Assembly (NCBI GenBank): GCA_965203355.1
Contig: OZ241889.1
Location: 1,792,001 to 1,856,000, forward strand
Direction of reading: 5' to 3'
DNA from: Candidatus Latescibacterota bacterium
GTDB taxonomy: Bacteria > Latescibacterota > UBA2968 > UBA8231
Length of the DNA stretch: 64,000 nucleotides
In this document: positions 1 to 64,000 of the stretch, piece after piece
Numbering within the stretch: position 1 is the first letter of the stretch
Layout: every line of letters begins with the position of its first letter
Position numbers and translations under genes: made by a program
Notes under the pieces: generated by a model
Seen by the model: the letters and a program-made list of their open reading frames with translations, nothing else
What the model was told of the DNA's origin: nothing
Database searches by the model: none

Positions 1-1849
<1,849 letters not shown>

Positions 1850-1852
1850 TTA

Positions 1853-1881
1853 TTGTCCGTCGCCGGGTCCAGCCTTATATT
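1853..1881 (+). promoter_or_regulatory. Putative sigma70 promoter for cyoE
   Basis: TTGTCC-N17-TATATT, 24 nt upstream of ATG 1905. Confidence 0.5.
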
Positions 1882-1904
1882 TTTGTCGCGGAACGAGATA
1901 GGAC

Positions 1905-2765
1905 ATGACTGGTACTTGGTGCGACTACTGGGAACTGACTAAACCGAGAATTGCCTTTTTGGTGCTGGTTACGGCCGCCTTGGGTTTTTTTTGGGGCGGG
2001 CAAGGCATCCACGCGCCGCTGCTTTTTTGCTGTCTGCTCCTCGGCACGGGCCTGACTACGTGCGGCTCGTCGGTGCTCAACCAGTATCTGGAGCGCGATG
2101 TCGATGGGTTGATGAAGCGCACGCGCAACCGTCCCTTGCCAGCCGGCCGCGTCAAGCCGGGTACGGCGTTGTCAATGGGGTTTGCGCTGGTATTGGGCGG
2201 CGTGTTCTTCCTGCTTTTTACCGCTGGGTTGTCGACGGCGTTTTTGGCGCTTCTCTCGGCGTTTCTCTACGTGGTAGTGTACACCCCGATGAAGCGGCAA
2301 AATTGGCTCAATACCTCGCTGGGGGCCGTGCCGGGTGCCCTGCCGCCCGTAGGGGGCTGGACGGCGGCGACCGGCGCGATTGACCCGGGTGCTGTGGTCC
2401 TGTTTCTCATTCTCTTTGCTTGGCAGCACCCGCATTTCTACGCCATTGCTTGGATCTTCCGCGACGACTACCGACGCGGCGGTTTCAAGATGTTGCCGGT
2501 CGTCGAGCCGGATGGGAACAGCACCTGCTGGCAGGTCGTGGGCTACTTGGTGCTGCTGCTGATTTTTTCGGTATTGCCTTCGTTTATGGGGCTTACCGGC
2601 CCGTTCTATCTCGCCGGCGCGGTGGTGTTGGGTGCGCTGTTTTTGGCCTCCGGTCTCGCGCTTAGCTTCTCGCGCTCGGCGACCAGTGCGCGGTGGCTGC
2701 TCAAGGCTTCGGTTCTCTATCTGCCGCTATTGTTGGTGCTGAGCGTGGTGGATGCTGGATTTTAG
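1905..2765 (+). CDS. cyoE: Protoheme IX farnesyltransferase (heme O synthase)
   Basis: ELTKPRI, NQYLERDVDGLMKRTRNRPLPAG, YTPMKR, WQHPHF motifs; multi-TM. Confidence 0.95.
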   Translation: MTGTWCDYWELTKPRIAFLVLVTAALGFFWGGQGIHAPLLFCCLLLGTGLTTCGSSVLNQYLERDVDGLMKRTRNRPLPAGRVKPGTALSMGFALVLGGVFFLLFTAGLSTAFLALLSAFLYVVVYTPMKRQNWLNTSLGAVPGALPPVGGWTAATGAIDPGAVVLFLILFAWQHPHFYAIAWIFRDDYRRGGFKMLPVVEPDGNSTCWQVVGYLVLLLIFSVLPSFMGLTGPFYLAGAVVLGALFLASGLALSFSRSATSARWLLKASVLYLPLLLVLSVVDAGF

Positions 2766-3335
2766 GAGTGCGGCTTGCGCCCGCTCGTACTCTGCGGGCG
2801 CGTTGAGATTGGCAAAAAGCAGGCCGCGCTCGTCGTAGGGCCGCCAGTCCCTTTCCCTTACTACATCCAAACTCAGATCGCGCAAGAGGTCGCGCATGCC
2901 GAGCTGACCGGCTTGTACGGCCGCTTGTACGGCCGCTAAGCAGGACGGATCGTAGAGGGCGCAGAGTGGTTGCAGCCCGGTGGCTGCGTAGGGCACGACC
3001 GCTTGATGCGACCCGCGTCGGCCGACGAGGTGGCGGAGAAAAGCTGGAGTGAGAAAGGGCAAATCGCAGGCGAGGAGGAGCACGGGTGTGGAGATTGTGC
3101 TGAGCGCGGTGTACAGGCCGCCCAGCGGCCCAAGCCCGGGGGAGTGGTCAGGATGGACGGACAGACCGAGGTGGGCATAGGTGGCGGGATGGCCGATGAT
3201 GACGCGGGGATAGCCGAGCGGGTGCGCCGCGGCGAGGACTCGTTCAATCAGGGTCTGCCCGCCCAGTTGCAGGAGGGCCTTGTCGCGGCCCATGCGTCGG
3301 CTCTGGCCGCCGGCTAGCACGGCGACGTGGATCAT
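2727..3335 (-). CDS. mobA: Molybdenum cofactor guanylyltransferase / MobA-like NTP transferase
   Basis: LAGGQSRRMGRDKA, GPLGG, ACDLP, NLN motifs; start overlaps larB stop (ATGA). Confidence 0.88.
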   Translation of the reverse strand: MIHVAVLAGGQSRRMGRDKALLQLGGQTLIERVLAAAHPLGYPRVIIGHPATYAHLGLSVHPDHSPGLGPLGGLYTALSTISTPVLLLACDLPFLTPAFLRHLVGRRGSHQAVVPYAATGLQPLCALYDPSCLAAVQAAVQAGQLGMRDLLRDLSLDVVRERDWRPYDERGLLFANLNAPAEYERAQAALLKSSIHHAQHQQ

Positions 3336-4096
3336 TCGGGGTACGGGCTGGGGCGGCGGTTGATCTGGGCGGCGGCGTACCCAGCACCAAAGCCGTTGTC
3401 GATGTTGACAACAACTACGCCGGCCGCACAGGAGTTGAGCATGGTCAAGAGAGCGGCGAGGCCGTGGAAACTCGCGCCGTAGCCCACGCTAGTTGGCACG
3501 GCCACGACCGGAACATCCACCAGCCCGCCGACGACGCTGGCGAGTGCGCCCTCCATGCCGGCGACGACGACGATGGCCCGCGCCTGCTGCAAAAGTTCGC
3601 GGTACGCTAAGAGCCGGTGCAGGCCCGCGACGCCGATGTCGCAAACCTCCTCGACCTGTGCGCCCATGGCGCGGGCCGTGACGACCGCTTCGCGGGCCAC
3701 GGGCAAGTCCGAGGTGCCGGCGGCGGCGACGACGACGAGGCCGTCGGCTGTGGGCTGTTCGGCGCTTGGTACTAGGACCGTGCGGGCGAGCGAATCGTGC
3801 TCGGCGTGGTCAAAGCGCTTGACGAGTGCTTGGGCTGTGGCCGCTTCGACGCGGGTCGCCAAGACCTGTGCGCCCTGCGCGATTATGCGCTCGGCGATAG
3901 TCAGCACCTGCTCGCAGGTTTTGCCTTGGGCGAAAATGACTTCCGGGAACCCAGTGCGCAGGGCGCGGTGATGATCGACGTGGGCAAACCCCAGGTTTTC
4001 GAACGGCAGGTTCCTAAGCCGCTCTAAGGCTTGGCCCGGCGCGAGGTCTCCGGTGGCGACTCGTTCTAACAGGTGGCGGAGTTGTTCTTGGTCCAT
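3332..4096 (-). CDS. larB: Nickel-pincer cofactor biosynthesis protein LarB (PurE-like)
   Basis: DHHRALRTGFPEVIF, AGTSDLPVA, AGMEGAL, PTSVGYG, VVNIDNGFGA. Confidence 0.93.
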   Translation of the reverse strand: MDQEQLRHLLERVATGDLAPGQALERLRNLPFENLGFAHVDHHRALRTGFPEVIFAQGKTCEQVLTIAERIIAQGAQVLATRVEAATAQALVKRFDHAEHDSLARTVLVPSAEQPTADGLVVVAAAGTSDLPVAREAVVTARAMGAQVEEVCDIGVAGLHRLLAYRELLQQARAIVVVAGMEGALASVVGGLVDVPVVAVPTSVGYGASFHGLAALLTMLNSCAAGVVVVNIDNGFGAGYAAAQINRRPSPYPE

Positions 4097-4114
4097 GGCA
4101 TTGGGAACGCGAGG

Positions 4115-5494
4115 TCAACGGCAGCAGCGGAAGCCGAGGAGGGGCTGCTCGTAGGTTTGCAAGGGCGAGTCGGCCGCGATTTCCGCTAAGACTTCTATAT
4201 CATAAGAGTCTTGGCCTTCGGTGGATAGGGTGCTCACGAGAATGGCGCCGTCGCAAGCACCGCTCGCAGATACGCTGCTGGCGGCCACATACACCGCGAG
4301 GTCGCCGGCCGCATCGAGCGCGGCGGTCCACTCGTCTATGTTGCCTGTCAAATCAAAGACGCCACTCGCGCTGCCGCAGTTGGGAAACGAGCCGGAAGGC
4401 GCGAGTTGTGCGGTTGGGTCGCTGCTGAAGTGGGAAAAGGCCGAACCCGGCACGTTGCAGAAGCGTACGCCAAAGTGGTCGCGGCCGTCGTACTCGGCTA
4501 AATCATCGATCGAAGAAAAGCGCCGCGTTTGGCCTGCTTGACAAGCGGTGCGCCACTCGTCTGGGCTGCACAGACGCTTGCCCTCGGCCGCGCACTGGCG
4601 CGCCGCTTGGAAAAACGAAGCCGACTGCGGCCGCGCGCCTCTGGCATTGGGATACTCGAACGCATCGATCTCGTATTCTCGACCTGTTGGCAGGGCTAGA
4701 CGCACCATGCCGCCCGTCGGTAGAGGCGTCTCAATGGAGACGTGGAGGGCGATTTCGCGCTCGATGTTTGCGGCGCCGTCACTGGCGGAAACGCGCAGTT
4801 TGTGGCTGCCGGCAAAAAAGGCGACGATGGTAGCACGCGAGCCGATTTGCCGACCGGTTTCCTCGTCTCGGATGGCCTCCTCCGCCCAGATGCTAAGGCT
4901 GTCCTTGGCCATCGGTTCCCAGTGGTATTCGAGCGGGTCGCCGTCCGGATCGCTGCCAAAAGCGTCAATGACTATCTGCGGCGCACTAAACGCGCTGGTC
5001 ACATCGGCGGGTGCTTCGAGCCGGGGTTCGCGCTGTACGACCTCCACGAGGAAGTTTTCGACCAGCACCCGCGCGTCGGCGGCGCAGCGCTGGCGGTCGG
5101 CTAAATCGGGTACGACATCGCAGTCGCGGTCGAGTACGAGAACCTGCACGACAAATTGCTCGCTGGAGCCAGCGATGGCTTGGGGGGCGAACCAAGCGTT
5201 GGTCTCTTGGGCCTGCGCCGCGCGAAAACGGCCGCTTGGCGCGCGCCACTCGTAGAACACCGGGTCGTCGTCGGCATCGGCTGCGCGGACTTCAAAGCGG
5301 ACCTCGCCGCCGCGTTGGACTCGGCAAACGGCATCCGCGCTATTGAGCAAGGTGTCTAGGGAGGTTGTGCCGGGCGACTGACAGATCATCCGCGCCAAGT
5401 GTACGGTCGGGGGATCGTTGGGGAGGTCGTCGTGGAGCAAGCTACAGGCCCCGAGGGCGAGAAACAGGGCTGCGAGGCACCAACCGAGGTTCAT
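4115..5494 (-). CDS. Lipoprotein with Ig/PKD-like domains and C-terminal FGE-sulfatase (SUMF1-like) domain
   Basis: ATG 5494 overlaps parB stop; lipobox LALGAC; DADDDPVFYEW and DPDGDPLEYHW Ig-like motifs; IDAFEYPN...GKRLCSPDEW...DLTGNIDEW...GFRCC. Confidence 0.75.
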   Translation of the reverse strand: MNLGWCLAALFLALGACSLLHDDLPNDPPTVHLARMICQSPGTTSLDTLLNSADAVCRVQRGGEVRFEVRAADADDDPVFYEWRAPSGRFRAAQAQETNAWFAPQAIAGSSEQFVVQVLVLDRDCDVVPDLADRQRCAADARVLVENFLVEVVQREPRLEAPADVTSAFSAPQIVIDAFGSDPDGDPLEYHWEPMAKDSLSIWAEEAIRDEETGRQIGSRATIVAFFAGSHKLRVSASDGAANIEREIALHVSIETPLPTGGMVRLALPTGREYEIDAFEYPNARGARPQSASFFQAARQCAAEGKRLCSPDEWRTACQAGQTRRFSSIDDLAEYDGRDHFGVRFCNVPGSAFSHFSSDPTAQLAPSGSFPNCGSASGVFDLTGNIDEWTAALDAAGDLAVYVAASSVSASGACDGAILVSTLSTEGQDSYDIEVLAEIAADSPLQTYEQPLLGFRCCR

Positions 5495-6366
5495 TCGCCT
5501 TCGATCATCAGGTCGAGTAGCCGCTCTAGATCCCCATCGTTGTAGAATTCGATCTGGATGGCCCCTTTGTTCGCTGCGGTGCGACGGATGTTGACCGCGG
5601 TGCCAAAGCGATGCTGCAACCGCTCCTCGTAGTCGCGGATGTGGGGGTCGTTGGAAACTTCTTTGGGCGCCTTCTTTTTTTTGCGGCCCACGCGCTGATT
5701 GGCAACGGCCTTTTCGACCTCGCGGACCGCCATTTTTTCCTCGACGGCGCGGCGGGCCAGCCCGAGCCGGTCTTCGTCTTCTTCGAGCCCGAGCAGCGCG
5801 CGGGCATGCCCCATCTGTAGCTGACCGTGGCGCAAGAAGTCTTGGACTTCGTGCGGCAATTGCAACAGCCTGAGAAGATTGGTCACGGTCGAGCGATTTT
5901 TCCCCACCTTGCGGGCGACTTCCTCTTGTGTGAGGAAGCACTTGTCGGTCAGCGAACGGTAGCCTTCGGCCTCTTCGATGGGGGTCAGGTTTTCGCGCTG
6001 AATGTTCTCGATCAGCGACAGTTCCATCAAGTCTTGCTGCGACTCGATTTCGTGGACGATCGCCGGTATTTCTTGGAGCCCGGCCTTCTTGGTAGCCCGC
6101 CAACGGCGCTCGCCAGCGATAATCTGGTAGCTCTGGCCGATGCGGTTGACGGTGATGGGCTGGATGACGCCTTTCTCTTGGATCGAGTGCATCAGTTCGT
6201 TGATGCTCTCTTCGTCAAACTCAGTGCGAGCTTGATAGGGATTGGGCTCTATATCATCGACGTTGATATAGAAGATTTGGCGCGAGGCGTCGCCTTGGCC
6301 GCTAGGTTCGGCGTACTCGGGGATGAGGGCGGTGAGACCCTTGCCGAGGACCGGCTTCTTACCCAT
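5491..6366 (-). CDS. parB: Chromosome partitioning protein ParB
   Basis: [44 protein letters not shown]. Confidence 0.96.
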
Positions 6367-7126
6367 GGTCAATCACTTCTCCTGCGAGGCTCATGTAATC
6401 CTGCGATCCCTGCGACAAGATGTCGTAGAGTACGATGGGTTGGCCGTGGCTAGGGGCCTCGGCCAAGCGCACGTTGCGGCTGATGGAGGTCCTGTAAACC
6501 TTGTTGCCGAAATAGGACTTGACCTCTGAAGATACCTGGCGCGATAGGTTCAGGCGTCCGTCGAACATGGTGAGTAGGACGCCAGCGATCTGGAGCTTGG
6601 GATTGAGATGGCGTTGGATCTGGCGCACGGTGTTGAGCAGCCGACCCAAGCCCTCTAGCGCGTAGTACTCGCACTGAATGGGTATCATCACCGAGTCGGC
6701 TGCCGTCAGGGCGTTGATAGTCAGCAGCCCCAAAGAGGGTGGACAATCGAGAATGATATAAGCGTATTGGTCGCGGACTTGGTTGAGCAGCCCGTCCAAC
6801 TTTTGCTCGCGCGCGATCATGTTGACCATCTCGACCTCGGCACCCGTCAGGTTGATGTGCGAGGGAATCAAGGACAAGAAGGATATCTTGGTCTCGTAGG
6901 TAACGTCAGCGGTCTCTCTTTGCCCGATCAGCGCGTGGTAAATATTGGCCGTTTCGATTTCCTCGCTGTTTTGAAAGCCGCAGCCGGAGGTGGCATTGGC
7001 CTGTGGATCCATGTCGATGAGCAAGGTCTTTTGCTCGGCCACAGCCAAACTAGCCGCCAAGTTGACGGCCGTGGTGGTTTTGCCGACCCCTCCTTTTTGA
7101 TTGGATATGGCGATAACCCGGCCCAT
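6359..7126 (-). CDS. parA: Chromosome partitioning ATPase ParA/Soj
   Basis: [11 protein letters not shown] deviant Walker A, DMDPQAN, DCPPSLG, EAPSHG. Confidence 0.96.
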
Positions 7127-7135
7127 GACAGCATC

Positions 7136-9766
<2,631 letters not shown>

Positions 9767-9945
9767 TGCTTTCCTATTCTATATAATACGTTGTGAGTTG
9801 AGAGGGCATCTTGGCCTTGACAGCCTTTGCCGCTGAGCTTGAAAAAGGGGCGAATTTGGGTGCTGGGAAGAGTCCAAGGGTCGAACATGATCGGTGCTTC
9901 AAGGAACGGCCTGAATATATCCCAAAGGAGCGGTTCGTGCAAGCA

Positions 9946-10965
9946 TTACGCCCACACCTGTTCCCAGCGCTGGCTAGCGGCCGAGCGATAGAGCGCCAAG
10001 GCGGTGCGCAACTCGCCGAGCGCGTGCTCGGCCGGCGCGTCCGGGGCCTTGCCGTCGAGGACGGCGGCGGCAAAATCGGCTAGCTCGGGGCCAAAGGATT
10101 CGGCGTACCCTCGACTGGCAAAAAGCCGCTTGCCGTCGGGATGGTCTGCATCCCACAGCAAGAGTTCGGCGCCGTCGAGAGCGGCGTTGATGGTCAGCTC
10201 GCCCTTGGTGCCGGTAATGCGCCACCAAGGATCGGGGGCGAGAACCGCGTCGATCATCATGGCGTCGAAGATGGCGGTCTTGCCCGAGTCAAAGCGGAAG
10301 AGCGCCCGGGCGAGGGATTCGCCCTCCATTTGCGCGAGCGGGTGCCCCAACACGCCGACCACTTCTTTGATTTCGCCCATCCACATGCGCAAGGGCCGGA
10401 TCCAGTGCGAGCCGCCGTCGATGGCGATACCGCCGCCGGTGCGTCCCCTTTCGTAGCGCCAGGGCCGTTCCTCTTTGAACCAGTAGGAGTCAAAAGGATA
10501 GACAAAGGCCGCACGAGCGGTGATGATCTCGCCGATGGCTCCGGCGGCAAGGTGTTTTTGGGCCTCGACAATTTCGGGCCAGTACTGGCTGTTTTCCGCG
10601 ACCATGAAGATGCCTGGGGCCGCGCGGGCGGCCGAGAGAATGCGGTCGCAGGCGTCGAGGGTGGGGGCCATGGGCTTTTCCAAGAGCACGTGCTTGCCGG
10701 CGGCAAAGCACTGGAGGGCGATGGGTTCGTGTAGGTCGTGGGGCAACATGATGTCGACGGCGTCGAAGTCGCCTTTTGCGAGGGCCTCGTCGAGCGAGGT
10801 GAAGGCCTGCCCGCCGGTTTCAGCGGCGTAGGCTTGGGCTTTGGATTCGTCGAGATCGACTAACGCGGTGACGTCGATGCGGGGGGCTTGGGCCTTGATG
10901 CCGTCGAGGTGAAAGCGGGCGATGGCACCGCAGCCAATAAAGGCGAGCTTGAGTTGGTCCGGCAT
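9946..10965 (-). CDS. Gfo/Idh/MocA family oxidoreductase
   Basis: IGCGAIA Rossmann motif, KHVLLEKP, GGGIAIDGGSH; start placed at MPDQLK (10965). Confidence 0.9.
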   Translation of the reverse strand: MPDQLKLAFIGCGAIARFHLDGIKAQAPRIDVTALVDLDESKAQAYAAETGGQAFTSLDEALAKGDFDAVDIMLPHDLHEPIALQCFAAGKHVLLEKPMAPTLDACDRILSAARAAPGIFMVAENSQYWPEIVEAQKHLAAGAIGEIITARAAFVYPFDSYWFKEERPWRYERGRTGGGIAIDGGSHWIRPLRMWMGEIKEVVGVLGHPLAQMEGESLARALFRFDSGKTAIFDAMMIDAVLAPDPWWRITGTKGELTINAALDGAELLLWDADHPDGKRLFASRGYAESFGPELADFAAAVLDGKAPDAPAEHALGELRTALALYRSAASQRWEQVWA

Positions 10966-11188
10966 GGAATAAGTCTCCGATAGCATAGGGGAATTAGGGT
11001 TGGGAAAATACGCAATGGAGGCGCGGGAAATCAATAGGGCGAGACTTGGAACGGAGCAAGGTTGGGAAGAGGAGATAGATAGATTTGCCTTTGCCCGGTC
11101 GTGCGTTGCGATATTACTTTTGGGTGGCGAGGGTAGCGGGGTCGGATGCTCGGGGGTAGATTTGGAATCCCAAACAAGGAGTCAGTGT

Positions 11189-14062
11189 ATGAAGTGCCAA
11201 TTGCTTTTATATACTCTGGTGCTGTGGGCGAGCGTCGCCTTCGGCGCAGAAGGAACGCTTTCCGGTGTCGTGATGGGGCCGGCGGGCGAAGCCATCCCTG
11301 GGGCTAACGTCGTTCTGGTCAGCGACCTGCTGGCCGATGGCAAGACCGGCACCGCTACCGACGAAGCGGGTCGCTTCCGCTTGGAGGCACTGCCGGTCGG
11401 CGAGTACCAGCTCCGCGTCACGCATATTGGCTATCGGGCCCTAATGCGAGAAGGGGTGGACATCGTCGCCGGTGAACAGGTGCTGAGGCTGGCGTTGGCA
11501 ACGGGGATCATCTTCCTCGACCAGAGCGTAGTTTCGGCTTCGCGGCGGCAGGAAAAAGCCCTCGAAGCCCCGGCCTCGGTGGCGCTAGTTGAAGCCGAAG
11601 AGATCCGCAATCGGCCGGCGCTCAGCGTTGCCGAGCACATCCGCGATCTGCCGGCGGTAGATTTTTCTCAGACCGGCTTGGCGCAGAGCAATGTGGTGGT
11701 GCGGGGCTTCAACAATGTCTTTTCGGGTGCGCTGCTGACGCTGACCGACAATCGCATTGCGCGCGTTCCCTCGCTGCGGTTAAATGCCTACAACTTCATT
11801 CCGGTGACCAACGACGACATCGAGCGCATTGAGGTGGTGTTGGGGCCGGGGTCGGCGCTTTACGGCCCGAATAGCGCCAACGGCGTGATGCACATTATCA
11901 CCCGCTCGCCCTTTACTTCGGCGGGGACCAATGTCAACTTGGGCGTTGGCGAGCGGAGTGTGCGCAAGGTCGGTATGCGCCACGCCGGGGTGGCTGGCGA
12001 CCGCCTCGGCTACAAGGTCTCGGCCCAATACTATACGGGAATGGACTGGGAATACGAAGACCCCGTAGAGGTGCAGGCTAGAGCCGCCAATCCAGACATT
12101 CCATCGCGCAATTTTGACGTCGAACGCCAGAGTGCCGAAGCGCGCTTGGATTACGAGGTATCGGACGACTTGACGGCCATTTTGGCCGCCGGATACAACA
12201 AGGCTAATCAGATTGAGTTGACCGGCTTGGGTGCTGGCCAAGTTCGAGACTGGACGTACAACTACGTCCAGCTGCGCCTGCTCTACAAGAATTGGTTCGC
12301 TCAGGTATTCCAGAATGCGAGCAATGCGGGCGACACTTTTATCCTGCGCGATGGCAATTCGATTGTCGATAACTCCAAGCTGACCGCGCTCCAGGTCCAG
12401 CACTCGGCGGCCCTGGGGACTCGGCAGCACTTTACGTACGGGGTCGATGTGCTGTTGACGCGGCCCGATACCGAGGGAACCATCAACGGTGGCAACGAGG
12501 ACTACGATCATATCGACGAGTTCGGAGCCTACGTACAGAGCGAGACGGCCCTAAGCGAGATGCTCGACTTGGTGGTGGCCTTGCGCTACGACGACCACAA
12601 CCGCATTCCCGAAGGCGAAATCTCGCCGCGCGCCGGGCTCGTCTTCAAGCCTAGAGAGACTCAGATCCTGCGGCTGACGTACAACCGCGCCTTTGCGACC
12701 CCGTCGAGTAACAACCTCTATTTGGACATCCGCTCGTCCCCCGATCCTTTCGGCCTTGGTGCGGCCTTTGCTCCGACGCTAGGTTTTGCGCCGGCGATAG
12801 ATATCCGGGCGCAGGGAACTTATCGCGAGGGGTTTGCTAGCGGCTGGACTTTTGCTCGTTCGGGCAATGGCCGGCCACAGTTTCGCTCGTCTTTTGCGCC
12901 GGTGGCCGGGATGGATCCGTCCGACTACATCGACTTGGGGGATCCGACGTTTACCAATGTGATGTGGGGGTTAGGGCGCGGCGGCGTGTTGAGCAGGCTC
13001 AATACACCGCTTTTTCTGGGGCTGGCGACGGCTCAAATAGGCGTGCTGCAAGATCTGGACCCAGCCGCGGCCGAGGCGGCTGCCCAGCAGTTGTTGGGAG
13101 GGTTAGCTGAGCTGGTGCCCGAGCAACTGACGGGCTTGGACAACGCCCTGCTCATGCTCAACCTCGAGAAGGTGGCGGCTGGCGATTCGGCTCCCTTTGA
13201 TCGGGTAGCCGATGTGTTCGACGTGCCGCTGACCCGCTCTACTACGACCGAGACCTTTGAATTGGGCTACAAGGGGATAGTCGGCGAGAGGCTGGTAGTA
13301 GCGGCCGATCTATACAACACGCGGATAAAGGATTTTGTCTCGCCGATTCAGGTGCAGACGCCCAATGTTTTCCTCGATCCGGCTAGCCTCGGAGCGGCAC
13401 TGGGAACCAGCGTTGGAGCGGTGCTGGCCGAAAATGCAGAGTTGGCCGAGGCGGTTGCCCCCCTCGACAAGATGCAGGTCCCGGGCACCTTGTCTGGCAA
13501 CGGCAACGGCTCGCCCGTGGATGAAGTTGTCTCTTTGTTTGCCGGTGGGGCCGCGAGCATCCCGTTTGGCACGGTTACGCCGGAGCAAGCCTACGATCCC
13601 ACGGCGGTGATATTGACCTACCGCAACTTTGGCGTGATCGACCTGAACGGCTTGGACGTGTACTTGGCTTATTTCCCGAGCGACCAATGGTCGCTAACGG
13701 GCAGCTACTCTTATGTCGATAAGACTTTATTTAAGAACGTCGATGGCATCGCCGACATAGTGCTCAACGCGCCGGGCAACAAGTTCAAGGTGGGAACGTC
13801 CTACACCTTTGACCAGCCGCAACTAACCCTAGGGGCGCAGTGGCGCTATGTGGGGGCGTTTCGCCAAGAGTCCGGGGTGTTCGTCGGGGATGTGGACGCG
13901 TACTCGCTGCTCGATTTGAACGCGAGTTATTTGCTGCCGTTTGGCAACAACTTGCGGCTCGGGGTGGATGTTTCCAACGCACTCGACAACAGGCACCGGA
14001 CTTTTGTTGGCGCGCCGGAGATTGGTCGCTTGGTCTTTGCCCAATTAGGCCTGGCGTTTTAA
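11189..14062 (+). CDS. TonB-dependent receptor with N-terminal carboxypeptidase-regulatory-like domain
   Basis: Signal peptide, VVSASRR TonB-box region, IERIEVVLGPGSALYGPNSANGVMHIIT plug motif, C-terminal F; AAGGAG RBS. Confidence 0.92.
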   Translation: MKCQLLLYTLVLWASVAFGAEGTLSGVVMGPAGEAIPGANVVLVSDLLADGKTGTATDEAGRFRLEALPVGEYQLRVTHIGYRALMREGVDIVAGEQVLRLALATGIIFLDQSVVSASRRQEKALEAPASVALVEAEEIRNRPALSVAEHIRDLPAVDFSQTGLAQSNVVVRGFNNVFSGALLTLTDNRIARVPSLRLNAYNFIPVTNDDIERIEVVLGPGSALYGPNSANGVMHIITRSPFTSAGTNVNLGVGERSVRKVGMRHAGVAGDRLGYKVSAQYYTGMDWEYEDPVEVQARAANPDIPSRNFDVERQSAEARLDYEVSDDLTAILAAGYNKANQIELTGLGAGQVRDWTYNYVQLRLLYKNWFAQVFQNASNAGDTFILRDGNSIVDNSKLTALQVQHSAALGTRQHFTYGVDVLLTRPDTEGTINGGNEDYDHIDEFGAYVQSETALSEMLDLVVALRYDDHNRIPEGEISPRAGLVFKPRETQILRLTYNRAFATPSSNNLYLDIRSSPDPFGLGAAFAPTLGFAPAIDIRAQGTYREGFASGWTFARSGNGRPQFRSSFAPVAGMDPSDYIDLGDPTFTNVMWGLGRGGVLSRLNTPLFLGLATAQIGVLQDLDPAAAEAAAQQLLGGLAELVPEQLTGLDNALLMLNLEKVAAGDSAPFDRVADVFDVPLTRSTTTETFELGYKGIVGERLVVAADLYNTRIKDFVSPIQVQTPNVFLDPASLGAALGTSVGAVLAENAELAEAVAPLDKMQVPGTLSGNGNGSPVDEVVSLFAGGAASIPFGTVTPEQAYDPTAVILTYRNFGVIDLNGLDVYLAYFPSDQWSLTGSYSYVDKTLFKNVDGIADIVLNAPGNKFKVGTSYTFDQPQLTLGAQWRYVGAFRQESGVFVGDVDAYSLLDLNASYLLPFGNNLRLGVDVSNALDNRHRTFVGAPEIGRLVFAQLGLAF

Positions 14063-14079
14063 GGGAGAATACAGAAGAG

Positions 14080-14114
14080 AAAAGGGGGACGGGCGCGGTC
14101 CGTTCCCCTTTTTT
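14080..14114. terminator. Bidirectional intrinsic terminator
   Basis: AAAAGGGGGACGG-loop-CCGTTCCCCTTTT between convergent TBDR and ilvN. Confidence 0.8.
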
Positions 14115-14691
14115 ATGTCGGCTCGTTGCCCCGAGCCATGACCACCTTGCCAGTACGCACCATCTCCTTGAGGTCGAATTTGCTCAAGAGCGATTCGAGT
14201 GCGTCCATTTTCTCGGTAGTGCCCGTGGCCTCAATGGTGATGGTGGCTTCCGATATATCGACCGCCTTACCGCGAAAGACCTCGGTAATCTGCAAAACTT
14301 CGGTGCGCTCTTCGACCGAGCAGCCGACCTTAAAGAGCGCCAATTCGCGGGTAATGGCGTTGCCGCCCGAATGGTTTTTGGCGTGGATGACATCGACTAG
14401 CTTGTTGAGCTGCAGGATGATTTGGTGTAGTTCGGCAGCGGGGCCAATGGTGGTAATGGTCATGCGCGAACACTGGGGGATGTGAGCCGGCGAAACGACC
14501 AGATTCTCAATGTTGTAGGCCCGGCGGGCAAAACACTGGGCGATCCGCACTAGGACGCCGGGACGGTCGTTGACCAACAAGCCGATGGTAGTTTTCTGCT
14601 GGGGTTCGGTCGGCCTGAGTTGTGGCGCGTCCACCGCCTCTTGGCGGGCATTGAGATCGGCGGCGGCAAAGTCAATGGCAGTTGTCGGCAT
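14113..14691 (-). CDS. ilvN: Acetolactate synthase small subunit
   Basis: LVNDRPGVLVRI, RRAYNIENL, QLNKLVDV, RELAL, EMVRTG; TAATG overlap with ilvB. Confidence 0.94.
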   Translation of the reverse strand: MPTTAIDFAAADLNARQEAVDAPQLRPTEPQQKTTIGLLVNDRPGVLVRIAQCFARRAYNIENLVVSPAHIPQCSRMTITTIGPAAELHQIILQLNKLVDVIHAKNHSGGNAITRELALFKVGCSVEERTEVLQITEVFRGKAVDISEATITIEATGTTEKMDALESLLSKFDLKEMVRTGKVVMARGNEPT

Positions 14692-16409
14692 TAGGTGCTT
14701 CCTTTGGGTTGAGCCAGTTTCTGCTTGGGAGCCTCGATCAGCATATCGGTGAGCGCAGCCCCGGCGGGAATCATCGGGAAGACGTTGTCTTCTTTTTCGC
14801 ACTCAGCGTGAATGACGCAGGGGCCTTCGTCGTGGTCGAGCGCTTGCTTGAGCACTTTGTCAATGTCGGCGGTGCGCCGGATGCGGAAGCCCTTGGCCCC
14901 GTAGGCTTCGGCCAGTTTGACGAAGTCCGGGTTGCCTTCCAGATCGACGCCAGAGAGGCGATTGTCAAAGAACAGATTCTGCCACTGGCGGACCATCCCT
15001 AGGTACTTGTTGTCGAGGACTACGATCTTGATCGGCAGCCGATGGACGACGGCGGTGGCTAGTTCGCACAGGGTCATCTGGAAACCGCCGTCGCCGCAGA
15101 TGGCGACCACGGTCTCTTCGGGGCGACCAAACTGAGCGCCGACGGCCGCGGGAAAACCAAAGCCCATGGTGCCAGCACCACCGGAGGAAAGCCACTGGCG
15201 GTGGTGCGCTGTCTTGTAAAACTGGGCCGCCCACATCTGGTGCTGGCCGACGTCCGTGGTCACCACAGCGCGACCCGCGGTCAGCTCGTAGAGGCGGTCG
15301 ATGACGGCCTGCATCTTGAGGCCACCGCGCTTGCCGTATTTGAGCGGGTATTTGTCCTTCCACTCGTCGATTTGGGCCAGCCAAGCGGCCGTGTCTAGCG
15401 GCTCGACATAGTTGACTAGCTCTTCGAGTACTTGGCGCGCATCGCCTTCGATAAAAACGTCGGGTATGACCACTTTGCCGTATTCGGCGGGGTCGATGTC
15501 GATGTGGATCTTTTTTGCGTCTGGGCAGAATTCCGCCAGCTTGCCCGTGATCCGGTCGTCCCAACGCCCGCCCACCGACATGATCAGGTCGCAGCCGACG
15601 ACGGCCTTGTTGGCGTAGGCCGTGCCGTGCATGCCGAGCATTCCCACCGAAAGCGCGTGCTGCTCGGGGAACGCCCCCTTGCCGAGTAGGGTGTTGGTCA
15701 CCGGCATCCGCGTCTTTTCGGCAAAGGCCCTGGCGGCCTCGTGACCGCCCGAGGCGATGCAGCCCCCGCCCAAGTAAAGCAGGGGACGCTTGCTGCGGCG
15801 CAGGAGGGCGGCGGCGGCTTTGAGCAACTCGGGCGCGGGCTTGGTCTGCCAAGTGTAACCAGGCAGGTACACCTTTGCTGGGAAGTCAGTAGTGCATTCG
15901 GGGAAAGGAGCCCCTTGGGTGACGTCCTTGGGCAGATCCACGAGCACCGGCCCTTGGCGACCCGTGGTGGCGATGTGAAAGGCCTCGGTCATCACGCGAG
16001 GGATGTCGTTGGGATCTCGGACCAGATAGGAGTGCTTGACGACGGGCATGGAGATGCCGAATACATCGGCCTCCTGAAAGGCGTCTTTGCCGAGCATAGG
16101 GGTGACGGTTTGGCCGGTGAGGGCGATGATGGGCGAGGAGTCCATCAGCGCGGTTAGCAGGCCGGTGATGGTGTTGGTGGCACCTGGGCCAGAGGTTACG
16201 AGGGCCACGCCGGGCTTGCCGGTTGCCCGGGCGTAGCCGTCGGCCATGTGGGTCGCGCCTTGCTCGTGCCGAGTGAGGACGAAGCGGATTTGCTTGGAGT
16301 TGAGCAGCGCGTCGAAAATGGGCATGGCAGCGCCGCCCGGATGGCCAAAGACGTACTCGACGCCGAAGCGGTCGAGTGCTTCGATAACTTTGTCGGCTCC
16401 TCTCGCCAT
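14691..16409 (-). CDS. ilvB: Acetolactate synthase large subunit
   Basis: [33 protein letters not shown] ThDP motif, LGMVRQWQ. Confidence 0.96.
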
Positions 16410-16466
16410 GTCGATTTCTCCATCAGAAAAATGGTTTGAGAGTTATTATGTAATTAATTTGAGCAA

Positions 16467-16495
16467 AGTATAGGGATAAATGGCGTTAATGACAA
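16467..16495 (-). promoter_or_regulatory. Putative sigma70 promoter for ilvBN
   Basis: Minus strand TTGTCA-N17-TATACT in AT-rich intergenic region. Confidence 0.65.
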
Positions 16496-16557
16496 GAAGG
16501 AAAGAAAAATTTGGACGACTTGTAACGAAAGAGGAGCGAATTAGAGGCTATGGCAGA

Positions 16558-17631
16558 TCAAGAGCGGCTCCACACGTCTTTGAAGAGCCGAATCCAGTTG
16601 CCGGCGAAAATGCCAGCGATGTTGGCGGGCGAGTAGCCCCGGCGCGCGAGAATGGGCTGGAGTTTTTGCAAATCGGCGATCGTGTTGAGGTCGCGCGGGG
16701 CTTGTTCGGTGCCGAAGCCGCCGTCGAGATCGGTGCCAATGCCGCAATGGCGCGAAGTGCCCAAAAGCTGACAGATGTGGTCGATGTGGTCGGCGACGGT
16801 TTCCAAGGTGGCGTTGGTAAGCTGTTCAAAAGCGGGGACTTTGCGCTGCCAGCCCGGATCGAGCATCCACGCATCAAAGGCCGTGCCGATGACTCCGTCG
16901 CGCTCGGCGATGGAGCGGATCATTTCGTCGGTGAGCTGGCGCTGGCCGGGGACGAGGGCGCGGCAGTTGTGGTGCGAGGCGCAGACCGGGCCGTCGTACC
17001 CGGCCAAAAGTTCCCAGTGGGCTTGGTCGGTTAAGTGGGTCAAGTCGATGATGATGCCGGCCGCTTTGAGTGCGTCGAGCAGAGGTTTGGCTGGTGGCAA
17101 CAGCCCCCCTTCGGTGCCGGTGCCGTGCGAATAGGTGCTGGTGCCGTAATGCGATATCGACACTAGGCGCAAGCCAAGTTCGCGCCATTCGGGCACTTGG
17201 TCCGGGCCTAAAATGGGATCGGCGCTCTCCATGGCGAGGATTAGGCCGAAGGGAGTGGTTGGGTCGGGATTTTGCCAAGCGGCGATGGTTTCATCTAGAT
17301 CCGCGATGCTTTTGACGAACCGGAGCAAACCCGCCCGTTCGAGTGCTTGATAGTACGCCAAATGCCCGCGGCCAACGCCGTGGCATTGGGCTTGGCAGTA
17401 CATGCCAGTGCGGGTCCAGCGGTCGCCTAGGTCTAAGCGCGACATCACCGTGCCGCAGAAGAGGCCGACCTTGCCACGGCGCAGTTCGGGGAAGGTCGCC
17501 GTGCAGGAGCCAAAGCCTTCCATAGTCGCCACCGAGTCGTGGACGCGCACGGTAGCCGCCTTTTGCGTCAGGTCGCGGTTGATTTGCAGAGCGGAAAAAG
17601 CTAGATCGAGGTGGCTGTCGAGAATGAGCAT
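16558..17631 (-). CDS. Membrane dipeptidase family (M19 amidohydrolase) protein
   Basis: DSHLD metal motif, MESAD, DLTH, ASHHNCRAL, GTDLDGG. Confidence 0.88.
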   Translation of the reverse strand: MLILDSHLDLAFSALQINRDLTQKAATVRVHDSVATMEGFGSCTATFPELRRGKVGLFCGTVMSRLDLGDRWTRTGMYCQAQCHGVGRGHLAYYQALERAGLLRFVKSIADLDETIAAWQNPDPTTPFGLILAMESADPILGPDQVPEWRELGLRLVSISHYGTSTYSHGTGTEGGLLPPAKPLLDALKAAGIIIDLTHLTDQAHWELLAGYDGPVCASHHNCRALVPGQRQLTDEMIRSIAERDGVIGTAFDAWMLDPGWQRKVPAFEQLTNATLETVADHIDHICQLLGTSRHCGIGTDLDGGFGTEQAPRDLNTIADLQKLQPILARRGYSPANIAGIFAGNWIRLFKDVWSRS

Positions 17632-17635
17632 GGTG

Positions 17636-18769
17636 TTAGCTCCAGGCTTGGCGGAAGAAGCGTGCGAGGTTGCCGTGGGCGATGGCCGCAATGTCGTGGG
17701 TCGAGTAGCCTCGCCGGTCGAGGATGTCGAGGAAGCGCTGTAGGTCGGCAATGGTGTCGTAGTCAATGGGGGCCATTTCGCGCCCGAAGCCGCCGTCGAG
17801 GTCGGAGCCGATGGCGACGTGCTCGCAGGTGCCGACGAGCTGGCAGATGTGGTCGATGTGATCGACGACGGCCGACATGGAGCGGCGGGCTGTTTGCGGA
17901 TAGGTCGCTGGGTCGTCGAAGTTGATCGAGGGATTGAGCATGAACTCGGCGAAGACCACGCCGATGACGCCGCCGCGCTCGGCGATGGCTTGGATCATCT
18001 CGTCGCTGAGGTGGCGCTGGCCGGGGACGAGGGCGCGGCAGTTGCAGTGGCTGGCGTGGACGGGACCTTGCCAGTAGTTCAAAAGCTGCCAGAAGACCAA
18101 GTCCGAAGCGTGGGTCAGGTCCAGGGCGATGTTTGTTGCGGCGAGTGCGTCGAGCAGGGGATAAGCATCGGCGTATAGCCCGCCGTGCGTGCCGGTGCCA
18201 TGCCCCCAAGTATTGGCGCCAAAATGCGTCAGCCCCACCGAGCGCAGACCCTGTTCCCACCACCAGCTTACTTGCTCGGGATCCAAGATGGGGTCGGCAC
18301 TTTCCATGCTCAAAATCAGGCCGATCGGCGTTGTTGAGTCGGGGTTTTGCCAAGCGGCGATAGCCGCGTCGAGTTCCGTTGCGTCGCGGATGAAGCGCAG
18401 CTGGCCCTCGTGCGCTAGTGCTTTGTAATAGTGAAGATGCGACTGGCCGATGGCGTGGGCTGCTTCTTGGGTTCTCATGCCGTCGTCGAGGGGGCCGGTG
18501 GGTATCTGCACTCGGCTCATGATGGTCGAGAGCGCGATTCCAACGCAGCCTTGGCGCATCTGCGGCAGCGATACGGTGGCGGTGCCGTGCGAGGTGCTTT
18601 CGGGGCGCTTTCTGTCGCGCAGCGAGTCAGGGTGCGAAGGGCCTGGCGGTTTGGGGTCTTCGCGCTCGCGCAAGACGCGGATGTCTTGGGTGAGGTCGCG
18701 GCGGTGGTGCAGGGCGTTGAAGGCCAAGTCGAGGTGGCCATCTATAATGAGTATGGATTGCTCGGGCAT
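17636..18769 (-). CDS. Membrane dipeptidase family (M19 amidohydrolase) protein, paralogue
   Basis: DGHLD, MESAD, DLTH, ASHCNCRAL, GSDLDGG. Confidence 0.88.
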   Translation of the reverse strand: MPEQSILIIDGHLDLAFNALHHRRDLTQDIRVLREREDPKPPGPSHPDSLRDRKRPESTSHGTATVSLPQMRQGCVGIALSTIMSRVQIPTGPLDDGMRTQEAAHAIGQSHLHYYKALAHEGQLRFIRDATELDAAIAAWQNPDSTTPIGLILSMESADPILDPEQVSWWWEQGLRSVGLTHFGANTWGHGTGTHGGLYADAYPLLDALAATNIALDLTHASDLVFWQLLNYWQGPVHASHCNCRALVPGQRHLSDEMIQAIAERGGVIGVVFAEFMLNPSINFDDPATYPQTARRSMSAVVDHIDHICQLVGTCEHVAIGSDLDGGFGREMAPIDYDTIADLQRFLDILDRRGYSTHDIAAIAHGNLARFFRQAWS

Positions 18770-18786
18770 GATGGGAAACCTTTGGG

Positions 18787-19899
18787 TTAATGTACTAGGT
18801 ACTTTTCCACGATCGCTTCGTCGATCGTCACGCCCAACCCGGGGCCCTCCGGCACGTGAACGCACCCATCGACAACGGCGAACTTTTCGTGCGTTAGGTC
18901 GTGGCGCAAGGGCGATTCGGCCATGCAGTATTCAAAGATCTCGCCGTGGGGGACTGCCGCCAGTCCGTGCAGGGCGGCGGCGATGGTGATGCCGCTTTTG
19001 AACGAGTGGTTGACGACCTTGCGGTGCAGGCGGTGAGCGAGGCGGCCGACTTCGACCATGGTCGAAAGCCCGCAGCGGCCCGGATCCGGCTGCACCCAGT
19101 CGATGCGGCCCTTGACGAGCAGTCGTTCAAAATCTCGATAGCGCGATTCGGCCTCGCCCGTGGCGATGGGCACTGGACTGCGCTCGCAGAGCTGAGCATA
19201 GCCCGCGACATCTTCGGGGTGCAGAGGTTCTTCGAGCCAGAATATGCCATACTCGGCGAACTGCTCGGCGCGCTTGAGGCCGGTTTTCCAGTCCCATACC
19301 TGCCCGGCGTCCACCAAGATGTCCACATCCGGCCCGGCCCCTTTCCGCGCTGCACGCACTAAGGCGATGTCATTGGCCTCGCTCTGCCCCATCGGCCCCC
19401 AGCCAAACTTGATGGCCGTGAACCCTTGGTCGGCAAAGCGGCGTGCCTGTTCGCCCGTCTCTTGCGGCGTGGCGCCGAAGAGGATGGAGCAATAGGCGCG
19501 GAACTTGGTTTGATAGGGACCCCCGAGCAACTTGTAGGCCGGGCAGCCGTGCGCTTTGCCGGCAATGTCCCACAGCGCGAGGTTGACGCCAGCCATAGCG
19601 TGCGTACCCACGCCGACGCGGCCGTAGTAGTTGGCTGCCTCGATCATGCGATCGCCGCATACGTCGATGGCCAGTGGGTCTAGGCCCTCCAGCGCGTTGG
19701 CCAGGCCGTTGCTAATCTGGTGAGAAAGCGGGGCCTCAACGACGGCCTTGGCCACGGTGGGGGCCGAATCAACCTCGCCCCAGCCGGTGATGCCGGCGTC
19801 GGTTTCTACTTGGATCAGACAGGTGTCCTGCGTGCCGTCGCAGCGGGCGGTGACATCAGGCAGGCGCAGGTAATGGGCGGATACGCGCGTGATTTTCAC
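18787..19899 (-). CDS. Mandelate racemase/muconate lactonizing enzyme family (enolase superfamily)
   Basis: ETDAGITGWGE, ALWDIAGK, LVDAG, WLEEP, ATGE, QPD, GPGLGV. Confidence 0.9.
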   Translation of the reverse strand: MKITRVSAHYLRLPDVTARCDGTQDTCLIQVETDAGITGWGEVDSAPTVAKAVVEAPLSHQISNGLANALEGLDPLAIDVCGDRMIEAANYYGRVGVGTHAMAGVNLALWDIAGKAHGCPAYKLLGGPYQTKFRAYCSILFGATPQETGEQARRFADQGFTAIKFGWGPMGQSEANDIALVRAARKGAGPDVDILVDAGQVWDWKTGLKRAEQFAEYGIFWLEEPLHPEDVAGYAQLCERSPVPIATGEAESRYRDFERLLVKGRIDWVQPDPGRCGLSTMVEVGRLAHRLHRKVVNHSFKSGITIAAALHGLAAVPHGEIFEYCMAESPLRHDLTHEKFAVVDGCVHVPEGPGLGVTIDEAIVEKYLVH

Positions 19900-19900
19900 C

Positions 19901-21529
19901 TTAAAAGTCGAATACGGTTTCGAGGGTCATGACTTTGTGGCGCTGCAAGCGCCTACTGGCCGTGCGCTCAAAGAGGAAGCGAGTATCCCAGCGCACCGAG
20001 GTGCCTTCTTTCATGTTCAGTTCGATGTCAAAGCCGTAGAAGGTGTCCTTGGTCGGCTCGAAGAAATCATCTCGACCGGTGCCGTCTTCGTTGGGGTTCC
20101 GGCCGATGTTGTTCTTGTGAAAGTAAGCGTACGCACGCTTGAGACGAGGGACATACTTGAGCAGTTTGCGCGACAGGGATGCGCTGGCGATGAGCTGCTG
20201 TTTTGGGATGTCGGTGCCGGTCAGGTACTGATAGGAAACCGAGGCGTACGCGTATGAGCCGAGTTCCGTGCCCAAGTGCCCGAAGAAGCCGGAGAGCTCG
20301 TTGCTATGGCCGAGCTGCGCGTCCTTGGATTGGGCCTGTCCGGTGGCGAGGTCGAGATATGCGCGATCGAGTTCGTACAGCTCGTCGAAGTAGCGCGAGT
20401 CGAAATCGCGGCGGAAGTGGCGGAAGTCCAGTTGGCCCTTGAGCGGACCTAAAGACAGCCACAGGCCTGGGGCGGCGAGTCCGAACCCGGTCGCTTGGCG
20501 GTTGCCCGGGGAGACGCCCTGCTGTCGCGCCTCAAAGCTGGAGAGGGCGTCGTCATCGTCGATCAGCAGGGCGAATTGGCCGTAGAGTTTGAGTGCTAAG
20601 CCTAGGTTGCGGATGAGCGGGTAGGCTAGGTCTAAGCCCAAGATAGAAAAGAAGTCTTGGTCAACGTGGTTTTTGTTGAAGGGTTTCTGGCGGTCCACGT
20701 CTTGGTCCACTGGAAAGGCGTTGCCGTAATTGGCGTTGAGCCCCAACAAGGTGGAGGCGATGTCGGCGGAGAGGCCGCTGCCGGCGTCGGCGTCGATGAT
20801 GCCGTCGTTGTCATCGTCGCTGTCGATGTGGTCGGGTACGCCGTCGGCGTCGTTGTCGAGGGCGAATTGGCCGTCTTCCGGGAAGGCGTCGATGGGGTCG
20901 GGTACGCCGTCGGAATCGCTGTCGCGCAGGCCGCTATACTGGTCGAGATCGGCCACAAAGGTTACGCCCACTTCGAGGGCGGCGGCGTAGCCAAAGGTCC
21001 GCAGCCCGATGAGGGCACCGCCTTCTTGGAAGTCTTGGAGGTTGTTGATTACTCCTTCGAGTCCGATATTAGTGCCGGCTAAATTGGCGATGCGAAACTG
21101 GAGTCCGGTTTTCTTGATGCCGGGATAGTGCAGGGTGTTGCGGTAGTTGTCCATGATGAGGCCGTACCCCAACGTCACATCGCTGAGTGCGCCCATTTTG
21201 ACGTACACCGCGTCATTGGGACGGCCATAGCGCACGTAGTAAATTTTGCGCAGAATCGAGTCGAAGGTCTGGGTTGACGAACCGGCCTTCCAGCCGCGCG
21301 ACCCGAGGTCGCCGTTGCGCTCGACAAACAGCTCTAAGTCGAGGCCAATGCCCAAGCGGCCTAGGGGGAAGTCGGGCCGGAGACTGAGGCGATATAGCTG
21401 CTCTTGGTCGACAGTTACGCTGCCCATGCTGAGCGAGTAGCCGAACATGGCCACCGAGGGCTGAGCCGAAGAGACGACCGGATAGAGCGAGAGCAGCAAG
21501 ACAAAGGCGCAGTTGCCGCGAAAATTCAT
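19901..21529 (-). CDS. Exported, probably outer-membrane protein with thrombospondin type-3-like Ca-binding repeats
   Basis: Signal peptide from MNFRGNC; DSDSDGVPDPIDAFPED / DNDADGVPDHIDSDDDNDG; C-terminal ETVFDF. Confidence 0.65.
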   Translation of the reverse strand: MNFRGNCAFVLLLSLYPVVSSAQPSVAMFGYSLSMGSVTVDQEQLYRLSLRPDFPLGRLGIGLDLELFVERNGDLGSRGWKAGSSTQTFDSILRKIYYVRYGRPNDAVYVKMGALSDVTLGYGLIMDNYRNTLHYPGIKKTGLQFRIANLAGTNIGLEGVINNLQDFQEGGALIGLRTFGYAAALEVGVTFVADLDQYSGLRDSDSDGVPDPIDAFPEDGQFALDNDADGVPDHIDSDDDNDGIIDADAGSGLSADIASTLLGLNANYGNAFPVDQDVDRQKPFNKNHVDQDFFSILGLDLAYPLIRNLGLALKLYGQFALLIDDDDALSSFEARQQGVSPGNRQATGFGLAAPGLWLSLGPLKGQLDFRHFRRDFDSRYFDELYELDRAYLDLATGQAQSKDAQLGHSNELSGFFGHLGTELGSYAYASVSYQYLTGTDIPKQQLIASASLSRKLLKYVPRLKRAYAYFHKNNIGRNPNEDGTGRDDFFEPTKDTFYGFDIELNMKEGTSVRWDTRFLFERTASRRLQRHKVMTLETVFDF

Positions 21530-21616
21530 ACAAGGGAAGATGCGGTCGCCGGGCCGCTGGTGCAATGGCTGCGGCCGCAAACGACAACGACACAACTCAC
21601 CAGAAAGAGGTTTGCG

Positions 21617-23455
21617 ATGGGACAAACGCTAAAGGAACTGCTCGATCATAGCTTCGCAACCCATGCCGAACAGACGGCCATTCGAGAGCTCAAGCCCGTA
21701 GAAGGTAGCCGCACCTTGAGCTATCAGCCCGCGACCTATGCCGAGCTCAAAAATCGCCGCGACCGGCTGGCGGCGGGTCTTGCGGCCGAGGGCTTGGCCA
21801 AAGGTCAGCGCGTGGGCATTCTCACCGATGGCGGCAGCGAACCGCTCTTGATCTTTCTGGCGACCGACTGCATTGGGGTCAGTGCGGTGCCGCTGTGCAT
21901 CCAGTCGCCCGACGAGGTGCTCGCCCACAGCATCGCGCACTCTGCGGTCGAACTGCTGGTCGTGGACCGCAAGGGCTACGAGCGGTTTGGTGCCGTCCGC
22001 GATCGGCTGGACAAGACGCCGCGGATTGCGTTGACCGAGGGCCAAGCTGAAGACGCGATCCCTTGGCAAGGGCTAGCGGAGAGCCGCGCGGCCGTGCCCG
22101 AGGTTGAGGTGCTGCCAGAAGATGAATCGAAAATTCTCTATACCTCGGGTTCATCTGGCTTGCCCAAGGGCGTGATCCAGACCCACGCCAATATCGTCGC
22201 CAACGTCGAAGAAGTTTGGGACGTAATTAGCAAGCGCCAGCCGCTGCGCCTGTTCAAGTCGGCGCCCGACTATCACTCCATGGGCATTCTCAACATCTAC
22301 TATCCCTTGGCCAAAGGGTGGATTTTGGACTTGGCGCGCTCGCCCGACCGCGTCCTCAGCGATATTCGCCTCTCAGAGCCGGAAGGCTTTCTCACTGTGC
22401 CGCTGATACTCGACAAAGTGTACGGCAATGTGCGCAAGGAAATCGATGCTGGCGGCCTCAAGGGGCGCTTGATCCAGCGCTCGGTTGCGGCTAAGGAGCG
22501 GGCGGTGCGCGGCGAGGCCGGGCTGGTCGACACGCTCTTTTGGGCGGCCATAGGCCGTTCAATAGTCGGCAAAATTCGCGCCCAACTCGCCACGCGGGTC
22601 GGGCCTCACCTCGAACTTTTGATCGTCGGCTCAGCCAAGGCCGATCCCAAGGCGTTGGACTTCTTTCACGAAGTGCTCGATATCACCACGTACGAGGGCT
22701 ACGGCACAACCGAGTGTGCGCCGCTGATTGCCGCCAACCATCTCGACGGCCGCAAAAGCGGCACGGTGGGAAGGCCGTTGCAGGCGGTAAAAATCGTGGC
22801 TGAAGATGGGGCGGAAATCGGGTACAGCGATCCAGCACAGGACGAGTGCAGGCCCAGCGGCGAGCAGATCGGGGAGTTGTGGACCAGCGGCCCCAACGTC
22901 ATGCGCGGGTATTTGCACGACCCGGAGCAGACCGAGCAGGTGTTAGTGGAAGAAGGTGGCCAGGTCTGGTATCGGACCGGCGATTTGTTCAGCATGGACG
23001 ACGAAGGTTTCCTCTCGTTCCACGGGCGAGTTGGCCGACAGTTCAAGCTGCGCAACGGCGAGTTCGTCAATCCCGAAGCCTTGGAGCGCATTTTCGCCCG
23101 GGTATCCCTAGTCGAACATGTCGTCGTGTACGGCGACCAACAGCGCGACTATCCGCTGCCGTTGGTGACCGTGGATGTGGAGGAAGCAAAAAAGAGCGGC
23201 CTTGACGGATTGCCGCTGGAGGACGAGGCCGCGCTGCGCACGCATCCGATCTTGGGCGAGCGGATCCGCGCAGGATTTCTCGCCGAGGCCACGGCCGCTG
23301 GCCTGCCGGGCTACCAGCGGCCGCAGCGCGTCGCGCTCTTGCCCGAGCCGCTGAGCGAGGATGCCGGCACCCTGACCAAGGGCCTGAAGAAGATCGTGCC
23401 CAAGGCGATCGTCGAGCGCTATCGCACGCTCGTCGAACAGACCTACGCATCCTAG
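21617..23455 (+). CDS. Long-chain acyl-CoA synthetase / AMP-dependent ligase
   Basis: YTSGSSGLPKG, EGYGTTE, YRTGD, TLTKGLKK; start at MGQTLK with upstream AGAGG. Confidence 0.9.
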   Translation: MGQTLKELLDHSFATHAEQTAIRELKPVEGSRTLSYQPATYAELKNRRDRLAAGLAAEGLAKGQRVGILTDGGSEPLLIFLATDCIGVSAVPLCIQSPDEVLAHSIAHSAVELLVVDRKGYERFGAVRDRLDKTPRIALTEGQAEDAIPWQGLAESRAAVPEVEVLPEDESKILYTSGSSGLPKGVIQTHANIVANVEEVWDVISKRQPLRLFKSAPDYHSMGILNIYYPLAKGWILDLARSPDRVLSDIRLSEPEGFLTVPLILDKVYGNVRKEIDAGGLKGRLIQRSVAAKERAVRGEAGLVDTLFWAAIGRSIVGKIRAQLATRVGPHLELLIVGSAKADPKALDFFHEVLDITTYEGYGTTECAPLIAANHLDGRKSGTVGRPLQAVKIVAEDGAEIGYSDPAQDECRPSGEQIGELWTSGPNVMRGYLHDPEQTEQVLVEEGGQVWYRTGDLFSMDDEGFLSFHGRVGRQFKLRNGEFVNPEALERIFARVSLVEHVVVYGDQQRDYPLPLVTVDVEEAKKSGLDGLPLEDEAALRTHPILGERIRAGFLAEATAAGLPGYQRPQRVALLPEPLSEDAGTLTKGLKKIVPKAIVERYRTLVEQTYAS

Positions 23456-23657
23456 AGGCTGTCGGAAAACGCTGAGGGCTGTCGTTTGTATGTAGGCAGG
23501 CTCCCCCGCTGATTCCCGCGCAAGTGGGAATGCCCACTTGATAGCGATCTCGGCAACAATATGGACCGCTGGATTCCTGCGCATGTCGTGGCACGGGGCG
23601 ACTTCTTATGCGGGAATGCCCCACCCAATGCGCCCTAGGGGTTTCATACAGTTTCTA
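23453..23657. mobile_element. MITE/REP-like non-autonomous element
   Basis: Imperfect terminal inverted repeats TAGAGGCTGTCGGAAAAC / GTTTCATACAGTTTCTA; internal ATTCCC-N8-GGGAAT palindrome (23512-23531) and a second degenerate copy (~23572-23620). Confidence 0.5.
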
Positions 23658-24656
23658 AGACGGTTTCTTTGGTTTTTGCAGGCCATGTACGCGCATGCGG
23701 GAACGCAGGCGCTCTGGCTTCATGCCCAACAAGTATGCTGCGCCTTGCATTCCATAGATCACCCAATTCGTGGTTTCGAGTGCTTCTATAAGCATTTTCT
23801 TTTCGATCTCGGCGATCTGGTCCACCTTCTCGGCGATCTGGTCCACCTTGGCTACAACTCCCTGTTCAAGCATCGTAGGTGCCTTGGCTAAGTCTTCAGT
23901 TGAGATCTGCACATCCTCCAATCGTATGGAATCACTTTGGCATATAATCACCGCCCGCTGAATCAGGTGCTCTAACTCGCGCACATTCCCCGGCCAATTA
24001 TAATCCGGTCTCTGCAAATGCATTAGTACCTCTTTGCTCAGGCGCGGCGCGGGTCGCTGTAGCTCTTGGGCAAACAGGCGCGCAAAGTGTTCTGCCAAGA
24101 CCGGTATATCCTCGCGGCGTTCCCGCAAGGGCGGAATCATTACCGGGAACACGTCCAAGCGGTAGAATAGATCTTTTCGGAATGTCCCCGCTTCAGCTGC
24201 TTGTCGTAGATCTCGGTTGGTCGCGGCAATTATGCGGACATCCACTTTGATAGATGCTTCTCCGCCGACTCGAAGCAGGCGGTGGTCTTCGAGAACGTGG
24301 AGTAGCGTCGTTTGTGCCTCTAAGGGCAAGTCGCCGATTTCATCGAAAAATAGGGTACCCTTATGCGCCTGCTCAAACCGGCCGATCCGCCGCCCTACGG
24401 CACTGGTAAAGGCCCCTTTTTCATGGCCAAACAGTTCGTCTTCGACTAGTCCGGTCGGTATAGCTCCGCAATTGACCATGACAAAGGGGTTTGCTTGACG
24501 CAGGCTAAGGGTGTGGACACGCTGGGCCAACATACCCTTGCCTACTCCAGTCTCGCCTAGTATTAGGACTGTCGTAGAAGTCTGTGCTACTAGTTGGAGT
24601 TGCTCCAAGACTTTGGTCATGGCTGGGCTTTGGCTGATTATATTCTGAGAGATCAT
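23655..24656 (-). CDS. Sigma54-dependent transcriptional activator (bEBP, AAA+ and HTH) lacking an N-terminal sensor domain
   Basis: GETGVGK Walker A, ELFGHEKGAFTSA, FFDEIG Walker B, RIIAATN, WPGNVREL, C-terminal Fis-type HTH; in-frame stop just upstream of ATG. Confidence 0.92.
   Translation of the reverse strand: MISQNIISQSPAMTKVLEQLQLVAQTSTTVLILGETGVGKGMLAQRVHTLSLRQANPFVMVNCGAIPTGLVEDELFGHEKGAFTSAVGRRIGRFEQAHKGTLFFDEIGDLPLEAQTTLLHVLEDHRLLRVGGEASIKVDVRIIAATNRDLRQAAEAGTFRKDLFYRLDVFPVMIPPLRERREDIPVLAEHFARLFAQELQRPAPRLSKEVLMHLQRPDYNWPGNVRELEHLIQRAVIICQSDSIRLEDVQISTEDLAKAPTMLEQGVVAKVDQIAEKVDQIAEIEKKMLIEALETTNWVIYGMQGAAYLLGMKPERLRSRMRVHGLQKPKKPS
23807..23848. repeat. 21-bp perfect tandem duplication inside the activator gene
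   Basis: TCTCGGCGATCTGGTCCACCT x2, giving KVDQIAE-KVDQIAE. Confidence 0.9.
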
Positions 24657-24770
24657 CTTAAAACTCGTTTAGGGCTAGGGCATGACTCGCTTGAGTAGAA
24701 TAGGAATCATAGCGAGATGGATAAATGCTTCGGAATCGTATAAATAGTTCAAAAGAAGTGTTATGTCAAT

Positions 24771-24830
24771 ATCGTATTTCAATACGATTATACCTTGTTT
24801 CAATACGATTATACCTTGTTTTAATACGAC
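24771..24830. promoter_or_regulatory. Putative upstream activator sequence: palindrome plus 21-bp tandem repeat
   Basis: Perfect palindrome ATCGTATT-TC-AATACGAT (24771-24788); unit TTTCAATACGATTATACCTTG at 24777 and 24798, partial third at 24819; extra ATCGTAT half-site at 24735. Confidence 0.7.
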
Positions 24831-24927
24831 TCCGATATCCATATTAAAGTAGAAAAAAATGGAAATTATCGAAGTAAAGTCATTATAAACAACAGGTTAT
24901 TAACAGAACTAATCCTAATATGACATA

Positions 24928-24944
24928 TAGGCACACTTTTTGCC
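24928..24944 (+). promoter_or_regulatory. Sigma54 -24/-12 promoter
   Basis: TAGGCACACTTTTTGCC: GG(24930-31)-N10-GC(24942-43), matches GGCAC-N5-TTGC consensus; adjacent divergent bEBP gene. Confidence 0.85.
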
Positions 24945-25022
24945 TTAGTGTTAAGTAAAGTGGGAACTGATAGGCGCAGTCCTAATTCCATTTATCCAAT
25001 CCGTAACACAGGAGGATTTATT

Positions 25023-25256
25023 ATGGAAAAGCTGCACAAACCCCAGCCCGCCTATGAGCCTAACAAGGTTCAGGCATACAATAATGAAAGGGGCCGTTGG
25101 ACGGATACTGGAGACGATATCCTCGATCTTCCCAATGGCTGCCGGAAATACATTCCGATGGAAATGTGTACGATCGTTTGGAACCCTAACAAAAACTGTG
25201 CTTCTATCGGAACGAAACGAGCGGATCCCGGAAGGGCCACTCGCACGGAATGCTAG
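25023..25256 (+). CDS. Putative RiPP precursor peptide, 77 aa, CLI_3235-like leader, 4 Cys
   Basis: Strong AGGAGG RBS (25010-15); first gene after the sigma54 promoter; MEKLHKPQPAYEPNKVQAY leader followed by core with C40, C49, C59, C77. Confidence 0.75.
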   Translation: MEKLHKPQPAYEPNKVQAYNNERGRWTDTGDDILDLPNGCRKYIPMEMCTIVWNPNKNCASIGTKRADPGRATRTEC

Positions 25257-25275
25257 TACTGCCGAGGACGCGACT

Positions 25276-25317
25276 CTTTCGTTGCTAAGAGGTTTTGACC
25301 TCTTGAGTTGGCGAAAG
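25276..25317 (+). terminator. Stem-loop after the precursor gene (attenuating or mRNA-stabilising)
   Basis: CTTTCGTTGCTAAGAGG-TTTTGA-CCTCTTGAGTTGGCGAAAG. Confidence 0.55.
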
Positions 25318-25427
25318 CCCTATTTTGTTCCCACGTTTGACCCAATGAGTAGCAATTCGGCGTATACCGAATTGCTACTCATTAGCGTTCTGACCATTTT
25401 GCATTGCTTGTGAAATTGGGGTCATAC

Positions 25428-26705
25428 ATGCAGCGATTTTTTAGTTTTCCTCTGAGTGGGCTAATAGCCGGTCTCGTGCTCATCGGCGAGGCCGGAAGTC
25501 AAGAGAACGTTTTATTTTGGCCAGCCAATCTGAAACACATTCCCAAACGATCCGTAGTCCAAGATGACCGTCGCCTGCACCTAAGGCTCGAAAAGGTTAT
25601 CCGCTTAAAGTTGGATGAACATACACCTGTCCTAGATAGTGTACTCAAAGGACAGTGGGCTCTAGGGGATAGTACCTTCTTTTTTATTTCCGGTGCGCTC
25701 TATGAATTCGACCAGACTGGTACCTATGTCCGTACCATCGGGCGGCGAGGTAAGGGACCTGGCGAATACCAAAATCCCACTCATGTCTCCGTAGATGCCG
25801 AGGGCCGTATTTACGTGGTAGCAGACCCCTTTCTCCTCCATGTATATGATAGAACAGGTCGTCATCTACATACTTATAAGGATCAGGCGGTCCGTCGTCT
25901 TTTCTTTGATACACAGGGAAACTTGGTGCAGTTGATAGAAGATTGGTTTGAAGCGCCGTCCGCTTGGAAAGATCGGTTCGCTCGGTTTATACCCGGGGTG
26001 AGGCATTCGCCTATATTTGTGGGGTTGACCAAGAGGAATCGGCAGGGGAAGCCTTTGTATCGGCTGGCTATCTCTACAGATGAGACCGTGGATGTCTTGT
26101 CCTATATGTTATCAAGGATTAGTCTCTGTTACAGTGAAACCAAGGATCGACTCTACTACGTGGAGCCGTGGGACTATAAAATCAAGGTGATTGATGCCCA
26201 TCGTGGACAGATCGTCGAACAATTTGGCCCCGAGCCGGAGTACTATCACAGCATGAGACGGGAAGTTGACTTTCCCATTTACGAGCCCCGTGATTCCGAC
26301 GAACTCTATGAGGCTAAGTTTAATGCATCGTTTACAGAGGAATTGCACCTGCTGGACGAGAAATATGTTCTGTATGTGTATCGCCCAGGCAAATCTGCCC
26401 TTGAGGGAGTTTTCGGGACGAAAAGGAAAGAGGTACGTGGGGGGGTTTGTCTGGCCTATGATATTAGCTCTGGAGACACCATCCGAGTTTTCCAGATGAT
26501 GAAGGAATCTCTTGACGACTGGCGATTGTATCATCCTGATTCCGAAGAAAGAGGGGGAATAAATACGGGTGGAACCAGAAGAGGAAGCTCTCCTACGAAT
26601 GTGATTGCTAGAGGGGAGTACTTGTACATTTATAAACCACCTCCAGAAAACATAATGGAGACTTCGAATGGCCGCGTCGAGGTTTTTACTGTCTCTGTTG
26701 AATGA
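25428..26705 (+). CDS. Exported 6-bladed (NHL-like) beta-propeller protein
   Basis: Signal peptide; FDQTGTYVRTIGRRGKGPGEYQNP, VDAEGRIYV, YDRTG motifs. Confidence 0.75.
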   Translation: MQRFFSFPLSGLIAGLVLIGEAGSQENVLFWPANLKHIPKRSVVQDDRRLHLRLEKVIRLKLDEHTPVLDSVLKGQWALGDSTFFFISGALYEFDQTGTYVRTIGRRGKGPGEYQNPTHVSVDAEGRIYVVADPFLLHVYDRTGRHLHTYKDQAVRRLFFDTQGNLVQLIEDWFEAPSAWKDRFARFIPGVRHSPIFVGLTKRNRQGKPLYRLAISTDETVDVLSYMLSRISLCYSETKDRLYYVEPWDYKIKVIDAHRGQIVEQFGPEPEYYHSMRREVDFPIYEPRDSDELYEAKFNASFTEELHLLDEKYVLYVYRPGKSALEGVFGTKRKEVRGGVCLAYDISSGDTIRVFQMMKESLDDWRLYHPDSEERGGINTGGTRRGSSPTNVIARGEYLYIYKPPPENIMETSNGRVEVFTVSVE

Positions 26706-26811
26706 GAAATATTCATACGAGTATAGTATGTTCACGAGAAGGGGCGAAGCACACAGCTTTCAAGTCGTGTAGGATTGCTATATAACTAAACTGTAACGAT
26801 AGAGTAACAAG

Positions 26812-27537
26812 ATGAAAGATTTTATAAAGATAAGTTCCCTAGTCGCCAATCTTTTGCTAGTGATCTTGCTGGGAATTTCTTTTGCTTGGATATATAAAGC
26901 AGAATATAGATTGTCCCACAGTTCGGGTCAATTGGCGACAGAACGCACTAGATTATATGAAGAATTTATAATTGCAACCATGATGGCAGACCGTCTTTTG
27001 GGATTGCCATTCCCTCGACTTGCTCTGGTCGATGTCTATAACAAGAATATATCAACTGATTTCTCACAAAAAGAGGGTGCCTTAATTCTCGTATTCGATC
27101 CTCAAACCTGTCAACCTTGCTTAATAGCTCAACTCAAGTTGTTGAATCATGTTTACAAACAACTTAAAAATCCAGATACATTTCCAGTCATTGCAATTGC
27201 CCCTCGCTATCACTCTCAGTTGATAAAACGATATGCTTTGAAATACGAATTGCAATATACAATAATAGCTGATAAAAAAGATCAAATCTTCAATGATAAC
27301 AATGAAGTACTTTACAAAGCAACTCCTGCCGTATATTTAGTTAATCAGAACAACACTATAATACGAAGCCATATTCCCGTATTTAGGAAACCTTATATTT
27401 CTGTTCTATTTTTTTATGAGGTACAAAATCTAATACCTCTTTCGGAGCCTATTTTTTCCTATATAGAACCTTTATTACTTATTGATGTTGTGAAAGGTGA
27501 TTTTGATCTTGAACCTATCGAGTACTTCCTCTATTGA
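26812..27537 (+). CDS. Membrane-anchored thioredoxin-fold (TlpA/AhpC-TSA-like) protein
   Basis: N-terminal TM; FDPQTCQPC CxxC; ATPAVYLVNQNNTI cis-Pro strand. Confidence 0.75.
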   Translation: MKDFIKISSLVANLLLVILLGISFAWIYKAEYRLSHSSGQLATERTRLYEEFIIATMMADRLLGLPFPRLALVDVYNKNISTDFSQKEGALILVFDPQTCQPCLIAQLKLLNHVYKQLKNPDTFPVIAIAPRYHSQLIKRYALKYELQYTIIADKKDQIFNDNNEVLYKATPAVYLVNQNNTIIRSHIPVFRKPYISVLFFYEVQNLIPLSEPIFSYIEPLLLIDVVKGDFDLEPIEYFLY

Positions 27538-27550
27538 TTTAGAGTCTCTA

Positions 27551-29293
27551 ATGATCTATATAAACAAAAAAACAGCGAGTCGTTTTTTAGCTTTTATCAG
27601 ACCTTATTGGTTTCTACAAAGTGTAGCCTTTATTCTTGCTATATTAAGTACGGCTAGTTTATTAGTCTCTCCTTATATAACAAAGATCATAATAGATGAA
27701 GTACTTCCCAATAGAGACTTATTTTTTCTCAATATAATGCTGGTCATCCTTGTGGGCAGTATTCTCTTTCAATTGGTCATCTCATTTTTTGGCGAATATA
27801 TTTATGCTTGGATTAGTAATAATATCACTTTGGACATGCAGCAGACTCTTTTTCGTCATATGCTGAATTTCTCTTTAACCTTTTATAATCAAAATAAGAA
27901 AGGAGATATTATATATAGGATCGAAGAAGATATAGAAAATATTCAAGATTTTCTTATTACGGGTATAGTCAGGTTTATACATGATGTATTGAAAATAACA
28001 TTTATCATAATCATGCTTTGCTGGCTAAGTTTTGAGTTTTTTTTATGTTCAATCAGTATTATTCCTTTATACATCATTAGTTTGATTTATTTTAGACCGA
28101 AAATAAAAAATATTACAGAGCGTGTCCGTGAAAAACAATCTGATATATTTTCCTTTTTAGTAGAGAGATTCCACAATATTCAACTAATTCAGACGTATAA
28201 CACATACACATACGAGAGTAAAAAATTACGCAAAAATCAGACTGAATTGGTAAACCTGAGTATGAAAAGCACTGTCTATTCCGCTGCAGCGAGTACCGTT
28301 GTGAATAGCATTGTGGGTTTAACGCCAGTGTTTTTCTTAGGCTGGGGCGGTTATCAAATCATAGAAGGAAATCTAACCCTGGGAACTCTAATCGCCTTCA
28401 TGCAATACCTGTCGTTTCTATTTTCTCCAATTAATGACCTAAACAGTCTTTATTTTCAAGCTGTACGAGCATCGGTGTCCATGAATCACTTGATGGAATT
28501 TCTGGAACTGCCTACTCAGCTCAATCTAAATGGTATTGGTGCCGGCTCTGCTTCTTTCTCTTTTGAACGGAAAATAGTGTTTAACGGTATCCATTTTTCC
28601 TACGATGGAGAATCAGTTTTACAAGACTTGAATATGGAACTTATAAAAGGAAAAAAATATGCTATAGTAGGTGCTAGTGGTTGTGGCAAGACTACTCTGG
28701 TCTATCTTTTATGTAGGTTCTATCAGCCTAGTAGGGGAGCTATCTTTATAGATGACACGAACCTTGAAAATATAAATCTTTTTGATATGAGAAAACACGT
28801 TGGATTGGTGACACAAAATAATCAAGTCTTCAACGATACAGTATGGGACAATATACAATATGGAAACATAGAAAGCACTCTCAGCGAAGTTGAGATAGCA
28901 GCTAAGACACTGGATTTGGATAATTATACAGATCGAGATAATCCTGTATTCACCAGATATATTGGTGAGCAAGGAGCACAATTATCTGGTGGTCAAAGAC
29001 AGCGAGTTGCTATTGCTCGAGCTGTACTAAAGGATATAGAAATTATGATCCTGGATGAAGCAACTTCGGCATTAGATTCCAAAGGTGAGCAGATAATTTT
29101 TGCCAAACTAAAAAAGCTGTATAAAGATAAAACCATAATCCTAATTAGCCACCGACTAGCCACGGTCCAAAATGCGGATGAAATCATTTGCTTAGAAAAA
29201 GGAAGAATTGTAGAACAGGGAAACCATGGCGATCTTCTGCGAAAAAAGAGATATTATTGGCAACTCTTTAAAGATCAACTGGAGGAACGTTGA
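27551..29293 (+). CDS. ABC exporter (TMD+NBD fusion, no C39 peptidase domain)
   Basis: TM helices; GASGCGKT Walker A, LSGGQRQR, ILDEATSALD, ISHRL. Confidence 0.93.
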   Translation: MIYINKKTASRFLAFIRPYWFLQSVAFILAILSTASLLVSPYITKIIIDEVLPNRDLFFLNIMLVILVGSILFQLVISFFGEYIYAWISNNITLDMQQTLFRHMLNFSLTFYNQNKKGDIIYRIEEDIENIQDFLITGIVRFIHDVLKITFIIIMLCWLSFEFFLCSISIIPLYIISLIYFRPKIKNITERVREKQSDIFSFLVERFHNIQLIQTYNTYTYESKKLRKNQTELVNLSMKSTVYSAAASTVVNSIVGLTPVFFLGWGGYQIIEGNLTLGTLIAFMQYLSFLFSPINDLNSLYFQAVRASVSMNHLMEFLELPTQLNLNGIGAGSASFSFERKIVFNGIHFSYDGESVLQDLNMELIKGKKYAIVGASGCGKTTLVYLLCRFYQPSRGAIFIDDTNLENINLFDMRKHVGLVTQNNQVFNDTVWDNIQYGNIESTLSEVEIAAKTLDLDNYTDRDNPVFTRYIGEQGAQLSGGQRQRVAIARAVLKDIEIMILDEATSALDSKGEQIIFAKLKKLYKDKTIILISHRLATVQNADEIICLEKGRIVEQGNHGDLLRKKRYYWQLFKDQLEER

Positions 29294-29436
29294 GGGCGAA
29301 TATTCTGCACACCCGACCAAGGCCAAGGTCGCCCCTCATTGATGGCGTACCGCTTGCGGATATTCAACTGCGTGAAGTGAGAGCGCCCATCGGCTTGGTC
29401 TCTCAGCAAGTGCATCTGTTCGGGCCCTGGAGTTGA
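29294..29436 (+). pseudogene. Frameshifted relic of a second ABC transporter ATPase domain
   Basis: Reads RIFCTPDQGQ-(frameshift)-LIDGVPLADIQLREVRAPIGLVSQQVHLF, i.e. the NBD segment up to the Q-loop, in GC-richer codons. Confidence 0.7.
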
Positions 29437-29440
29437 CCGT

Positions 29441-29908
29441 ATGAAGCAACGGCTGTTTATCACCGGCCTTGTGCTCTGGGCCGGGGTGCTGGCGGGAAGC
29501 GTGTACGCCCTCTGGTCTTATGCAGATCGCTTGCTGTCCGGTGTGCCGCTGGGCGGCTTTGAAGATGCGGCTGTTCACCGACTCAATCCGCTGGAGGCTA
29601 AGCGGAGTTTCGACCGTGGCGCGGCCGTTTTTGTCGATGTGCGATCGGCTTTTGCTTACGAGGCCGGGCACATCCTCGGTGCCTTGCACCTACCTTCCCA
29701 TGTTTCTACGGCTCACTTACGCGAAGTGCTGGCGTCTTATCCGGCGGATATCCGAGTTATCACCTACTGTTCGGGCGGCGGTTGCCAGAGCAGTCGTACG
29801 CTGGCGAAGCGACTCGTCGAAGAGTCCGTCCGCGATGAAGTCTATGTCCTGACCGGCGGCTGGCCCGCTTGGCAAGCGGCCGGGGTGGGCGAGGAGGCTG
29901 GCTCGTGA
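29441..29908 (+). CDS. Membrane-anchored rhodanese-like domain protein
   Basis: N-terminal TM; FVDVRS, YEAGHILGA, ITYCSGGGC, LTGGWPAW. Confidence 0.85.
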   Translation: MKQRLFITGLVLWAGVLAGSVYALWSYADRLLSGVPLGGFEDAAVHRLNPLEAKRSFDRGAAVFVDVRSAFAYEAGHILGALHLPSHVSTAHLREVLASYPADIRVITYCSGGGCQSSRTLAKRLVEESVRDEVYVLTGGWPAWQAAGVGEEAGS

Positions 29909-31851
29909 GCTTTCCTTTTGCGGACCAGACCGGCCGTGGCGTCAAGGTCGCAGTAGTCGATAGCGGCATCGTCCCCGATCACCCCAAGGTAGGGCCCGTG
30001 GCTGGCGGGGTTGGGCTTGCTATGGGGCCAGACGGCACCATCCGCTATAGCGACGACCACGTTGATGGCGCCGGGCATGGCACGGCCTGCGCTGGCATCA
30101 TTCGCCGCAAAGCACCGGAGGCCGAGCTATACAGTGTGCGCATCTTCGACGAGTCGCTCCAAGCCGATAGCCGCTTGCTGATTGCGGCCATTGAATGGGC
30201 CTTGGCTCAAGGCATGGACCTTATCAACCTGAGCTTGGGCACGACGGAGGTGACATACCGCGACGCTTTGGAACGGATGTGTCGGCAGGCTGCTGACCAA
30301 GGCGTCCTGTTGATAGCTGCCGAGCATGAAGAAGGCCGGGAGAGCTATCCAGCCCATTTGCCCCCAGTCATTGGCGTGGGCGCGGGCAAAGTGCGAGGTC
30401 TCTATGCGTATCACTATCGCCGAGGGGAGACCATTGAGTGTATTGCTCGGGGTGACTCCCAACGCCTATGCTGGCTGGAGCCGCCTGAGATTATGACGGC
30501 TGGCACCAGCTTTGCCGCGCCTCACCTGACCGGCTTAGTCGCTCTAATCCGCGAGGCGCATCCCAAGGCCGACTTGGAATCAGTGCGTCAACTCCTGCAC
30601 CTTCACGCCCCTCCTACTGCTCGCTCCGTGCCCAAATCCATTGTCCCATCCGAGGCCGAGGAGTCATTCGCTTGGATCCAGAAAGCCGCGCTCTATCCCT
30701 ACAACAAGGAAATGCACGCCCTAATGCGCGGGCGCGATCTGCTCGGCTTTGAGATCGTTGGCATCGGTGATCCCATCGGCAAGGGCCTGACCGGCCAAGA
30801 CGCCGGTCAGGCCCTTGGCCTACCCCCGGTGGGCTTTCAAGTTGCGCCGCGATTGGCTGTGGCCCTGCAAGGGGCTGATACCCTCATTTTGGGATATGTA
30901 GATGAACTGGGTCGCATCCGCAAAAAGGACGTTTTGCGCGAAGCCGTGCAACTGGCACTGGATCAAGGCGTTCACGTCTTCAGCCTGCTGGCCCTGCCCC
31001 GCGAGGGCTACGCCGATTTGTACGAACAGGCCGCGGCCAAGGGCCTGCGCCTGTACTATCCGGCGTTGTCGGCCAAAGACGCGCAGCAGACCCTCGCCTC
31101 GGCCGGGGAGTATCCCCAAGTGGATGTGCCAGTTGTGGCGGTCTTGGGTACCAGTTCACAGCAGGGCAAGTTCACGCTGCAACTGGCCTTGCGTCGCCGC
31201 CTGCTGGAACGGGGCTACCGAGTCGGACAACTCGGCACCGAGCACCACGCCGCGCTGTTCGGCATGGACTGCGCTTTCCCGATGGGCTACGCCGCATCCA
31301 TCGAGATGCCCCTGGATTATTACGCTCCCTACTTAGACGCCAAGATGCGCCAAATCAATCAACGCAAGTGCCCGCATATAATCTTGGTCGGCAGCCAATC
31401 GGGCACCGTGCCGTACAACGTAAGCGAACCCACAACCCACACTCTGTCCACCGTCGCCTTCCTAATGGGGGTCAAGCCAGACGCCTGCCTACTGGTGGTC
31501 AACAGTATAGATACCGACGACTACATTCAGGACACCATAGACGGCATCCGAGCGATGTGCCACGCACCGACCCTGCTGTTGGCCATGAGCGATAAGGAAA
31601 AGCACGTGCGGGAGGCGTATGGGCGCACCGCTATAAAACCCCGACCCATGCGCACAGAAGACCGCCGCCGCAAGTTGCGCCACTTGGAACAGACGTTTAA
31701 GCGGCCGGCCCTATCCATCGCCTCCCAAGCCGATGTCCACAAGGCTGTCGAGGTGGTGATTGACTATTTCGCCGAGAACGAGAATAAGGTACTTGGTAAC
31801 GAAGGGGTCTCAGGTGTGAAACACCCTCGCGCCAGGGCGGTGGCTGGATAG
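29905..31851 (+). CDS. S8 (subtilisin-like) protease fused to a TIGR04066/DUF1611-like P-loop domain
   Basis: GTG start with GAGGAGG RBS overlapping rhodanese stop; triad VDSG/HGTACAG/GTSFAAP; C-terminal LYPYNKE...VPVVAVLGTSSQQGKFTLQLAL...GYRVGQLGTE. Confidence 0.8.
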   Translation: MSFPFADQTGRGVKVAVVDSGIVPDHPKVGPVAGGVGLAMGPDGTIRYSDDHVDGAGHGTACAGIIRRKAPEAELYSVRIFDESLQADSRLLIAAIEWALAQGMDLINLSLGTTEVTYRDALERMCRQAADQGVLLIAAEHEEGRESYPAHLPPVIGVGAGKVRGLYAYHYRRGETIECIARGDSQRLCWLEPPEIMTAGTSFAAPHLTGLVALIREAHPKADLESVRQLLHLHAPPTARSVPKSIVPSEAEESFAWIQKAALYPYNKEMHALMRGRDLLGFEIVGIGDPIGKGLTGQDAGQALGLPPVGFQVAPRLAVALQGADTLILGYVDELGRIRKKDVLREAVQLALDQGVHVFSLLALPREGYADLYEQAAAKGLRLYYPALSAKDAQQTLASAGEYPQVDVPVVAVLGTSSQQGKFTLQLALRRRLLERGYRVGQLGTEHHAALFGMDCAFPMGYAASIEMPLDYYAPYLDAKMRQINQRKCPHIILVGSQSGTVPYNVSEPTTHTLSTVAFLMGVKPDACLLVVNSIDTDDYIQDTIDGIRAMCHAPTLLLAMSDKEKHVREAYGRTAIKPRPMRTEDRRRKLRHLEQTFKRPALSIASQADVHKAVEVVIDYFAENENKVLGNEGVSGVKHPRARAVAG

Positions 31852-31910
31852 GGCTTCTGGGCTATTTATCTGGGGAACGGATGATGCCCATTTGGGGTAG
31901 GGCACTGGGC

Positions 31911-31936
31911 GGGATTCCTGCTTTCGCGGAAATGAC
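31911..31936. repeat. REP-like palindrome related to that at 23512
   Basis: GGATTCCTGCTTTCGCGGAAATGAC (ATTCC-N8/9-GGAAAT-GAC). Confidence 0.55.
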
Positions 31937-31998
31937 GACAGAGAGCGGTAGAAAGTCGCCGAGGAAAACGACTGCTTATCACCAGTGAGGAAAACAGA

Positions 31999-32262
31999 AT
32001 GCACGATCCAATAACCCGCCGAGTGAAACAGGCTCTCGTCCAAGCCCTTGGGCTCGACGTCAATCCAGACGAAATAGACGACAACGAGCCGCTGTTCGGA
32101 GAGGGCTTGGGGGCCGATTCCATCGCCTCGTTGGAAATCGTCTTTGCCCTGGAAGAAGAGTTTGGCTTTGAGGTGGAGGACGAAGATTTGCAGGTAGAAC
32201 TGTTCGATTCAGTGCGGACGCTGAGCCAGTATGTCGCTGGAAAGACAGTGGTTCGTGGTTAG
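31999..32262 (+). CDS. Acyl carrier protein
   Basis: 87 aa, acidic; LGADSIASLEIVFALEEEFG with phosphopantetheine Ser; GAGG RBS. Confidence 0.9.
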   Translation: MHDPITRRVKQALVQALGLDVNPDEIDDNEPLFGEGLGADSIASLEIVFALEEEFGFEVEDEDLQVELFDSVRTLSQYVAGKTVVRG

Positions 32263-32320
32263 CTTCCTCACCTTTGGTCCCTGAAGCCTGTCGAAGGGGG
32301 CAATATCCGCTGGAGCAACT

Positions 32321-32986
32321 ATGCCACCGAAGCATTCAGTCATCGTCGGTCTCGCGCCCCATTGCAACAACGCTGGCATCGCCTCTTGTTGCGACCCGAC
32401 GGCCTATGGACTCGATGGGATGGGCACAATCTTTTGCGCTGACCATCTTCCGGCCTTGGGAACAACGGTCGTTTGTAATGGAACGCGGTTTGTCTTGCCC
32501 GATAAAAGCGACGGGACGCCCGACAATATCGCCTGCGAGGGGCAAGACATGCCGCTGCCGGTAGGGCGTTATCGCGCCCTGCACGTTCTTGGGATGTGCG
32601 ACTGGCGCGCCTTTGAAGAGCCACTGCGGCTGATGGCAACTGATGGCACCGGCACGGAAACGAGCCTCGGACTCAGCGACGCCTCGCACTACCAAGGGCT
32701 ACACTACGGTGAACGCGAGGCCCTAACGTGCCCGTTGGTCACCCCTGATAGCCTCATTCCCCACGTATTCCTCTTTGGCATCACCCCACCGGGCGCGGAC
32801 GCAGACTATGAGATGACACAGACGCAGATTGAGGCTGGGATTTGGCATCAGGTGATTTCCGTGGAACCATCCCGACCGCTTGCGGGACTCGTACTGCCAG
32901 ACAATCCGTCCATGCACCTATTCGCCTTGACCTTGGAAGTACTCGCGGAACGCAGTGCTCTTGCCCGCGAAAGCCACTCCACTTGA
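32321..32986 (+). CDS. Hypothetical protein, beta-sandwich/jelly-roll-like domain
   Basis: GTRFVLP...DNIACEGQDMPLPVGRYRALHVLG...DGT...LSD...LPDNPSMHLFALTL resembles accessory domains of glycoside hydrolases; GGAG RBS. Confidence 0.6.
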   Translation: MPPKHSVIVGLAPHCNNAGIASCCDPTAYGLDGMGTIFCADHLPALGTTVVCNGTRFVLPDKSDGTPDNIACEGQDMPLPVGRYRALHVLGMCDWRAFEEPLRLMATDGTGTETSLGLSDASHYQGLHYGEREALTCPLVTPDSLIPHVFLFGITPPGADADYEMTQTQIEAGIWHQVISVEPSRPLAGLVLPDNPSMHLFALTLEVLAERSALARESHST

Positions 32987-33018
32987 AGGCGCAACGCTCT
33001 CGTTCTCAGAGGCTTGCT

Positions 33019-34020
33019 ATGAAAAAACACATTGAAGGCGTTCCCTTTTGCACCTATCGACACTACAACTGCGTCTATGTGGTGTTGGATAGCCTGTTGC
33101 GCTTCTACGAATGCGAACCCTCGGTGCCCTGTTTTGCCCAGTGGGATTTTATCTATTGCCGAGAGCAAGGCGAGCGGTTCACTATGCAGGGACGGATCGT
33201 GCCCCTGCCCGAGACGCTCAAAGCCTTTGGCATTGCGCTGTTCAATCGCAGCGCGCATGATGGGCAAAGCGCGTGGGATAAAGTGAAAAAGCGAATAGAT
33301 GCAGATATTCCGGTGGCCATCAGCTTAGACGTATTTCCGCTGGCTCAAGCCGGTTTCTTTCCGCGTCTGCGCCATGCAGACCATCAGTATATCGCCGCCG
33401 GGTACGACGACGGGGCCGCTACTGTCCACGTAGTCGATCCTTCGCCGTGGCAGCCTTCGGCGCGGAGTATCCCGCTCGAATTATTCCTCGCCAGTTGGGA
33501 TATGAGCGCGATTGTTGGGGAGGACGAGGACCGATACAACTGGTTTTGGCTAGAGGTGCCGAGGCGAGGGCTGGTCCTGCGAGCGGAAGCCGCGCGCACC
33601 CTCCTGCAGCGCAACCTGCGCAGCATGTCCGCGTCCAGCGACCAAGCGAATCTCGCCGTGGGATTGAAGGGCGTCGAGCAACTCGCCGAGGATAGCGGGG
33701 CTTGGGCCGAGTACGAAGAGCCGTTTCTCAAAGAACGCCTAAGACGGTGCGCCGAGTTGCTCTTGGAAGTTGCCTTGCTCCGCGAAGGACATGGGCGCTT
33801 TCTTCGCCATGTCGCTGAGGTTTGCCAACAGCCGCGTCTCAAGGAGCTCAGCCGAGAACTTGAGTCCATTTCTCAAGGCTGGTTTGTGGTGAAGAATTTG
33901 TGCTTCAAAGGAACAGTCAGGGACGCGAAAAATGTGCTGCCGCGCATCCAGTCTCGGCTTTGTGCCCTCGCAAAACAGGAACGGAATGCCTTGGCAACCT
34001 TGGCGGAAATCGTCGGTTGA
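33019..34020 (+). CDS. BtrH N-terminal domain (papain/NlpC-P60-like) putative ACP-dependent acyltransferase
   Basis: N-terminal YNC catalytic Cys, IPVAISLDVFPL, HADHQYIAAGYDD His, VHVVDP Asp; helical C-terminal domain. Confidence 0.7.
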   Translation: MKKHIEGVPFCTYRHYNCVYVVLDSLLRFYECEPSVPCFAQWDFIYCREQGERFTMQGRIVPLPETLKAFGIALFNRSAHDGQSAWDKVKKRIDADIPVAISLDVFPLAQAGFFPRLRHADHQYIAAGYDDGAATVHVVDPSPWQPSARSIPLELFLASWDMSAIVGEDEDRYNWFWLEVPRRGLVLRAEAARTLLQRNLRSMSASSDQANLAVGLKGVEQLAEDSGAWAEYEEPFLKERLRRCAELLLEVALLREGHGRFLRHVAEVCQQPRLKELSRELESISQGWFVVKNLCFKGTVRDAKNVLPRIQSRLCALAKQERNALATLAEIVG

Positions 34021-34105
34021 CGGCCTTCGCCTCTGCAGACGTTTACTGATCTAAAACGCTTATCAAGTGGGTTAGAAAGTCTACGAGATACTGAAAGCCC
34101 TAGCT

Positions 34106-35287
34106 ATGTGGTCAATCGCCAGATTTCTACTCCCGATTCTTATACTCTTGCTCGTCGCAGGGGTATTTGTACTATCACAGGACGTTTTTCATTTTGTCTC
34201 AGAAGGCGTCAGTGAGGATATGGGGAGAGCCGACGTCCAAGAAACAGTAGCCTTCAGGCCACTTGAAACCCCCGTAGAGGTGATACGATTAAAAAAACAA
34301 TCGCTAGTGGAGAGCATTTCGACCAATGGTCGGACTAAAGCCTTACTCAAAACAAAAATCACATCTCAAGTGTCAGGAAGCGTTACCGAATTGAGGGTGG
34401 GAGAAGGCGAATTTGTTAAAAAAGATTCGGTGCTCTTAGAAATCGAAGACGAATCCTTCAGAATTGCTTATCTGCAAGCAAAAGACAGGTTGAATAACCT
34501 CCTCAATGAATACGCTCTCATGATATTGCTGAACAGGCAAACAGTATCAGACCGAATCGATATAAGCACCAGTACTAACATAGATACATCAAATATAAAC
34601 GATAGAGAATCAGCGGCTCTGCTGTCGGTACATTCTCGTAAAGAGCGGATTGCCAGCATGATAGGGTTGACGAAAGCTAGGCTGGATCTGAGAAAGGCAG
34701 AGTTGGATCTTGAAAATACCATGGTTCGTGCCCCCTTTGACGGCTTTGTCTCCGGCGTAGCAACATCACAGGGCAGTATAGTTCACCAGACAGATCAACT
34801 GATGTGGTTGGTTTCTCTAGATAGTTTGGTCGTTGAGGTAGGCATCTTGGAAACCGAGCTACGGTTGATTCGCAAAGGTACCGAAGCCGAGATAGAATTA
34901 GCCGCTTTTCCGGGCGAACAGATCAAGGGGACAGTCAGGGCGATAAGTCCAATTATAGAAGAAAAGAGTGGTACTTGTAATATCCAGGTAGAGATTGCCA
35001 ACCCAACCCGGGAAATCCGCCCCGGTATGTTTGCTCGTGTAACTGTTAGCCACGGAGAATTTCGTAGTCGCCTTCTGATTCCCCGAGACGCTCTTTTACT
35101 TCGAGATGATAGAAAGGTCGCATTCGTATATGAACAGGGAGTAGCACGTTGGCGCTATATCAAGACTGGTCTAGAGAACGATCTCTTTATCGAAGTCACT
35201 GAGGGCTTGAGCGAAGGAGAAGATTTGATCGTGTCTGGGCACTTCAATCTTGCTCACGAAGCCAAAGTCTTGTTGGTGGAGAAATGA
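34106..35287 (+). CDS. RND efflux periplasmic adaptor (MFP)
   Basis: N-terminal TM; SQVSGSV...EGEFVKK lipoyl halves; VRAPFDG; RPGMFARV; GLSEGE. Confidence 0.92.
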   Translation: MWSIARFLLPILILLLVAGVFVLSQDVFHFVSEGVSEDMGRADVQETVAFRPLETPVEVIRLKKQSLVESISTNGRTKALLKTKITSQVSGSVTELRVGEGEFVKKDSVLLEIEDESFRIAYLQAKDRLNNLLNEYALMILLNRQTVSDRIDISTSTNIDTSNINDRESAALLSVHSRKERIASMIGLTKARLDLRKAELDLENTMVRAPFDGFVSGVATSQGSIVHQTDQLMWLVSLDSLVVEVGILETELRLIRKGTEAEIELAAFPGEQIKGTVRAISPIIEEKSGTCNIQVEIANPTREIRPGMFARVTVSHGEFRSRLLIPRDALLLRDDRKVAFVYEQGVARWRYIKTGLENDLFIEVTEGLSEGEDLIVSGHFNLAHEAKVLLVEK

Positions 35288-35333
35288 AGACGGAAAGTCT
35301 TTTTCCGCTTTATTGAATGAACGAATAAGCGGG

Positions 35334-38300
35334 ATGCATATAACTGAAGTTGCAGTTCAGCGGCCCGTAGCCACTACGGTGTTCTTTATAGCAATGGTCA
35401 TGCTGGGAGTGTATTCTTTCCATCGGCTGAGCGTCGATTTCTTGCCCAGTATCAGCGTACCCAACCTACTAGTCAGAACCGAATGTCCTGGACTAAACGC
35501 ACAAGATATAGAGAAAAATGTCACCGAATGGATCGAGTCTGCGTTGAGTACAGTACAGGATGTGAATCGCATAGAATCGGTTTCGCGTGATGGCCTCTCG
35601 CTCATCCACGTCGATTTTGGCTGGGGCAGTAATATGAACATAGCGTTTATCAATGTGCGAAACAGACTGGATAGAATACAGGAGAACTTACCTGAATTCG
35701 TCGAGCGCTCAGTCATATTGAGCTTTGATCCATCCTCAACACCTATTATGACTTTGGTGGTTACGGGTGATCGCGTAGAAAATCCCACAACGGCCAAAAG
35801 CTACGAGAATGCCTTAGCAGAGCTAAAAGAGGTTTCTGAAACAGTCATTAAACGCCGTCTGGAACAATTGGATGGAGTGGCTTATGCTCTGGTATCGGGG
35901 GGGTTAGAGCGAGAAATTCAGGTGATTTTAGATTCGGAGAAAATGCTAACTTACCAGATCGGTTTCGCTGAGGTGGAGCAGGCCTTGAAACAGTTCAATG
36001 TGCAGTCGCTAGGCGGTACCATCCGCGACAGGCACTACCAATTCCCTCTCCGCATTGAAGCCTCATATAATAAGGTGGACGAGATCTACAAGACGCCTAT
36101 CCGGTCCACGCTACGGGAACAGACTATTCGCTTGCAAGACATTGCCCGTATAGAGGATTCCTACAAAAAACGGACTGGTTATGTTCGCTTGAACGGCAAA
36201 GAAGTGATAACTTTGTTTCTATTTAAGGAAGCTGGTGCTAATACGGTTAAAACCTCAAAAAAAATATATGAAGATCTTTATAGATTGGCCGAAGAGTACC
36301 CCGAATTTCAGGTCACAGTGGCTTTTGATCAGGCGGAGTTCATCCAAGAATCCATAGTTAACGTATTACATGCTTTATACTTGGGGAGTATAGTCACATT
36401 TTTTGTGCTTTTCTTTTTTCTACAAGACTTGCGGAGTCTTGTCATTGTGGGGCTTGCTATCCCGATCTCCATTGTGACCACCTTGGTTTTCATGTACTTC
36501 TTGTCCATCAATCTCAATATAATCTCTTTGGGTGGCTTGGCATTGGGCATCGGTATATTAGTAGACAATTCCATCGTAGTGCTAGAGAATATCTATCGCT
36601 ACAGAGAAATAGGGTATCCTACTCGTCGAGCTGCGGTTGAAGGAGCCAAAGAGGTAAGTATGGCGATTACGGCCTCGACCCTTACCACCTTATCTGTCTT
36701 TATACCGTTAGTCTATGTTAAGGGTTTAGCAGGAGAACTTTTTTATAATCAATCTATTGTAATTGCGATCTCTCTAGCCGTTTCGCTCCTCGTATCTCTT
36801 ACTTTTCTACCTGTGCTAGTCATACAGATCTCCCGTTCATCTGCCAATCCTTTTACCTATTGGTCTATGCGATCTTATCTTCCCTTGCCCCTTCGTTTGC
36901 AAGGAAGGAGCTTGCCAAGTAAAGTCGGTACACTAATAGGATGGGTGCTAGAAAATGCGGTTTATACTGCAATCTATGGACTGTACAAGGGTGCTCTGAT
37001 CTACTTTTTTCGTTTGGTAGAGGTACTTATCGCGTCCTTTCAACGGCTTTTTGCCGCCTTTTTCAGAACCTATGAACTCATCCTGTCGACTGTCTTACAG
37101 TACAAGGCGGTTTCGATTTTCACCGTCCTATTGGTGTTCTATGCTAGCCTGGAGATCATGCAACAATTAGATAAAGAATTGATGCCGCTGGTAGATAGAA
37201 AGAAACTAGTTGTGAGTGCGGAATTACCCATGGGAACAAATCTGCACAACACATCTCTGAAAGTTGCACATCTGGAGAGCAAACTGCTACAACAGCAAAA
37301 AATAAAGGCGGTTCTATCTTCGGTGGGGATTACCAGCGATGTTTTAGATCGCCGGTACCATCCAAGTTTGAACAAAGCGATCTTGGATATAGAAATAGTA
37401 CAAGAGGCTAATATCTTTGAAGTTTCCCATTCCCTGAAGGAGATATTCGCGGATTTCACCGATATAAAGTTGGAGATCAAGAGGCGGGAATCTGTTTTTG
37501 AACAACTATTCCAACAGCGACCGGACGTATTTGACATTGAATTGGTTGGGCCGGAATTGGAAGTTCTTGATTCTTTAAGTCGGCAAATCGTAGATTTTAT
37601 GAGACAATCAGATGGTTTTGAAAATGCGGTTTCTAATTTAAAAATAGCTGAACGAGAATACCGGCTAGAGATAAAACGGAGCGTCTTGATCCGCTATGGC
37701 ATAGAGATCTCGGAACTGGTCGCATTCCTCAAGCAGCGAATTAAGGGCAGTATACCTACCCAATTCATTGACTTCTCCGATAAGATCGACATACGACTTT
37801 TGGCCGACGACCGCACGGAGATAGAGCTATATGACTTGCTAAAGCTACAGTTTCCTGTTCAAAAAATCGACGAGACCTCCTATGTGCCCCTAACCGATCT
37901 GGTGACTCTGGAGCCCCAAGCTGGATTTGAGGCGATCCACCGCAGAGATCAAAATCGAACCGTCCTCATTACAGCTATCCTTAATGGACTCGACTTCTCT
38001 GAGGCGACAGCCCACCTTGAAAACTATTTGCGTACTATGCAGATACCCAGCGGATATTGGTTTGAGATCGGTACATTCAGAGGAAATACAAGAGCCGAAT
38101 TTGAAAATCTACTGCTCATCCTAGTGATTTCAATAGCTCTTATCTATTTCATTCTTTCAGCTCAGTTTGAGTCTATCAGAGTGCCTTTAATCATACTCAT
38201 GGCGATCCCGTTGTCGCTCGTTGGAGTTGTGTTCACTTTGTGGGTGAGCGGCAATACCCTGAATGTCATGTCGCTATTGGGTGGAATCGTGCTGGTGGGT

Positions 38301-38618
38301 ATTGTGGTAAACGATGCGATTGTAAAAGTGGACTTTATACATCGCCACTACGTGGAGAGCGGTGATGTGAAGGCCGCTATTGTAGAGGCTGGACGCAAAC
38401 GATTTCGGCCTATCTGGATGACTACAGCAACCACGGTGTGTGGGTTGCTACCCATGGCTTTGGCCATGGGTAGCGGAGACGAACTGAGACGTCCCCTTGC
38501 TTGGACCATCATAGGAGGACTGTCCGCAGCAACTTTTTTGACCTTGATCGTAATCCCCACTATTTATGCGGGCATGATAGGACCGGGGCGTCAACAGAGC
38601 AAAGTGAACAGTAACTAA
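35334..38618 (+). CDS. RND efflux permease (AcrB/MdtB-like)
   Basis: RPVAT start, GILVDNSIVVLENI, GIVVNDAIV, RFRPIWMT. Confidence 0.93.
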   Translation: MHITEVAVQRPVATTVFFIAMVMLGVYSFHRLSVDFLPSISVPNLLVRTECPGLNAQDIEKNVTEWIESALSTVQDVNRIESVSRDGLSLIHVDFGWGSNMNIAFINVRNRLDRIQENLPEFVERSVILSFDPSSTPIMTLVVTGDRVENPTTAKSYENALAELKEVSETVIKRRLEQLDGVAYALVSGGLEREIQVILDSEKMLTYQIGFAEVEQALKQFNVQSLGGTIRDRHYQFPLRIEASYNKVDEIYKTPIRSTLREQTIRLQDIARIEDSYKKRTGYVRLNGKEVITLFLFKEAGANTVKTSKKIYEDLYRLAEEYPEFQVTVAFDQAEFIQESIVNVLHALYLGSIVTFFVLFFFLQDLRSLVIVGLAIPISIVTTLVFMYFLSINLNIISLGGLALGIGILVDNSIVVLENIYRYREIGYPTRRAAVEGAKEVSMAITASTLTTLSVFIPLVYVKGLAGELFYNQSIVIAISLAVSLLVSLTFLPVLVIQISRSSANPFTYWSMRSYLPLPLRLQGRSLPSKVGTLIGWVLENAVYTAIYGLYKGALIYFFRLVEVLIASFQRLFAAFFRTYELILSTVLQYKAVSIFTVLLVFYASLEIMQQLDKELMPLVDRKKLVVSAELPMGTNLHNTSLKVAHLESKLLQQQKIKAVLSSVGITSDVLDRRYHPSLNKAILDIEIVQEANIFEVSHSLKEIFADFTDIKLEIKRRESVFEQLFQQRPDVFDIELVGPELEVLDSLSRQIVDFMRQSDGFENAVSNLKIAEREYRLEIKRSVLIRYGIEISELVAFLKQRIKGSIPTQFIDFSDKIDIRLLADDRTEIELYDLLKLQFPVQKIDETSYVPLTDLVTLEPQAGFEAIHRRDQNRTVLITAILNGLDFSEATAHLENYLRTMQIPSGYWFEIGTFRGNTRAEFENLLLILVISIALIYFILSAQFESIRVPLIILMAIPLSLVGVVFTLWVSGNTLNVMSLLGGIVLVGIVVNDAIVKVDFIHRHYVESGDVKAAIVEAGRKRFRPIWMTTATTVCGLLPMALAMGSGDELRRPLAWTIIGGLSAATFLTLIVIPTIYAGMIGPGRQQSKVNSN

Positions 38619-38630
38619 AGATGCTGAAGT

Positions 38631-41600
38631 ATGATAAACCAGCTATTGGTACGCCGGGTAGCAGTCGGAACTTTTTTTGGTGCTTTCTTAGTTTTGGGCT
38701 TGGTCTGTTTCTCGCTGATCCCGGTCGAACTATCCCCCCGCATTGAGCTACCGCAACTCACGGTCTCTGTATCCTGGCCTCGAACTTCGGCCCTCACTAT
38801 AGAAGCCCAGATTACTGCTCCTTTAGAAGCTGAGTTACAAGGCTTGCAAGGAGTAGTTGATATCTATTCAACGACAGGCGAGGGATGGTGCTGGCTGACC
38901 GCAGAGTTAGCCGAAGATGCGGATACGCAATTGGCCGAGTTGAGATTCAGAGAAAAGATCTATCACTTGCGTAAACAATGGCCCAAGGAAGTCTCTTGGC
39001 CCACTATTCAGCGTACTGTCCCCCAAGAGCTGCGCCAGCTAGAAGACTTTATGAGTTTTGTGCTAGTTGGAGATCGTTCTGTGGCTGAGTTGCGAAAATT
39101 TGCCGAAGACGAGCTGTATGCCTCTCTCTCATCGGTCCGTGGTGTAAAGACAGTAGAAATACGGGGCGGGGAAGAACAATTTGTCGAAATCGAAATAGAT
39201 CCGCAGGCCGTTGCGAGTTTGGCAATATCGAGGTCTATCCTCGGAAGTCCAAAATGGAGTAGCTATCAGCGACACTTGCTAGGTGGCGTATGGGAACACG
39301 GTGTCTTGCGACGTCTGCGGCTGGATGCAGGTTTCAGTGAATTTGCAGAGATACGAAAAATCCCCATTACCCAAACCTTGAATGGCCGTATTGTTCGGCT
39401 GGAAGATATAGCAACCGTCAATCTCCGCGCTAGGGAGCCTCAGCGTATTGTACGCGTGAACGGGAGAAACGTGGTTGCGCTATCTCTGTCTAAAGAGTAT
39501 GGAGTAGATTTACTCGAAACGGCTCAGCAGGTAGATAGGATGGTGGCACTACTCAAAAAAGGTATGCCCAAGGAAATAGAGATTGTCAAGGATCACGATA
39601 GTAGTCGGGATCTTCAAGAGCAAGTTCAGCATATAACCAAACGTATGTTATTTGCCATTTTATTTATTGTCTTGGTTTTGATGGTGGTTTTCAAAAGTAT
39701 CCAAGCTGTCTTTATCATTCTGAGCTCTATTGCCTTCTCGATTCTAGGAGCAACAACCTTATTTTATCTCTTAGGCTATTCGCTGAATATACTTATCTTG
39801 GCCGGTTTTACGGTGGGCTTTGGGATTTTGGTGGATAATGCCGTGGTGGTGTACGATCATATCCATCGCCGCATAACGCAGCTTGACTTAGAGAATGTAA
39901 ATTGTCCTGTGGTTTTAAAAGAGGCTACCATAGGCGCAGTACGAGAGATGGTACAACCACTTATAGCATCTAACCTAACCACCTTGGGAGCCTTTTTGCC
40001 AGTCTTCTTTCTCTCTTCAGAGCTACAACTGTACTTCAAATCTTTTGTCGTCTCGCTAGGTTCAACCCTATGCGTTTCTCTATTCATTTCTTTTACACTC
40101 ATTCCCACTTTTTCGTATCGTGTACGGGCTTACCGAGGCAGAGAATTCATCTGGAAATTTTCAAGGCCTCACGAGCAGAAGGATAGCGGGCAAGGATGTC
40201 GAGAGACTTCGTATGGCTTTAGCCATCTATTAAAGCGAATATATGGTGGTTTGCTTTCATTCTGTACGAATCATAAAAAATGGGTCTTCGCTGCACTGTT
40301 ATGGATGATAGGAGTACCTCTCTGGTTGTTACCCACAGATATAAGTATTCAGACGGAACCTATAATCCGAAAAGAAAAAAACCTTATAAAAACTCGTGCA
40401 GCCTACAATGCCTTTATCGAAAAAAATCAGCATAAAGTAGAATCAGATACATTACCCTGGGTTACAGAAATAATAGAAAAAGCAACCTTTCTTTTATCTG
40501 CTGGATTACCGTTTTTGCAGGATCCATACAATGCCATATGGAATAATAGATTCTTTGTCTTTGCCAAGCCTTGGCTGATTAAGTTGATGGGTGGATCCAC
40601 ATATCTCTTTTTCAATAAAGTGCATGTTGGCGACTGGGAAGGTTACGATTACCCATTCACTGAAGAAACTTCAATTATTATTGACATAGAGATGCCCAAT
40701 AGCATATACATTAAAAGAATAGATCAAATATGTCTAGATTTTGAAAGAAAAATCCTACCATATGAAGAGTTTATAGAAAAAATAAGTACCCAGATGGACA
40801 AGGAGAGAGCACATATTCGAATTGATTTTAAGGAAAAATACAAGAATGATCCTGTTTCTATCCAACTGTACAGATACTTAGTTTCATACGGGAGAAACAT
40901 TGGAGGAGTTACTCTTAAGATAATGGGGAAAGGGCTACCATTTAAGGATATTTTAGAAGGTAATTATACGAACTCATCTATTAAAGTGAAGGGATTTAAC
41001 TTTGACAGAGTTCACGCCATTGCCAAGGAGATAGCACAAAGGCTTGCAGGTTATAAAAGAGTGAAGAATATAGATAGTGACCGCGCCACTCGATGGGAGA
41101 CTAACCAGTACGAGGTAGTCGCTCAGGTGGAACGCGATCCACTGGTGGCTTATAGAATAAGCCATGGGCGAGTCGTGCGAGAAATACAGGCTAGGATTGG
41201 CAACACATCCTCTAGTACAGTTCAAGTTGATGGAAGGTTTATACCTGCCTTCGTGATATTTTCGGGTGCTGATCGCATGACTGTCAGGGAGCTGAATCGA
41301 GTATTGATGCAGAGTGAGGAGCAAGCGCAGACAACTCGGATTGGATATCTCACCCGCATTGACAAGCAAAGAGTTTTACCCAAAATAAGACGAGAAAATC
41401 AGAGTTATGTCCGGTTGGTCAATTACTCCTTCTTAGGCCCTATTTCCTATGGAGATAATTTGCAAAAAAAGATCATAGAAGAAACGGTTCTTCCTTACGG
41501 GTATAGTCTAATACCAGATAAGCCTTGGTACAGCGATCTCTACAAGAGCGAAAAGAAAGAGTTAATGTGGGCTATTTTGTTAGGAGTGGTACTGGTTTGG

Positions 41601-42050
41601 ATGATTACAGCCGCTCTATTCGAGTCGTGGACCAAGCCATTTTTAGTACTGCTGGCTCTACCTTTGGCTATGATAGGGGCGTCTTGTGGCTTTTATCTTT
41701 TTGATGCCTATTTCAATAAAGGTGGATATGCTGCGATTCTCTTTTTAATAGGTATTGGAGTGAATAATTCGATTCTATTAGTAGATCATATTAGTAACTC
41801 CTTGAAATCGCAGACGGGAAGTAGGAAGGAAATTATTGTCAATGCTGCTTTTCGGAGAATTCGTCCCATTTTCATCACTACTGCTACTACTTTTGTTGGC
41901 CTGTTCCCTCTGTTATTATACGAGGATCGCTTAAGCCTTTGGTATTCTCTGTCTATAGGTGCTTGTGGTGGCTTGATATCTTCCTTTTTATTGACTCTGA
42001 TAATTGTACCGTTTTGTTTTCTTCTCGGAGAAAAAGCCTCTGCACCCTAA
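38631..42050 (+). CDS. RND efflux permease (second subunit, MdtC-like)
   Basis: GILVDNAVVVYDHI, GIGVNNSILL, RIRPIFITT. Confidence 0.9.
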   Translation: MINQLLVRRVAVGTFFGAFLVLGLVCFSLIPVELSPRIELPQLTVSVSWPRTSALTIEAQITAPLEAELQGLQGVVDIYSTTGEGWCWLTAELAEDADTQLAELRFREKIYHLRKQWPKEVSWPTIQRTVPQELRQLEDFMSFVLVGDRSVAELRKFAEDELYASLSSVRGVKTVEIRGGEEQFVEIEIDPQAVASLAISRSILGSPKWSSYQRHLLGGVWEHGVLRRLRLDAGFSEFAEIRKIPITQTLNGRIVRLEDIATVNLRAREPQRIVRVNGRNVVALSLSKEYGVDLLETAQQVDRMVALLKKGMPKEIEIVKDHDSSRDLQEQVQHITKRMLFAILFIVLVLMVVFKSIQAVFIILSSIAFSILGATTLFYLLGYSLNILILAGFTVGFGILVDNAVVVYDHIHRRITQLDLENVNCPVVLKEATIGAVREMVQPLIASNLTTLGAFLPVFFLSSELQLYFKSFVVSLGSTLCVSLFISFTLIPTFSYRVRAYRGREFIWKFSRPHEQKDSGQGCRETSYGFSHLLKRIYGGLLSFCTNHKKWVFAALLWMIGVPLWLLPTDISIQTEPIIRKEKNLIKTRAAYNAFIEKNQHKVESDTLPWVTEIIEKATFLLSAGLPFLQDPYNAIWNNRFFVFAKPWLIKLMGGSTYLFFNKVHVGDWEGYDYPFTEETSIIIDIEMPNSIYIKRIDQICLDFERKILPYEEFIEKISTQMDKERAHIRIDFKEKYKNDPVSIQLYRYLVSYGRNIGGVTLKIMGKGLPFKDILEGNYTNSSIKVKGFNFDRVHAIAKEIAQRLAGYKRVKNIDSDRATRWETNQYEVVAQVERDPLVAYRISHGRVVREIQARIGNTSSSTVQVDGRFIPAFVIFSGADRMTVRELNRVLMQSEEQAQTTRIGYLTRIDKQRVLPKIRRENQSYVRLVNYSFLGPISYGDNLQKKIIEETVLPYGYSLIPDKPWYSDLYKSEKKELMWAILLGVVLVWMITAALFESWTKPFLVLLALPLAMIGASCGFYLFDAYFNKGGYAAILFLIGIGVNNSILLVDHISNSLKSQTGSRKEIIVNAAFRRIRPIFITTATTFVGLFPLLLYEDRLSLWYSLSIGACGGLISSFLLTLIIVPFCFLLGEKASAP

Positions 42051-42195
42051 AGGGGTTCTGGTACGGATTGACGGCATAGCTACCGTGCCGCCAGCCGAGC
42101 ACGGCCTCCGCATCCCTGGCTCATACAAACAACTCTTTGGAGTAGGGGTTTGTCTATGATCACGCAAGCGATGGCTAGCTCGCGTAAAACCGCGG

Positions 42196-43254
42196 TTATC
42201 GCTCCTGCCAGCGGCCCTGCAACTGATGCAAGCGGCGGCTTAGCTCGGCTGGCGAGGCCGTGCCCGTGGTGCCAGTCTGCTGCGTGGTAATGGAAGCGGC
42301 CAAGCAGGCTACCGCGGCCGCTTCGGTCAATTCGGCACCGCCAGCCAAGGCCGCGCAGATAGCGGCCGCGCACGTGTCTCCGGCACCGACTGGGTCGACG
42401 GGGTCGGTAAGGCGCACGGCCGGTACGTGCTCGACCGCGTGGCCATCGGCCACGAGTATTCCCTTATTGCCAAGCGTTAGAAACACCGGGCAACCAGTCT
42501 GGTCGCTGAGTAAGTGGGCGTGGTGGTGCGCTGCCTTGAGCGACAGGCTCCCGTGGCCGCCGAGCGCGGCCCAAGCCTCGCGCTGGTTGGGTTTGAGGAT
42601 GGTGCGCTTGAAGAGACCAATGTGCGTACGCGAATCGGCGATGGCCACGAGTTCAGGCTGGGAGCCGAGCGCAGTGACAATGGCGCGGCGCACGTGCGCG
42701 GTGAGAACGCCGCAATTGGCCTCGGCGACTTGGTCGATGAGCACGAGTCCGTCCCAGTGGCGCTGGCGCTGGCGGACGTGGTCGATGAGTGTGCGCTGTA
42801 GGCTGGTGGGGGTCGGACGGTGGTTTTTTACATCGAGCCGCTCTAGTTCTTCAAGGACGGGCCGCCCGCGCTGGCCAGCATTGACGTAGCAGGGCTTGCT
42901 ATAGGTCGGAGTCAAGCGGCCCGGAGCGGTTAGAAAGCCCGTCAAGTCTAGGCCGAGTTGGCGCATGGCCCGCCGCAGTTCGTAGCCTTCGCCGTCGTCG
43001 CCGCAATACCCCACGGCCTCGACTACACCCACGCCGAGGGCGCACAAGTTGGCCGCGACATTGCCAGCGGCCCCAGGTTGGCGGCGATAGCCGATCACCT
43101 GATAGCAGGTTTTGCCGGTCTCCAGCGACTTTTCGTCGAGAGCCGGGTCGCATTCGAGGTAGGAATCGAGAAAAAAGTCGCCGACCACGCCGATGCGCAG
43201 CGCGGGAAACGCTTCCACGAGGGTGTGCAGGCGAGTTGAGGACAAGTTAAACAT
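42196..43254 (-). CDS. PfkB family kinase, HldE/RfaE domain I-like
   Basis: VVGDFFLDSY, PGAAGNVAAN, LKPN, DPVGAGD. Confidence 0.85.
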   Translation of the reverse strand: MFNLSSTRLHTLVEAFPALRIGVVGDFFLDSYLECDPALDEKSLETGKTCYQVIGYRRQPGAAGNVAANLCALGVGVVEAVGYCGDDGEGYELRRAMRQLGLDLTGFLTAPGRLTPTYSKPCYVNAGQRGRPVLEELERLDVKNHRPTPTSLQRTLIDHVRQRQRHWDGLVLIDQVAEANCGVLTAHVRRAIVTALGSQPELVAIADSRTHIGLFKRTILKPNQREAWAALGGHGSLSLKAAHHHAHLLSDQTGCPVFLTLGNKGILVADGHAVEHVPAVRLTDPVDPVGAGDTCAAAICAALAGGAELTEAAAVACLAASITTQQTGTTGTASPAELSRRLHQLQGRWQER

Positions 43255-43288
43255 GGGATTGGCAGCGCAAAAGATAGGTAAGTCGGAC

Positions 43289-43317
43289 TTGATTTAGCCC
43301 CTATGGCTTCCTATTTT
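43289..43317 (+). promoter_or_regulatory. Putative sigma70 promoter for the galU operon
   Basis: TTGATT-N17-TATTTT in AT-rich divergent intergenic region. Confidence 0.45.
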
Positions 43318-43375
43318 CACTGGGTGCTATTTTTAGTTATGTCCTTGATTCTCTTAAACTTAAAATAAAAAACCC

Positions 43376-44245
43376 GTGCCGATTCGCAAAGCCGTATTCC
43401 CCGTAGCCGGTTTGGGCACTCGCCTGCTGCCGGCAACTAAATCTCAGCCTAAAGAGATGCTGCCTGTTGGTTGCAAGCCCGTTGTGCAATACGTGGTTGA
43501 GGAGATGATCGAGCAGGGGCTAGACAAGTTCCTCTTTGTAACGAGCCGCAAAAAGCGCTCGATTGAGGATCACTTTGACGACGATCCAGCGCTTGCGGCG
43601 CGTTTGGGCGATAGCGCGATCGGCGAGGTTGACTACGAGGCCGAGGGCGTTGAGTTCTACTATGTGCGGCAGCGGCGGCCGGCTGGCAATGCCGATGCCG
43701 TGCGCCAGGCGAGGGAATTCGTCGGCGATGAGTCGTTTGTGGTGGGGTTTGGCGACACAATCGTCACCTCGCCGCAGGTGCCAGGCGTGGTCGGCCGGAT
43801 GATGCAGTCGCATGTCCAGCGGGGTGCGGCCGCCACTATTGCCGTATGGGAAGTGCCGCGCGAGGATACCTACAAGTACGGAGTCGTCACACCGCAAGGC
43901 AGGGTCGCCGCCGACTTTGCCATCGCCGACATTGTTGAAAAGCCATCGGTGGAAGCCGCGCCGAGTTGTCTGGCGGTTGCGGCCCGTTATATTTTTTCGC
44001 CAGAGATTTTCGCTGCCATTGACGAGATTGAGCCTAGGGCTGGCGGCGAGTTGTGGTTGACCGATGCCATCCGCGTCTTAATCCAGCGCGGGGCCGAGGT
44101 TCGCGGCATACGCCTTGCGAGCGACGAGACGCGCTACGACATAGGAACGCCGCTGACGTACTATCGAGCCTTCGCGGATTTCGCCTTGGCCGACCGGGAG
44201 TTCGGCGCGGCGTTTCGCTCGTATCTCGAGGACAAATTGGCCTAG
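43376..44245 (+). CDS. galU: UTP--glucose-1-phosphate uridylyltransferase
   Basis: KAVFPVAGLGTRLLPATKSQPKEMLP, IEDHFD, VEKP, LTDAI. Confidence 0.88.
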   Translation: MPIRKAVFPVAGLGTRLLPATKSQPKEMLPVGCKPVVQYVVEEMIEQGLDKFLFVTSRKKRSIEDHFDDDPALAARLGDSAIGEVDYEAEGVEFYYVRQRRPAGNADAVRQAREFVGDESFVVGFGDTIVTSPQVPGVVGRMMQSHVQRGAAATIAVWEVPREDTYKYGVVTPQGRVAADFAIADIVEKPSVEAAPSCLAVAARYIFSPEIFAAIDEIEPRAGGELWLTDAIRVLIQRGAEVRGIRLASDETRYDIGTPLTYYRAFADFALADREFGAAFRSYLEDKLA

Positions 44246-44254
44246 GCAGATGCC

Positions 44255-45529
44255 ATGAAAGTAAAGCTCGACTATGGCCGCGACGGCCTCGAAATCGAAG
44301 TGCCCGACTCGGCCGAGGTATTGCAAATGGCGCCAAGTGAGGGACTTGACCGGATTGAGGAGCGGATTGAGCATGCGCTGAATCATCCGATAGGGACTCC
44401 GTCTTTGCGGCGGCTGGCGCGCGGGCGCAAAAACGCCTGCGTAGTAATTGCCGATATTACTCGCCCGGTCCCCAACGCCGTCATTTTGCCGCCCATGCTG
44501 CGGATTCTCGAAGAGGAAGGCATGGCCCGCGAGGATATTACCCTGTTGGTCGGCACCGGCCTACACCGGCCCAACGAAGGCGAGGAATTGGTCCAGCTCG
44601 TCGGAGCCGATATCGCGCACAACTATCGCATTGTCAACCACACCGCCCGCCACCGCGAAACTCTGACGTATTTGGGGGAAACCTCGGGCGGTGCGCCCAT
44701 ATGGATCGCCGCGCTCTACGTGGAGGCCGACCTAAAAATCGCTACCTCGCTAATTGAGCCACACTTAATGGCCGGGTACTCGGGGGGCCGCAAGGCCATC
44801 TGCCCGGGATTGATGGGCATTGAGACGATGCGCGTCCTGCACGGCCCTGAGTTGTTGAGCCATCCCCGGGCTTGCGAAGGTTCCATTGAGGGAAATCCTT
44901 TCCATCGCCAAGCCCTTGAAGTCGCGCAGCGCGCTGGGGTTGATTTTACATTTAATGTAGCTATGAACGACCAACGACAAATCACCGGCCTGTTCTGCGG
45001 CGACCTAGAGAAAGCCCATGCCGAAGGGGCGCGCTTTGTCGAGCGGCAGAATGGCGTCTTGGTTGACGAGCCGGTTGACATTGCGATTACTAGCAGTGCT
45101 GGTTGGCCACTCGACCTGACTTTTTACCAAGCTGTCAAGGGCCTTACGGCGGTATTGCCCATCGTCAAAGAGGGCGGGACGATCCTCATGGCTGCGCGCT
45201 GCGCCGAGGGGTTGGGTAGTTCTGAATTTGCGGAGATGCTGCTCGGCGCATCCGATGCCGCTGAATTCGCGGGTCGCCTTGCGGACCCCGACTTCTTCGC
45301 CATCGATCAATGGCAGTTGCAGGAGTTGTGCAAGGTGCTCGATAAGGCCGAGGTCATGTTCTACTCGGAAGGTATTGAACCTCAGTACCGCGACAAAGTG
45401 TGGGTCGAGGTCATTCCCTCTGTGGAGTATGGGCTAGCCGGGGCCCTAGCGCGGCACGGTGCCGGGGTGTGCATAGCGGTCGTGCCCCAAGGCCCTTACG
45501 TACTCACGCAAACCAAAGGAGGGCCCTGA
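44255..45529 (+). CDS. larA: Nickel-dependent lactate racemase family protein
   Basis: DITRPVPN, GTGLHR, EPHLMAGYSGGRKAICPG, YQAVKG, DQWQ. Confidence 0.9.
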   Translation: MKVKLDYGRDGLEIEVPDSAEVLQMAPSEGLDRIEERIEHALNHPIGTPSLRRLARGRKNACVVIADITRPVPNAVILPPMLRILEEEGMAREDITLLVGTGLHRPNEGEELVQLVGADIAHNYRIVNHTARHRETLTYLGETSGGAPIWIAALYVEADLKIATSLIEPHLMAGYSGGRKAICPGLMGIETMRVLHGPELLSHPRACEGSIEGNPFHRQALEVAQRAGVDFTFNVAMNDQRQITGLFCGDLEKAHAEGARFVERQNGVLVDEPVDIAITSSAGWPLDLTFYQAVKGLTAVLPIVKEGGTILMAARCAEGLGSSEFAEMLLGASDAAEFAGRLADPDFFAIDQWQLQELCKVLDKAEVMFYSEGIEPQYRDKVWVEVIPSVEYGLAGALARHGAGVCIAVVPQGPYVLTQTKGGP

Positions 45530-46596
45530 TGTCCGCTAGACACAGGTGGTTTTTGCGTGGAGGACTTGCTTTGTTGGCCGCGCTGTACTGGGGGACAAAC
45601 GAGGGAGCGGCTGTGGTGCCGATTATGGGGTTGGGCGAGCAAGAAGAAGCGGAGGAAGCATCCGAGGATTCGGTGGGCCGCGACAGCGCGATCTCAGAGG
45701 ATCTGAAGCAGCGGCTGCTCTTCATGCCCTTTCGCGACAAGTCGAAATACAAAGGCGAGTGGGACATATACTCAGCTATCCCCCGCGGCTTGGCCGATTC
45801 GCTGCGCGGCAGTGCCTTTTTCAGCACCGTGTCTATTGATTCAGCGCTCGTGCGGCTCAAAAAGAAAGAGCTGCAAGGCAAGCTCGATGTCGAACGCGCC
45901 TTGGCCGTTGGCCGCGCGGTGAATGCCGACTACGTCGTCTTAGGGCAGATCGACGAGATGAGCATGAAGCGCTTCCGCGCCACCGTGCCCATCGGCGGTT
46001 ATCGCAGCTATCAGGGCCTGACCACGGTGCGACTGTATCCCTATAAGGTCATCGATGGGGAGCCAGCCGGTGAGGTGATACGGGAAGTAGCTGAGGATAG
46101 CAAGCGCTATGGGATTACCAATCCGGCGGCGTTCGTGCCACTAGAAAAGGAGTACTTCCTGCTAGGCCAGATAGAGTGGGGTAGCGAGGAATTCCACAAC
46201 ACCTTGCTGGGCAAGTCGGTGAGCCGATGTCTGGACCACTTGGCCGCCGGGCTAGACAGCCTCATCCAACCCCCGGCCGCGCTCAAGGTTTCCGAGCCGA
46301 AAATCATCGAGGTGGTGGCTGATACCGTGCGGGCTGATACCAATGTGCTAGTGCGGTTGAGTGCTTATATTAACGTAGGATTAGCCGATTCAGTGCAGAA
46401 AGGCAACAAGTACGGCGTGTGGGACAAGGGGCGGGAACTGAAAGACCCGGATACCGGCGAGGTATTGGGAACGTCCCTGCCGCGCCGGGTCGGCGTCGTG
46501 CAAGTCGAACAGGTGCTCAGCCAACACCTGTCGCTGGTGAGGATTCTGCAAGGGGAAGACGCCGTGCAAAAGGACTACGGAATTCGCGCCGAATAA
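45529..46596 (+). CDS. Exported CsgG/FlgT-like protein
   Basis: Signal-like N-terminus; GRAVNADYVVLGQI; C-terminal YINVG...LKDPDTGEVLG...GVVQV FlgT_C-like motif. Confidence 0.55.
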   Translation: MSARHRWFLRGGLALLAALYWGTNEGAAVVPIMGLGEQEEAEEASEDSVGRDSAISEDLKQRLLFMPFRDKSKYKGEWDIYSAIPRGLADSLRGSAFFSTVSIDSALVRLKKKELQGKLDVERALAVGRAVNADYVVLGQIDEMSMKRFRATVPIGGYRSYQGLTTVRLYPYKVIDGEPAGEVIREVAEDSKRYGITNPAAFVPLEKEYFLLGQIEWGSEEFHNTLLGKSVSRCLDHLAAGLDSLIQPPAALKVSEPKIIEVVADTVRADTNVLVRLSAYINVGLADSVQKGNKYGVWDKGRELKDPDTGEVLGTSLPRRVGVVQVEQVLSQHLSLVRILQGEDAVQKDYGIRAE

Positions 46597-46603
46597 GGTC
46601 GCT

Positions 46604-47062
46604 ATGAACCCACTACAAACGACATGGACCACGCGCTTGATCCTGCTGCTAGTCGCCGCTAGTGAAGTTGGCAGTAGTCAGATTCAGGATCTGCTGGAGG
46701 ACAGCCGCGTTTTCTACGTCTTCTCGCCCGATAGGGCCCCGCAGCACCAGCGGGTCTTGCAGCTATGGCAGCAGTTGGGTGCTCAAGAGGCCGAGCAGCG
46801 GTTTGTCGCCATTGCCCGCGAAGGACAAGTGCCGATGGTCAAAGGGCTGACTCTGTGGTCCGCCGCGCTGGCCGGGCAGTCCCCGGAAGTACCCGCGTAC
46901 CTCAAAGCGCGGCTGGCCGCCGACGGGGATTATTTTGCAGCCGTAGATAGCACGGGTACTATGCGCTTGGCCGGGCCGGGCCAAGACCTACTGATGCTGC
47001 AATCCATATCCACGGAAGTGGACGAAAGCACTTGGGGCAAGGTAAAGGACCTGTTCAAATAG
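46604..47062 (+). CDS. Small exported protein with C-terminal TEVDESTWGKVKDLFK tail
   Basis: Hydrophobic N-terminus; tail shared with 52604-53503. Confidence 0.7.
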   Translation: MNPLQTTWTTRLILLLVAASEVGSSQIQDLLEDSRVFYVFSPDRAPQHQRVLQLWQQLGAQEAEQRFVAIAREGQVPMVKGLTLWSAALAGQSPEVPAYLKARLAADGDYFAAVDSTGTMRLAGPGQDLLMLQSISTEVDESTWGKVKDLFK

Positions 47063-47066
47063 GCCT

Positions 47067-47750
47067 ATGTCTGCCGCGGCTGAGCATAGAGACTTTTCCA
47101 TCAAGCGCATCAATGCTTTCGCCTGCGGTGCTCGCTTGCTCGCGGCAGGTGCTATGCGCTATCACCGCTTGGCAGTCGAGGGTGGCCGCAATCTGCCGTG
47201 TGCGGGGCCGGCCCTGATTTTGCCCAAGCATTGCGCGTACCGCGACATTCTACTCGAAGGCGTCTTGTTGTACAGGCTCACTCGGCGCTATGCCAACTAC
47301 ATTATGAAGGTTGGGCTGTGGGGGGTACTGGAGTGGATGGGGGGGGTCAAGGTGGTGAGGCCCAAAGACATCAGGCGGATCGCCGACCGAGAGCAACGCC
47401 GCGCCGAGATCCGGCGGGCCCGAGCAGCCAACCAACAGATGCAAGTTTATTTAGATGGGCTGTACCAGTGCGGGGAATTGGTCGTCTCGCACCCGGAAGG
47501 CATGCGTTATCAAGGCAAGTTGGGGCCCCTGCAAAAGGAAGTCGTCGAGCACTTGGTACAGGCCGAAGATCGGTTGGGGATGCGCGTACCGTTGATTCCC
47601 ATCGGACTGAATTACGATAGCTACACTCGGCCTGGGGCGCGGGTGTACTTTCGGGTTGACGAACCGCTCTACGCGGATTCCTTTGCCAATATCAACGAGT
47701 TGATGAGTCATCTCAGCAATCGCCTGCGGGTGCTCAGCGGCTTGGCCTGA
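47067..47750 (+). CDS. Lysophospholipid acyltransferase (PlsC-like)
   Basis: PKHCAYRD HX4D motif, HPEG, PLIPIG. Confidence 0.8.
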   Translation: MSAAAEHRDFSIKRINAFACGARLLAAGAMRYHRLAVEGGRNLPCAGPALILPKHCAYRDILLEGVLLYRLTRRYANYIMKVGLWGVLEWMGGVKVVRPKDIRRIADREQRRAEIRRARAANQQMQVYLDGLYQCGELVVSHPEGMRYQGKLGPLQKEVVEHLVQAEDRLGMRVPLIPIGLNYDSYTRPGARVYFRVDEPLYADSFANINELMSHLSNRLRVLSGLA

Positions 47751-47783
47751 TGGGCTGGGACAATAACTCAGCAAGGAGACTAC

Positions 47784-48956
47784 ATGTTCAAACTTGTATT
47801 GGTTTTAGCCGTCGCGGTCGCAGGATGCGGCTCGAATCAAGTTAAAATCGAGATCAAGGGCGGAGACGGCCAATTCGTGCGCTTAGACGCCAATGACGTC
47901 CAATACAAATTCAACCGCTTGGTCAAAGCCGGAACCTACATCCTGCCCGAGCCGGATAGCAAAATCGAATTGGACGGAGGTGCGTACGCCGTCAAGGTCT
48001 CCGCCGGGGATTATCTGGGGAACAAGGTCTTGCAAGTGGAATCGCCGCCACTATGGGGCGTGCGGACCTACGAGGCAATATTTGACATTCCCGCTGGTAG
48101 CAATACCGCTTTTAAGCGCGAGGGCACGATCCTCTACGCTTCGACCAAGAAAGACGTCCGCGACTGGGACTTGTTTACCATCAAGGCCGATGGCAGCGCC
48201 CGTCGGCAACTAACCCACACTCCTGAACCCGAGCAGCACCCGTCTTGGTCGCCCGACGGTGAGAAGATCCTCTTCACCCGCGGCGACGTAATGAGTAACA
48301 TCGACCTCTACGTCATGGATGCCGACAACTCTAATGTCGTGCGCCTGACCGAACATCCCGAACGCGACCAGCGCGGCGTTTTTTCGCCCGATGGCGCGAC
48401 CATTGCCTTCGTCAGTGAGCGCGATGGCTATGTGGCCGTCTGGCTCATGGACGCCGACGGGTCCAACCCGCGCAAGTTGGTTCAAGGCGACCAGCCTTCG
48501 TTTTCGCCCGATGGTCGCCGCATTGCCTTTACTTCTTCAGCTTTCGACGATAACGACGAGATTTACCTCATTGATCTCGACGGGTCGAATCGGACTCGCC
48601 TCACCGAGAATCGGCGCAAGATCGACTGGTTTGCATCGTTTTCGCCCAAAGGCGATCGCTTGGCTTACAACTCGGAGGAATTTGGCGGCGAAGAACTGAT
48701 GCTGATGCGGGCCGACGGGCAAGGGAAGACCCGCATCTCCATTGCCGAGAAGACCTATGAGCAAGAGCCGGTTTGGTCGCCCGATGGCAAGGGACTAGCG
48801 TATGCGGGCAAGATGGGCGACGACGAATACGACATTTACTTGGTCGGAACGGCTGGATTTGACTTGGACGAGATGGACGCGCCGCCACTGATGCCCATCA
48901 ATCTGACCGACAATGACGACCGCAACGATATGTCGCCGAGCTGGCGTCCCCACTGA
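47784..48956 (+). CDS. TolB-like (PD40 repeat) lipoprotein
   Basis: Lipobox VAGC; repeated PSWSPDG / FSPDG motifs. Confidence 0.88.
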   Translation: MFKLVLVLAVAVAGCGSNQVKIEIKGGDGQFVRLDANDVQYKFNRLVKAGTYILPEPDSKIELDGGAYAVKVSAGDYLGNKVLQVESPPLWGVRTYEAIFDIPAGSNTAFKREGTILYASTKKDVRDWDLFTIKADGSARRQLTHTPEPEQHPSWSPDGEKILFTRGDVMSNIDLYVMDADNSNVVRLTEHPERDQRGVFSPDGATIAFVSERDGYVAVWLMDADGSNPRKLVQGDQPSFSPDGRRIAFTSSAFDDNDEIYLIDLDGSNRTRLTENRRKIDWFASFSPKGDRLAYNSEEFGGEELMLMRADGQGKTRISIAEKTYEQEPVWSPDGKGLAYAGKMGDDEYDIYLVGTAGFDLDEMDAPPLMPINLTDNDDRNDMSPSWRPH

Positions 48957-48962
48957 TCCAAC

Positions 48963-50573
48963 ATGCAAACGAAGGGGGCTAAGGGCGCTTTTTATCTCTA
49001 TATCGTCCTCGCCTTAGGGCTAGCCCTACGGTTTGTAAACCTGCAAGATCCCCTGACTGACAAGCAGGCTTGGCGCCAGACGGACACGGCCGCTATAGCC
49101 CGCAATTTTTACGAGGAAGGGTATTCTCTCTTCTATCCGCGCGTTGATTGGCGCGGTACCACTGCTGGGTATGTGGAGACGAATTTTCCGCTATACCCCT
49201 TTGTCGTTGCCCTACTTTACGCCGCTGCCGACGGTTCCTATGAGTGGATCGGGCGGCTCGTGGCCGCGCTGTGCTCGACAGCGGCGGCGGTACCGCTCTA
49301 TTGGCTGGGACTGCGATTGGGCTTGGGGTGGCTGGGTGCGCTACTAGCGGCACTGCTCTATTTGCTTTTTCCCATGAGCATCTACTACGGGCGCACCTTT
49401 ATGCCCGAAGCGCTGATGATTCTTTTAAGCGTGGGGTCGCTTTGGGCTTTCGCACGGTGGATTGACAGCGGTCGCCGATGGGACTTCGCGCTGGCTGTCC
49501 TGCTGGCCGCTCTGTGTTTTCTCGTCAAAATACCTACTCTCTATCTCGGCTTTCCGTTGATCACCTTAGCTTGGCTGCGCTGGGGGTGGCGCTTCGCCTT
49601 CAAGCCCGTGCTTTGGCTCTATCTCGTGTTAGCCTTGGCACCTGCCGCGCTTTGGTATTGGCACGCTAGTCTGCTCTTTGAGGAGACCGGCCTGACGTTT
49701 GGTATCTGGAATCGCTACGGCTATGATAAATGGGATCGCAGCGTACTTTTTACGGTTGATTTTTATTTGACGCTGTCAGAGCGCTTTTGGCACAGCGTCT
49801 ATACGCCTGTGGGGGTGGCCCTAGTTTTGGCTGGGCTCGCCCTCGCGCCTAGCCAACGGCGCGAATGGACGCTCTGGGTGTGGATGGGAGGGCTGGTGCT
49901 CTACGTCTTTGTGGTCCCTGAAGGCAATCGCAGGCTACACTACTACCAACTACCCTTTGCTCCGGTTGGGGCCCTTATTGCTGGGCGGGTGCTCGAAGCC
50001 ATTATTAGGGCAGATGCTACAGCGGTGAGATGGTGTCGGTTCGCACGGAACTGGAAATACCACTGGCGTATCGTGTTAGTATGTACCTTGATCGTTGGGG
50101 TCGCCGCCTGTAGTAATTGGGCGGTGAGGCCGTATTACGCGCAGCCCAACAATTGGCACAACTACTACCAAAGCTGCCATTTGGTGGGGCGGATACTCGA
50201 CGCCAAGTTGCCGCAGGATGCGCTGTTGGTCATCGGCGACGAGGACGAAAACACCGGGGTACCGCACCGGTCGCAAAGCCCGACTTTGCTCTACTACTGC
50301 CATCGCAAGGGCTGGCAAATAACCCCAGACGACTTTGCGCCCGCCCGGCTCGACAGCCTCGCAGCCGAGGGCGCGGACTATTTCCTTGTAGCGGCTGGTT
50401 TTGTTGTGGGAAACGAGTTTTTTTGGCAAGATCTCTTGCGCCGAGGCGTGACGATCCCTTCGGCATACCCGCGCCAGTGGCACGACGAAGCAGAGTTTAT
50501 GCACTTCGTCAGCCGGCAACCAAGACAAGATCGGCACTTCATCCTCGTATCTCTCGCGAGTCGCGGCGAGTAG
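48963..50573 (+). CDS. ArnT/PMT-like (GT-C) membrane glycosyltransferase
   Basis: WRQTDTAAIARNF, NFPLYP, GRTFMPE, LVKIP, HYYQLP; many TM helices. Confidence 0.8.
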   Translation: MQTKGAKGAFYLYIVLALGLALRFVNLQDPLTDKQAWRQTDTAAIARNFYEEGYSLFYPRVDWRGTTAGYVETNFPLYPFVVALLYAAADGSYEWIGRLVAALCSTAAAVPLYWLGLRLGLGWLGALLAALLYLLFPMSIYYGRTFMPEALMILLSVGSLWAFARWIDSGRRWDFALAVLLAALCFLVKIPTLYLGFPLITLAWLRWGWRFAFKPVLWLYLVLALAPAALWYWHASLLFEETGLTFGIWNRYGYDKWDRSVLFTVDFYLTLSERFWHSVYTPVGVALVLAGLALAPSQRREWTLWVWMGGLVLYVFVVPEGNRRLHYYQLPFAPVGALIAGRVLEAIIRADATAVRWCRFARNWKYHWRIVLVCTLIVGVAACSNWAVRPYYAQPNNWHNYYQSCHLVGRILDAKLPQDALLVIGDEDENTGVPHRSQSPTLLYYCHRKGWQITPDDFAPARLDSLAAEGADYFLVAAGFVVGNEFFWQDLLRRGVTIPSAYPRQWHDEAEFMHFVSRQPRQDRHFILVSLASRGE

Positions 50574-50606
50574 TTGACAGCAGCCAAGTGCCTATATTAG
50601 TATAAT
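50574..50606 (+). promoter_or_regulatory. Possible sigma70 promoter
   Basis: TTGACA at 50574 followed by overlapping TATATT/TAGTAT/TATAAT; spacing not ideal. Confidence 0.4.
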
Positions 50607-50658
50607 GTTTATATCCTTGGCTCTTAGGTAGTTATCCGTTCGTCCCGAGGAGGGAAAG

Positions 50659-51351
50659 ATGGCGTCGAAAGTCGAATACACACAGGTGCGAAAGTGGTTT
50701 CTGGTCGGTATAGCAGCCGTTGTGGCTGGCTGTGCCACGACCGGAGGCAGCGGAGGCGGTTATAGTCTGCGTCTGCCGCCCATTCCCGAGGGCAAGGGTC
50801 GGCTCATGTTGGAGACGGGTAGGATCAACGAGGTCAATTACTATGTCCTCGACGGAGAGACTGGCGAGGAAATTTACTCGGAATCGCCGCGCATGGCTGC
50901 GAGTTCTCCCATAGGGTACGAGACCGGCTATCGCTCTCTACCGCAATTTGTCGATCTGGACCCTGGCAGATACACCGTTGTGGTCAATACGGATATCGAC
51001 GACAGCGTTGAGAAAGAAGTCGAAGTCCTAATGGGACAGGAAATGTACGCGACTATACCCATCGGCCGGTTTCAGGTCATTTTTTCTGATGCGCAGGGCC
51101 GCAGTCAGGTGCCGTTCTTAATTTTTGATTACAATTTGCGGACTATGCTAGGTCGGGGTATGACCTCAACAGAGGTGCGCTATTTTATTATGCCCGTGGG
51201 CGAATACAAGGTGAGGATTGAAAATTCTCCCACTGGTTCGGACGAAATCAGGCCCGTACAGATCAGCATGGGACAGACCCAAAACATTATCATCGGACCG
51301 CTGCCCTCGCCGGCACAACCGGGCGAAACCGGGAGCGAAGGGGCCGAATAG
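50659..51351 (+). CDS. Hypothetical lipoprotein with two small beta-sandwich (PEGA-like) domains
   Basis: Lipobox VAGC; LDPGRYTV and MPVGEYKV repeats; GAGG RBS. Confidence 0.7.
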   Translation: MASKVEYTQVRKWFLVGIAAVVAGCATTGGSGGGYSLRLPPIPEGKGRLMLETGRINEVNYYVLDGETGEEIYSESPRMAASSPIGYETGYRSLPQFVDLDPGRYTVVVNTDIDDSVEKEVEVLMGQEMYATIPIGRFQVIFSDAQGRSQVPFLIFDYNLRTMLGRGMTSTEVRYFIMPVGEYKVRIENSPTGSDEIRPVQISMGQTQNIIIGPLPSPAQPGETGSEGAE

Positions 51352-51377
51352 CCTTAGGCTTATCGCGGAGTAATACC

Positions 51378-52286
51378 ATGCAGCGCAAAGAACTATGGGG
51401 TGGAATTGCACTCTTGGCCGCGCTATGGGTATCGGTCAGTGGCGTGGCCGCGTCCTCTCTCAAGGCGACCGTTATCGATCGCTACGGCAATCAACACCAA
51501 GTAGATAAGTTCACCTTTCAGGGGCGTCAGGATTTGGAAATTTACGTCCAAGGGCAACGTCGGTTGGTGGAACTAGTCAGGGTGGATCGGGTGCGCTTTG
51601 AAGGGGAACGCAGCGACGAAGAACAGCGCGTCGTGCTTGTGTTCCGCAACGGTGTTCAAGAAGCGGGCTTGATGGTGACGGGTGGCTCTACTTCGCCTCA
51701 CCAAGATGCGGTTGGTGGAGGGAGTAGTGGGCGTCGCTTCTCTGGGGTGACCAAACTGGGGCCGTTTTTCATTCTCGCCAGCGATGTGCAAGAGATTGTC
51801 TTGCGCCACCCCGTCGGCGAGGAGCCACCCGATGAAAAAATTCTCAAGGCCACGATCATCACGATGAATGGCCGGCGCTTTGATGTGGAAAATTTGCGCT
51901 TTCATGGCAAGCAGCGCCTTGATTTTCTTAAGGGCCGCAACAAGCGCTTTATTCCCCTAGACAAGGTGGCGCGAATTGACTTTGAAGACGGCGGAACGGG
52001 TGATGAGTTCAGGCCGATAACGGCGACCTATTGGTCGGGAAAAACCGTTATGGGCACGGTCGAGGCGAGCCTAGTGCGCCTTTCGGGCGAGACCGACAAG
52101 AGCTATTTCGAGCGCGTCAACCGGGCTTTTACAGGTGTCGTGGGTTCGAGTCCATTTGCGATTGGTATGCGCGATGTGAAGCATATTCGCTTTCGGCAAG
52201 ATAAGGACGAGGATGCTGAAGGTGGTGCTGACGACGCTGATAACGCCGGAAACGTTGCTAATGACACCGCCGGAGATTCTCAATAA
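51378..52286 (+). CDS. Exported hypothetical protein with two internal repeats
   Basis: Signal peptide; LKATVID...VDRVRFE and LKATIIT...VARIDFE; acidic tail. Confidence 0.7.
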   Translation: MQRKELWGGIALLAALWVSVSGVAASSLKATVIDRYGNQHQVDKFTFQGRQDLEIYVQGQRRLVELVRVDRVRFEGERSDEEQRVVLVFRNGVQEAGLMVTGGSTSPHQDAVGGGSSGRRFSGVTKLGPFFILASDVQEIVLRHPVGEEPPDEKILKATIITMNGRRFDVENLRFHGKQRLDFLKGRNKRFIPLDKVARIDFEDGGTGDEFRPITATYWSGKTVMGTVEASLVRLSGETDKSYFERVNRAFTGVVGSSPFAIGMRDVKHIRFRQDKDEDAEGGADDADNAGNVANDTAGDSQ

Positions 52287-52363
52287 GTTCCTTGCGTAAT
52301 TCCCGATAATGCCCCTTATCGGGAGTATGCCATGCCAGCGGACCAATCACTATAACAAACTAC

Positions 52364-52392
52364 TTGCAGTCATGAGGATGATTTCCTATATT
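52364..52392 (+). promoter_or_regulatory. Putative sigma70 promoter
   Basis: TTGCAG-N17-TATATT. Confidence 0.55.
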
Positions 52393-52603
52393 CCAAGATA
52401 GTGAAAGTCCTCTACAGACAACGGCATCAATTTGGTCAGGAAAATCGGATGTTGATTGTTAGAGGGCTTAATTTTCTACGAGGGGAAGACCGATCTATAG
52501 AGGCAGGAAGTGTTAGCCTGATGCTATGACGCAAATGCCAAAGAGGTCGCTACCCCAAAACCATCACACTCCCGATAAGGGGCATTGGAAGGAGTTGCAT
52601 CTT

Positions 52604-53503
52604 ATGAAACGTCTTTACGGCCTTATTGCTATGGGCTTGATACTGGGACTGACGAGCGGTGCCAGTGCACATATTGGAGACCAAGTTTACCTGCTCTTTG
52701 AGGTCTCTGAAGCCGATCTGGCTGATATTGACCTACGCGACGTCAGCATAGCCGACTGGGAAGATGTGGTTGGTGATGCTTCGCTGGTCACCACTGACTT
52801 CTTTCAGGATCCCACCGTGGGCGACGGTGCCCAGTACGATCCGGCGGATCTAGACTACCGCATCTGGCTGGGCTGGAACGGTAATCTGGGTACGATTTGG
52901 ATGGGTATGGAGCGCATCGACAATGTGTATATCAACGAGTACGCGGGCGGAGACCTAGGCAGCCTGTGGCAGCAAGACGCTATTGAGTTCATGGTTGATG
53001 GCGACCACACCGGTGGCGATTATACTGGTTCGGCTGACGAGACCTGGACCGACGAAGAGAAGGACCTGAATAACAACCGCACGGCTCAGCAGTATGTGGC
53101 TATCGCCGATGCCCCTGATGGTCGCCATGTAGGCTATCTGGGCAAAGGCACCGAGTGGGTCAACTCGCTGCCCTACGCTGATGGTGGTGGCGGTTCGGTT
53201 GGCGACGGCCCGACCACTAACATCATTGAGTTTTTCATCACGCCTTTCGACGACCTAATCTGGAATAGTCCGGATGACAGCGTAGCTTCGTCGCTGGAGG
53301 ACGGCAAGATCATTGGTTTCCAGATTTCGGCACAGGACTTCGACACGGCTCCGCAAGAATATCGAGCTTTTCACACTTTGTCTGGTCAGGCCGCGACTTG
53401 GCGCTATGCCGAGCGTTTTGTTGATGGTCGTTTGGTCGGTACCAGTGAAACAACGGCAGTCGAAGAAGACTCTTGGGGCCGCATCAAGGCCGCTTTTGAG
53501 TAA
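52604..53503 (+). CDS. Exported acidic CBM9/DOMON-like protein with C-terminal TAVEEDSWGRIKAAFE tail
   Basis: AAGGAG RBS, signal peptide (ASA-H); WQQDAIEFMVDGD, IEFFITPFD, IIGFQI motifs typical of CBM9-like folds. Confidence 0.65.
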   Translation: MKRLYGLIAMGLILGLTSGASAHIGDQVYLLFEVSEADLADIDLRDVSIADWEDVVGDASLVTTDFFQDPTVGDGAQYDPADLDYRIWLGWNGNLGTIWMGMERIDNVYINEYAGGDLGSLWQQDAIEFMVDGDHTGGDYTGSADETWTDEEKDLNNNRTAQQYVAIADAPDGRHVGYLGKGTEWVNSLPYADGGGGSVGDGPTTNIIEFFITPFDDLIWNSPDDSVASSLEDGKIIGFQISAQDFDTAPQEYRAFHTLSGQAATWRYAERFVDGRLVGTSETTAVEEDSWGRIKAAFE

Positions 53504-53530
53504 GAGCACCATCCTGCTGTTTTCCTAAAT

Positions 53531-53576
53531 CTTTAAGGAGAGGGGGAAGTATTCCTCCTCTCCTTAAAGTTGTTTT
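53531..53576 (+). terminator. Intrinsic terminator / stabilising hairpin
   Basis: CTTTAAGGAGAGGGGGAA-GTA-TTCCTCCTCTCCTTAAAG followed by TTGTTTT. Confidence 0.75.
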
Positions 53577-53688
53577 GTAGCTATCTCATAATAACTTGGG
53601 TAGCTACCTTCCTCGCGTCATAGTACCTCGTTCCTAGTTTACTCATGCTAAGACTTAAGCAGCGCAAATTCTACCGGGGAAAATCGGA

Positions 53689-56169
53689 ATGAGAATTGGG
53701 ATTTGTGTCGCCGTGCTGGTTTTGGCAAGTTGGGTAGTGAATGCTGCTGCAGAGTTGCGTCTGTTCGCCATCCCGGGCAACACCACTTGGGCCGACGCCA
53801 AGCAAGGGCCGCTTTCAGAGAGCCGCTTCATTGAAGTGATAGACTTTGAAAGCTATGAGGATGGCATTGGGCCCATCACGCCAGTGCGCGTAGTGCCCGT
53901 TCCTGAAGTTCCTCTTACATTAATCGCCAACGAAGTGGATGCGGCAACCGATTCCAGCCTCTTTGTTTTTTCCCTTAATGTAACTATAGAAGATGTAGTA
54001 GCACTGACTGATGCCGAACTCGAAGATGGAACCGTAAAGGCGGGTACGGTCTTGGTGCCCCGCTGGAGTCCCTTTCCGCGTAGCCTAGAGGCTGTCCAGC
54101 TATTGCGTCGGGCTGGCATTACCGAGATTAAAGCCATGATCAATGTGGCCGAATCTTTTCCCCGCCCTCCCGGCGGAGACAAGTACAACAAAGGGCTCAA
54201 CCTCACAACGCTCGGTATCTTTGAAAGGGCTTTGACTGACCAGCGACTCCAAGAAGGTCTAGGGCGCGTTTTCGATGGCGATCCACTGACCCATTTCGAG
54301 CGAATTGACCGAGTTGGGCAGGACGTCAAACAAGAATGGAGCCTCTATATCGACTTGGGACGCTACTTTCCAATCCGCTTGTTCCGCCTCTATCCTAGTC
54401 TTGCAGAGCCCTCGCGCGTTTCCGCTTACACCTTCTACAGAGGGATTCCTGGGACTGAGAAGACAATCGCCGGTCTTAGTCTCGACGATCCGACTGTTGG
54501 CCAGTTGGCATTCCCTGAGTTCACTAAAATAGCCTCGACTTTTCCGACCTTCGTTCTCGAGGCAAGCGCACCAGTTAATGTGGAAGACACTATTGCCGTG
54601 GCTTTTGATCCGCGGGTTTACCTGCGCTATGCACGCTTTGATTTTCAGACTCCACTAGATTACGACTTGGCTGAAATGGAGCTTTTTGCCGACGGTTTTG
54701 TTCCTGAAGCGGTCTATACTTCTAATGCGCTGCCACTACCCCCGGCGACCTTGGGGAGGATCTTCTGGGACGAGCAGAAAATTGGCGATCCTACAAGGTC
54801 GCATGCTATCGTGCGCGTACAGACAGGCGTCAATCCCGAGCCGGACGTGCTTTTTCGCGTCAATGATTATGAGCGTACAGTGGAGTGGAAAGAGGAAGGG
54901 GCGATCGTCACTGATCAAAGGCTTGGCTCTAAGACCTTCGGCCAAGAAGTGGACCTAAACGATGAGGAATTCAACCTAGAAGCCCGCGAACTCTTCAGTG
55001 CTGCCCTACCGGAAGATCGCCAACGCGTACGGCTTACTCGCGCCGAGTACAAAACCCTACCAGGTAATAAGCGGCGTCACGTCGAACCCGATCTCGTGTT
55101 CTGGAGCGGCGTCCAGTTGGCCAACAATGGTCAGTTGATCAACGCACCGGGTGGTCGGCCATTCATTCAGATTGAGGTTGAGTTTCTGAGTCAAGATCCT
55201 GAAGCGGCCACGATTATTAGCAACTTGCGCTTTGAATACTCCGCTCCGCAGATCACAGAGCAGGTCTTCGGCGAGATTGCTCCGGCTGTGGATGTGATTG
55301 CTGGCCGCGATACCTCCTTTGTGCTGATCCTCAACGCTGGTTTAGGGACTGAGAACGACGGGTTTAACCGCTTGCAGGTTTTTACGCCAGCGCGGGCAGA
55401 AGCCATTGAGGGGATAGAAGTGGATCTAGGAGACGGAAAGTTCCTGAACTTGGAACAAGTGGGTGGTGAAAGCGAAATAGGCGAGGGGCAATTTCGGGAA
55501 TTGTACGTTGCCGACGATCAGTTCGTCGTTGGTTTTCCAACCATAGGCCCAGCCGAGGAAGGCCAAGTCCGCAACGCACTGGTAAAGGTCCGCTTTAAGG
55601 GCCGGGTTATTGACTTTCGCACCAACTTCGCTGCCAATGTTTTTTTAGACACTTTAGGTTCAGAAGTAGATCGACGCTTTACCAGTAGCGGCATTTTGGC
55701 TCTCGGGGGTAGTGAGAGTGCGCTTGATACGCTGGCCACTTTCTTGCCGCAACGAGTGGAGGACAATGACGTGGTGGATTTCGTGGCGACGGATCGGCTC
55801 TCAGATCGCAATTCTCTAGCGGTGATCGCCGATATTTCGGCGCAGAGCGAGAATCTAGTGACCAATTTCAAGGTCGAGCCCAATCCTTTTACGCCTAATG
55901 GCGACGATGTCAACGACGAATTAGTCGTGAATTTTGACATCCAACGGCTACTAACACCAAGGCCTGTGCATTTGGAGATATTCGATCTGAATGGTCGGCG
56001 TCTGCGCTTCATTGAGCGCGATCTGTCGTCGGGAGGGCATTCTCAACAGTGGGATGGTCGCGACGATGCTGGACAGTTAGTGCCGCCGGGATTATACCTA
56101 TTGCGCATTTCAGCCGAAGCCGATCATGTAGGCGAGGCCCAGATGCGCGTCGTTTCCGTAGCCTATTAG
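53689..56169 (+). CDS. Large exported protein with discoidin-like domain and C-terminal FlgD-Ig/CHU_C-like domain
   Basis: Signal peptide; FDGDPLT...IDLGRYFPI; PNPFTPNGDDVND...IFDLNGR...WDGRDDAGQLVPPGLYL...VSVAY. Confidence 0.75.
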   Translation: MRIGICVAVLVLASWVVNAAAELRLFAIPGNTTWADAKQGPLSESRFIEVIDFESYEDGIGPITPVRVVPVPEVPLTLIANEVDAATDSSLFVFSLNVTIEDVVALTDAELEDGTVKAGTVLVPRWSPFPRSLEAVQLLRRAGITEIKAMINVAESFPRPPGGDKYNKGLNLTTLGIFERALTDQRLQEGLGRVFDGDPLTHFERIDRVGQDVKQEWSLYIDLGRYFPIRLFRLYPSLAEPSRVSAYTFYRGIPGTEKTIAGLSLDDPTVGQLAFPEFTKIASTFPTFVLEASAPVNVEDTIAVAFDPRVYLRYARFDFQTPLDYDLAEMELFADGFVPEAVYTSNALPLPPATLGRIFWDEQKIGDPTRSHAIVRVQTGVNPEPDVLFRVNDYERTVEWKEEGAIVTDQRLGSKTFGQEVDLNDEEFNLEARELFSAALPEDRQRVRLTRAEYKTLPGNKRRHVEPDLVFWSGVQLANNGQLINAPGGRPFIQIEVEFLSQDPEAATIISNLRFEYSAPQITEQVFGEIAPAVDVIAGRDTSFVLILNAGLGTENDGFNRLQVFTPARAEAIEGIEVDLGDGKFLNLEQVGGESEIGEGQFRELYVADDQFVVGFPTIGPAEEGQVRNALVKVRFKGRVIDFRTNFAANVFLDTLGSEVDRRFTSSGILALGGSESALDTLATFLPQRVEDNDVVDFVATDRLSDRNSLAVIADISAQSENLVTNFKVEPNPFTPNGDDVNDELVVNFDIQRLLTPRPVHLEIFDLNGRRLRFIERDLSSGGHSQQWDGRDDAGQLVPPGLYLLRISAEADHVGEAQMRVVSVAY

Positions 56170-56202
56170 CCTTCGCAAAAGCGCGGAAAGAAAGGAACTG
56201 TT

Positions 56203-59200
56203 ATGAAACGGTTGCTGACGTGGCAAATGGCTCTCTTCGCTGTCCTATATCTGCCTAGTTTCTGTATAGCCCAAACGGATGCCTATCGGATTTTCGGCAG
56301 TTCAATCCGCGTAGATCGGGCTTCGCAATGGGAAAACTGGATTTATCAGAACGACTTGGTCTCCCAATTGAACGTGCCAATCCGCGATGCGGATATCTTC
56401 CAAGTTGATACCGATGGGCTGCGACCGACTTTCTTTCGCCGCAATATCAATGTGGCCCCGACGGCGGTCGATTTCACCTATCCCGATTTGGTCCGCGCTG
56501 GCGGCGAGCTAGTCTCTGGAGGTGCGGTGGCCAAATCCAACGATGCTTTGGCCAATAATGTCATTGATGGCGACTTGAGTACTTTTTGGGAGCCGGATAC
56601 ACCGGTCAGTTACGCAAGTCATTTGAGGAATCCGGGAGATTTCCACATCGATGGTCTGCGCAACTGGGAAATTGAAATCGATCTGGGACGGTTGGTTTTT
56701 GCCGACAGTCTGACGATCATTTTTCCTGCTGGTCAGTTCGAGGACGAGTTCCTCGGTGAGCCGGTCAAGTCTTTCGTGCTTTTTGCTTCGATGGGCGAGC
56801 GTTTCCCCTTTCCCTTGGGCAACAACCTCAAGTTCTCCGTTATCGGGCAAGTCTCTACTGGCTTCGTCGCCGGTAAGTTAGCCCAGTGCGTCCGCGATGA
56901 AAGCTCGGGCTATGCTGGCGAAACCCGCTGTGAAGGTGGTGGAGGAGGTGATAGCGGTGAAGTGACGCTGGTGCCGATGCCTGGGACTGAAGGTCGCTAC
57001 GTGCAGATGACCTTCCCACTCTGGCCTCTGGATCGAGCGGACTGGGATCTGGATGGCCAGCCCGATATTAGCGGAGCCTTCATCCATTACGTCCGCATAA
57101 AGATTACGGATTCAGATCTCTGGCGCGACGCCTTTTTGGGCACGGGCGAAGAGGCGCGTCTCGCCTATGAAGCTTTGCCCCAAGATCAGCGCGGTGCACT
57201 TATTTATCAGCGCCAGACCGCCGGTGGATTGCTCGTCGAAATTGAGGACGACGATAATCAGACGGCCGCAGAAAAATATCAAAGCCTGCCCGAAGAAAAA
57301 CGCGGCCCGATTCTCTACTATAGCAAAGAGGTACCCCGAATCGCCGAGGTTCAGGTCTGGGCTAAGGGCGACAACTACGCGCTGCAACCCGAAAAGCGCG
57401 GAGGGGCCTCGTTTGAAAACGGCGGCTTGGGTGCGCCCCATTTGGCTACGGATGGGCTATACGACTCGGAGTGGCAGGCCAATACGTGGTCGCCGATTTA
57501 CCTCAAGGGTACTGCTTGGTACGACTTAGGAGCCGTGTTCTGGGTCGATAATGTCTCAGTAGTCAACAAACACATCAACCAGAGTCACCAAGGTGCCTTC
57601 TTGGGACCGAACATCTTAGCTTCCGACGGTACGCTGCTCAAGCCCGTGAGCATGGACGACCGCGAAGACTTTCCCCAACTCGAAGAATCGCTCAAGTGGG
57701 ACAACATCATCAGCGAAGAGCACGTTGATAACCACGATCCAGTAGTGCGCATTTTCCGTGAGACTTTTTCTTGGCGTAAAATCCGCTTTTTGCAGATTCG
57801 CGATATTGACGTTACCGGGCAACAATCTGGTCGCTATGGCTCGTTGGCGACCTTGGGTGAGATTCAGCTTTACGGAGAGGGGTATCCGGTAAGCGTGTGG
57901 GCGTACTCGCCGCCGATTATGTTGACGGATTCGCGTGGCAACTTCATCCGCAAAACTCTGCCGCGTATCGCTTGGGAAGGCGATGTCATCATCCGCGAGA
58001 CGGATCCGCTCACCGGCCGAGCGCGCGAGCGGATTGAGCCGCTAGACCTCCACCCTGATGTCCGCCTACAGATACAGACCCGGACCTCCGATCAGACCGA
58101 CACCAACTTTACATACTATCAGGTCGTGGCTGTCGCTGGCAATGAAGAGCGCGAGGAAGTTACGAAAGAGGTTTACGACGAGATTGCCTTGCAATGGACG
58201 GCTTGGGATATCTGGCAGACCCTGCCCGCCAGCCGGAAACACGCCTCGCGCACCGACGACGATGGCGACGGGCTCACCGACGAAGATCCGATTGACCTGA
58301 TTGACAACGACGGGGATGGCAAGATCGACGAGGACGGTAAGAAACTGCGCCGGGCACCGCGCTCTGGCTTTGCCAAAGATGGCGAACTGGCCTTCGTCGG
58401 TTGGAGCGAGTGGAGCGGGAGCTATTTGCCCACCAATGGCGTCAATGAGGCGACCATCACCTCACCCAACCCACGCAAGTTTGTTCAGGTACGAGTCAAT
58501 ATCTCCTCAGAAAATCCCTTTAAGACGGCCCGCATCCGAAGTTTGCATCTTGAATTGGCACCGCCGCTGGCACTGGAACTAGCTGGCGAGTTGGCACTCC
58601 TCACCGACGAGGGAGCATCGCGCGTCCCGACTGACTTAGGTGTCTTGGTTTCGGACTACACTCCGCCGCGCAATATTGATCCGCTCGCGCCGCAGCAGTT
58701 TTCTTATTTTATTCGCGCTGCCGCACCCGACCCGACCGATCCGGCAGTGCGCGATGGTTTTAACGAGGTATTGGTCGTCGCGCCACGCGATGCACACTTA
58801 ACTGGGGTGCGCTTAGGACAAGTCGTCATCGCCTATACGCCTTCACTCCTCAATCCGGAGGAAGTACTGACCTCGGCGACGACCACGAAATTTGACCGTG
58901 CCTTTGTTCCAGACGACGACGGGGTCTTACGCGATACAGACGGCGCAGTGGCGGAACGCATGGCGACCGGCGCGGATTCGATCTGGGTGCGTTTTCCCTT
59001 TTCGCTCAATGCCGATCTGCCGGCTGGCCAGCACGCCCTCATTGAAGTACAGTTTGAGTCGCAGAGTTTCCGCGAGGGGATTGAATTCGCCTCGTTTGTG
59101 CGGTCTTCGGATTCGGAGGAGGGCGTATTCCAACGGGTGGATACCGGCGATAAGGATGCGACCGAGTTGGTGGATTCTTCGACAGCGCAAGTCAGCCTAA

Positions 59201-59538
59201 AGGATCTACCAGGAGCTCTGATCCAAGATGTGGAGATGATATCGGTTTTTACGCCCAATGGCGATGGAATCAACGACGAGCTTTTGGTGCATTTTGTTTT
59301 ATTAAAGATGCAAGAGGAGCGGCCGTTGGAAGTGTCCCTGTATGATTTGGGTGGGCGCTTGGTCGGCCAAAGCCAAAGTTCGGCGGTTAGCAGCAAAGTG
59401 GGGACACAGACGTTTGTGTGGGATGGACGGGATTTGAGTGGGCAGATCGTGCCGCCGGGGATTTATCTTTGTCAGATCAAGATAGAGGCTGACGACCGAG
59501 ACAACGAGTTGACTCGTCTCGTACACGTAGCCTATTGA
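56203..59538 (+). CDS. Large exported protein, paralogue of upstream gene, with Ca-binding repeat and FlgD-Ig/CHU_C-like C-terminus
   Basis: Signal peptide; IDGDLSTFW...IDLG; DDDGDGLTDEDPIDLIDNDGDGKIDED; VFTPNGDGIND...WDGRDLSGQIVPPGIY...VHVAY. Confidence 0.75.
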   Translation: MKRLLTWQMALFAVLYLPSFCIAQTDAYRIFGSSIRVDRASQWENWIYQNDLVSQLNVPIRDADIFQVDTDGLRPTFFRRNINVAPTAVDFTYPDLVRAGGELVSGGAVAKSNDALANNVIDGDLSTFWEPDTPVSYASHLRNPGDFHIDGLRNWEIEIDLGRLVFADSLTIIFPAGQFEDEFLGEPVKSFVLFASMGERFPFPLGNNLKFSVIGQVSTGFVAGKLAQCVRDESSGYAGETRCEGGGGGDSGEVTLVPMPGTEGRYVQMTFPLWPLDRADWDLDGQPDISGAFIHYVRIKITDSDLWRDAFLGTGEEARLAYEALPQDQRGALIYQRQTAGGLLVEIEDDDNQTAAEKYQSLPEEKRGPILYYSKEVPRIAEVQVWAKGDNYALQPEKRGGASFENGGLGAPHLATDGLYDSEWQANTWSPIYLKGTAWYDLGAVFWVDNVSVVNKHINQSHQGAFLGPNILASDGTLLKPVSMDDREDFPQLEESLKWDNIISEEHVDNHDPVVRIFRETFSWRKIRFLQIRDIDVTGQQSGRYGSLATLGEIQLYGEGYPVSVWAYSPPIMLTDSRGNFIRKTLPRIAWEGDVIIRETDPLTGRARERIEPLDLHPDVRLQIQTRTSDQTDTNFTYYQVVAVAGNEEREEVTKEVYDEIALQWTAWDIWQTLPASRKHASRTDDDGDGLTDEDPIDLIDNDGDGKIDEDGKKLRRAPRSGFAKDGELAFVGWSEWSGSYLPTNGVNEATITSPNPRKFVQVRVNISSENPFKTARIRSLHLELAPPLALELAGELALLTDEGASRVPTDLGVLVSDYTPPRNIDPLAPQQFSYFIRAAAPDPTDPAVRDGFNEVLVVAPRDAHLTGVRLGQVVIAYTPSLLNPEEVLTSATTTKFDRAFVPDDDGVLRDTDGAVAERMATGADSIWVRFPFSLNADLPAGQHALIEVQFESQSFREGIEFASFVRSSDSEEGVFQRVDTGDKDATELVDSSTAQVSLKDLPGALIQDVEMISVFTPNGDGINDELLVHFVLLKMQEERPLEVSLYDLGGRLVGQSQSSAVSSKVGTQTFVWDGRDLSGQIVPPGIYLCQIKIEADDRDNELTRLVHVAY

Positions 59539-59584
59539 TAGGGAAGCAGTTTAGATCGGAATTAGATAACAAGGGAGGGTATTT

Positions 59585-62335
59585 GTGAGCATAGTTAGGA
59601 GTTTTCGCACCGGTTCGGTAGCGATTCTGATGTTGGGAACACTAGTAGAAAATCTCCCCGCACAGGAGGATTTTGGTGCTCGCTTAGGTGTGCGACGGGG
59701 TGGAGAAGTTTTTTACGAGCCTACCGGGCCAGGGATACTTTTCGATGCCCTAGATCCGGCGGTAAAGAAGTGGTATATACCTCAAGAACTCTTCAACGAG
59801 TACCAATGGCGGCAACAGGATTACACCAATTACGCTCGCCGCCACTACCAACGCTACGTGCCCACTTCTCTCGAAGGCGAATACTTCTACGACCTCTATG
59901 GAAATTATATCACTCGCGGCCAAATCATTTACGACTGGAGCATTGCAGCACCGCAGACCTCGGGCAGCAGCCTGTTCAAAGGCCCTCAGTTTCAGGGTTG
60001 GTTCAACAGCGTGGTCATCGCCTCAGATCAGAAGGGGCAGTACTCGTATGCCTTGACTATCGCCGATCGCATCCGCACGACGCTGACGCCGATGACCTTT
60101 TCCAAGCCGACTTTTGCCGGCATTCAGTTTGATCTAGTCACAGACAAGTACGAGGCGACTTTTCTCGCATCGCGTCCCAGTGCGCCCGGTCGAGTCGAAA
60201 CGGCGCAGACGACTAGCACCGGTCGTTTCCGGTCGAATGACACCAACTTAATCGGTGGCCGCGGTACTGTGCAGGTTGGTGACTTTGTCAAGTTTGGTGC
60301 GACCTACGTCAATGCGTTCAACGCCTCAACCAAGGGGCAGGCATTTCAGGGCAATCCCTTCAAGGGTACGCTTACCGAGGGCCAGAATAACGCCGACGTT
60401 TCGCGTATTGAAGTGCGCTTGAGCGACGATTCGCCCGAGGATGGTAGGGCGGGTGCCGCCTTCTTTCAGGAAGAGATGATCATCACTACCATTGACGGCG
60501 AGCGCATCAGCAATCGCCGCCGCATCGGCAATAACAACATCCTCGCCTTCGCTCCAGCAGTGCAGGGTGGCTTCCGCCGCGAAGGGTTTCTCGCGGCCGA
60601 TGGGAACGAGGTCATCGTGCTAGTGTACGATCTCGAAGGCCCGCAGTACCGCAACTCTTTCGGCCCCCAGCCCGAGCAGATCAAAAGTATTGAGTTTCTG
60701 TTGCTTTTGGCCAACGATTACCGGATTGACGTTACATCCAATCGCCAACTCAACGCCAATGGTCAGCCGGTCTTGCTATCCGAGGGCATTCCCGAACGCA
60801 CGGTACGTGCCGACGGTAACGTGCAGGATGGCTCGAATCAGGGCTTTGTGCGCGTCAAATACGGATTACCGGTGGCCAATGAGATCTTCGGCGTTACGCT
60901 CGATATTACGGATGTCAGCGGGTTTTACTTATCAGGGGAATATGATCGCAATCGCCAGCACTTTCGCTATCCGCGGCGGTCGGAAATCGACGTGACCCAG
61001 CACGAAGCACATAGCACCTCGGGCGACGCTTGGTTTGTCAACGTGTATAAACGTGCGTATCCCTACTACGGATTCGGTGAAGTCTATAGTGTTGATCACG
61101 ACTATAGCACCAGTTCCTTTCTAGCCGGTACCCAAAACGATGCGGCGGATATTAACTACGACGACGACCTCCGTTTTGTGTACGAATTTGTTGACGACAA
61201 CGACGACCAAGACCGCAACCCTGACTGGCAGCGGGCCAATTTCTCGCAGGATAGAGAGGTATTCCCGGGATTTGACGAAAACAACGACTTCATCAACGAT
61301 TTCAACCAAAACGACACCGAGCGGCGCGAGAATACGGAGCCGGATTACGAGGAGCCTTTTCTGCGCTACGCCTCCGATCGGCCCGAGTTCCTCTTTGGCA
61401 TTGATATGAATAACAATGGCATTATCGATCGCTTTGAAAACGACAATCTGCCCGATTACCTGTACAAACGGGATCGGCGTGGATACAACATATACGTGGG
61501 TTCCCATTTGGGGCCAGAGGCGCGGCTAACCGTTGGTCGCCTCGACGAGCGTCAGCTAGCCGACTCTCGCGAAAATACCACCAATTACGCCTTACTGGCC
61601 TTTGACAAAGACTACGCTAGCAAAGGGCGCGTACAGGTGTACAACAACTTTCGGCAGGTCCGAGACAATATCCGCGACAATGTGATCGAATGGGTTGTGC
61701 GCCAAGGATCGCGCGGCGACCTAGTGCCCTATACCGACCCTTTGCCTCTGCGCGATGGTTGGGCTAACACCTTGTACCTCGGCTATCAGTACCAGAGTGA
61801 TCACATCCAGTTCAAGAACCGCTTTAAGTGGGAGGTTTTCAAACAGGCCAATTTCGACGAGCGGCCGATTGAAGAGCAGGACATCCGCGAAACGGCTTCC
61901 TTCTTTGGGATTCTCAACAAGATTGATTATACGTTCAATCTCGGGGTCCTCAAATTTCAGCCGCGCTGGAAGAGCGAATTCCAGCGCCAGCGGCCCTCGC
62001 TCCGCCAAGATACTCAGGTGCGGGTGGCTACTACTGAGTTGCGCGAGCTGTGGTCGTTGGTTTTGAAGGTGCCGATTCTGTCGCGCACCGAATTGCAGAC
62101 CGGCCTAGAGTACCTGCTCGTCGAGCAGTTCCGCGAGGAGTTGGAATCCCATTTGCTGCGCTCGGACCGCAACGAACTGGTCTATGCCTTACAGTTTACC
62201 AACAACGCCGAGTATCTAGGTTACAACCTGTGGACTCAAACAGGGTTTCGCGTGTCGCGGATTGATCGCGCCTCGGCCGAAAAGGTGCGCACTGAAACGG
62301 CCATATTTGTCACTGTGTTTGCCGGTCTTGAGTAG
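59585..62335 (+). CDS. Large exported, probably outer-membrane beta-rich protein with Asp/Asn-rich Ca-binding-like loops
   Basis: GTG start, GGGAGG RBS, signal peptide; DDNDDQD, DENNDFINDFNQND, DMNNNGIIDRFEND; amphipathic beta-strands in C-terminal third. Confidence 0.6.
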   Translation: MSIVRSFRTGSVAILMLGTLVENLPAQEDFGARLGVRRGGEVFYEPTGPGILFDALDPAVKKWYIPQELFNEYQWRQQDYTNYARRHYQRYVPTSLEGEYFYDLYGNYITRGQIIYDWSIAAPQTSGSSLFKGPQFQGWFNSVVIASDQKGQYSYALTIADRIRTTLTPMTFSKPTFAGIQFDLVTDKYEATFLASRPSAPGRVETAQTTSTGRFRSNDTNLIGGRGTVQVGDFVKFGATYVNAFNASTKGQAFQGNPFKGTLTEGQNNADVSRIEVRLSDDSPEDGRAGAAFFQEEMIITTIDGERISNRRRIGNNNILAFAPAVQGGFRREGFLAADGNEVIVLVYDLEGPQYRNSFGPQPEQIKSIEFLLLLANDYRIDVTSNRQLNANGQPVLLSEGIPERTVRADGNVQDGSNQGFVRVKYGLPVANEIFGVTLDITDVSGFYLSGEYDRNRQHFRYPRRSEIDVTQHEAHSTSGDAWFVNVYKRAYPYYGFGEVYSVDHDYSTSSFLAGTQNDAADINYDDDLRFVYEFVDDNDDQDRNPDWQRANFSQDREVFPGFDENNDFINDFNQNDTERRENTEPDYEEPFLRYASDRPEFLFGIDMNNNGIIDRFENDNLPDYLYKRDRRGYNIYVGSHLGPEARLTVGRLDERQLADSRENTTNYALLAFDKDYASKGRVQVYNNFRQVRDNIRDNVIEWVVRQGSRGDLVPYTDPLPLRDGWANTLYLGYQYQSDHIQFKNRFKWEVFKQANFDERPIEEQDIRETASFFGILNKIDYTFNLGVLKFQPRWKSEFQRQRPSLRQDTQVRVATTELRELWSLVLKVPILSRTELQTGLEYLLVEQFREELESHLLRSDRNELVYALQFTNNAEYLGYNLWTQTGFRVSRIDRASAEKVRTETAIFVTVFAGLE

Positions 62336-62345
62336 GAGGTTTTCC

Positions 62346-63104
62346 ATGCTGAAGTGTTTCACGCCGCTGCTTTTGGTCGGACTGCTTTTGCCGGGCTGCT
62401 CCTATCGCTACTATGCCGAAGACCTCAGACCAATGAGCGAGACCGAACAAGGGGCCAACAAGACGGTGGCCGACGATGGCACTGTGTCCTATACACAAGC
62501 ACGCCTTGAAATCAGCCTGCGACCAATGACCGACGCGGAGTTAAATCGCCAGTTTGACGCGTACTCCAACGAGGGGGCCGACTCGCGCAATCCCTACACT
62601 TTTGGCAACTCGACGTACTTTCGCACTGGGGACATTCCGCAGCGCTTCACTGTTTTTCGCATGTACGTTTCTAACTACGAATACCCCAAGGTCTACCTTG
62701 ATCCTAAAAAGGTCTACATAACCACTTCTAACGGACGAAAGTACTACGCGCTGAGGCGTGAACAACTCTCAATATACTATCGGCGCTACGTCGGAAGCGG
62801 TACTGGCGGCAACGAGCCTGGTATGCCCGGCAATGCCTTGGAGGTCTGGAAAGAGCGCGAGAGTATCTTGCGGCGCACGATGTTTCCCGATGAACAGGTG
62901 TTTAGTGCTCAAGAGAACGAAGGGTATCTCGTCTTCAAGCCGCTGGCACCGGACGTTGAGGAGTTGACCGTTCACATTCCCGATGTGGTTGTGCGCTTCG
63001 ATTACAAGGGGGATCCAATTGAGGAAGTGGATGTCGAGATGCACTTTGAGCGTGAGATTGGCCGCATCTATCCCGATGGACGCAAGGTAGTGACCGGTCA
63101 ATAG
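62346..63104 (+). CDS. Hypothetical lipoprotein
   Basis: AGGAGG RBS; lipobox LPGC. Confidence 0.75.
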   Translation: MLKCFTPLLLVGLLLPGCSYRYYAEDLRPMSETEQGANKTVADDGTVSYTQARLEISLRPMTDAELNRQFDAYSNEGADSRNPYTFGNSTYFRTGDIPQRFTVFRMYVSNYEYPKVYLDPKKVYITTSNGRKYYALRREQLSIYYRRYVGSGTGGNEPGMPGNALEVWKERESILRRTMFPDEQVFSAQENEGYLVFKPLAPDVEELTVHIPDVVVRFDYKGDPIEEVDVEMHFEREIGRIYPDGRKVVTGQ

Positions 63105-63136
63105 TGCAGCGCAAGGTTCACAAGCCAATTTCAACT

Positions 63137-63177
63137 AACTGCGCGGTGCCGCTGGGCAAGCGGTACCGCGCAGTTTT
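63137..63177 (+). terminator. Intrinsic terminator-like hairpin
   Basis: AACTGCGCGGTGCCGCT-GGGCA-AGCGGTACCGCGCAGTT then TT. Confidence 0.65.
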
Positions 63178-63196
63178 GTACATAGGTGAGAAGGTT

Positions 63197-64000
63197 ATGT
63201 TTCGACGACTTTTTGTCTGTGGCTTGCTCTTAGCGGTTGCAGGTTGCGGGCCGGAAAGCGAACCGGTTACTTCGGAGATCGTCTTAGCCACGGTAGGCGG
63301 GGAAACGATCACGGCTTTGGACCTCCACCGCTACGAGCGAGCACTACCTGACTACCTGCGCTCAAAAAAAGAAGGAGTAGCCGCCCGCGGCGAAAATCTA
63401 CAGACCCTAGTCGACAAGGAGCTCATGCTGCGCGAGGCCTATAAGCGAGGGCTGGACCAGTTGCCCGGGCTTACCCATACGCTGGACGACATGGTCAATA
63501 AGCGCTTGGCCGAGGAACTATCGCACGAGTGGATCGATGCCCGGCTTAAAGTGACCGAGGAGGAACTACGCGCTGCGTACGAGGAACATTTGCTCGGCTG
63601 GGAAATCTGGCCAGCGCACATTCTCTCAGATACTGAAGAAGACGCCCGGGCCATCCTCCGCCAATTAGAAGCTGGGGCCAGTTTTTCCGAATTGGCGCAC
63701 CAGCATTCTCTCGCCGCGGACGCCGACAGAGGTGGCAATCTCGGTGCCTTCTTCGACCAAGCTGGTGCTGTGCCCAGCCTGCGCGATGGCACCTTTCACT
63801 TAGAGGAAGGCCAAGTCAGCGAGCCGATCCGCACGATTGACGGATACGAGGTCATCAAGGTTCTCAAAAAGCGGCGCATCCCCTTTGAGAAGTTGCGTAC
63901 TGACATCGCCGAACAGGTTGGTCAACGCAAGTGGGCGCAGCGGCAACGGGTGGTAATTGACTCGCTCAAAGAAGTGCGTGGCTTGCGCTATCACCGCGAC
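63197..64000 (+). CDS. PpiC/parvulin-type peptidyl-prolyl isomerase lipoprotein (PrsA/SurA-like), runs off window
   Basis: MFRRLFVCGLLLAVAGC lipobox; LATVGGETIT; AHILSDT...FSELAHQHS...RGGNLG; GQVSEPI. Confidence 0.88.
   Translation, partial: MFRRLFVCGLLLAVAGCGPESEPVTSEIVLATVGGETITALDLHRYERALPDYLRSKKEGVAARGENLQTLVDKELMLREAYKRGLDQLPGLTHTLDDMVNKRLAEELSHEWIDARLKVTEEELRAAYEEHLLGWEIWPAHILSDTEEDARAILRQLEAGASFSELAHQHSLAADADRGGNLGAFFDQAGAVPSLRDGTFHLEEGQVSEPIRTIDGYEVIKVLKKRRIPFEKLRTDIAEQVGQRKWAQRQRVVIDSLKEVRGLRYHRD

Follow-up and report, generated by a model that had tools for sequence, protein, structure and literature searches.

Among the closest described relatives of the locus studied here are the CLI_3235-class peptide maturation systems of Firmicutes (TIGR04065 precursor, TIGR04066, TIGR04068 CcpM and TIGR04069), for example the SacP23 cluster of Paenibacillus polymyxa (PMC10731318). 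In these systems a small Cys-rich precursor with a short leader is accompanied by a DUF1611-like maturation protein, a carrier-protein-like partner, a subtilisin-like protease and an ABC exporter, and their chemistry is likewise unsolved. Maturation of quinohemoprotein amine dehydrogenase (QhpC/D/E/F) combines a small Cys-rich peptide with a leader, a cytoplasmic S8 leader peptidase (QhpE) that removes the leader before ABC export, and a periplasmic beta subunit (PMC7876137). The papain-like carrier-protein-dependent ligases BtrH, AsbE, CtaG and CcbD work in non-ribosomal pathways with a cognate carrier protein encoded beside them, and BtrH and AsbE take carrier-protein-bound donors and free acceptors (PMC12865890). 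AziU3 and AziU2 are the two subunits of the aziridine synthase of azinomycin B biosynthesis (PDB 7WUW, 8GS1; PMC12559475; PMC12865890), and a partner sulfotransferase reportedly supplies their sulfated amine substrate (Kurosawa et al., 2022; see also PMC12559475). Finally, acylated RiPPs include goadvionins, lipolanthines and selidamides, and ACP-dependent N-acylation is known for goadvionins (PMC8784127).

In this work we analyzed a 64-kb stretch of DNA (64,000 nucleotides, hereafter the window) from a Candidatus Latescibacterota bacterium (contig OZ241889.1, positions 1,792,001 to 1,856,000). A sequence-only reading had proposed that it contains a sigma54-controlled cluster producing an ACP-dependent acylated peptide. 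We found a real, conserved gene cluster that most likely tailors and exports a small ribosomally made peptide using an unusual enzyme set: a protease fused to a P-loop enzyme, a carrier protein, and a pair of proteins related to an aziridine-forming enzyme. Literature searches revealed no paper describing this combination.

Gene content and conservation of the cluster

All 13 genes named in the sequence-only reading are present at 23655–42050 with the domains it had assigned to them, so that its observation is confirmed in full. The features are listed in Table 1, where L numbers denote loci related to the cluster and P numbers denote homologous proteins.

Table 1. Features of the cluster and its upstream neighbor, with supporting evidence (coordinates are those of the window).
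Position	Strand	Feature	Evidence
21404–23455		AMP-binding gene, long-chain fatty-acid-CoA-ligase-like	Lies just upstream of the cluster, in the high-GC flank
23655–24656	-	Sigma54-dependent activator (bEBP), PspF-like, with only the AAA+ domain, lid and HTH and no sensory domain	Pfam Sigma54_activat 223.7 bits, AAA_lid_14 and HTH_8; GAFTSA loop in the translation; a 39%-identical bEBP heads the syntenic locus L002
24769–24831		Three tandem 21-bp direct repeats, candidate activator binding site (UAS; binding inferred)	Repeat search: 3 copies at 100/86/76% identity, spacing 21
24930–24943	+	Sigma54-type -24/-12 core, GGCAC-N5-TTGC	Exact motif match; similar intergenic cores precede the operons in L004, L011 and L013
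25023–25256	+	Putative precursor peptide, 77 aa; leader roughly residues 1–19 (MEKLHKPQ...KVQAY; cleavage site inferred), then a variable core with 4 Cys	Leader HMM E 1.5e-5; homologue P0122 is 68% identical, with a near-identical leader and all 4 Cys kept
25344–25383	+	Perfect 17-bp stem-loop between the precursor gene and the next gene, candidate attenuator or mRNA stabiliser (function inferred)	Folding of 25250–25430: -64 kcal/mol, z -5.1; 0 of 200 shuffles fold as well
25428–26705	+	Predicted exported beta-propeller-family protein	Partial DUF5128 match, 41.9 bits (cut-off 22.9), residues 98–154 only; N-terminal hydrophobic segment; homologues in L001 (two), L002, L003, L094–L096 and L100
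26812–27537	+	Predicted membrane-anchored thioredoxin-like protein with CQPC	AhpC-TSA/Redoxin match, ResA-like; CQPC invariant in 5 of 5 homologues; N-terminal anchor
27551–29293 (start may be 27497)	+	ABC exporter, half-transporter type (MsbA/HlyB-like), without a peptidase (C39) domain	ABC_membrane 153 bits, ABC_tran 113 bits; an ABC exporter lies beside nearly all fusion copies
29441–29908	+	Predicted membrane-anchored single-domain rhodanese with a conserved C-x4-C loop	Rhodanese 64.8 bits; anchor and Cys pair in 4 of 4 homologues; stop overlaps the fusion gene's start (GTGA)
29905–31851	+	Predicted cytoplasmic fusion of an S8 protease (QhpE-like) with DUF1611_N and a DUF1611/TIGR04066-like P-loop domain	Peptidase_S8 92.9, DUF1611 45.5, DUF1611_N 23.4 bits; QhpE 151 and TIGR04066 108 bits; PDB 2g0t at E 6e-5 for the C-terminal half
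31999–32262	+	Acyl/peptidyl carrier protein (ACP)	PP-binding 48.9 bits
32321–32986	+	AziU2-family predicted beta-sandwich protein, 221 aa	No Pfam or NCBIfam family; model pLDDT 89; Foldseek top hits are AziU2 chains (TM 0.73–0.82); family profile hits AziU2 at E 1e-51
33019–34020	+	AziU3/BtrH-type predicted papain-like protein with a helical C-domain	BtrH_N 40.3 bits (cut-off 29.7), DUF4872 36.8 bits (cut-off 28); model pLDDT 91; Foldseek: AziU3 TM 0.75–0.77, CtaG 0.58–0.65, CcbD 0.60–0.65; profile hits AziU3 at E 2e-6
34106–35287	+	Membrane-fusion (periplasmic adaptor) protein (MFP)	HlyD_D23 103 bits; syntenic in L001 and L002
35331–38618 (start may be 35250)	+	RND transporter 1	ACR_tran 723 bits; 51–53% identical and syntenic in L001 and L002
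38631–42050	+	RND transporter 2	ACR_tran 432 bits; 39% identical and syntenic in L001 and L002

The bEBP with its AAA+ sigma54-interaction domain and the GG/GC promoter motif are those expected for a sigma54-dependent operon, although the promoter rests on a motif match only. The core sequence has 3 exact matches in 64 kb against 0.75 expected, and 5 of 100 shuffles reach 3, so that on its own this evidence is weak. However, the match upstream of the peptide gene is the only intergenic one among the three (the one at 30502 encodes the protease motif G-T-S-F-A), and it lies about 80 nt before the peptide ATG and about 100 nt after the tandem repeats.

To reveal whether the gene order is more than a chance association, we compared it with related loci. 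The whole run from the propeller to the second RND pump is syntenic in L001, while in L002 it is syntenic except that a Kelch protein takes the place of the 221-aa protein; L003, L013, L081, L082 and L084 carry parts of it. The level of identity to L001 varies by module, from 25–44% for propeller/Trx/ABC to 55–74% for rhodanese to BtrH. The window itself shows a sharp GC mosaic, with values of 0.35 for Trx/ABC, about 0.6 for rhodanese to BtrH and about 0.45 for MFP/RND. This is not an artefact of one assembly, since an identical contig from another study bridges 29073–29835, and it shows that the modules had different recent histories. A close relative in a sponge metagenome (about 96–97% identical) has a contig that joins 29478 to 32007, and it therefore has no rhodanese or fusion gene at that place.

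The putative precursor peptide, the fusion enzyme and the carrier protein

The 77-aa peptide carries a leader motif, KLxKP...VxAY, and is very probably the substrate of the cluster. A leader HMM built only from 11 peptides of other loci picked it as the single significant hit among 1,210 segments of the window, starting at the predicted Met. It should be noted that these peptides were first selected with a motif partly derived from the window peptide, so that the test is not fully independent. Sixteen precursor candidates sit beside fusion genes in Latescibacterota, Rosettibacter and Firmicutes, with hypervariable and mostly Cys-rich cores.

The S8-DUF1611 fusion belongs to a large, undescribed family of more than 441 proteins, of which the best 120 all carry both S8 and DUF1611. 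The family spans Latescibacterota, KSB1, Ignavibacteriota (Rosettibacter), Myxococcota (Minicystis) and Firmicutes. In 12 sequences with 55–88% identity the S8 triad (D19, H58 and S202) and the P-loop (GxxxxGK, G415–K422) are invariant. The S8 domain is of a leader-peptidase type; its best family match is QhpE, at 151 bits against a cut-off of 165.

The ACP is a true carrier protein by sequence: the phosphopantetheine-site Ser is present in 14 of 14 ACPs. It lies next to the fusion in 23 of 31 sources and, in a census of every fusion copy in five complete chromosomes, beside 14 of 15 copies, with up to about 8 copies in one chromosome. The core of the family consists of the precursor, the fusion and the ACP, although only 3 of the 15 census copies have a leader-HMM hit at E<1e-3 and three more are weak (E 0.004–0.03). 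Radical SAM/SPASM peptide maturases were found in 8 of 31 related loci, which ties the family to peptide modification.

The AziU2/AziU3-like pair

The sequence-only reading had described the two genes downstream of the ACP as a jelly-roll protein and a BtrH-like protein. Structure comparison and profile searches revealed that they are homologues of AziU2 and AziU3, respectively, and form one two-subunit unit, although sequence identity is only 18–22%. A natural fusion of an AziU2-like protein to BtrH_N also exists (P0126). AziU3 shares the papain-like fold of CtaG and CcbD. In 17 sequences of the BtrH-like protein C11, C18, H122 and D140 are invariant, and in the model helix 1 starts at residue 18; however, this is based on alignment alone, and AziU3 also aligns with Cys, His and Asp at Cys18, His122 and Asp140, so that the triad does not separate transacylase from cyclase. 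Transfer of an acyl group from the ACP is therefore only one of at least two chemistries that this pair could perform. The BtrH_B type found beside most other fusion copies lacks the Cys and Asp.

Proposed function and alternative explanations

The interpretation given in the sequence-only reading is partly supported. The cluster is a coherent, conserved peptide-maturation and export cluster with a small peptide as the very probable substrate, an S8 domain of leader-peptidase type and a genuine carrier protein; the BtrH-like protein keeps Cys, His and Asp in the alignment, and no description of the combination was found. On the other hand, its link to CLI_3235 systems is architectural only, and its proposal of a lipopeptide has no specific support; no fatty-acid or polyketide synthase gene and no acyl-activating gene is conserved in the cluster. 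Its proposals of disulfide formation by the CxxC protein and of export by the ABC and RND transporters remain inference.

We suggest, with moderate confidence, that this is a sigma54-controlled cluster that matures and exports a RiPP-type peptide. In this view, the PspF-like activator bound at the 21-bp repeats would fire the sigma54 promoter, and the precursor would be recognized through its leader. In the cytoplasm the fusion enzyme and the ACP would act on it: the S8 domain would cut off the leader, as QhpE does before ABC export, while the P-loop domain would either load the ACP or pass an ACP-borne group to the peptide. In this subfamily the AziU2-like/AziU3-like heterodimer would add a further step, most likely the transfer of a carrier-protein-bound unit to an amine of the peptide, as BtrH, CtaG and CcbD do, or alternatively an AziU-type intramolecular ring closure. 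Acylation from the ACP is plausible but unproven, and no enzyme that would make or activate an acyl or aminoacyl group is conserved in the cluster. The ABC exporter would then move the product to the periplasm, where the membrane-anchored CQPC protein and the rhodanese would handle its four Cys, and the MFP and two RND pumps would expel it or protect the producer. The product is probably a bacteriocin-like or signalling peptide. Of these elements, the domain content, the synteny, the homology of the leader, the conservation of the carrier Ser and the homology to AziU2/AziU3 were shown by our analysis, while expression, leader recognition and cleavage, loading of the ACP, the catalytic activities, activator binding and export are inferred from sequence and genomic context; a search for RNA runs covering the stretch returned none, which says nothing either way.

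Three other explanations were considered, and each of them seems unlikely. The version proposed in the sequence-only reading, a ribosomal lipopeptide whose fatty acyl chain is transferred by the BtrH-like protein from the ACP to the core after leader removal by the S8 domain, is in agreement with the position of a true ACP next to a BtrH_N/DUF4872 protein with conserved Cys, His and Asp, with the donors used by BtrH and AsbE (PMC12865890), with the goadvionin precedent (PMC8784127) and with the AMP-binding gene just upstream. However, no fatty-acid or polyketide synthase genes are present. The AMP-binding gene has no homologue at E 1e-5 in L001–L017, the only loci searched for it (the sequence of L002 starts at its bEBP and does not include its upstream side), and it is only 27% identical to the AMP-binding gene 4 kb past the L082 cluster. 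In addition, the closest structural and sequence relative of the BtrH-like protein is AziU3, which is not an acyltransferase, and most family members have the fusion and ACP without a Cys-bearing BtrH-like protein.

It is even less likely that the peptide is not a secreted natural product but a cross-linked small subunit or protein-derived cofactor carrier that is exported and assembled with the periplasmic propeller into an enzyme or binding complex. This view is suggested by the QhpE match, by the analogous composition of the qhp system (PMC7876137), by the radical SAM enzyme of L002, which scores 228 bits on the QhpD model, and by the recurrence of a propeller in the window's subfamily. But the propeller matches no Qhp model and accompanies only 5 of 15 census copies, and the hypervariable cores and multiple copies per genome are unlike a conserved enzyme subunit. 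Alternatively, the run could be a mosaic of independent modules brought together by recombination (peptide/propeller/Trx/ABC, an ACP-based small-molecule pathway and an efflux pump), in which the ACP, DUF1611 and AziU-like enzymes make a non-ribosomal metabolite unrelated to the peptide. The three GC classes with breaks at gene boundaries, the module-dependent identity to L001, the sponge-metagenome junction and the non-ribosomal pathways in which AziU3/AziU2, BtrH and CtaG act speak in its favor. It is opposed by the physical fusion of the protease to the DUF1611 domain in more than 120 proteins, by the leader-bearing peptides and peptide-modifying radical SAM enzymes beside the fusion/ACP pair across phyla, by the gene order kept in L001 and L002 despite low identity, and by genes that overlap or abut, for example the rhodanese stop and the fusion start.

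A more far-reaching hypothesis, which we regard as possible but doubtful, is that the family grafts thiotemplate chemistry onto a ribosomal peptide without any NRPS, PKS or GNAT. The DUF1611 P-loop enzyme fused to the leader peptidase would charge or use a dedicated carrier protein, and in this subfamily the AziU3/AziU2-type heterodimer would install either a carrier-protein-delivered non-proteinogenic unit or a strained ring by an SN2-type closure on the peptide. This would be a new RiPP class with a new maturase logic, multi-copy and with hypervariable cores, in uncultured Latescibacterota and relatives.

If our reading is right, the cluster gives a first function, in a peptide context, to two orphan enzyme families, the DUF1611/TIGR04066-type P-loop proteins and the AziU2/AziU3-type pair, and it would show a carrier protein working in a ribosomal peptide pathway that has no assembly-line enzymes. 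Given the size of the family, one reconstitution would annotate hundreds of clusters, including the related CLI_3235-class loci of clostridia and Paenibacillus. Rosettibacter primus and Minicystis rosea, which are named strains, offer a way into experiments.

Comparison with known systems

The acylated RiPPs may share with this cluster a ribosomal peptide joined to a carrier-protein- or CoA-borne unit. However, goadvionins and selidamides use GNAT acyltransferases (the lipolanthine acylation step is not yet characterized), and goadvionins and lipolanthines carry polyketide-derived acyl units from dedicated cluster machinery; none of that is present here. With the qhp system the cluster shares a QhpE-like S8 protease, a Cys-rich peptide with a leader and an ABC exporter to the periplasm, but the QhpE score is below the cut-off, no other Qhp model was hit, and no QhpA haem subunit, QhpB, QhpD or QhpG gene was found.

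With BtrH, AsbE, CtaG and CcbD the window protein shares the BtrH_N and helical C-domain architecture, both above the Pfam cut-offs, and a carrier protein encoded beside it. Those enzymes act alone, without an AziU2-like partner, and the structural match to them (TM about 0.6) is weaker than to AziU3. As in the azinomycin aziridine synthase, genes for both subunit families are neighbors, but here they sit next to an ACP and a ribosomal precursor, with no azinomycin-type pathway. No sulfotransferase domain was found among the cluster genes; the rhodanese is a sulfurtransferase fold and is predicted to be extracytoplasmic.

Finally, the cluster fails the cut-offs of all the CLI_3235-class models. 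The precursor gave no NCBIfam hit, and hence none to TIGR04065, even at E<=10, and neither did 7 related precursors including the Firmicutes ones. The DUF1611 half scores 108.2 bits (E 4e-31, model positions 2–359 of 361) against the TIGR04066 cut-off of 200, while the relatives L010, L016 and L017 score 59–83 bits. TIGR04069 is not among the hits of the ACP at E<=0.01 or of three related ACPs at E<=0.001. No Radical_SAM domain was found in any gene of 23655–42050, and the SPASM enzymes of related loci score below the CcpM (TIGR04068) cut-off. In the window, moreover, the protease is fused to the DUF1611-like domain, the host has a Gram-negative type envelope, and the AziU2/AziU3-like pair, the rhodanese, the Trx-like protein, the propeller, MFP/RND and the inferred sigma54 control are added. 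Thus, the cluster represents a sister family of the CLI_3235-class systems and not a member of them.

Organization of the gene cluster

All elements listed by the sequence-only reading were revealed in the region, and its observation is therefore confirmed. A gene for a sigma54 activator is followed, across a divergent intergenic region, by twelve co-directional genes encoding a peptide, a propeller-family protein, a CQPC thioredoxin-like protein, an ABC exporter, a rhodanese, an S8-DUF1611 fusion, an ACP, a 221-aa protein with no family, a BtrH_N/DUF4872 protein, an MFP, and two RND pumps.

Coordinates of features in the window and in related loci
Feature	Source	Position	Strand	Description
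Whole cluster	window	23655-42050		activator gene and twelve co-directional genes
Sigma54 activator (bEBP)	window		-	333 aa; Sigma54_activat, AAA_lid_14 and HTH_8 domains, no sensory domain; GAFTSA loop in the translation
Tandem repeats	window	24769-24831		three 21-bp copies
Sigma54-type core	window	24930-24943		GGCAC-N5-TTGC, about 100 nt after the repeats
Peptide ORF	window	25023-25256		77 aa, 4 Cys; good AGGAGG upstream
Hairpin	window	25344-25383		perfect 17-bp stem, follows the peptide gene
Sigma54-like pattern inside fusion genes	window	30502-30515		encodes G-T-S-F-A of the protease active site
Same pattern	L001; L081; L007; L084	6439; 3073; 3563; 703		inside the fusion genes
Lower-GC parts of the cluster	window	24700-29300 and 34000-42050		compared with 29300-34000 and the flanks
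Region bridged by an identical contig of a different study	window	29073-29835		spans the 29.3-kb GC break
Insertion in the sponge-metagenome relative	window	29422/29423		436 nt
Junction in the sponge-metagenome relative	window	29478/32007		joined directly in one contig
AMP-binding enzyme	window	21404-23455	+	long-chain-fatty-acid-CoA-ligase-like; convergent with the bEBP, in the high-GC flank
LarA-type lactate racemase homologue and TolB-like propeller protein	window	44255-45529 and 47784-48956		downstream of the cluster, apparently unrelated to it
CAAX/Rce1-like intramembrane protease (a bacteriocin-immunity type) and TPR proteins, one with a C39-like peptidase domain	L004; L006	8491-9231 and 7779-8471; 7805-9865		between the precursor and the fusion gene in other subfamilies

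The sigma54-type core occurs three times in the window against 0.75 expected, and 5 of 100 shuffled sequences reach three, so the motif alone is weak. Its weight comes from its position beside the activator and before the first gene. A stricter pattern (TGGCAC-N5-TTGCW with one mismatch) did not find this site. It should be noted that the core pattern GGCACCAGCTTTGC recurs inside the fusion genes of the window and of four related loci (L001, L007, L081 and L084) because it encodes the catalytic G-T-S-F-A. The match in the window is not a promoter, and the pattern represents a trap for promoter scans. The hairpin following the peptide gene had a folding z-score of -5.1, and none of 200 shuffled sequences folded as well.

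Synteny and mosaic structure

To reveal whether these genes form a unit, we compared their composition and their order in related loci (designated L and a number), which carry homologues of the fusion gene. The composition is that of a mosaic: GC content is 0.35 for the Trx and ABC genes, 0.55-0.62 from rhodanese to BtrH, and 0.43-0.46 for the MFP and RND genes, against about 0.6 in the flanks. Thus, three sharply bounded GC classes (0.35, 0.45 and 0.6) are present inside one operon. The mosaic is much weaker in L001 and L002 and moderate in L003, which suggests recent replacement of the precursor and export modules from lower-GC donors, while the enzyme core stayed.

Nevertheless, synteny shows that the cluster is a unit. 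L001 (Candidatus Latescibacterota; fusion 74% identical) contains every gene from the propeller to the second RND pump in the same order. L002 has the same order, with a Kelch protein in place of the 221-aa protein and with a bEBP and a radical SAM gene at the head, while L003, L013, L081, L082, L084 and L088 hold parts of the cluster. The level of identity to L001 differs by module: 25-44% for the propeller, Trx and ABC, 55-74% from rhodanese to BtrH, and 39-53% for the MFP and RND proteins.

Comparison with public contigs gave two results. An identical contig from a different study bridges the 29.3-kb GC break. A relative in a sponge metagenome, about 96-97% identical, keeps three blocks (bEBP-peptide-propeller, ACP to BtrH, and MFP-RND), but one of its contigs joins 29478 directly to 32007, and it therefore lacks the rhodanese and fusion genes at that place. 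It also carries an insertion just before this junction, and nothing at 90% identity or more covers the ABC gene. The module borders thus appear to be real recombination points, with modules exchanged between lineages, although this relative could represent either a decayed cluster or one with exchanged modules. A separate metagenome scan gave no relative above 70% identity.

Distribution of the fusion gene family

The fusion protein has more than 441 relatives among the 8,000 candidates scored, and the best 120 all carry both S8 and DUF1611. In contigs representing one genome per species, 17 of 80 loci retained from 556 tblastn-confirmed stretches match beyond the S8 domain. They come from Latescibacterota, KSB1, Rosettibacter primus, Minicystis rosea, one contig labelled Thermoplasmatota, and Firmicutes. 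Asp19, His58, Ser202 and the P-loop G415-K422 are invariant in 12 sequences, and the C-terminal half matches the DUF1611 structure 2G0T at E 6e-5. An apparent in-frame TGA in three fusion genes proved to be the true stop codon, and there is no selenocysteine.

The neighborhood of the fusion gene was counted in 30 loci plus the window and, to obtain an unbiased count, around every fusion copy in five complete chromosomes (15 copies, from one to about eight per genome). Of the eight sources without an ACP in the first set, four end with the fusion gene. The carrier Ser is present in 14 of 14 ACPs, including those of Firmicutes.

Features found near the fusion gene in the two counts
Feature	Sources (of 31)	Copies in complete chromosomes (of 15)
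ACP	23	14
BtrH-like protein	11	10-11
221-aa protein	5	
Radical SAM enzyme	8	
Trx-like protein		7
Propeller		5

The chromosome behind L006 (G003) carries about eight fusion genes and that behind L004 (G002) about five; one copy has an internal TAG and one is split into two pieces. Thus, this is a multi-copy family with some decaying members. The contig of 4.17 Mb that contains the window also holds, outside it, a second fusion gene (P0027, 73% identical) and a second gene of the window's AziU3/BtrH type, BtrH_A (P0313, 54% identical), so this genome probably has a second cluster of the same type.

The candidate precursor peptide

The peptide matches no Pfam or NCBIfam model. It has a single homologue among 5.8 billion clusters (P0122, 68% identical), in which residues 2-26 are nearly identical and all four Cys are kept. 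Weak tblastn hits led us to small ORFs beside other fusion genes that share M-x-K-L-x-K-P...V-x-[AL]-Y followed by unrelated, mostly Cys-rich cores. A profile of 11 such leaders, from which the window's own was excluded, scores the window ORF at E 1.5e-5. This is the only significant hit among 1,210 stop-to-stop segments (the next best is 0.28), and it begins exactly at the predicted Met. The training set was found with a motif partly derived from the window peptide, so that this test is not fully independent, whereas the location of each training peptide beside a fusion gene is independent. A second round added weaker candidates in L094, L096 and L100 (E 0.004-0.03). Within the window's subfamily the sequence after the leader is also alike, [AG]Y-x-x-[EN]-x-G-x-W, in the window, P0122, L001, L003 and L094. 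A search of sequencing runs listed no RNA data set containing this stretch, and expression of the peptide is thus only inferred.

Proteins related to AziU2 and AziU3

The 221-aa protein has 548 relatives. Some of them are stand-alone proteins, while others are modules inside glycoside hydrolases and Ig-domain proteins. One relative, P0126 (482 aa, from a 29-kb metagenome contig), is a natural fusion of the AziU2-like domain (residues 2-140) to a BtrH_N domain (229-351). The predicted structure of the 221-aa protein is confident (pLDDT 89) and matches the AziU2 chains of 7WUW/8GS1 at TM 0.73-0.82, far ahead of carbohydrate-binding modules. The family profile hits AziU2 at E 1e-51.

The BtrH_N/DUF4872 protein (51 relatives) was also modelled (pLDDT 91). 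It is closest to AziU3 (TM 0.75-0.77), then to CtaG (0.58-0.65) and CcbD (0.60-0.65, including CcbD bound to its carrier domain), and its profile finds AziU3 at E 2e-6. In the window protein C11, C18, H122 and D140 are invariant over 17 sequences, and helix 1 starts at residue 18, so C18 is the likelier nucleophile. A second BtrH-like type (BtrH_B), common beside other fusion copies, lacks the Cys and Asp. Complex prediction for the BtrH_A and AziU2-like families with the ACP as partner returned a score of 0.00 in a run without controls, which is not evidence either way.

Predicted localization of the proteins

The propeller, Trx-like protein, rhodanese and MFP have N-terminal hydrophobic segments, while the fusion, ACP, AziU2-like and AziU3-like proteins have none. 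CQPC is invariant in five of five Trx-like homologues, and a C-x4-C loop is conserved in four of four rhodaneses.

Proposed mechanism

The interpretation given in the sequence-only reading, a sigma54-controlled RiPP system in which the peptide is acylated from the ACP, is partly supported. The analysis establishes the domain identities, the synteny, the leader homology, the carrier Ser, and the AziU2/AziU3 homology. The remaining steps are inferred, namely sigma54 activation, leader removal by the S8 domain in the cytoplasm before ABC export (on the QhpE/QhpF precedent; PMC7876137), use of the ACP by the P-loop domain, a carrier-protein-dependent transfer or an AziU-type closure by the putative heterodimer, periplasmic thiol chemistry on the four Cys, and expulsion or self-protection by the MFP and RND proteins.

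As to the step attributed to the heterodimer, AziU3 aligns with Cys, His and Asp at Cys18, His122 and Asp140, so this set of residues does not decide between the two chemistries. No enzyme that would activate the cargo of the ACP is conserved in the cluster. The AMP-binding enzyme upstream of the cluster was considered as an ACP loader and is a possible but unsupported source of an acyl group: it has no homologue in L001-L017, the only loci searched for it, and is only 27% identical to the AMP-binding gene near L082. The downstream AMP-binding, carrier and Asn-synthase genes of L082 belong to a separate operon. That a DUF1611 protein (DgcN) is an N-acetyltransferase is supported in this analysis only by the name of an NCBIfam model hit weakly (E 9e-4), and a literature search for DgcN returned only unrelated words. 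The hypervariable cores, the many copies per genome, and the CAAX-protease-type gene in L004 fit a bacteriocin-like or signalling product.

Comparison with known systems

In the open PMC papers and bioRxiv preprints searched, which excluded subscription journals and supplements, we found no description of the fusion/ACP system or of an AziU-like pair beside a ribosomal precursor. The cluster is assigned, on sequence and context evidence only, to the RiPP kind, and it belongs to a large uncharacterised family with an unusual enzyme logic, whose chemistry is unknown.

The sequence-only reading had compared the precursor, the DUF1611-like protein and the ACP with those of CLI_3235 systems. The SacP23 cluster of P. 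polymyxa has a CLI_3235 precursor, TIGR04068, TIGR04066, TIGR04069 and a separate subtilase (PMC10731318), and its architecture is clearly related. Even so, the window fails all four models. The fusion-type loci of Firmicutes and Rosettibacter fail them as well: TIGR04066 scores 59-83 bits, there is no TIGR04069 hit, and their radical SAM enzymes best match other SPASM maturases, all below their cut-offs. We therefore treat the fusion/ACP systems as a sister family of the CLI_3235 class.

What the first reader, a model, noticed from the sequence alone, without database searches (positions are those of the whole stretch)
25023..25317. 77-aa precursor with CLI_3235-type leader but an atypical long, Cys-sparse core
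Seen: MEKLHKPQPAYEPNKVQAY | NNERGRWTDTGDDILDLPNGCRKYIPMEMCTIVWNPNKNCASIGTKRADPGRATRTEC; ideal RBS; stem-loop right after the stop, as is common after highly expressed precursor genes. Known (from recall): CLI_3235 precursors start MKKLxK and end the leader in T/S-V/I-E-A-Y/F before a Cys-dense core; subtilisins favour Tyr at P1. Inference: cleavage at or near VQAY releases a roughly 58-aa core with four spaced Cys including the C-terminal residue (two disulfides), unlike thioether-crosslinked cores. Gene callers would likely mis-start it at 24948.
Basis: partly seen in the sequence, partly recalled or inferred. Interest (0 to 1): 0.82.

Follow-up and report, generated by a model that had tools for sequence, protein, structure and literature searches.

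The report
Precursor peptide with CLI_3235-like leader
This small gene very probably encodes a secreted-peptide precursor whose short front "address tag" recurs beside one conserved protease-fusion gene in several bacterial phyla, while the rest of the peptide differs completely from case to case.

Summary
The 77-aa ORF (25023..25256, +) exists as described, with an AGGAGG ribosome site. It is a real gene. It has a 68%-identical homologue that keeps all four Cys and lies on a contig of the same length (6,942 bp) as one carrying a 76%-identical copy of the neighbouring propeller. A ~96-97% relative shows only 3 listed changes in the ORF, against 18 plus an indel in 170 nt upstream.

The leader claim holds in substance but not as family membership. 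The TIGR04065 model never matches. A leader of the form M-x-K-L-x-K…[VIL]-x-[AL]-Y recurs in 16 small ORFs within 7 kb of full-length S8-DUF1611 genes, in 12 of 16 such places, and in none of 63 S8-only loci. This leader profile aligns end to end with the leaders of true TIGR04065 peptides (hhalign P 1.9e-5; 0 of 300 shuffles).

The long, Cys-sparse core is normal for this branch, where cores run 19-123 aa with 0-11 Cys. The window has no radical-SAM gene. A membrane redoxin, a rhodanese and a variable β-propeller accompany the Cys-bearing cores.

Cleavage after Tyr19 and two disulfides remain inferences. The finding is a new variant of a known, poorly studied kind.

The parts
23655..24656 (-). 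Sigma-54-dependent activator (AAA+ domain plus HTH, no N-terminal sensor domain), transcribed divergently from the peptide gene
   Evidence: Pfam Sigma54_activat E 1.4e-66, AAA_lid_14, HTH_8. NCBIfam NifA/NorR-type hits are all below cut-off. A 39%-identical homologue heads the L002 cluster.
24930..24943 (+). Sigma-54-type -24/-12 element GGCAC-N5-TTGC, about 80 nt before the ATG
   Evidence: 3 matches in 64 kb against 0.75 expected; 5 of 100 shuffles reach 3. This is the only one in an intergenic spacer beside a sigma-54 activator. No listed difference falls inside it in the ~96% relative, while 24944-24946 all differ. No sigma-70-like site was found in 24600-25500.
25010..25015 (+). Ribosome-binding site AGGAGG
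   Evidence: All 12 leader-ORFs examined have a GGAG/GAGG/AGGA-type site 5-10 nt before the ATG.
25023..25079 (+). Leader, residues 1-19 (MEKLHKPQPAYEPNKVQAY)
   Evidence: L4, K6 and Y19 are invariant in 12 leaders. HMM hits. hhalign to TIGR04065 leaders.
25080..25256 (+). Core, residues 20-77 (58 aa; Cys 40, 49, 59, 77; Trp 26, 54) plus stop codon
   Evidence: W26 and C40 are invariant across the five propeller-associated peptides.
25276..25317 (+). First hairpin after the stop, followed by CCCTATTTTGTT
   Evidence: Not significant on its own (z -1.2).
25344..25383 (+). Perfect 17-bp hairpin with a 6-nt loop
   Evidence: In the ~96% relative the contigs end at 25290 and 25403 with loose ends that do not fit this window, so the window's sequence for this spacer is not seen in them.
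25428..26705 (+). Six-bladed NHL/DUF5128-type beta-propeller with an N-terminal hydrophobic signal or anchor; highly variable between loci
   Evidence: Pfam DUF5128 E 7.7e-11. Only one close homologue, P0006 (76%), on a contig of the same length (6,942 bp) as that of P0002. 25-29% identical to the propellers of L001-L003. Model pLDDT 65.6. Best structural match is the Bacteroides exported protein 4raa, then NHL domains.
26812..27537 (+). Membrane-anchored thioredoxin-fold protein (AhpC/TSA-Redoxin, ResA-like) with a CQPC motif
   Evidence: Homologues in L001, L002, L003 and L013. L002 also reads CQPC.
27497..29293 (+). ABC exporter (fused permease and ATPase) without a peptidase domain
   Evidence: ABC_membrane plus ABC_tran only. 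38-44% homologues in the same position in L001-L003 and L013.
29441..29908 (+). Membrane-anchored rhodanese
   Evidence: Pfam Rhodanese E 1.1e-17. 46-61% homologues directly before S8-DUF1611 in L001-L003.
29869..31851 (+). S8 subtilase fused to a DUF1611/TIGR04066-like P-loop domain; candidate leader peptidase
   Evidence: S8 half: QhpE model E 2.9e-44, 151 bits against cut-off 165. C-terminal half: TIGR04066 E 4.2e-31, 108 bits against cut-off 200, covering model positions 2-359 of 361. D19, H58 and S202 are invariant (I read them as the S8 catalytic triad), as is the GTSSQQGKF loop, in 16 homologues. 430 homologues with E<=1e-10 among 8,000 scored candidates. Co-fold with the peptide: weak support, 0.38 against 0.02.
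31999..32262 (+). Acyl carrier protein (GADS motif)
   Evidence: Generic ACP models, best E 5e-17 and below cut-off; no TIGR04069 hit at E<=0.01. An ACP homologue follows S8-DUF1611 directly in 10 of 15 full-length loci (L001-L004, L006, L007, L009-L011, L014) and lies 4 kb away in L008.
32321..32986 (+). 221-aa protein of no known family
   Evidence: No Pfam or NCBIfam hit. A 63% homologue sits in the same position in L001 only.
32842..34020 (+). BtrH_N/DUF4872 (C39-like fold) protein; probable start is ATG 33019
   Evidence: Homologues in L001, L002 and at the edge of L008.
34106..42050 (+). RND efflux set: adaptor 34106-35287 and two RND pumps, 35250-38618 and 38631-42050
   Evidence: adaptor; same order in L001 and L002.

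Best explanation
The ORF is a genuine ribosomal precursor peptide. It belongs to a leader-defined family that serves the S8-subtilase/TIGR04066-like (DUF1611) + ACP + ABC-exporter maturation system. That system is the Gram-negative (mostly Candidatus Latescibacterota) counterpart of the Firmicute CLI_3235 system.

Shown here:
- The gene is conserved and under constraint.
- Its first 19 residues belong to a leader family found almost only beside full-length S8-DUF1611 genes, on the same strand.
- That leader family resembles the TIGR04065 leader in a profile-profile comparison.
- The window holds no radical-SAM enzyme.

Inferred pathway:
1. The gene is transcribed from a sigma-54 promoter under the divergent activator.
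2. The hydrophilic leader is bound by the cytoplasmic S8-DUF1611 protein and cut at or just after Tyr19, where conservation stops.
3. The DUF1611 P-loop domain and the ACP carry out a further, still unknown step.
4. The 58-aa core leaves through the peptidase-less ABC exporter.
5. In the periplasm the membrane-anchored CQPC redoxin and the rhodanese handle its four Cys, most simply as two disulfides.
6. The fast-evolving propeller, which varies together with the core, binds or processes the core.
7. The RND set moves the product outward.
For: Real gene:
- P0002 is 68% identical, with all 4 Cys kept.
- The propeller homologue P0006 (76%) lies on a contig of the same length, 6,942 bp.
- A ~96-97% relative shows 3 listed changes in 234 nt (1 conservative, 2 synonymous by my reading), against 18 plus 1 indel in 170 nt upstream and 50 in 1,348 nt of the propeller.
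- A strong RBS is present.

Leader family:
- The first HMM, built from 9 leaders, gave 11 ORFs (12 rows) at E<1e-3 among 21,546 frames. Two of them (L005, L017) were not in the training set. The best hit in the 63 S8-only loci was E 4.7.
- After adding L001, L003, L010 and L011, 15 ORFs score E<=5e-4 in the 22,227 frames; the sixteenth peptide, P0002, is a protein record that was in the training set but not among the frames. The next hit is at E 0.76.
- 12 of 16 places with a full-length S8-DUF1611 gene carry such an ORF 0.2-6.6 kb away on the same strand.
- In five whole genomes (about 29 Mb) the profile found 8 hits at E<0.01. Seven of them are these cluster ORFs.

Link to CLI_3235:
- hhalign Prob 77.5%, P 1.9e-5; 0 of 300 column shuffles reach the real score.
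- The C-terminal half of the enzyme covers the whole TIGR04066 model.
- Passages of PMC10731318 and PMC4573289 list the Firmicute system as precursor + rSAM TIGR04068 + TIGR04066 + ACP-related TIGR04069 + subtilase + ABC.

Leader peptidase:
- The invariant D19, H58 and S202, which I read as the S8 catalytic triad.
- The nearest curated S8 model is QhpE. That QhpE is a leader peptidase is my recall.
- Co-fold: weak support, score 0.38 (runs 0.41, 0.36, 0.38) against a best control of 0.02. Partner pLDDT is at least 38 and the runs agree in at least 25% of contacts. In the tool's calibration the mark was reached by 58 of 80 solved complexes and 2 of 110 mismatched pairs. At 0.60 or under it was reached by only 7 of those 80 and by both mismatches.

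Redox module:
- Redoxin, rhodanese and propeller co-occur in the window, L001, L002 and L003. Their cores hold 2-4 Cys.
- Four loci with neither the redox module nor an rSAM (L004, L005, L006, L011) have Cys-free cores.

Promoter.
Against: - No curated model recognises the peptide.
- Neither the TIGR04065 HMM nor a leader-only HMM built from TIGR04065 members finds it. The iterated leader HMM does not find TIGR04065 members. The kinship therefore rests on one profile-profile score over 19 columns.
- I first picked the leader set with a pattern that already demanded M, [KR]P and [AS][YF]. This is a partial circularity.
- Four of the 16 full-length places (L007, L009, L014, L015) show no leader ORF.
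- One leader ORF in G305 lies about 69 kb from the enzyme gene.
- The L001 and L011 peptides scored only E 7.8 and E 54 before they were added to the model.
- The enzyme scores below both curated cut-offs, and the ACP does not match TIGR04069.
- L008 has Cys-bearing cores without a redox module.
- The redox/Cys correlation comes from a handful of related loci.
- Cleavage site, disulfides, and the roles of DUF1611, the ACP and the propeller are untested.
- The first hairpin is unremarkable.
Confidence: 0.7

Rival explanations
1. It is a true sactipeptide- or ranthipeptide-type precursor. Its Cys are cross-linked by a radical-SAM/SPASM maturase encoded elsewhere in the 4.17-Mb genome, as in classical CLI_3235 systems.
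For: L002, a homologous Latescibacterota cluster, carries an rSAM/SPASM gene between the sigma-54 activator and the propeller: SCIFF-type model E 2.5e-73, CcpM E 4e-44, all below cut-off. rSAM genes also flank the enzyme in L010 and L015-L017. The window's genome is not held, so distant genes could not be searched. A paralogous S8-DUF1611, P0048, lies elsewhere on the same contig.
Against: There is no rSAM homologue in the 64-kb window, nor in L001, L003-L009 or L011 within their flanks. The core has only 4 Cys in 58 residues. A dedicated periplasmic redoxin and rhodanese are present instead. Several sister loci have Cys-free cores, so Cys cross-linking cannot be the system's common chemistry.
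Confidence: 0.1
2. The conserved N-terminus is a recognition or export tag that is not removed at Tyr19. Alternatively, the S8 domain acts elsewhere. The product would then be a small secreted protein rather than a leader-cleaved peptide.
For: Nothing here shows cleavage. The segment VQAYNNERGRWTDTGDDI, which spans the proposed cut, resembles a repeated strand-turn-strand unit of beta-propeller repeat proteins: P0003 has 11 stretches (E 2.6e-6) and P0004 has 5. W26 just after the cut is invariant in the propeller-associated subgroup. Sister cores reach 106-123 aa, which is protein-sized.
Against: Conservation across 15 leaders stops exactly at [AL]-Y, as in TIGR04065, where the Cys-rich core starts 0-4 residues later. 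An active-site-competent subtilase is fused to the conserved partner. The repeat-protein hits are sums of many weak matches.
Confidence: 0.12
3. The peptide belongs functionally to the adjacent DUF5128 propeller (for example a ligand/receptor or toxin/immunity pair). The S8-DUF1611 block is an unrelated neighbour.
For: The peptide and propeller homologues come from contigs of equal length (6,942 bp), which I read as one contig. The propeller is as variable as the peptide: 25-29% identity between loci, against 59-74% for S8-DUF1611. The peptide gene sits beside a propeller gene in the window, L001, L002 and L003. G+C differs between the two blocks in the window.
Against: The same leader occurs in L004-L006, L008, L010, L011, L016 and L017, which have no propeller homologue at E<=1e-5 but do have S8-DUF1611. 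The full gene order from propeller to RND is conserved in L001 and L002, where G+C is even.
Confidence: 0.06
4. It is a chance ORF with no product.
For: No family model matches. The protein atlas gave no usable hit. No RNA run is on record.
Against: There is a homologue with conserved Cys. Synonymous-biased variation is set against a fast-changing upstream spacer. An RBS is present. The leader is shared by 16 ORFs. No Rfam family reaches its threshold here.
Confidence: 0.02

Closest known systems
CLI_3235 peptide system of Firmicutes: precursor TIGR04065, radical-SAM maturase TIGR04068 (CcpM), TIGR04066 protein, ACP-related TIGR04069, subtilase, ABC transporter
   Same: Leader layout is M-x-K-L-x-K … [VIL]-x-A-Y of 18-23 residues, and conservation ends at the Tyr. 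Partner set is a subtilase, a TIGR04066-type domain, a small carrier protein and an ABC exporter.
   Different: The peptide fails the TIGR04065 model. The core is 58 aa with 4 spaced Cys instead of a short Cys-dense stretch. No radical-SAM gene is in the window. The subtilase and TIGR04066 domains are fused. The ACP matches generic ACP models, not TIGR04069. Extra parts are a sigma-54 activator, a propeller, a redoxin, a rhodanese, a BtrH-like protein and an RND pump. The host is a Gram-negative candidate phylum.
Quinohemoprotein amine dehydrogenase maturation (QhpC peptide, QhpD radical-SAM, QhpE subtilisin-like leader peptidase)
   Same: The S8 half scores best against the QhpE model (E 2.9e-44). 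The L002 rSAM scores 228 bits on the QhpD model. The substrate is a small Cys- and Trp-containing peptide with a leader. The roles of QhpC, QhpD and QhpE are my recall.
   Different: Both scores are below cut-off (151 against 165; 228 against 453). No dehydrogenase subunits lie nearby. No rSAM is in the window. P0001 matches no model in NCBIfam, so no QhpC model if the library holds one.
Double-glycine-leader bacteriocins exported by C39-peptidase ABC transporters
   Same: A small secreted peptide with an N-terminal non-Sec leader and a dedicated ABC exporter.
   Different: There is no GG/GA motif in the leader. The ABC protein has no peptidase domain. A separate cytoplasmic subtilase fusion is the conserved partner.
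Exported six-bladed propellers of Bacteroides (DUF5128; PDB 4raa BF0058, 3s9j BVU_1028), function unknown
   Same: Pfam DUF5128 hit. These are the best structural matches of the model. An N-terminal hydrophobic signal is present.
   Different: Sequence identity is about 11-12%. Only one close homologue is known. No function is known for either side. My recollection that such Bacteroides propellers sit beside small 'NVEALA' peptides could not be checked: no paper was found and P0001 has no Pfam hit.

Membership tests
TIGR04065 (bacteriocin, CLI_3235 family) | Scores at or above the curated cut-off (26 bits) on the 34-position model | tested here: not met
   No hit at E<=10 for P0001 or the 102-aa long form. 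None for seven sister peptides or P0002. None over cut-off in the three Firmicute genomes holding L015-L017. The model works as a positive control: 16 matches over cut-off in 6 of 300 scored genomes of the class of G002 (one further genome was not scored).
TIGR04065 (bacteriocin, CLI_3235 family) | Leader MKKLxK … T-[VIL]-[EQ]-A-[YF] of about 18 residues | tested here: inconclusive
   hhalign of 12 leaders of this family against 11 TIGR04065 leaders gave Prob 77.5%, P 1.9e-5; 0 of 300 shuffles reach the real score. HMM searches fail in both directions.
TIGR04065 (bacteriocin, CLI_3235 family) | Short Cys-dense core directly after the leader | tested here: not met
   The first Cys is 21 residues after Tyr19, and there are 4 Cys in 58 residues. 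True members have 4-7 Cys within about 16 residues.
CLI_3235-type maturation system | Radical-SAM/SPASM maturase (TIGR04068) in the cluster | tested here: not met
   tblastn of the L002 rSAM found nothing in the 64-kb window at E<=1e-4. The rest of the genome could not be searched.
CLI_3235-type maturation system | TIGR04066 protein, subtilase, carrier protein and ABC exporter beside the precursor | tested here: inconclusive
   All four functions are present. TIGR04066 scores 108 bits against cut-off 200, although it covers the whole model. The ACP is not recognised by TIGR04069 at E<=0.01.
Leader-defined precursor family of S8-DUF1611 clusters (no curated model; defined here) | Small ORF with an RBS and the leader M-x-K-L-x-K…[VIL]-x-[AL]-Y, on the same strand and within 7 kb of a full-length S8-DUF1611 gene | tested here: met
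   P0001 is the top hit of both leader HMMs: E 9.9e-10 and E 7.3e-9. It lies 4.6 kb upstream of the enzyme gene. RBS.
Double-glycine leader / C39-ABC bacteriocins | GG-type cleavage motif and a peptidase domain on the ABC exporter | tested here: not met
   No GG motif in residues 1-25. The ABC protein has only ABC_membrane and ABC_tran domains.
QhpC / QhpE system | S8 protein over the QhpE cut-off, together with QhpD and the dehydrogenase subunits | tested here: not met
   151 bits against cut-off 165. No rSAM in the window.

The most novel reading that the evidence does not exclude
S8-DUF1611 together with its ever-present ACP is a leader-guided peptide maturation and export platform that works without a radical-SAM enzyme. 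It accepts hypervariable cargo, from 19-aa Cys-rich peptides to 120-aa Cys-free acidic mini-proteins. It installs a so-far unknown ACP-dependent modification, for instance acylation of the new N-terminus after the cut. In this window the cargo is a disulfide- or sulfur-bridged 58-aa mini-protein. Its dedicated periplasmic redoxin/rhodanese pair and co-evolving beta-propeller would form a private folding-and-recognition module.
Probability: 0.15. Interest if true: 0.8.

Novelty: new variant of a known kind. Interest (0 to 1): 0.6.

Why it matters
In the literature I could read, the CLI_3235/TIGR04066 system appears only as genome annotation. I saw no biochemical account there of the TIGR04066 or carrier proteins (passages of PMC10731318 and PMC4573289; searches).

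This window, together with its sister loci, shows three things:
- The leader, the subtilase, the TIGR04066 domain, the ACP and the ABC exporter travel together across at least three phyla, by the record titles.
- The radical-SAM enzyme is dispensable in many clusters.
- The cargo is free to vary.

This separates the conserved platform from the Cys cross-linking chemistry that gave the family its name. It also offers a simple test system for the unknown function of DUF1611/TIGR04066 and its ACP: one peptide, one fused enzyme and one ACP.

In addition, it gives a usable leader motif for mining precursors in Latescibacterota. These ORFs matched no curated family model in my scans.

Tried and rejected
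- Curated families for the peptide: Pfam and NCBIfam found none.
- Protein atlas: no usable hit.
- Plasmid collection by tblastn: no match.
- Rfam over 24500-25600: nothing near any gathering score.
- Scans of genome contigs and metagenome contigs with leader patterns from A1: pattern matches, but no relative.
- Profile search of 1.8 billion representative proteins: only the peptide's own cluster plus two repeat proteins, P0003 and P0004, which I take as chance or convergent likeness.
- Whole-genome search of the window's organism: no genome is held.
- RNA evidence: no RNA holder listed.
- Sigma-54-like sites upstream of sister peptides: none convincing. They are not first genes in their operons.
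- AMP-ligase (21617-23455) and the 574-aa protein (19901-21625) as cluster members: rejected, with no homologues in L001-L017.
- Horizontal transfer as the reason to separate the peptide block from the S8 block: rejected as an argument. The same gene order holds in L001 and L002, where G+C is even.
- Downstream hairpins as a family feature: clear only in L001, L011, L016 and the window's second hairpin; 9 of 13 80-nt tails are unremarkable.
- Propeller fold search: generic NHL/propeller matches, no enzyme assignment.
- Haft and Basu 2011 (PMC3133131): not held. What I say of it is recall.
- Literature on DUF1611 with RiPP, and on NVEALA, DUF5128 and DUF4221: no papers.
- The L017 peptide was scanned from a start three codons too late. 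It gave no hit and I did not repeat the scan. The genome-wide TIGR04065 search of that genome covers the point.
Full report
**1. What is there**

AGGAGG lies 7 nt before the ATG. The peptide is hydrophilic at its N-terminus, so it has no Sec-type signal. It has Cys at 40, 49, 59 and 77.

After the stop there are two hairpins:
Folded alone it is not beyond chance (z -1.2; 26 of 200 shuffles fold as well).
- A perfect 17-bp hairpin at 25344-25383 is unique in the window. It drives the z -5.4 of the 161-nt tail.

The simple terminator and sigma-70 promoter scans found nothing in 24600-25500. No Rfam family reaches its threshold.

**2. It is a real gene**

- Homologue. Among 5.8 billion clustered proteins there is one homologue, P0002 (79 aa, 68% identical), from a 6,942-bp contig. 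It keeps the leader almost letter for letter, the ERGRW-DTGDD segment, all four Cys and the C-terminal RADPGRATR.
- Synteny. The propeller gene that follows the peptide has one close homologue, P0006 (76%), on a contig of the same length. I read this as conserved synteny.
- Exhaustive search. A profile search of 1.8 billion representative proteins added only two repeat proteins.
- Constraint. Contigs of two runs from one study, about 96-97% alike, were laid on 24650-26750. Inside the ORF, 3 differences are listed. By my codon reading they are L34I and synonymous changes in G39 and C59. The 170 nt upstream carry 18 substitutions and an insertion. The propeller carries 50 differences in 1,348 nt. 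One of the 22 differences of the upstream record is not listed, so its place is unknown.
- Start codon. The database already holds the 77-aa form, so the predicted mis-start at 24948 did not happen there.

**3. Regulation**

A 333-aa sigma-54 activator (AAA+ plus HTH, no sensor domain) is transcribed divergently at 23655-24656.

GGCAC-N5-TTGC lies at 24930-24943, about 80 nt before the ATG. It is one of 3 matches in the window, against 0.75 expected; 5 of 100 shuffles reach 3. In the ~96% relative no listed difference falls inside it, while the three bases right after it all differ. A start at GTG 24948 would sit at the transcript's very beginning.

**4. The cluster**

Downstream, all on the + strand, lie:
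- a DUF5128/NHL-type propeller;
- a membrane-anchored thioredoxin-fold protein with CQPC;
- an ABC exporter without a peptidase domain;
- a membrane-anchored rhodanese;
- an S8 subtilase fused to a DUF1611 domain;
- an ACP;
- a 221-aa unknown protein;
- a BtrH_N/DUF4872 protein;
- an RND adaptor and two RND pumps.

The S8 half scores best on QhpE (151 bits, cut-off 165). The DUF1611 half covers the whole TIGR04066 model (108 bits, cut-off 200). The invariant D19, H58 and S202 (which I read as the S8 triad) and the P-loop are kept in 16 homologues.

The fusion is a large family: 430 hits at E<=1e-10 among 8,000 scored candidates. The closest species-level genomes are Candidatus Latescibacterota, followed by KSB1, Rosettibacter, Minicystis and Lachnospiraceae-type Firmicutes. 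A 73% paralogue lies elsewhere on the same 4.17-Mb contig.

tblastn of the window's proteins against the 17 best loci shows that the order propeller, redoxin, ABC, rhodanese, S8-DUF1611, ACP, (221-aa), BtrH-like, adaptor, RND, RND is conserved in L001 and L002, and in part in L003 and L013. An ACP directly follows the fusion in 10 of 15 full-length loci.

The window has no radical-SAM homologue. L002, L010 and L015-L017 do have one. The L002 enzyme is a SPASM thioether-type maturase that scores below all cut-offs.

**5. The leader**

*Finding the leader ORFs.* A loose pattern taken from P0001 picked out small same-strand ORFs in L002, L004, L006, L008 (three in tandem) and L016.

An HMM of these nine leaders then scored 21,546 stop-to-stop frames of the window and L001-L080:
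- 11 ORFs reached E<1e-3, all beside full-length S8-DUF1611 genes.
- Two of them (L005, L017) were not in the training set.
- The best hit in the 63 loci that hold only an S8 domain was E 4.7.

Further candidates came from L001 and L011 (weak at first, E 7.8 and E 54) and from L003 and L010. The L001 ORF lies in the true spacer between two propeller genes. The overlapping 528-aa frame has a junk-like N-terminus, and the propeller starts at 1572.

*The rebuilt model.* With 15 leaders, all 15 ORFs in the searched frames score E<=5e-4, the next hit is at E 0.76, and nothing new appears. P0002, a protein record, was in the training set and makes the sixteenth peptide.

*Tally.* 12 of 16 places with a full-length fusion gene carry such an ORF 0.2-6.6 kb away. 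L007, L009, L014 and L015 do not. All 12 starts checked have a Shine-Dalgarno site.

*Genome-wide check.* In five whole Latescibacterota genomes (about 29 Mb) the profile gave 8 hits at E<0.01. Seven are these cluster ORFs. The eighth is a leader ORF about 69 kb from the fusion gene, with an ABC homologue nearby.

**6. Relation to CLI_3235**

The TIGR04065 model (34 positions, cut-off 26 bits) matches none of these peptides. It does find 16 peptides in 6 of 300 scored genomes of the class of G002.

Those peptides read MKKLGKK…T[VLI][EQ]A[YF] followed at once by a Cys-dense core.

- A leader-only HMM built from them does not find the window's family, and the reverse search also fails.
- Profile against profile, however, the two leader sets align over 19 columns end to end: Prob 77.5%, P 1.9e-5.
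- In my re-run the score was 18.4. Over 300 column shuffles the mean was 5.8, the sd 1.5 and the maximum 11.
- My initial pattern already required M, [KR]P and [AS][YF], so part of this likeness was selected for. L4, K3 and the [VIL] at -3 were not selected for.

Passages of two papers list the Firmicute system as precursor, rSAM TIGR04068, TIGR04066, ACP-related TIGR04069, subtilase and ABC transporter (PMC10731318, PMC4573289). I saw only those passages. The founding paper (Haft and Basu 2011) is not held.

My reading is that this is a sister branch of that system. It has the same platform but a different, unmodelled precursor family.

**7. The core**

Cores after the [AL]-Y differ widely:

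| Locus | Core length (aa) | Cys |
|---|---|---|
| L016 | 19 | 2 |
| L017 | 29 | 5 |
| Window, P0002, L001-L003 | 49-58 | 2-4 |
| L008 (three, hydrophobic) | 49-53 | 4 |
| L004-L006, L011 (acidic) | 106-123 | 0 |
| L010 | 111 | 11 |

The window's long, Cys-sparse core is therefore ordinary for this branch. The five propeller-associated peptides share W26 and C40 besides the leader.

Redoxin, rhodanese and propeller occur together with Cys-bearing cores in 4 of 4 such loci. Four loci without either these genes or an rSAM (L004, L005, L006, L011) have Cys-free cores. L008 is an exception. This suggests periplasmic Cys chemistry, most simply two disulfides. The sample is small and the loci are related.

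**8. Other tests**

*Co-fold.* Folding the peptide (5-row alignment) with the fusion protein (16 rows) gave weak support:
- Score 0.38 (runs 0.41, 0.36, 0.38); best of 3 controls 0.02.
- Partner pLDDT at least 38; at least 25% of contacts shared between runs.
- In the calibration the mark was reached by 58 of 80 solved complexes and 2 of 110 mismatched pairs.
- At 0.60 or under it was reached by only 7 of those 80 and by both mismatches that passed.
- No interface was given.

*Propeller model.* The model (pLDDT 65.6) matches a Bacteroides exported protein of unknown function (4raa) and NHL domains. This gives the fold but no function.

**9. Verdict**

It is wrong on family membership and on the core being exceptional. 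Cleavage after Tyr19, disulfides, and the roles of the DUF1611 domain, the ACP and the propeller are inferences. This is a new variant of a known but barely studied kind of peptide system.

Noticed in passing
window 23600-42200: G+C is a mosaic within one co-directional, architecturally conserved cluster. Redoxin and ABC are 35%, the RND set 43-46% and the propeller 48%. Rhodanese through BtrH-like are 55-62%, and the window as a whole is 55.6%. The same genes in L001 (42-60%) and L002 (45-54%) show no such drop at redoxin/ABC or the RND set. This suggests that single modules here were replaced by lower-G+C xenologues without changing the gene order.
   Followed up: partly
window 25068-25127 (peptide residues 16-35); P0003, P0004: VQAYNNERGRWTDTGDDILD resembles a repeat unit (V-x-V-Y-K-N-E-S-G-V-W-T-Q-I-G-D-D-I) found 11 times in a 938-aa repeat protein and 5 times in a 423-aa one. 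This produced the only other hits of the exhaustive profile search (E 2.6e-6 and 1e-4). It may be chance, or it may be a shared strand-turn-strand unit spanning the proposed cleavage site.
   Followed up: no
L008 3415-4415: Three tandem leader-bearing ORFs (71-75 aa) have very hydrophobic cores. Each has 4 Cys and ends in GYI. No redoxin, rhodanese, propeller or rSAM homologue was found within the locus.
   Followed up: no
L004 7206-7589; L005 184-615; L006 7324-7716; L011 8799-9191; L096 8010-8468: These leader-bearing ORFs have 106-133-aa cores. The first four are acidic and Cys-free; the L096 one holds Cys. L004 and L005 share a C-terminal G-[DE]-V-E-Y-D-x-x-G-R-K-L-I-H. The L011 core ends in a second VQAY motif. 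The L096 copy lies about 69 kb from the S8-DUF1611 gene of its genome.
   Followed up: partly
L002 1796-3403: One Latescibacterota sister cluster keeps a radical-SAM/SPASM maturase (535 aa; best models SCIFF, Nif11, PapB and QhpD types, all below cut-off) between the sigma-54 activator and the propeller. The window and most sister loci have none.
   Followed up: partly
window 32321-32986: A 221-aa protein without any family hit, with a Cys-rich N-terminal part. It is conserved (63%) in the same position only in L001.
   Followed up: no
L001 1412-1491; L011 9192-9271; L016 9788-9867: Strong hairpins directly follow three sister precursor genes (z -4.7, -5.0 and -3.6; 0 of 200 shuffles fold as well), as with the window's second hairpin. 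The other nine tails tested are unremarkable.
   Followed up: yes
elsewhere on the window's 4.17-Mb contig (not in the window): A second S8-DUF1611 gene (P0048) is 73% identical to the window's copy and 84% to that of L001. This implies a second cluster of this kind in the same genome. Its neighbourhood could not be read.
   Followed up: no
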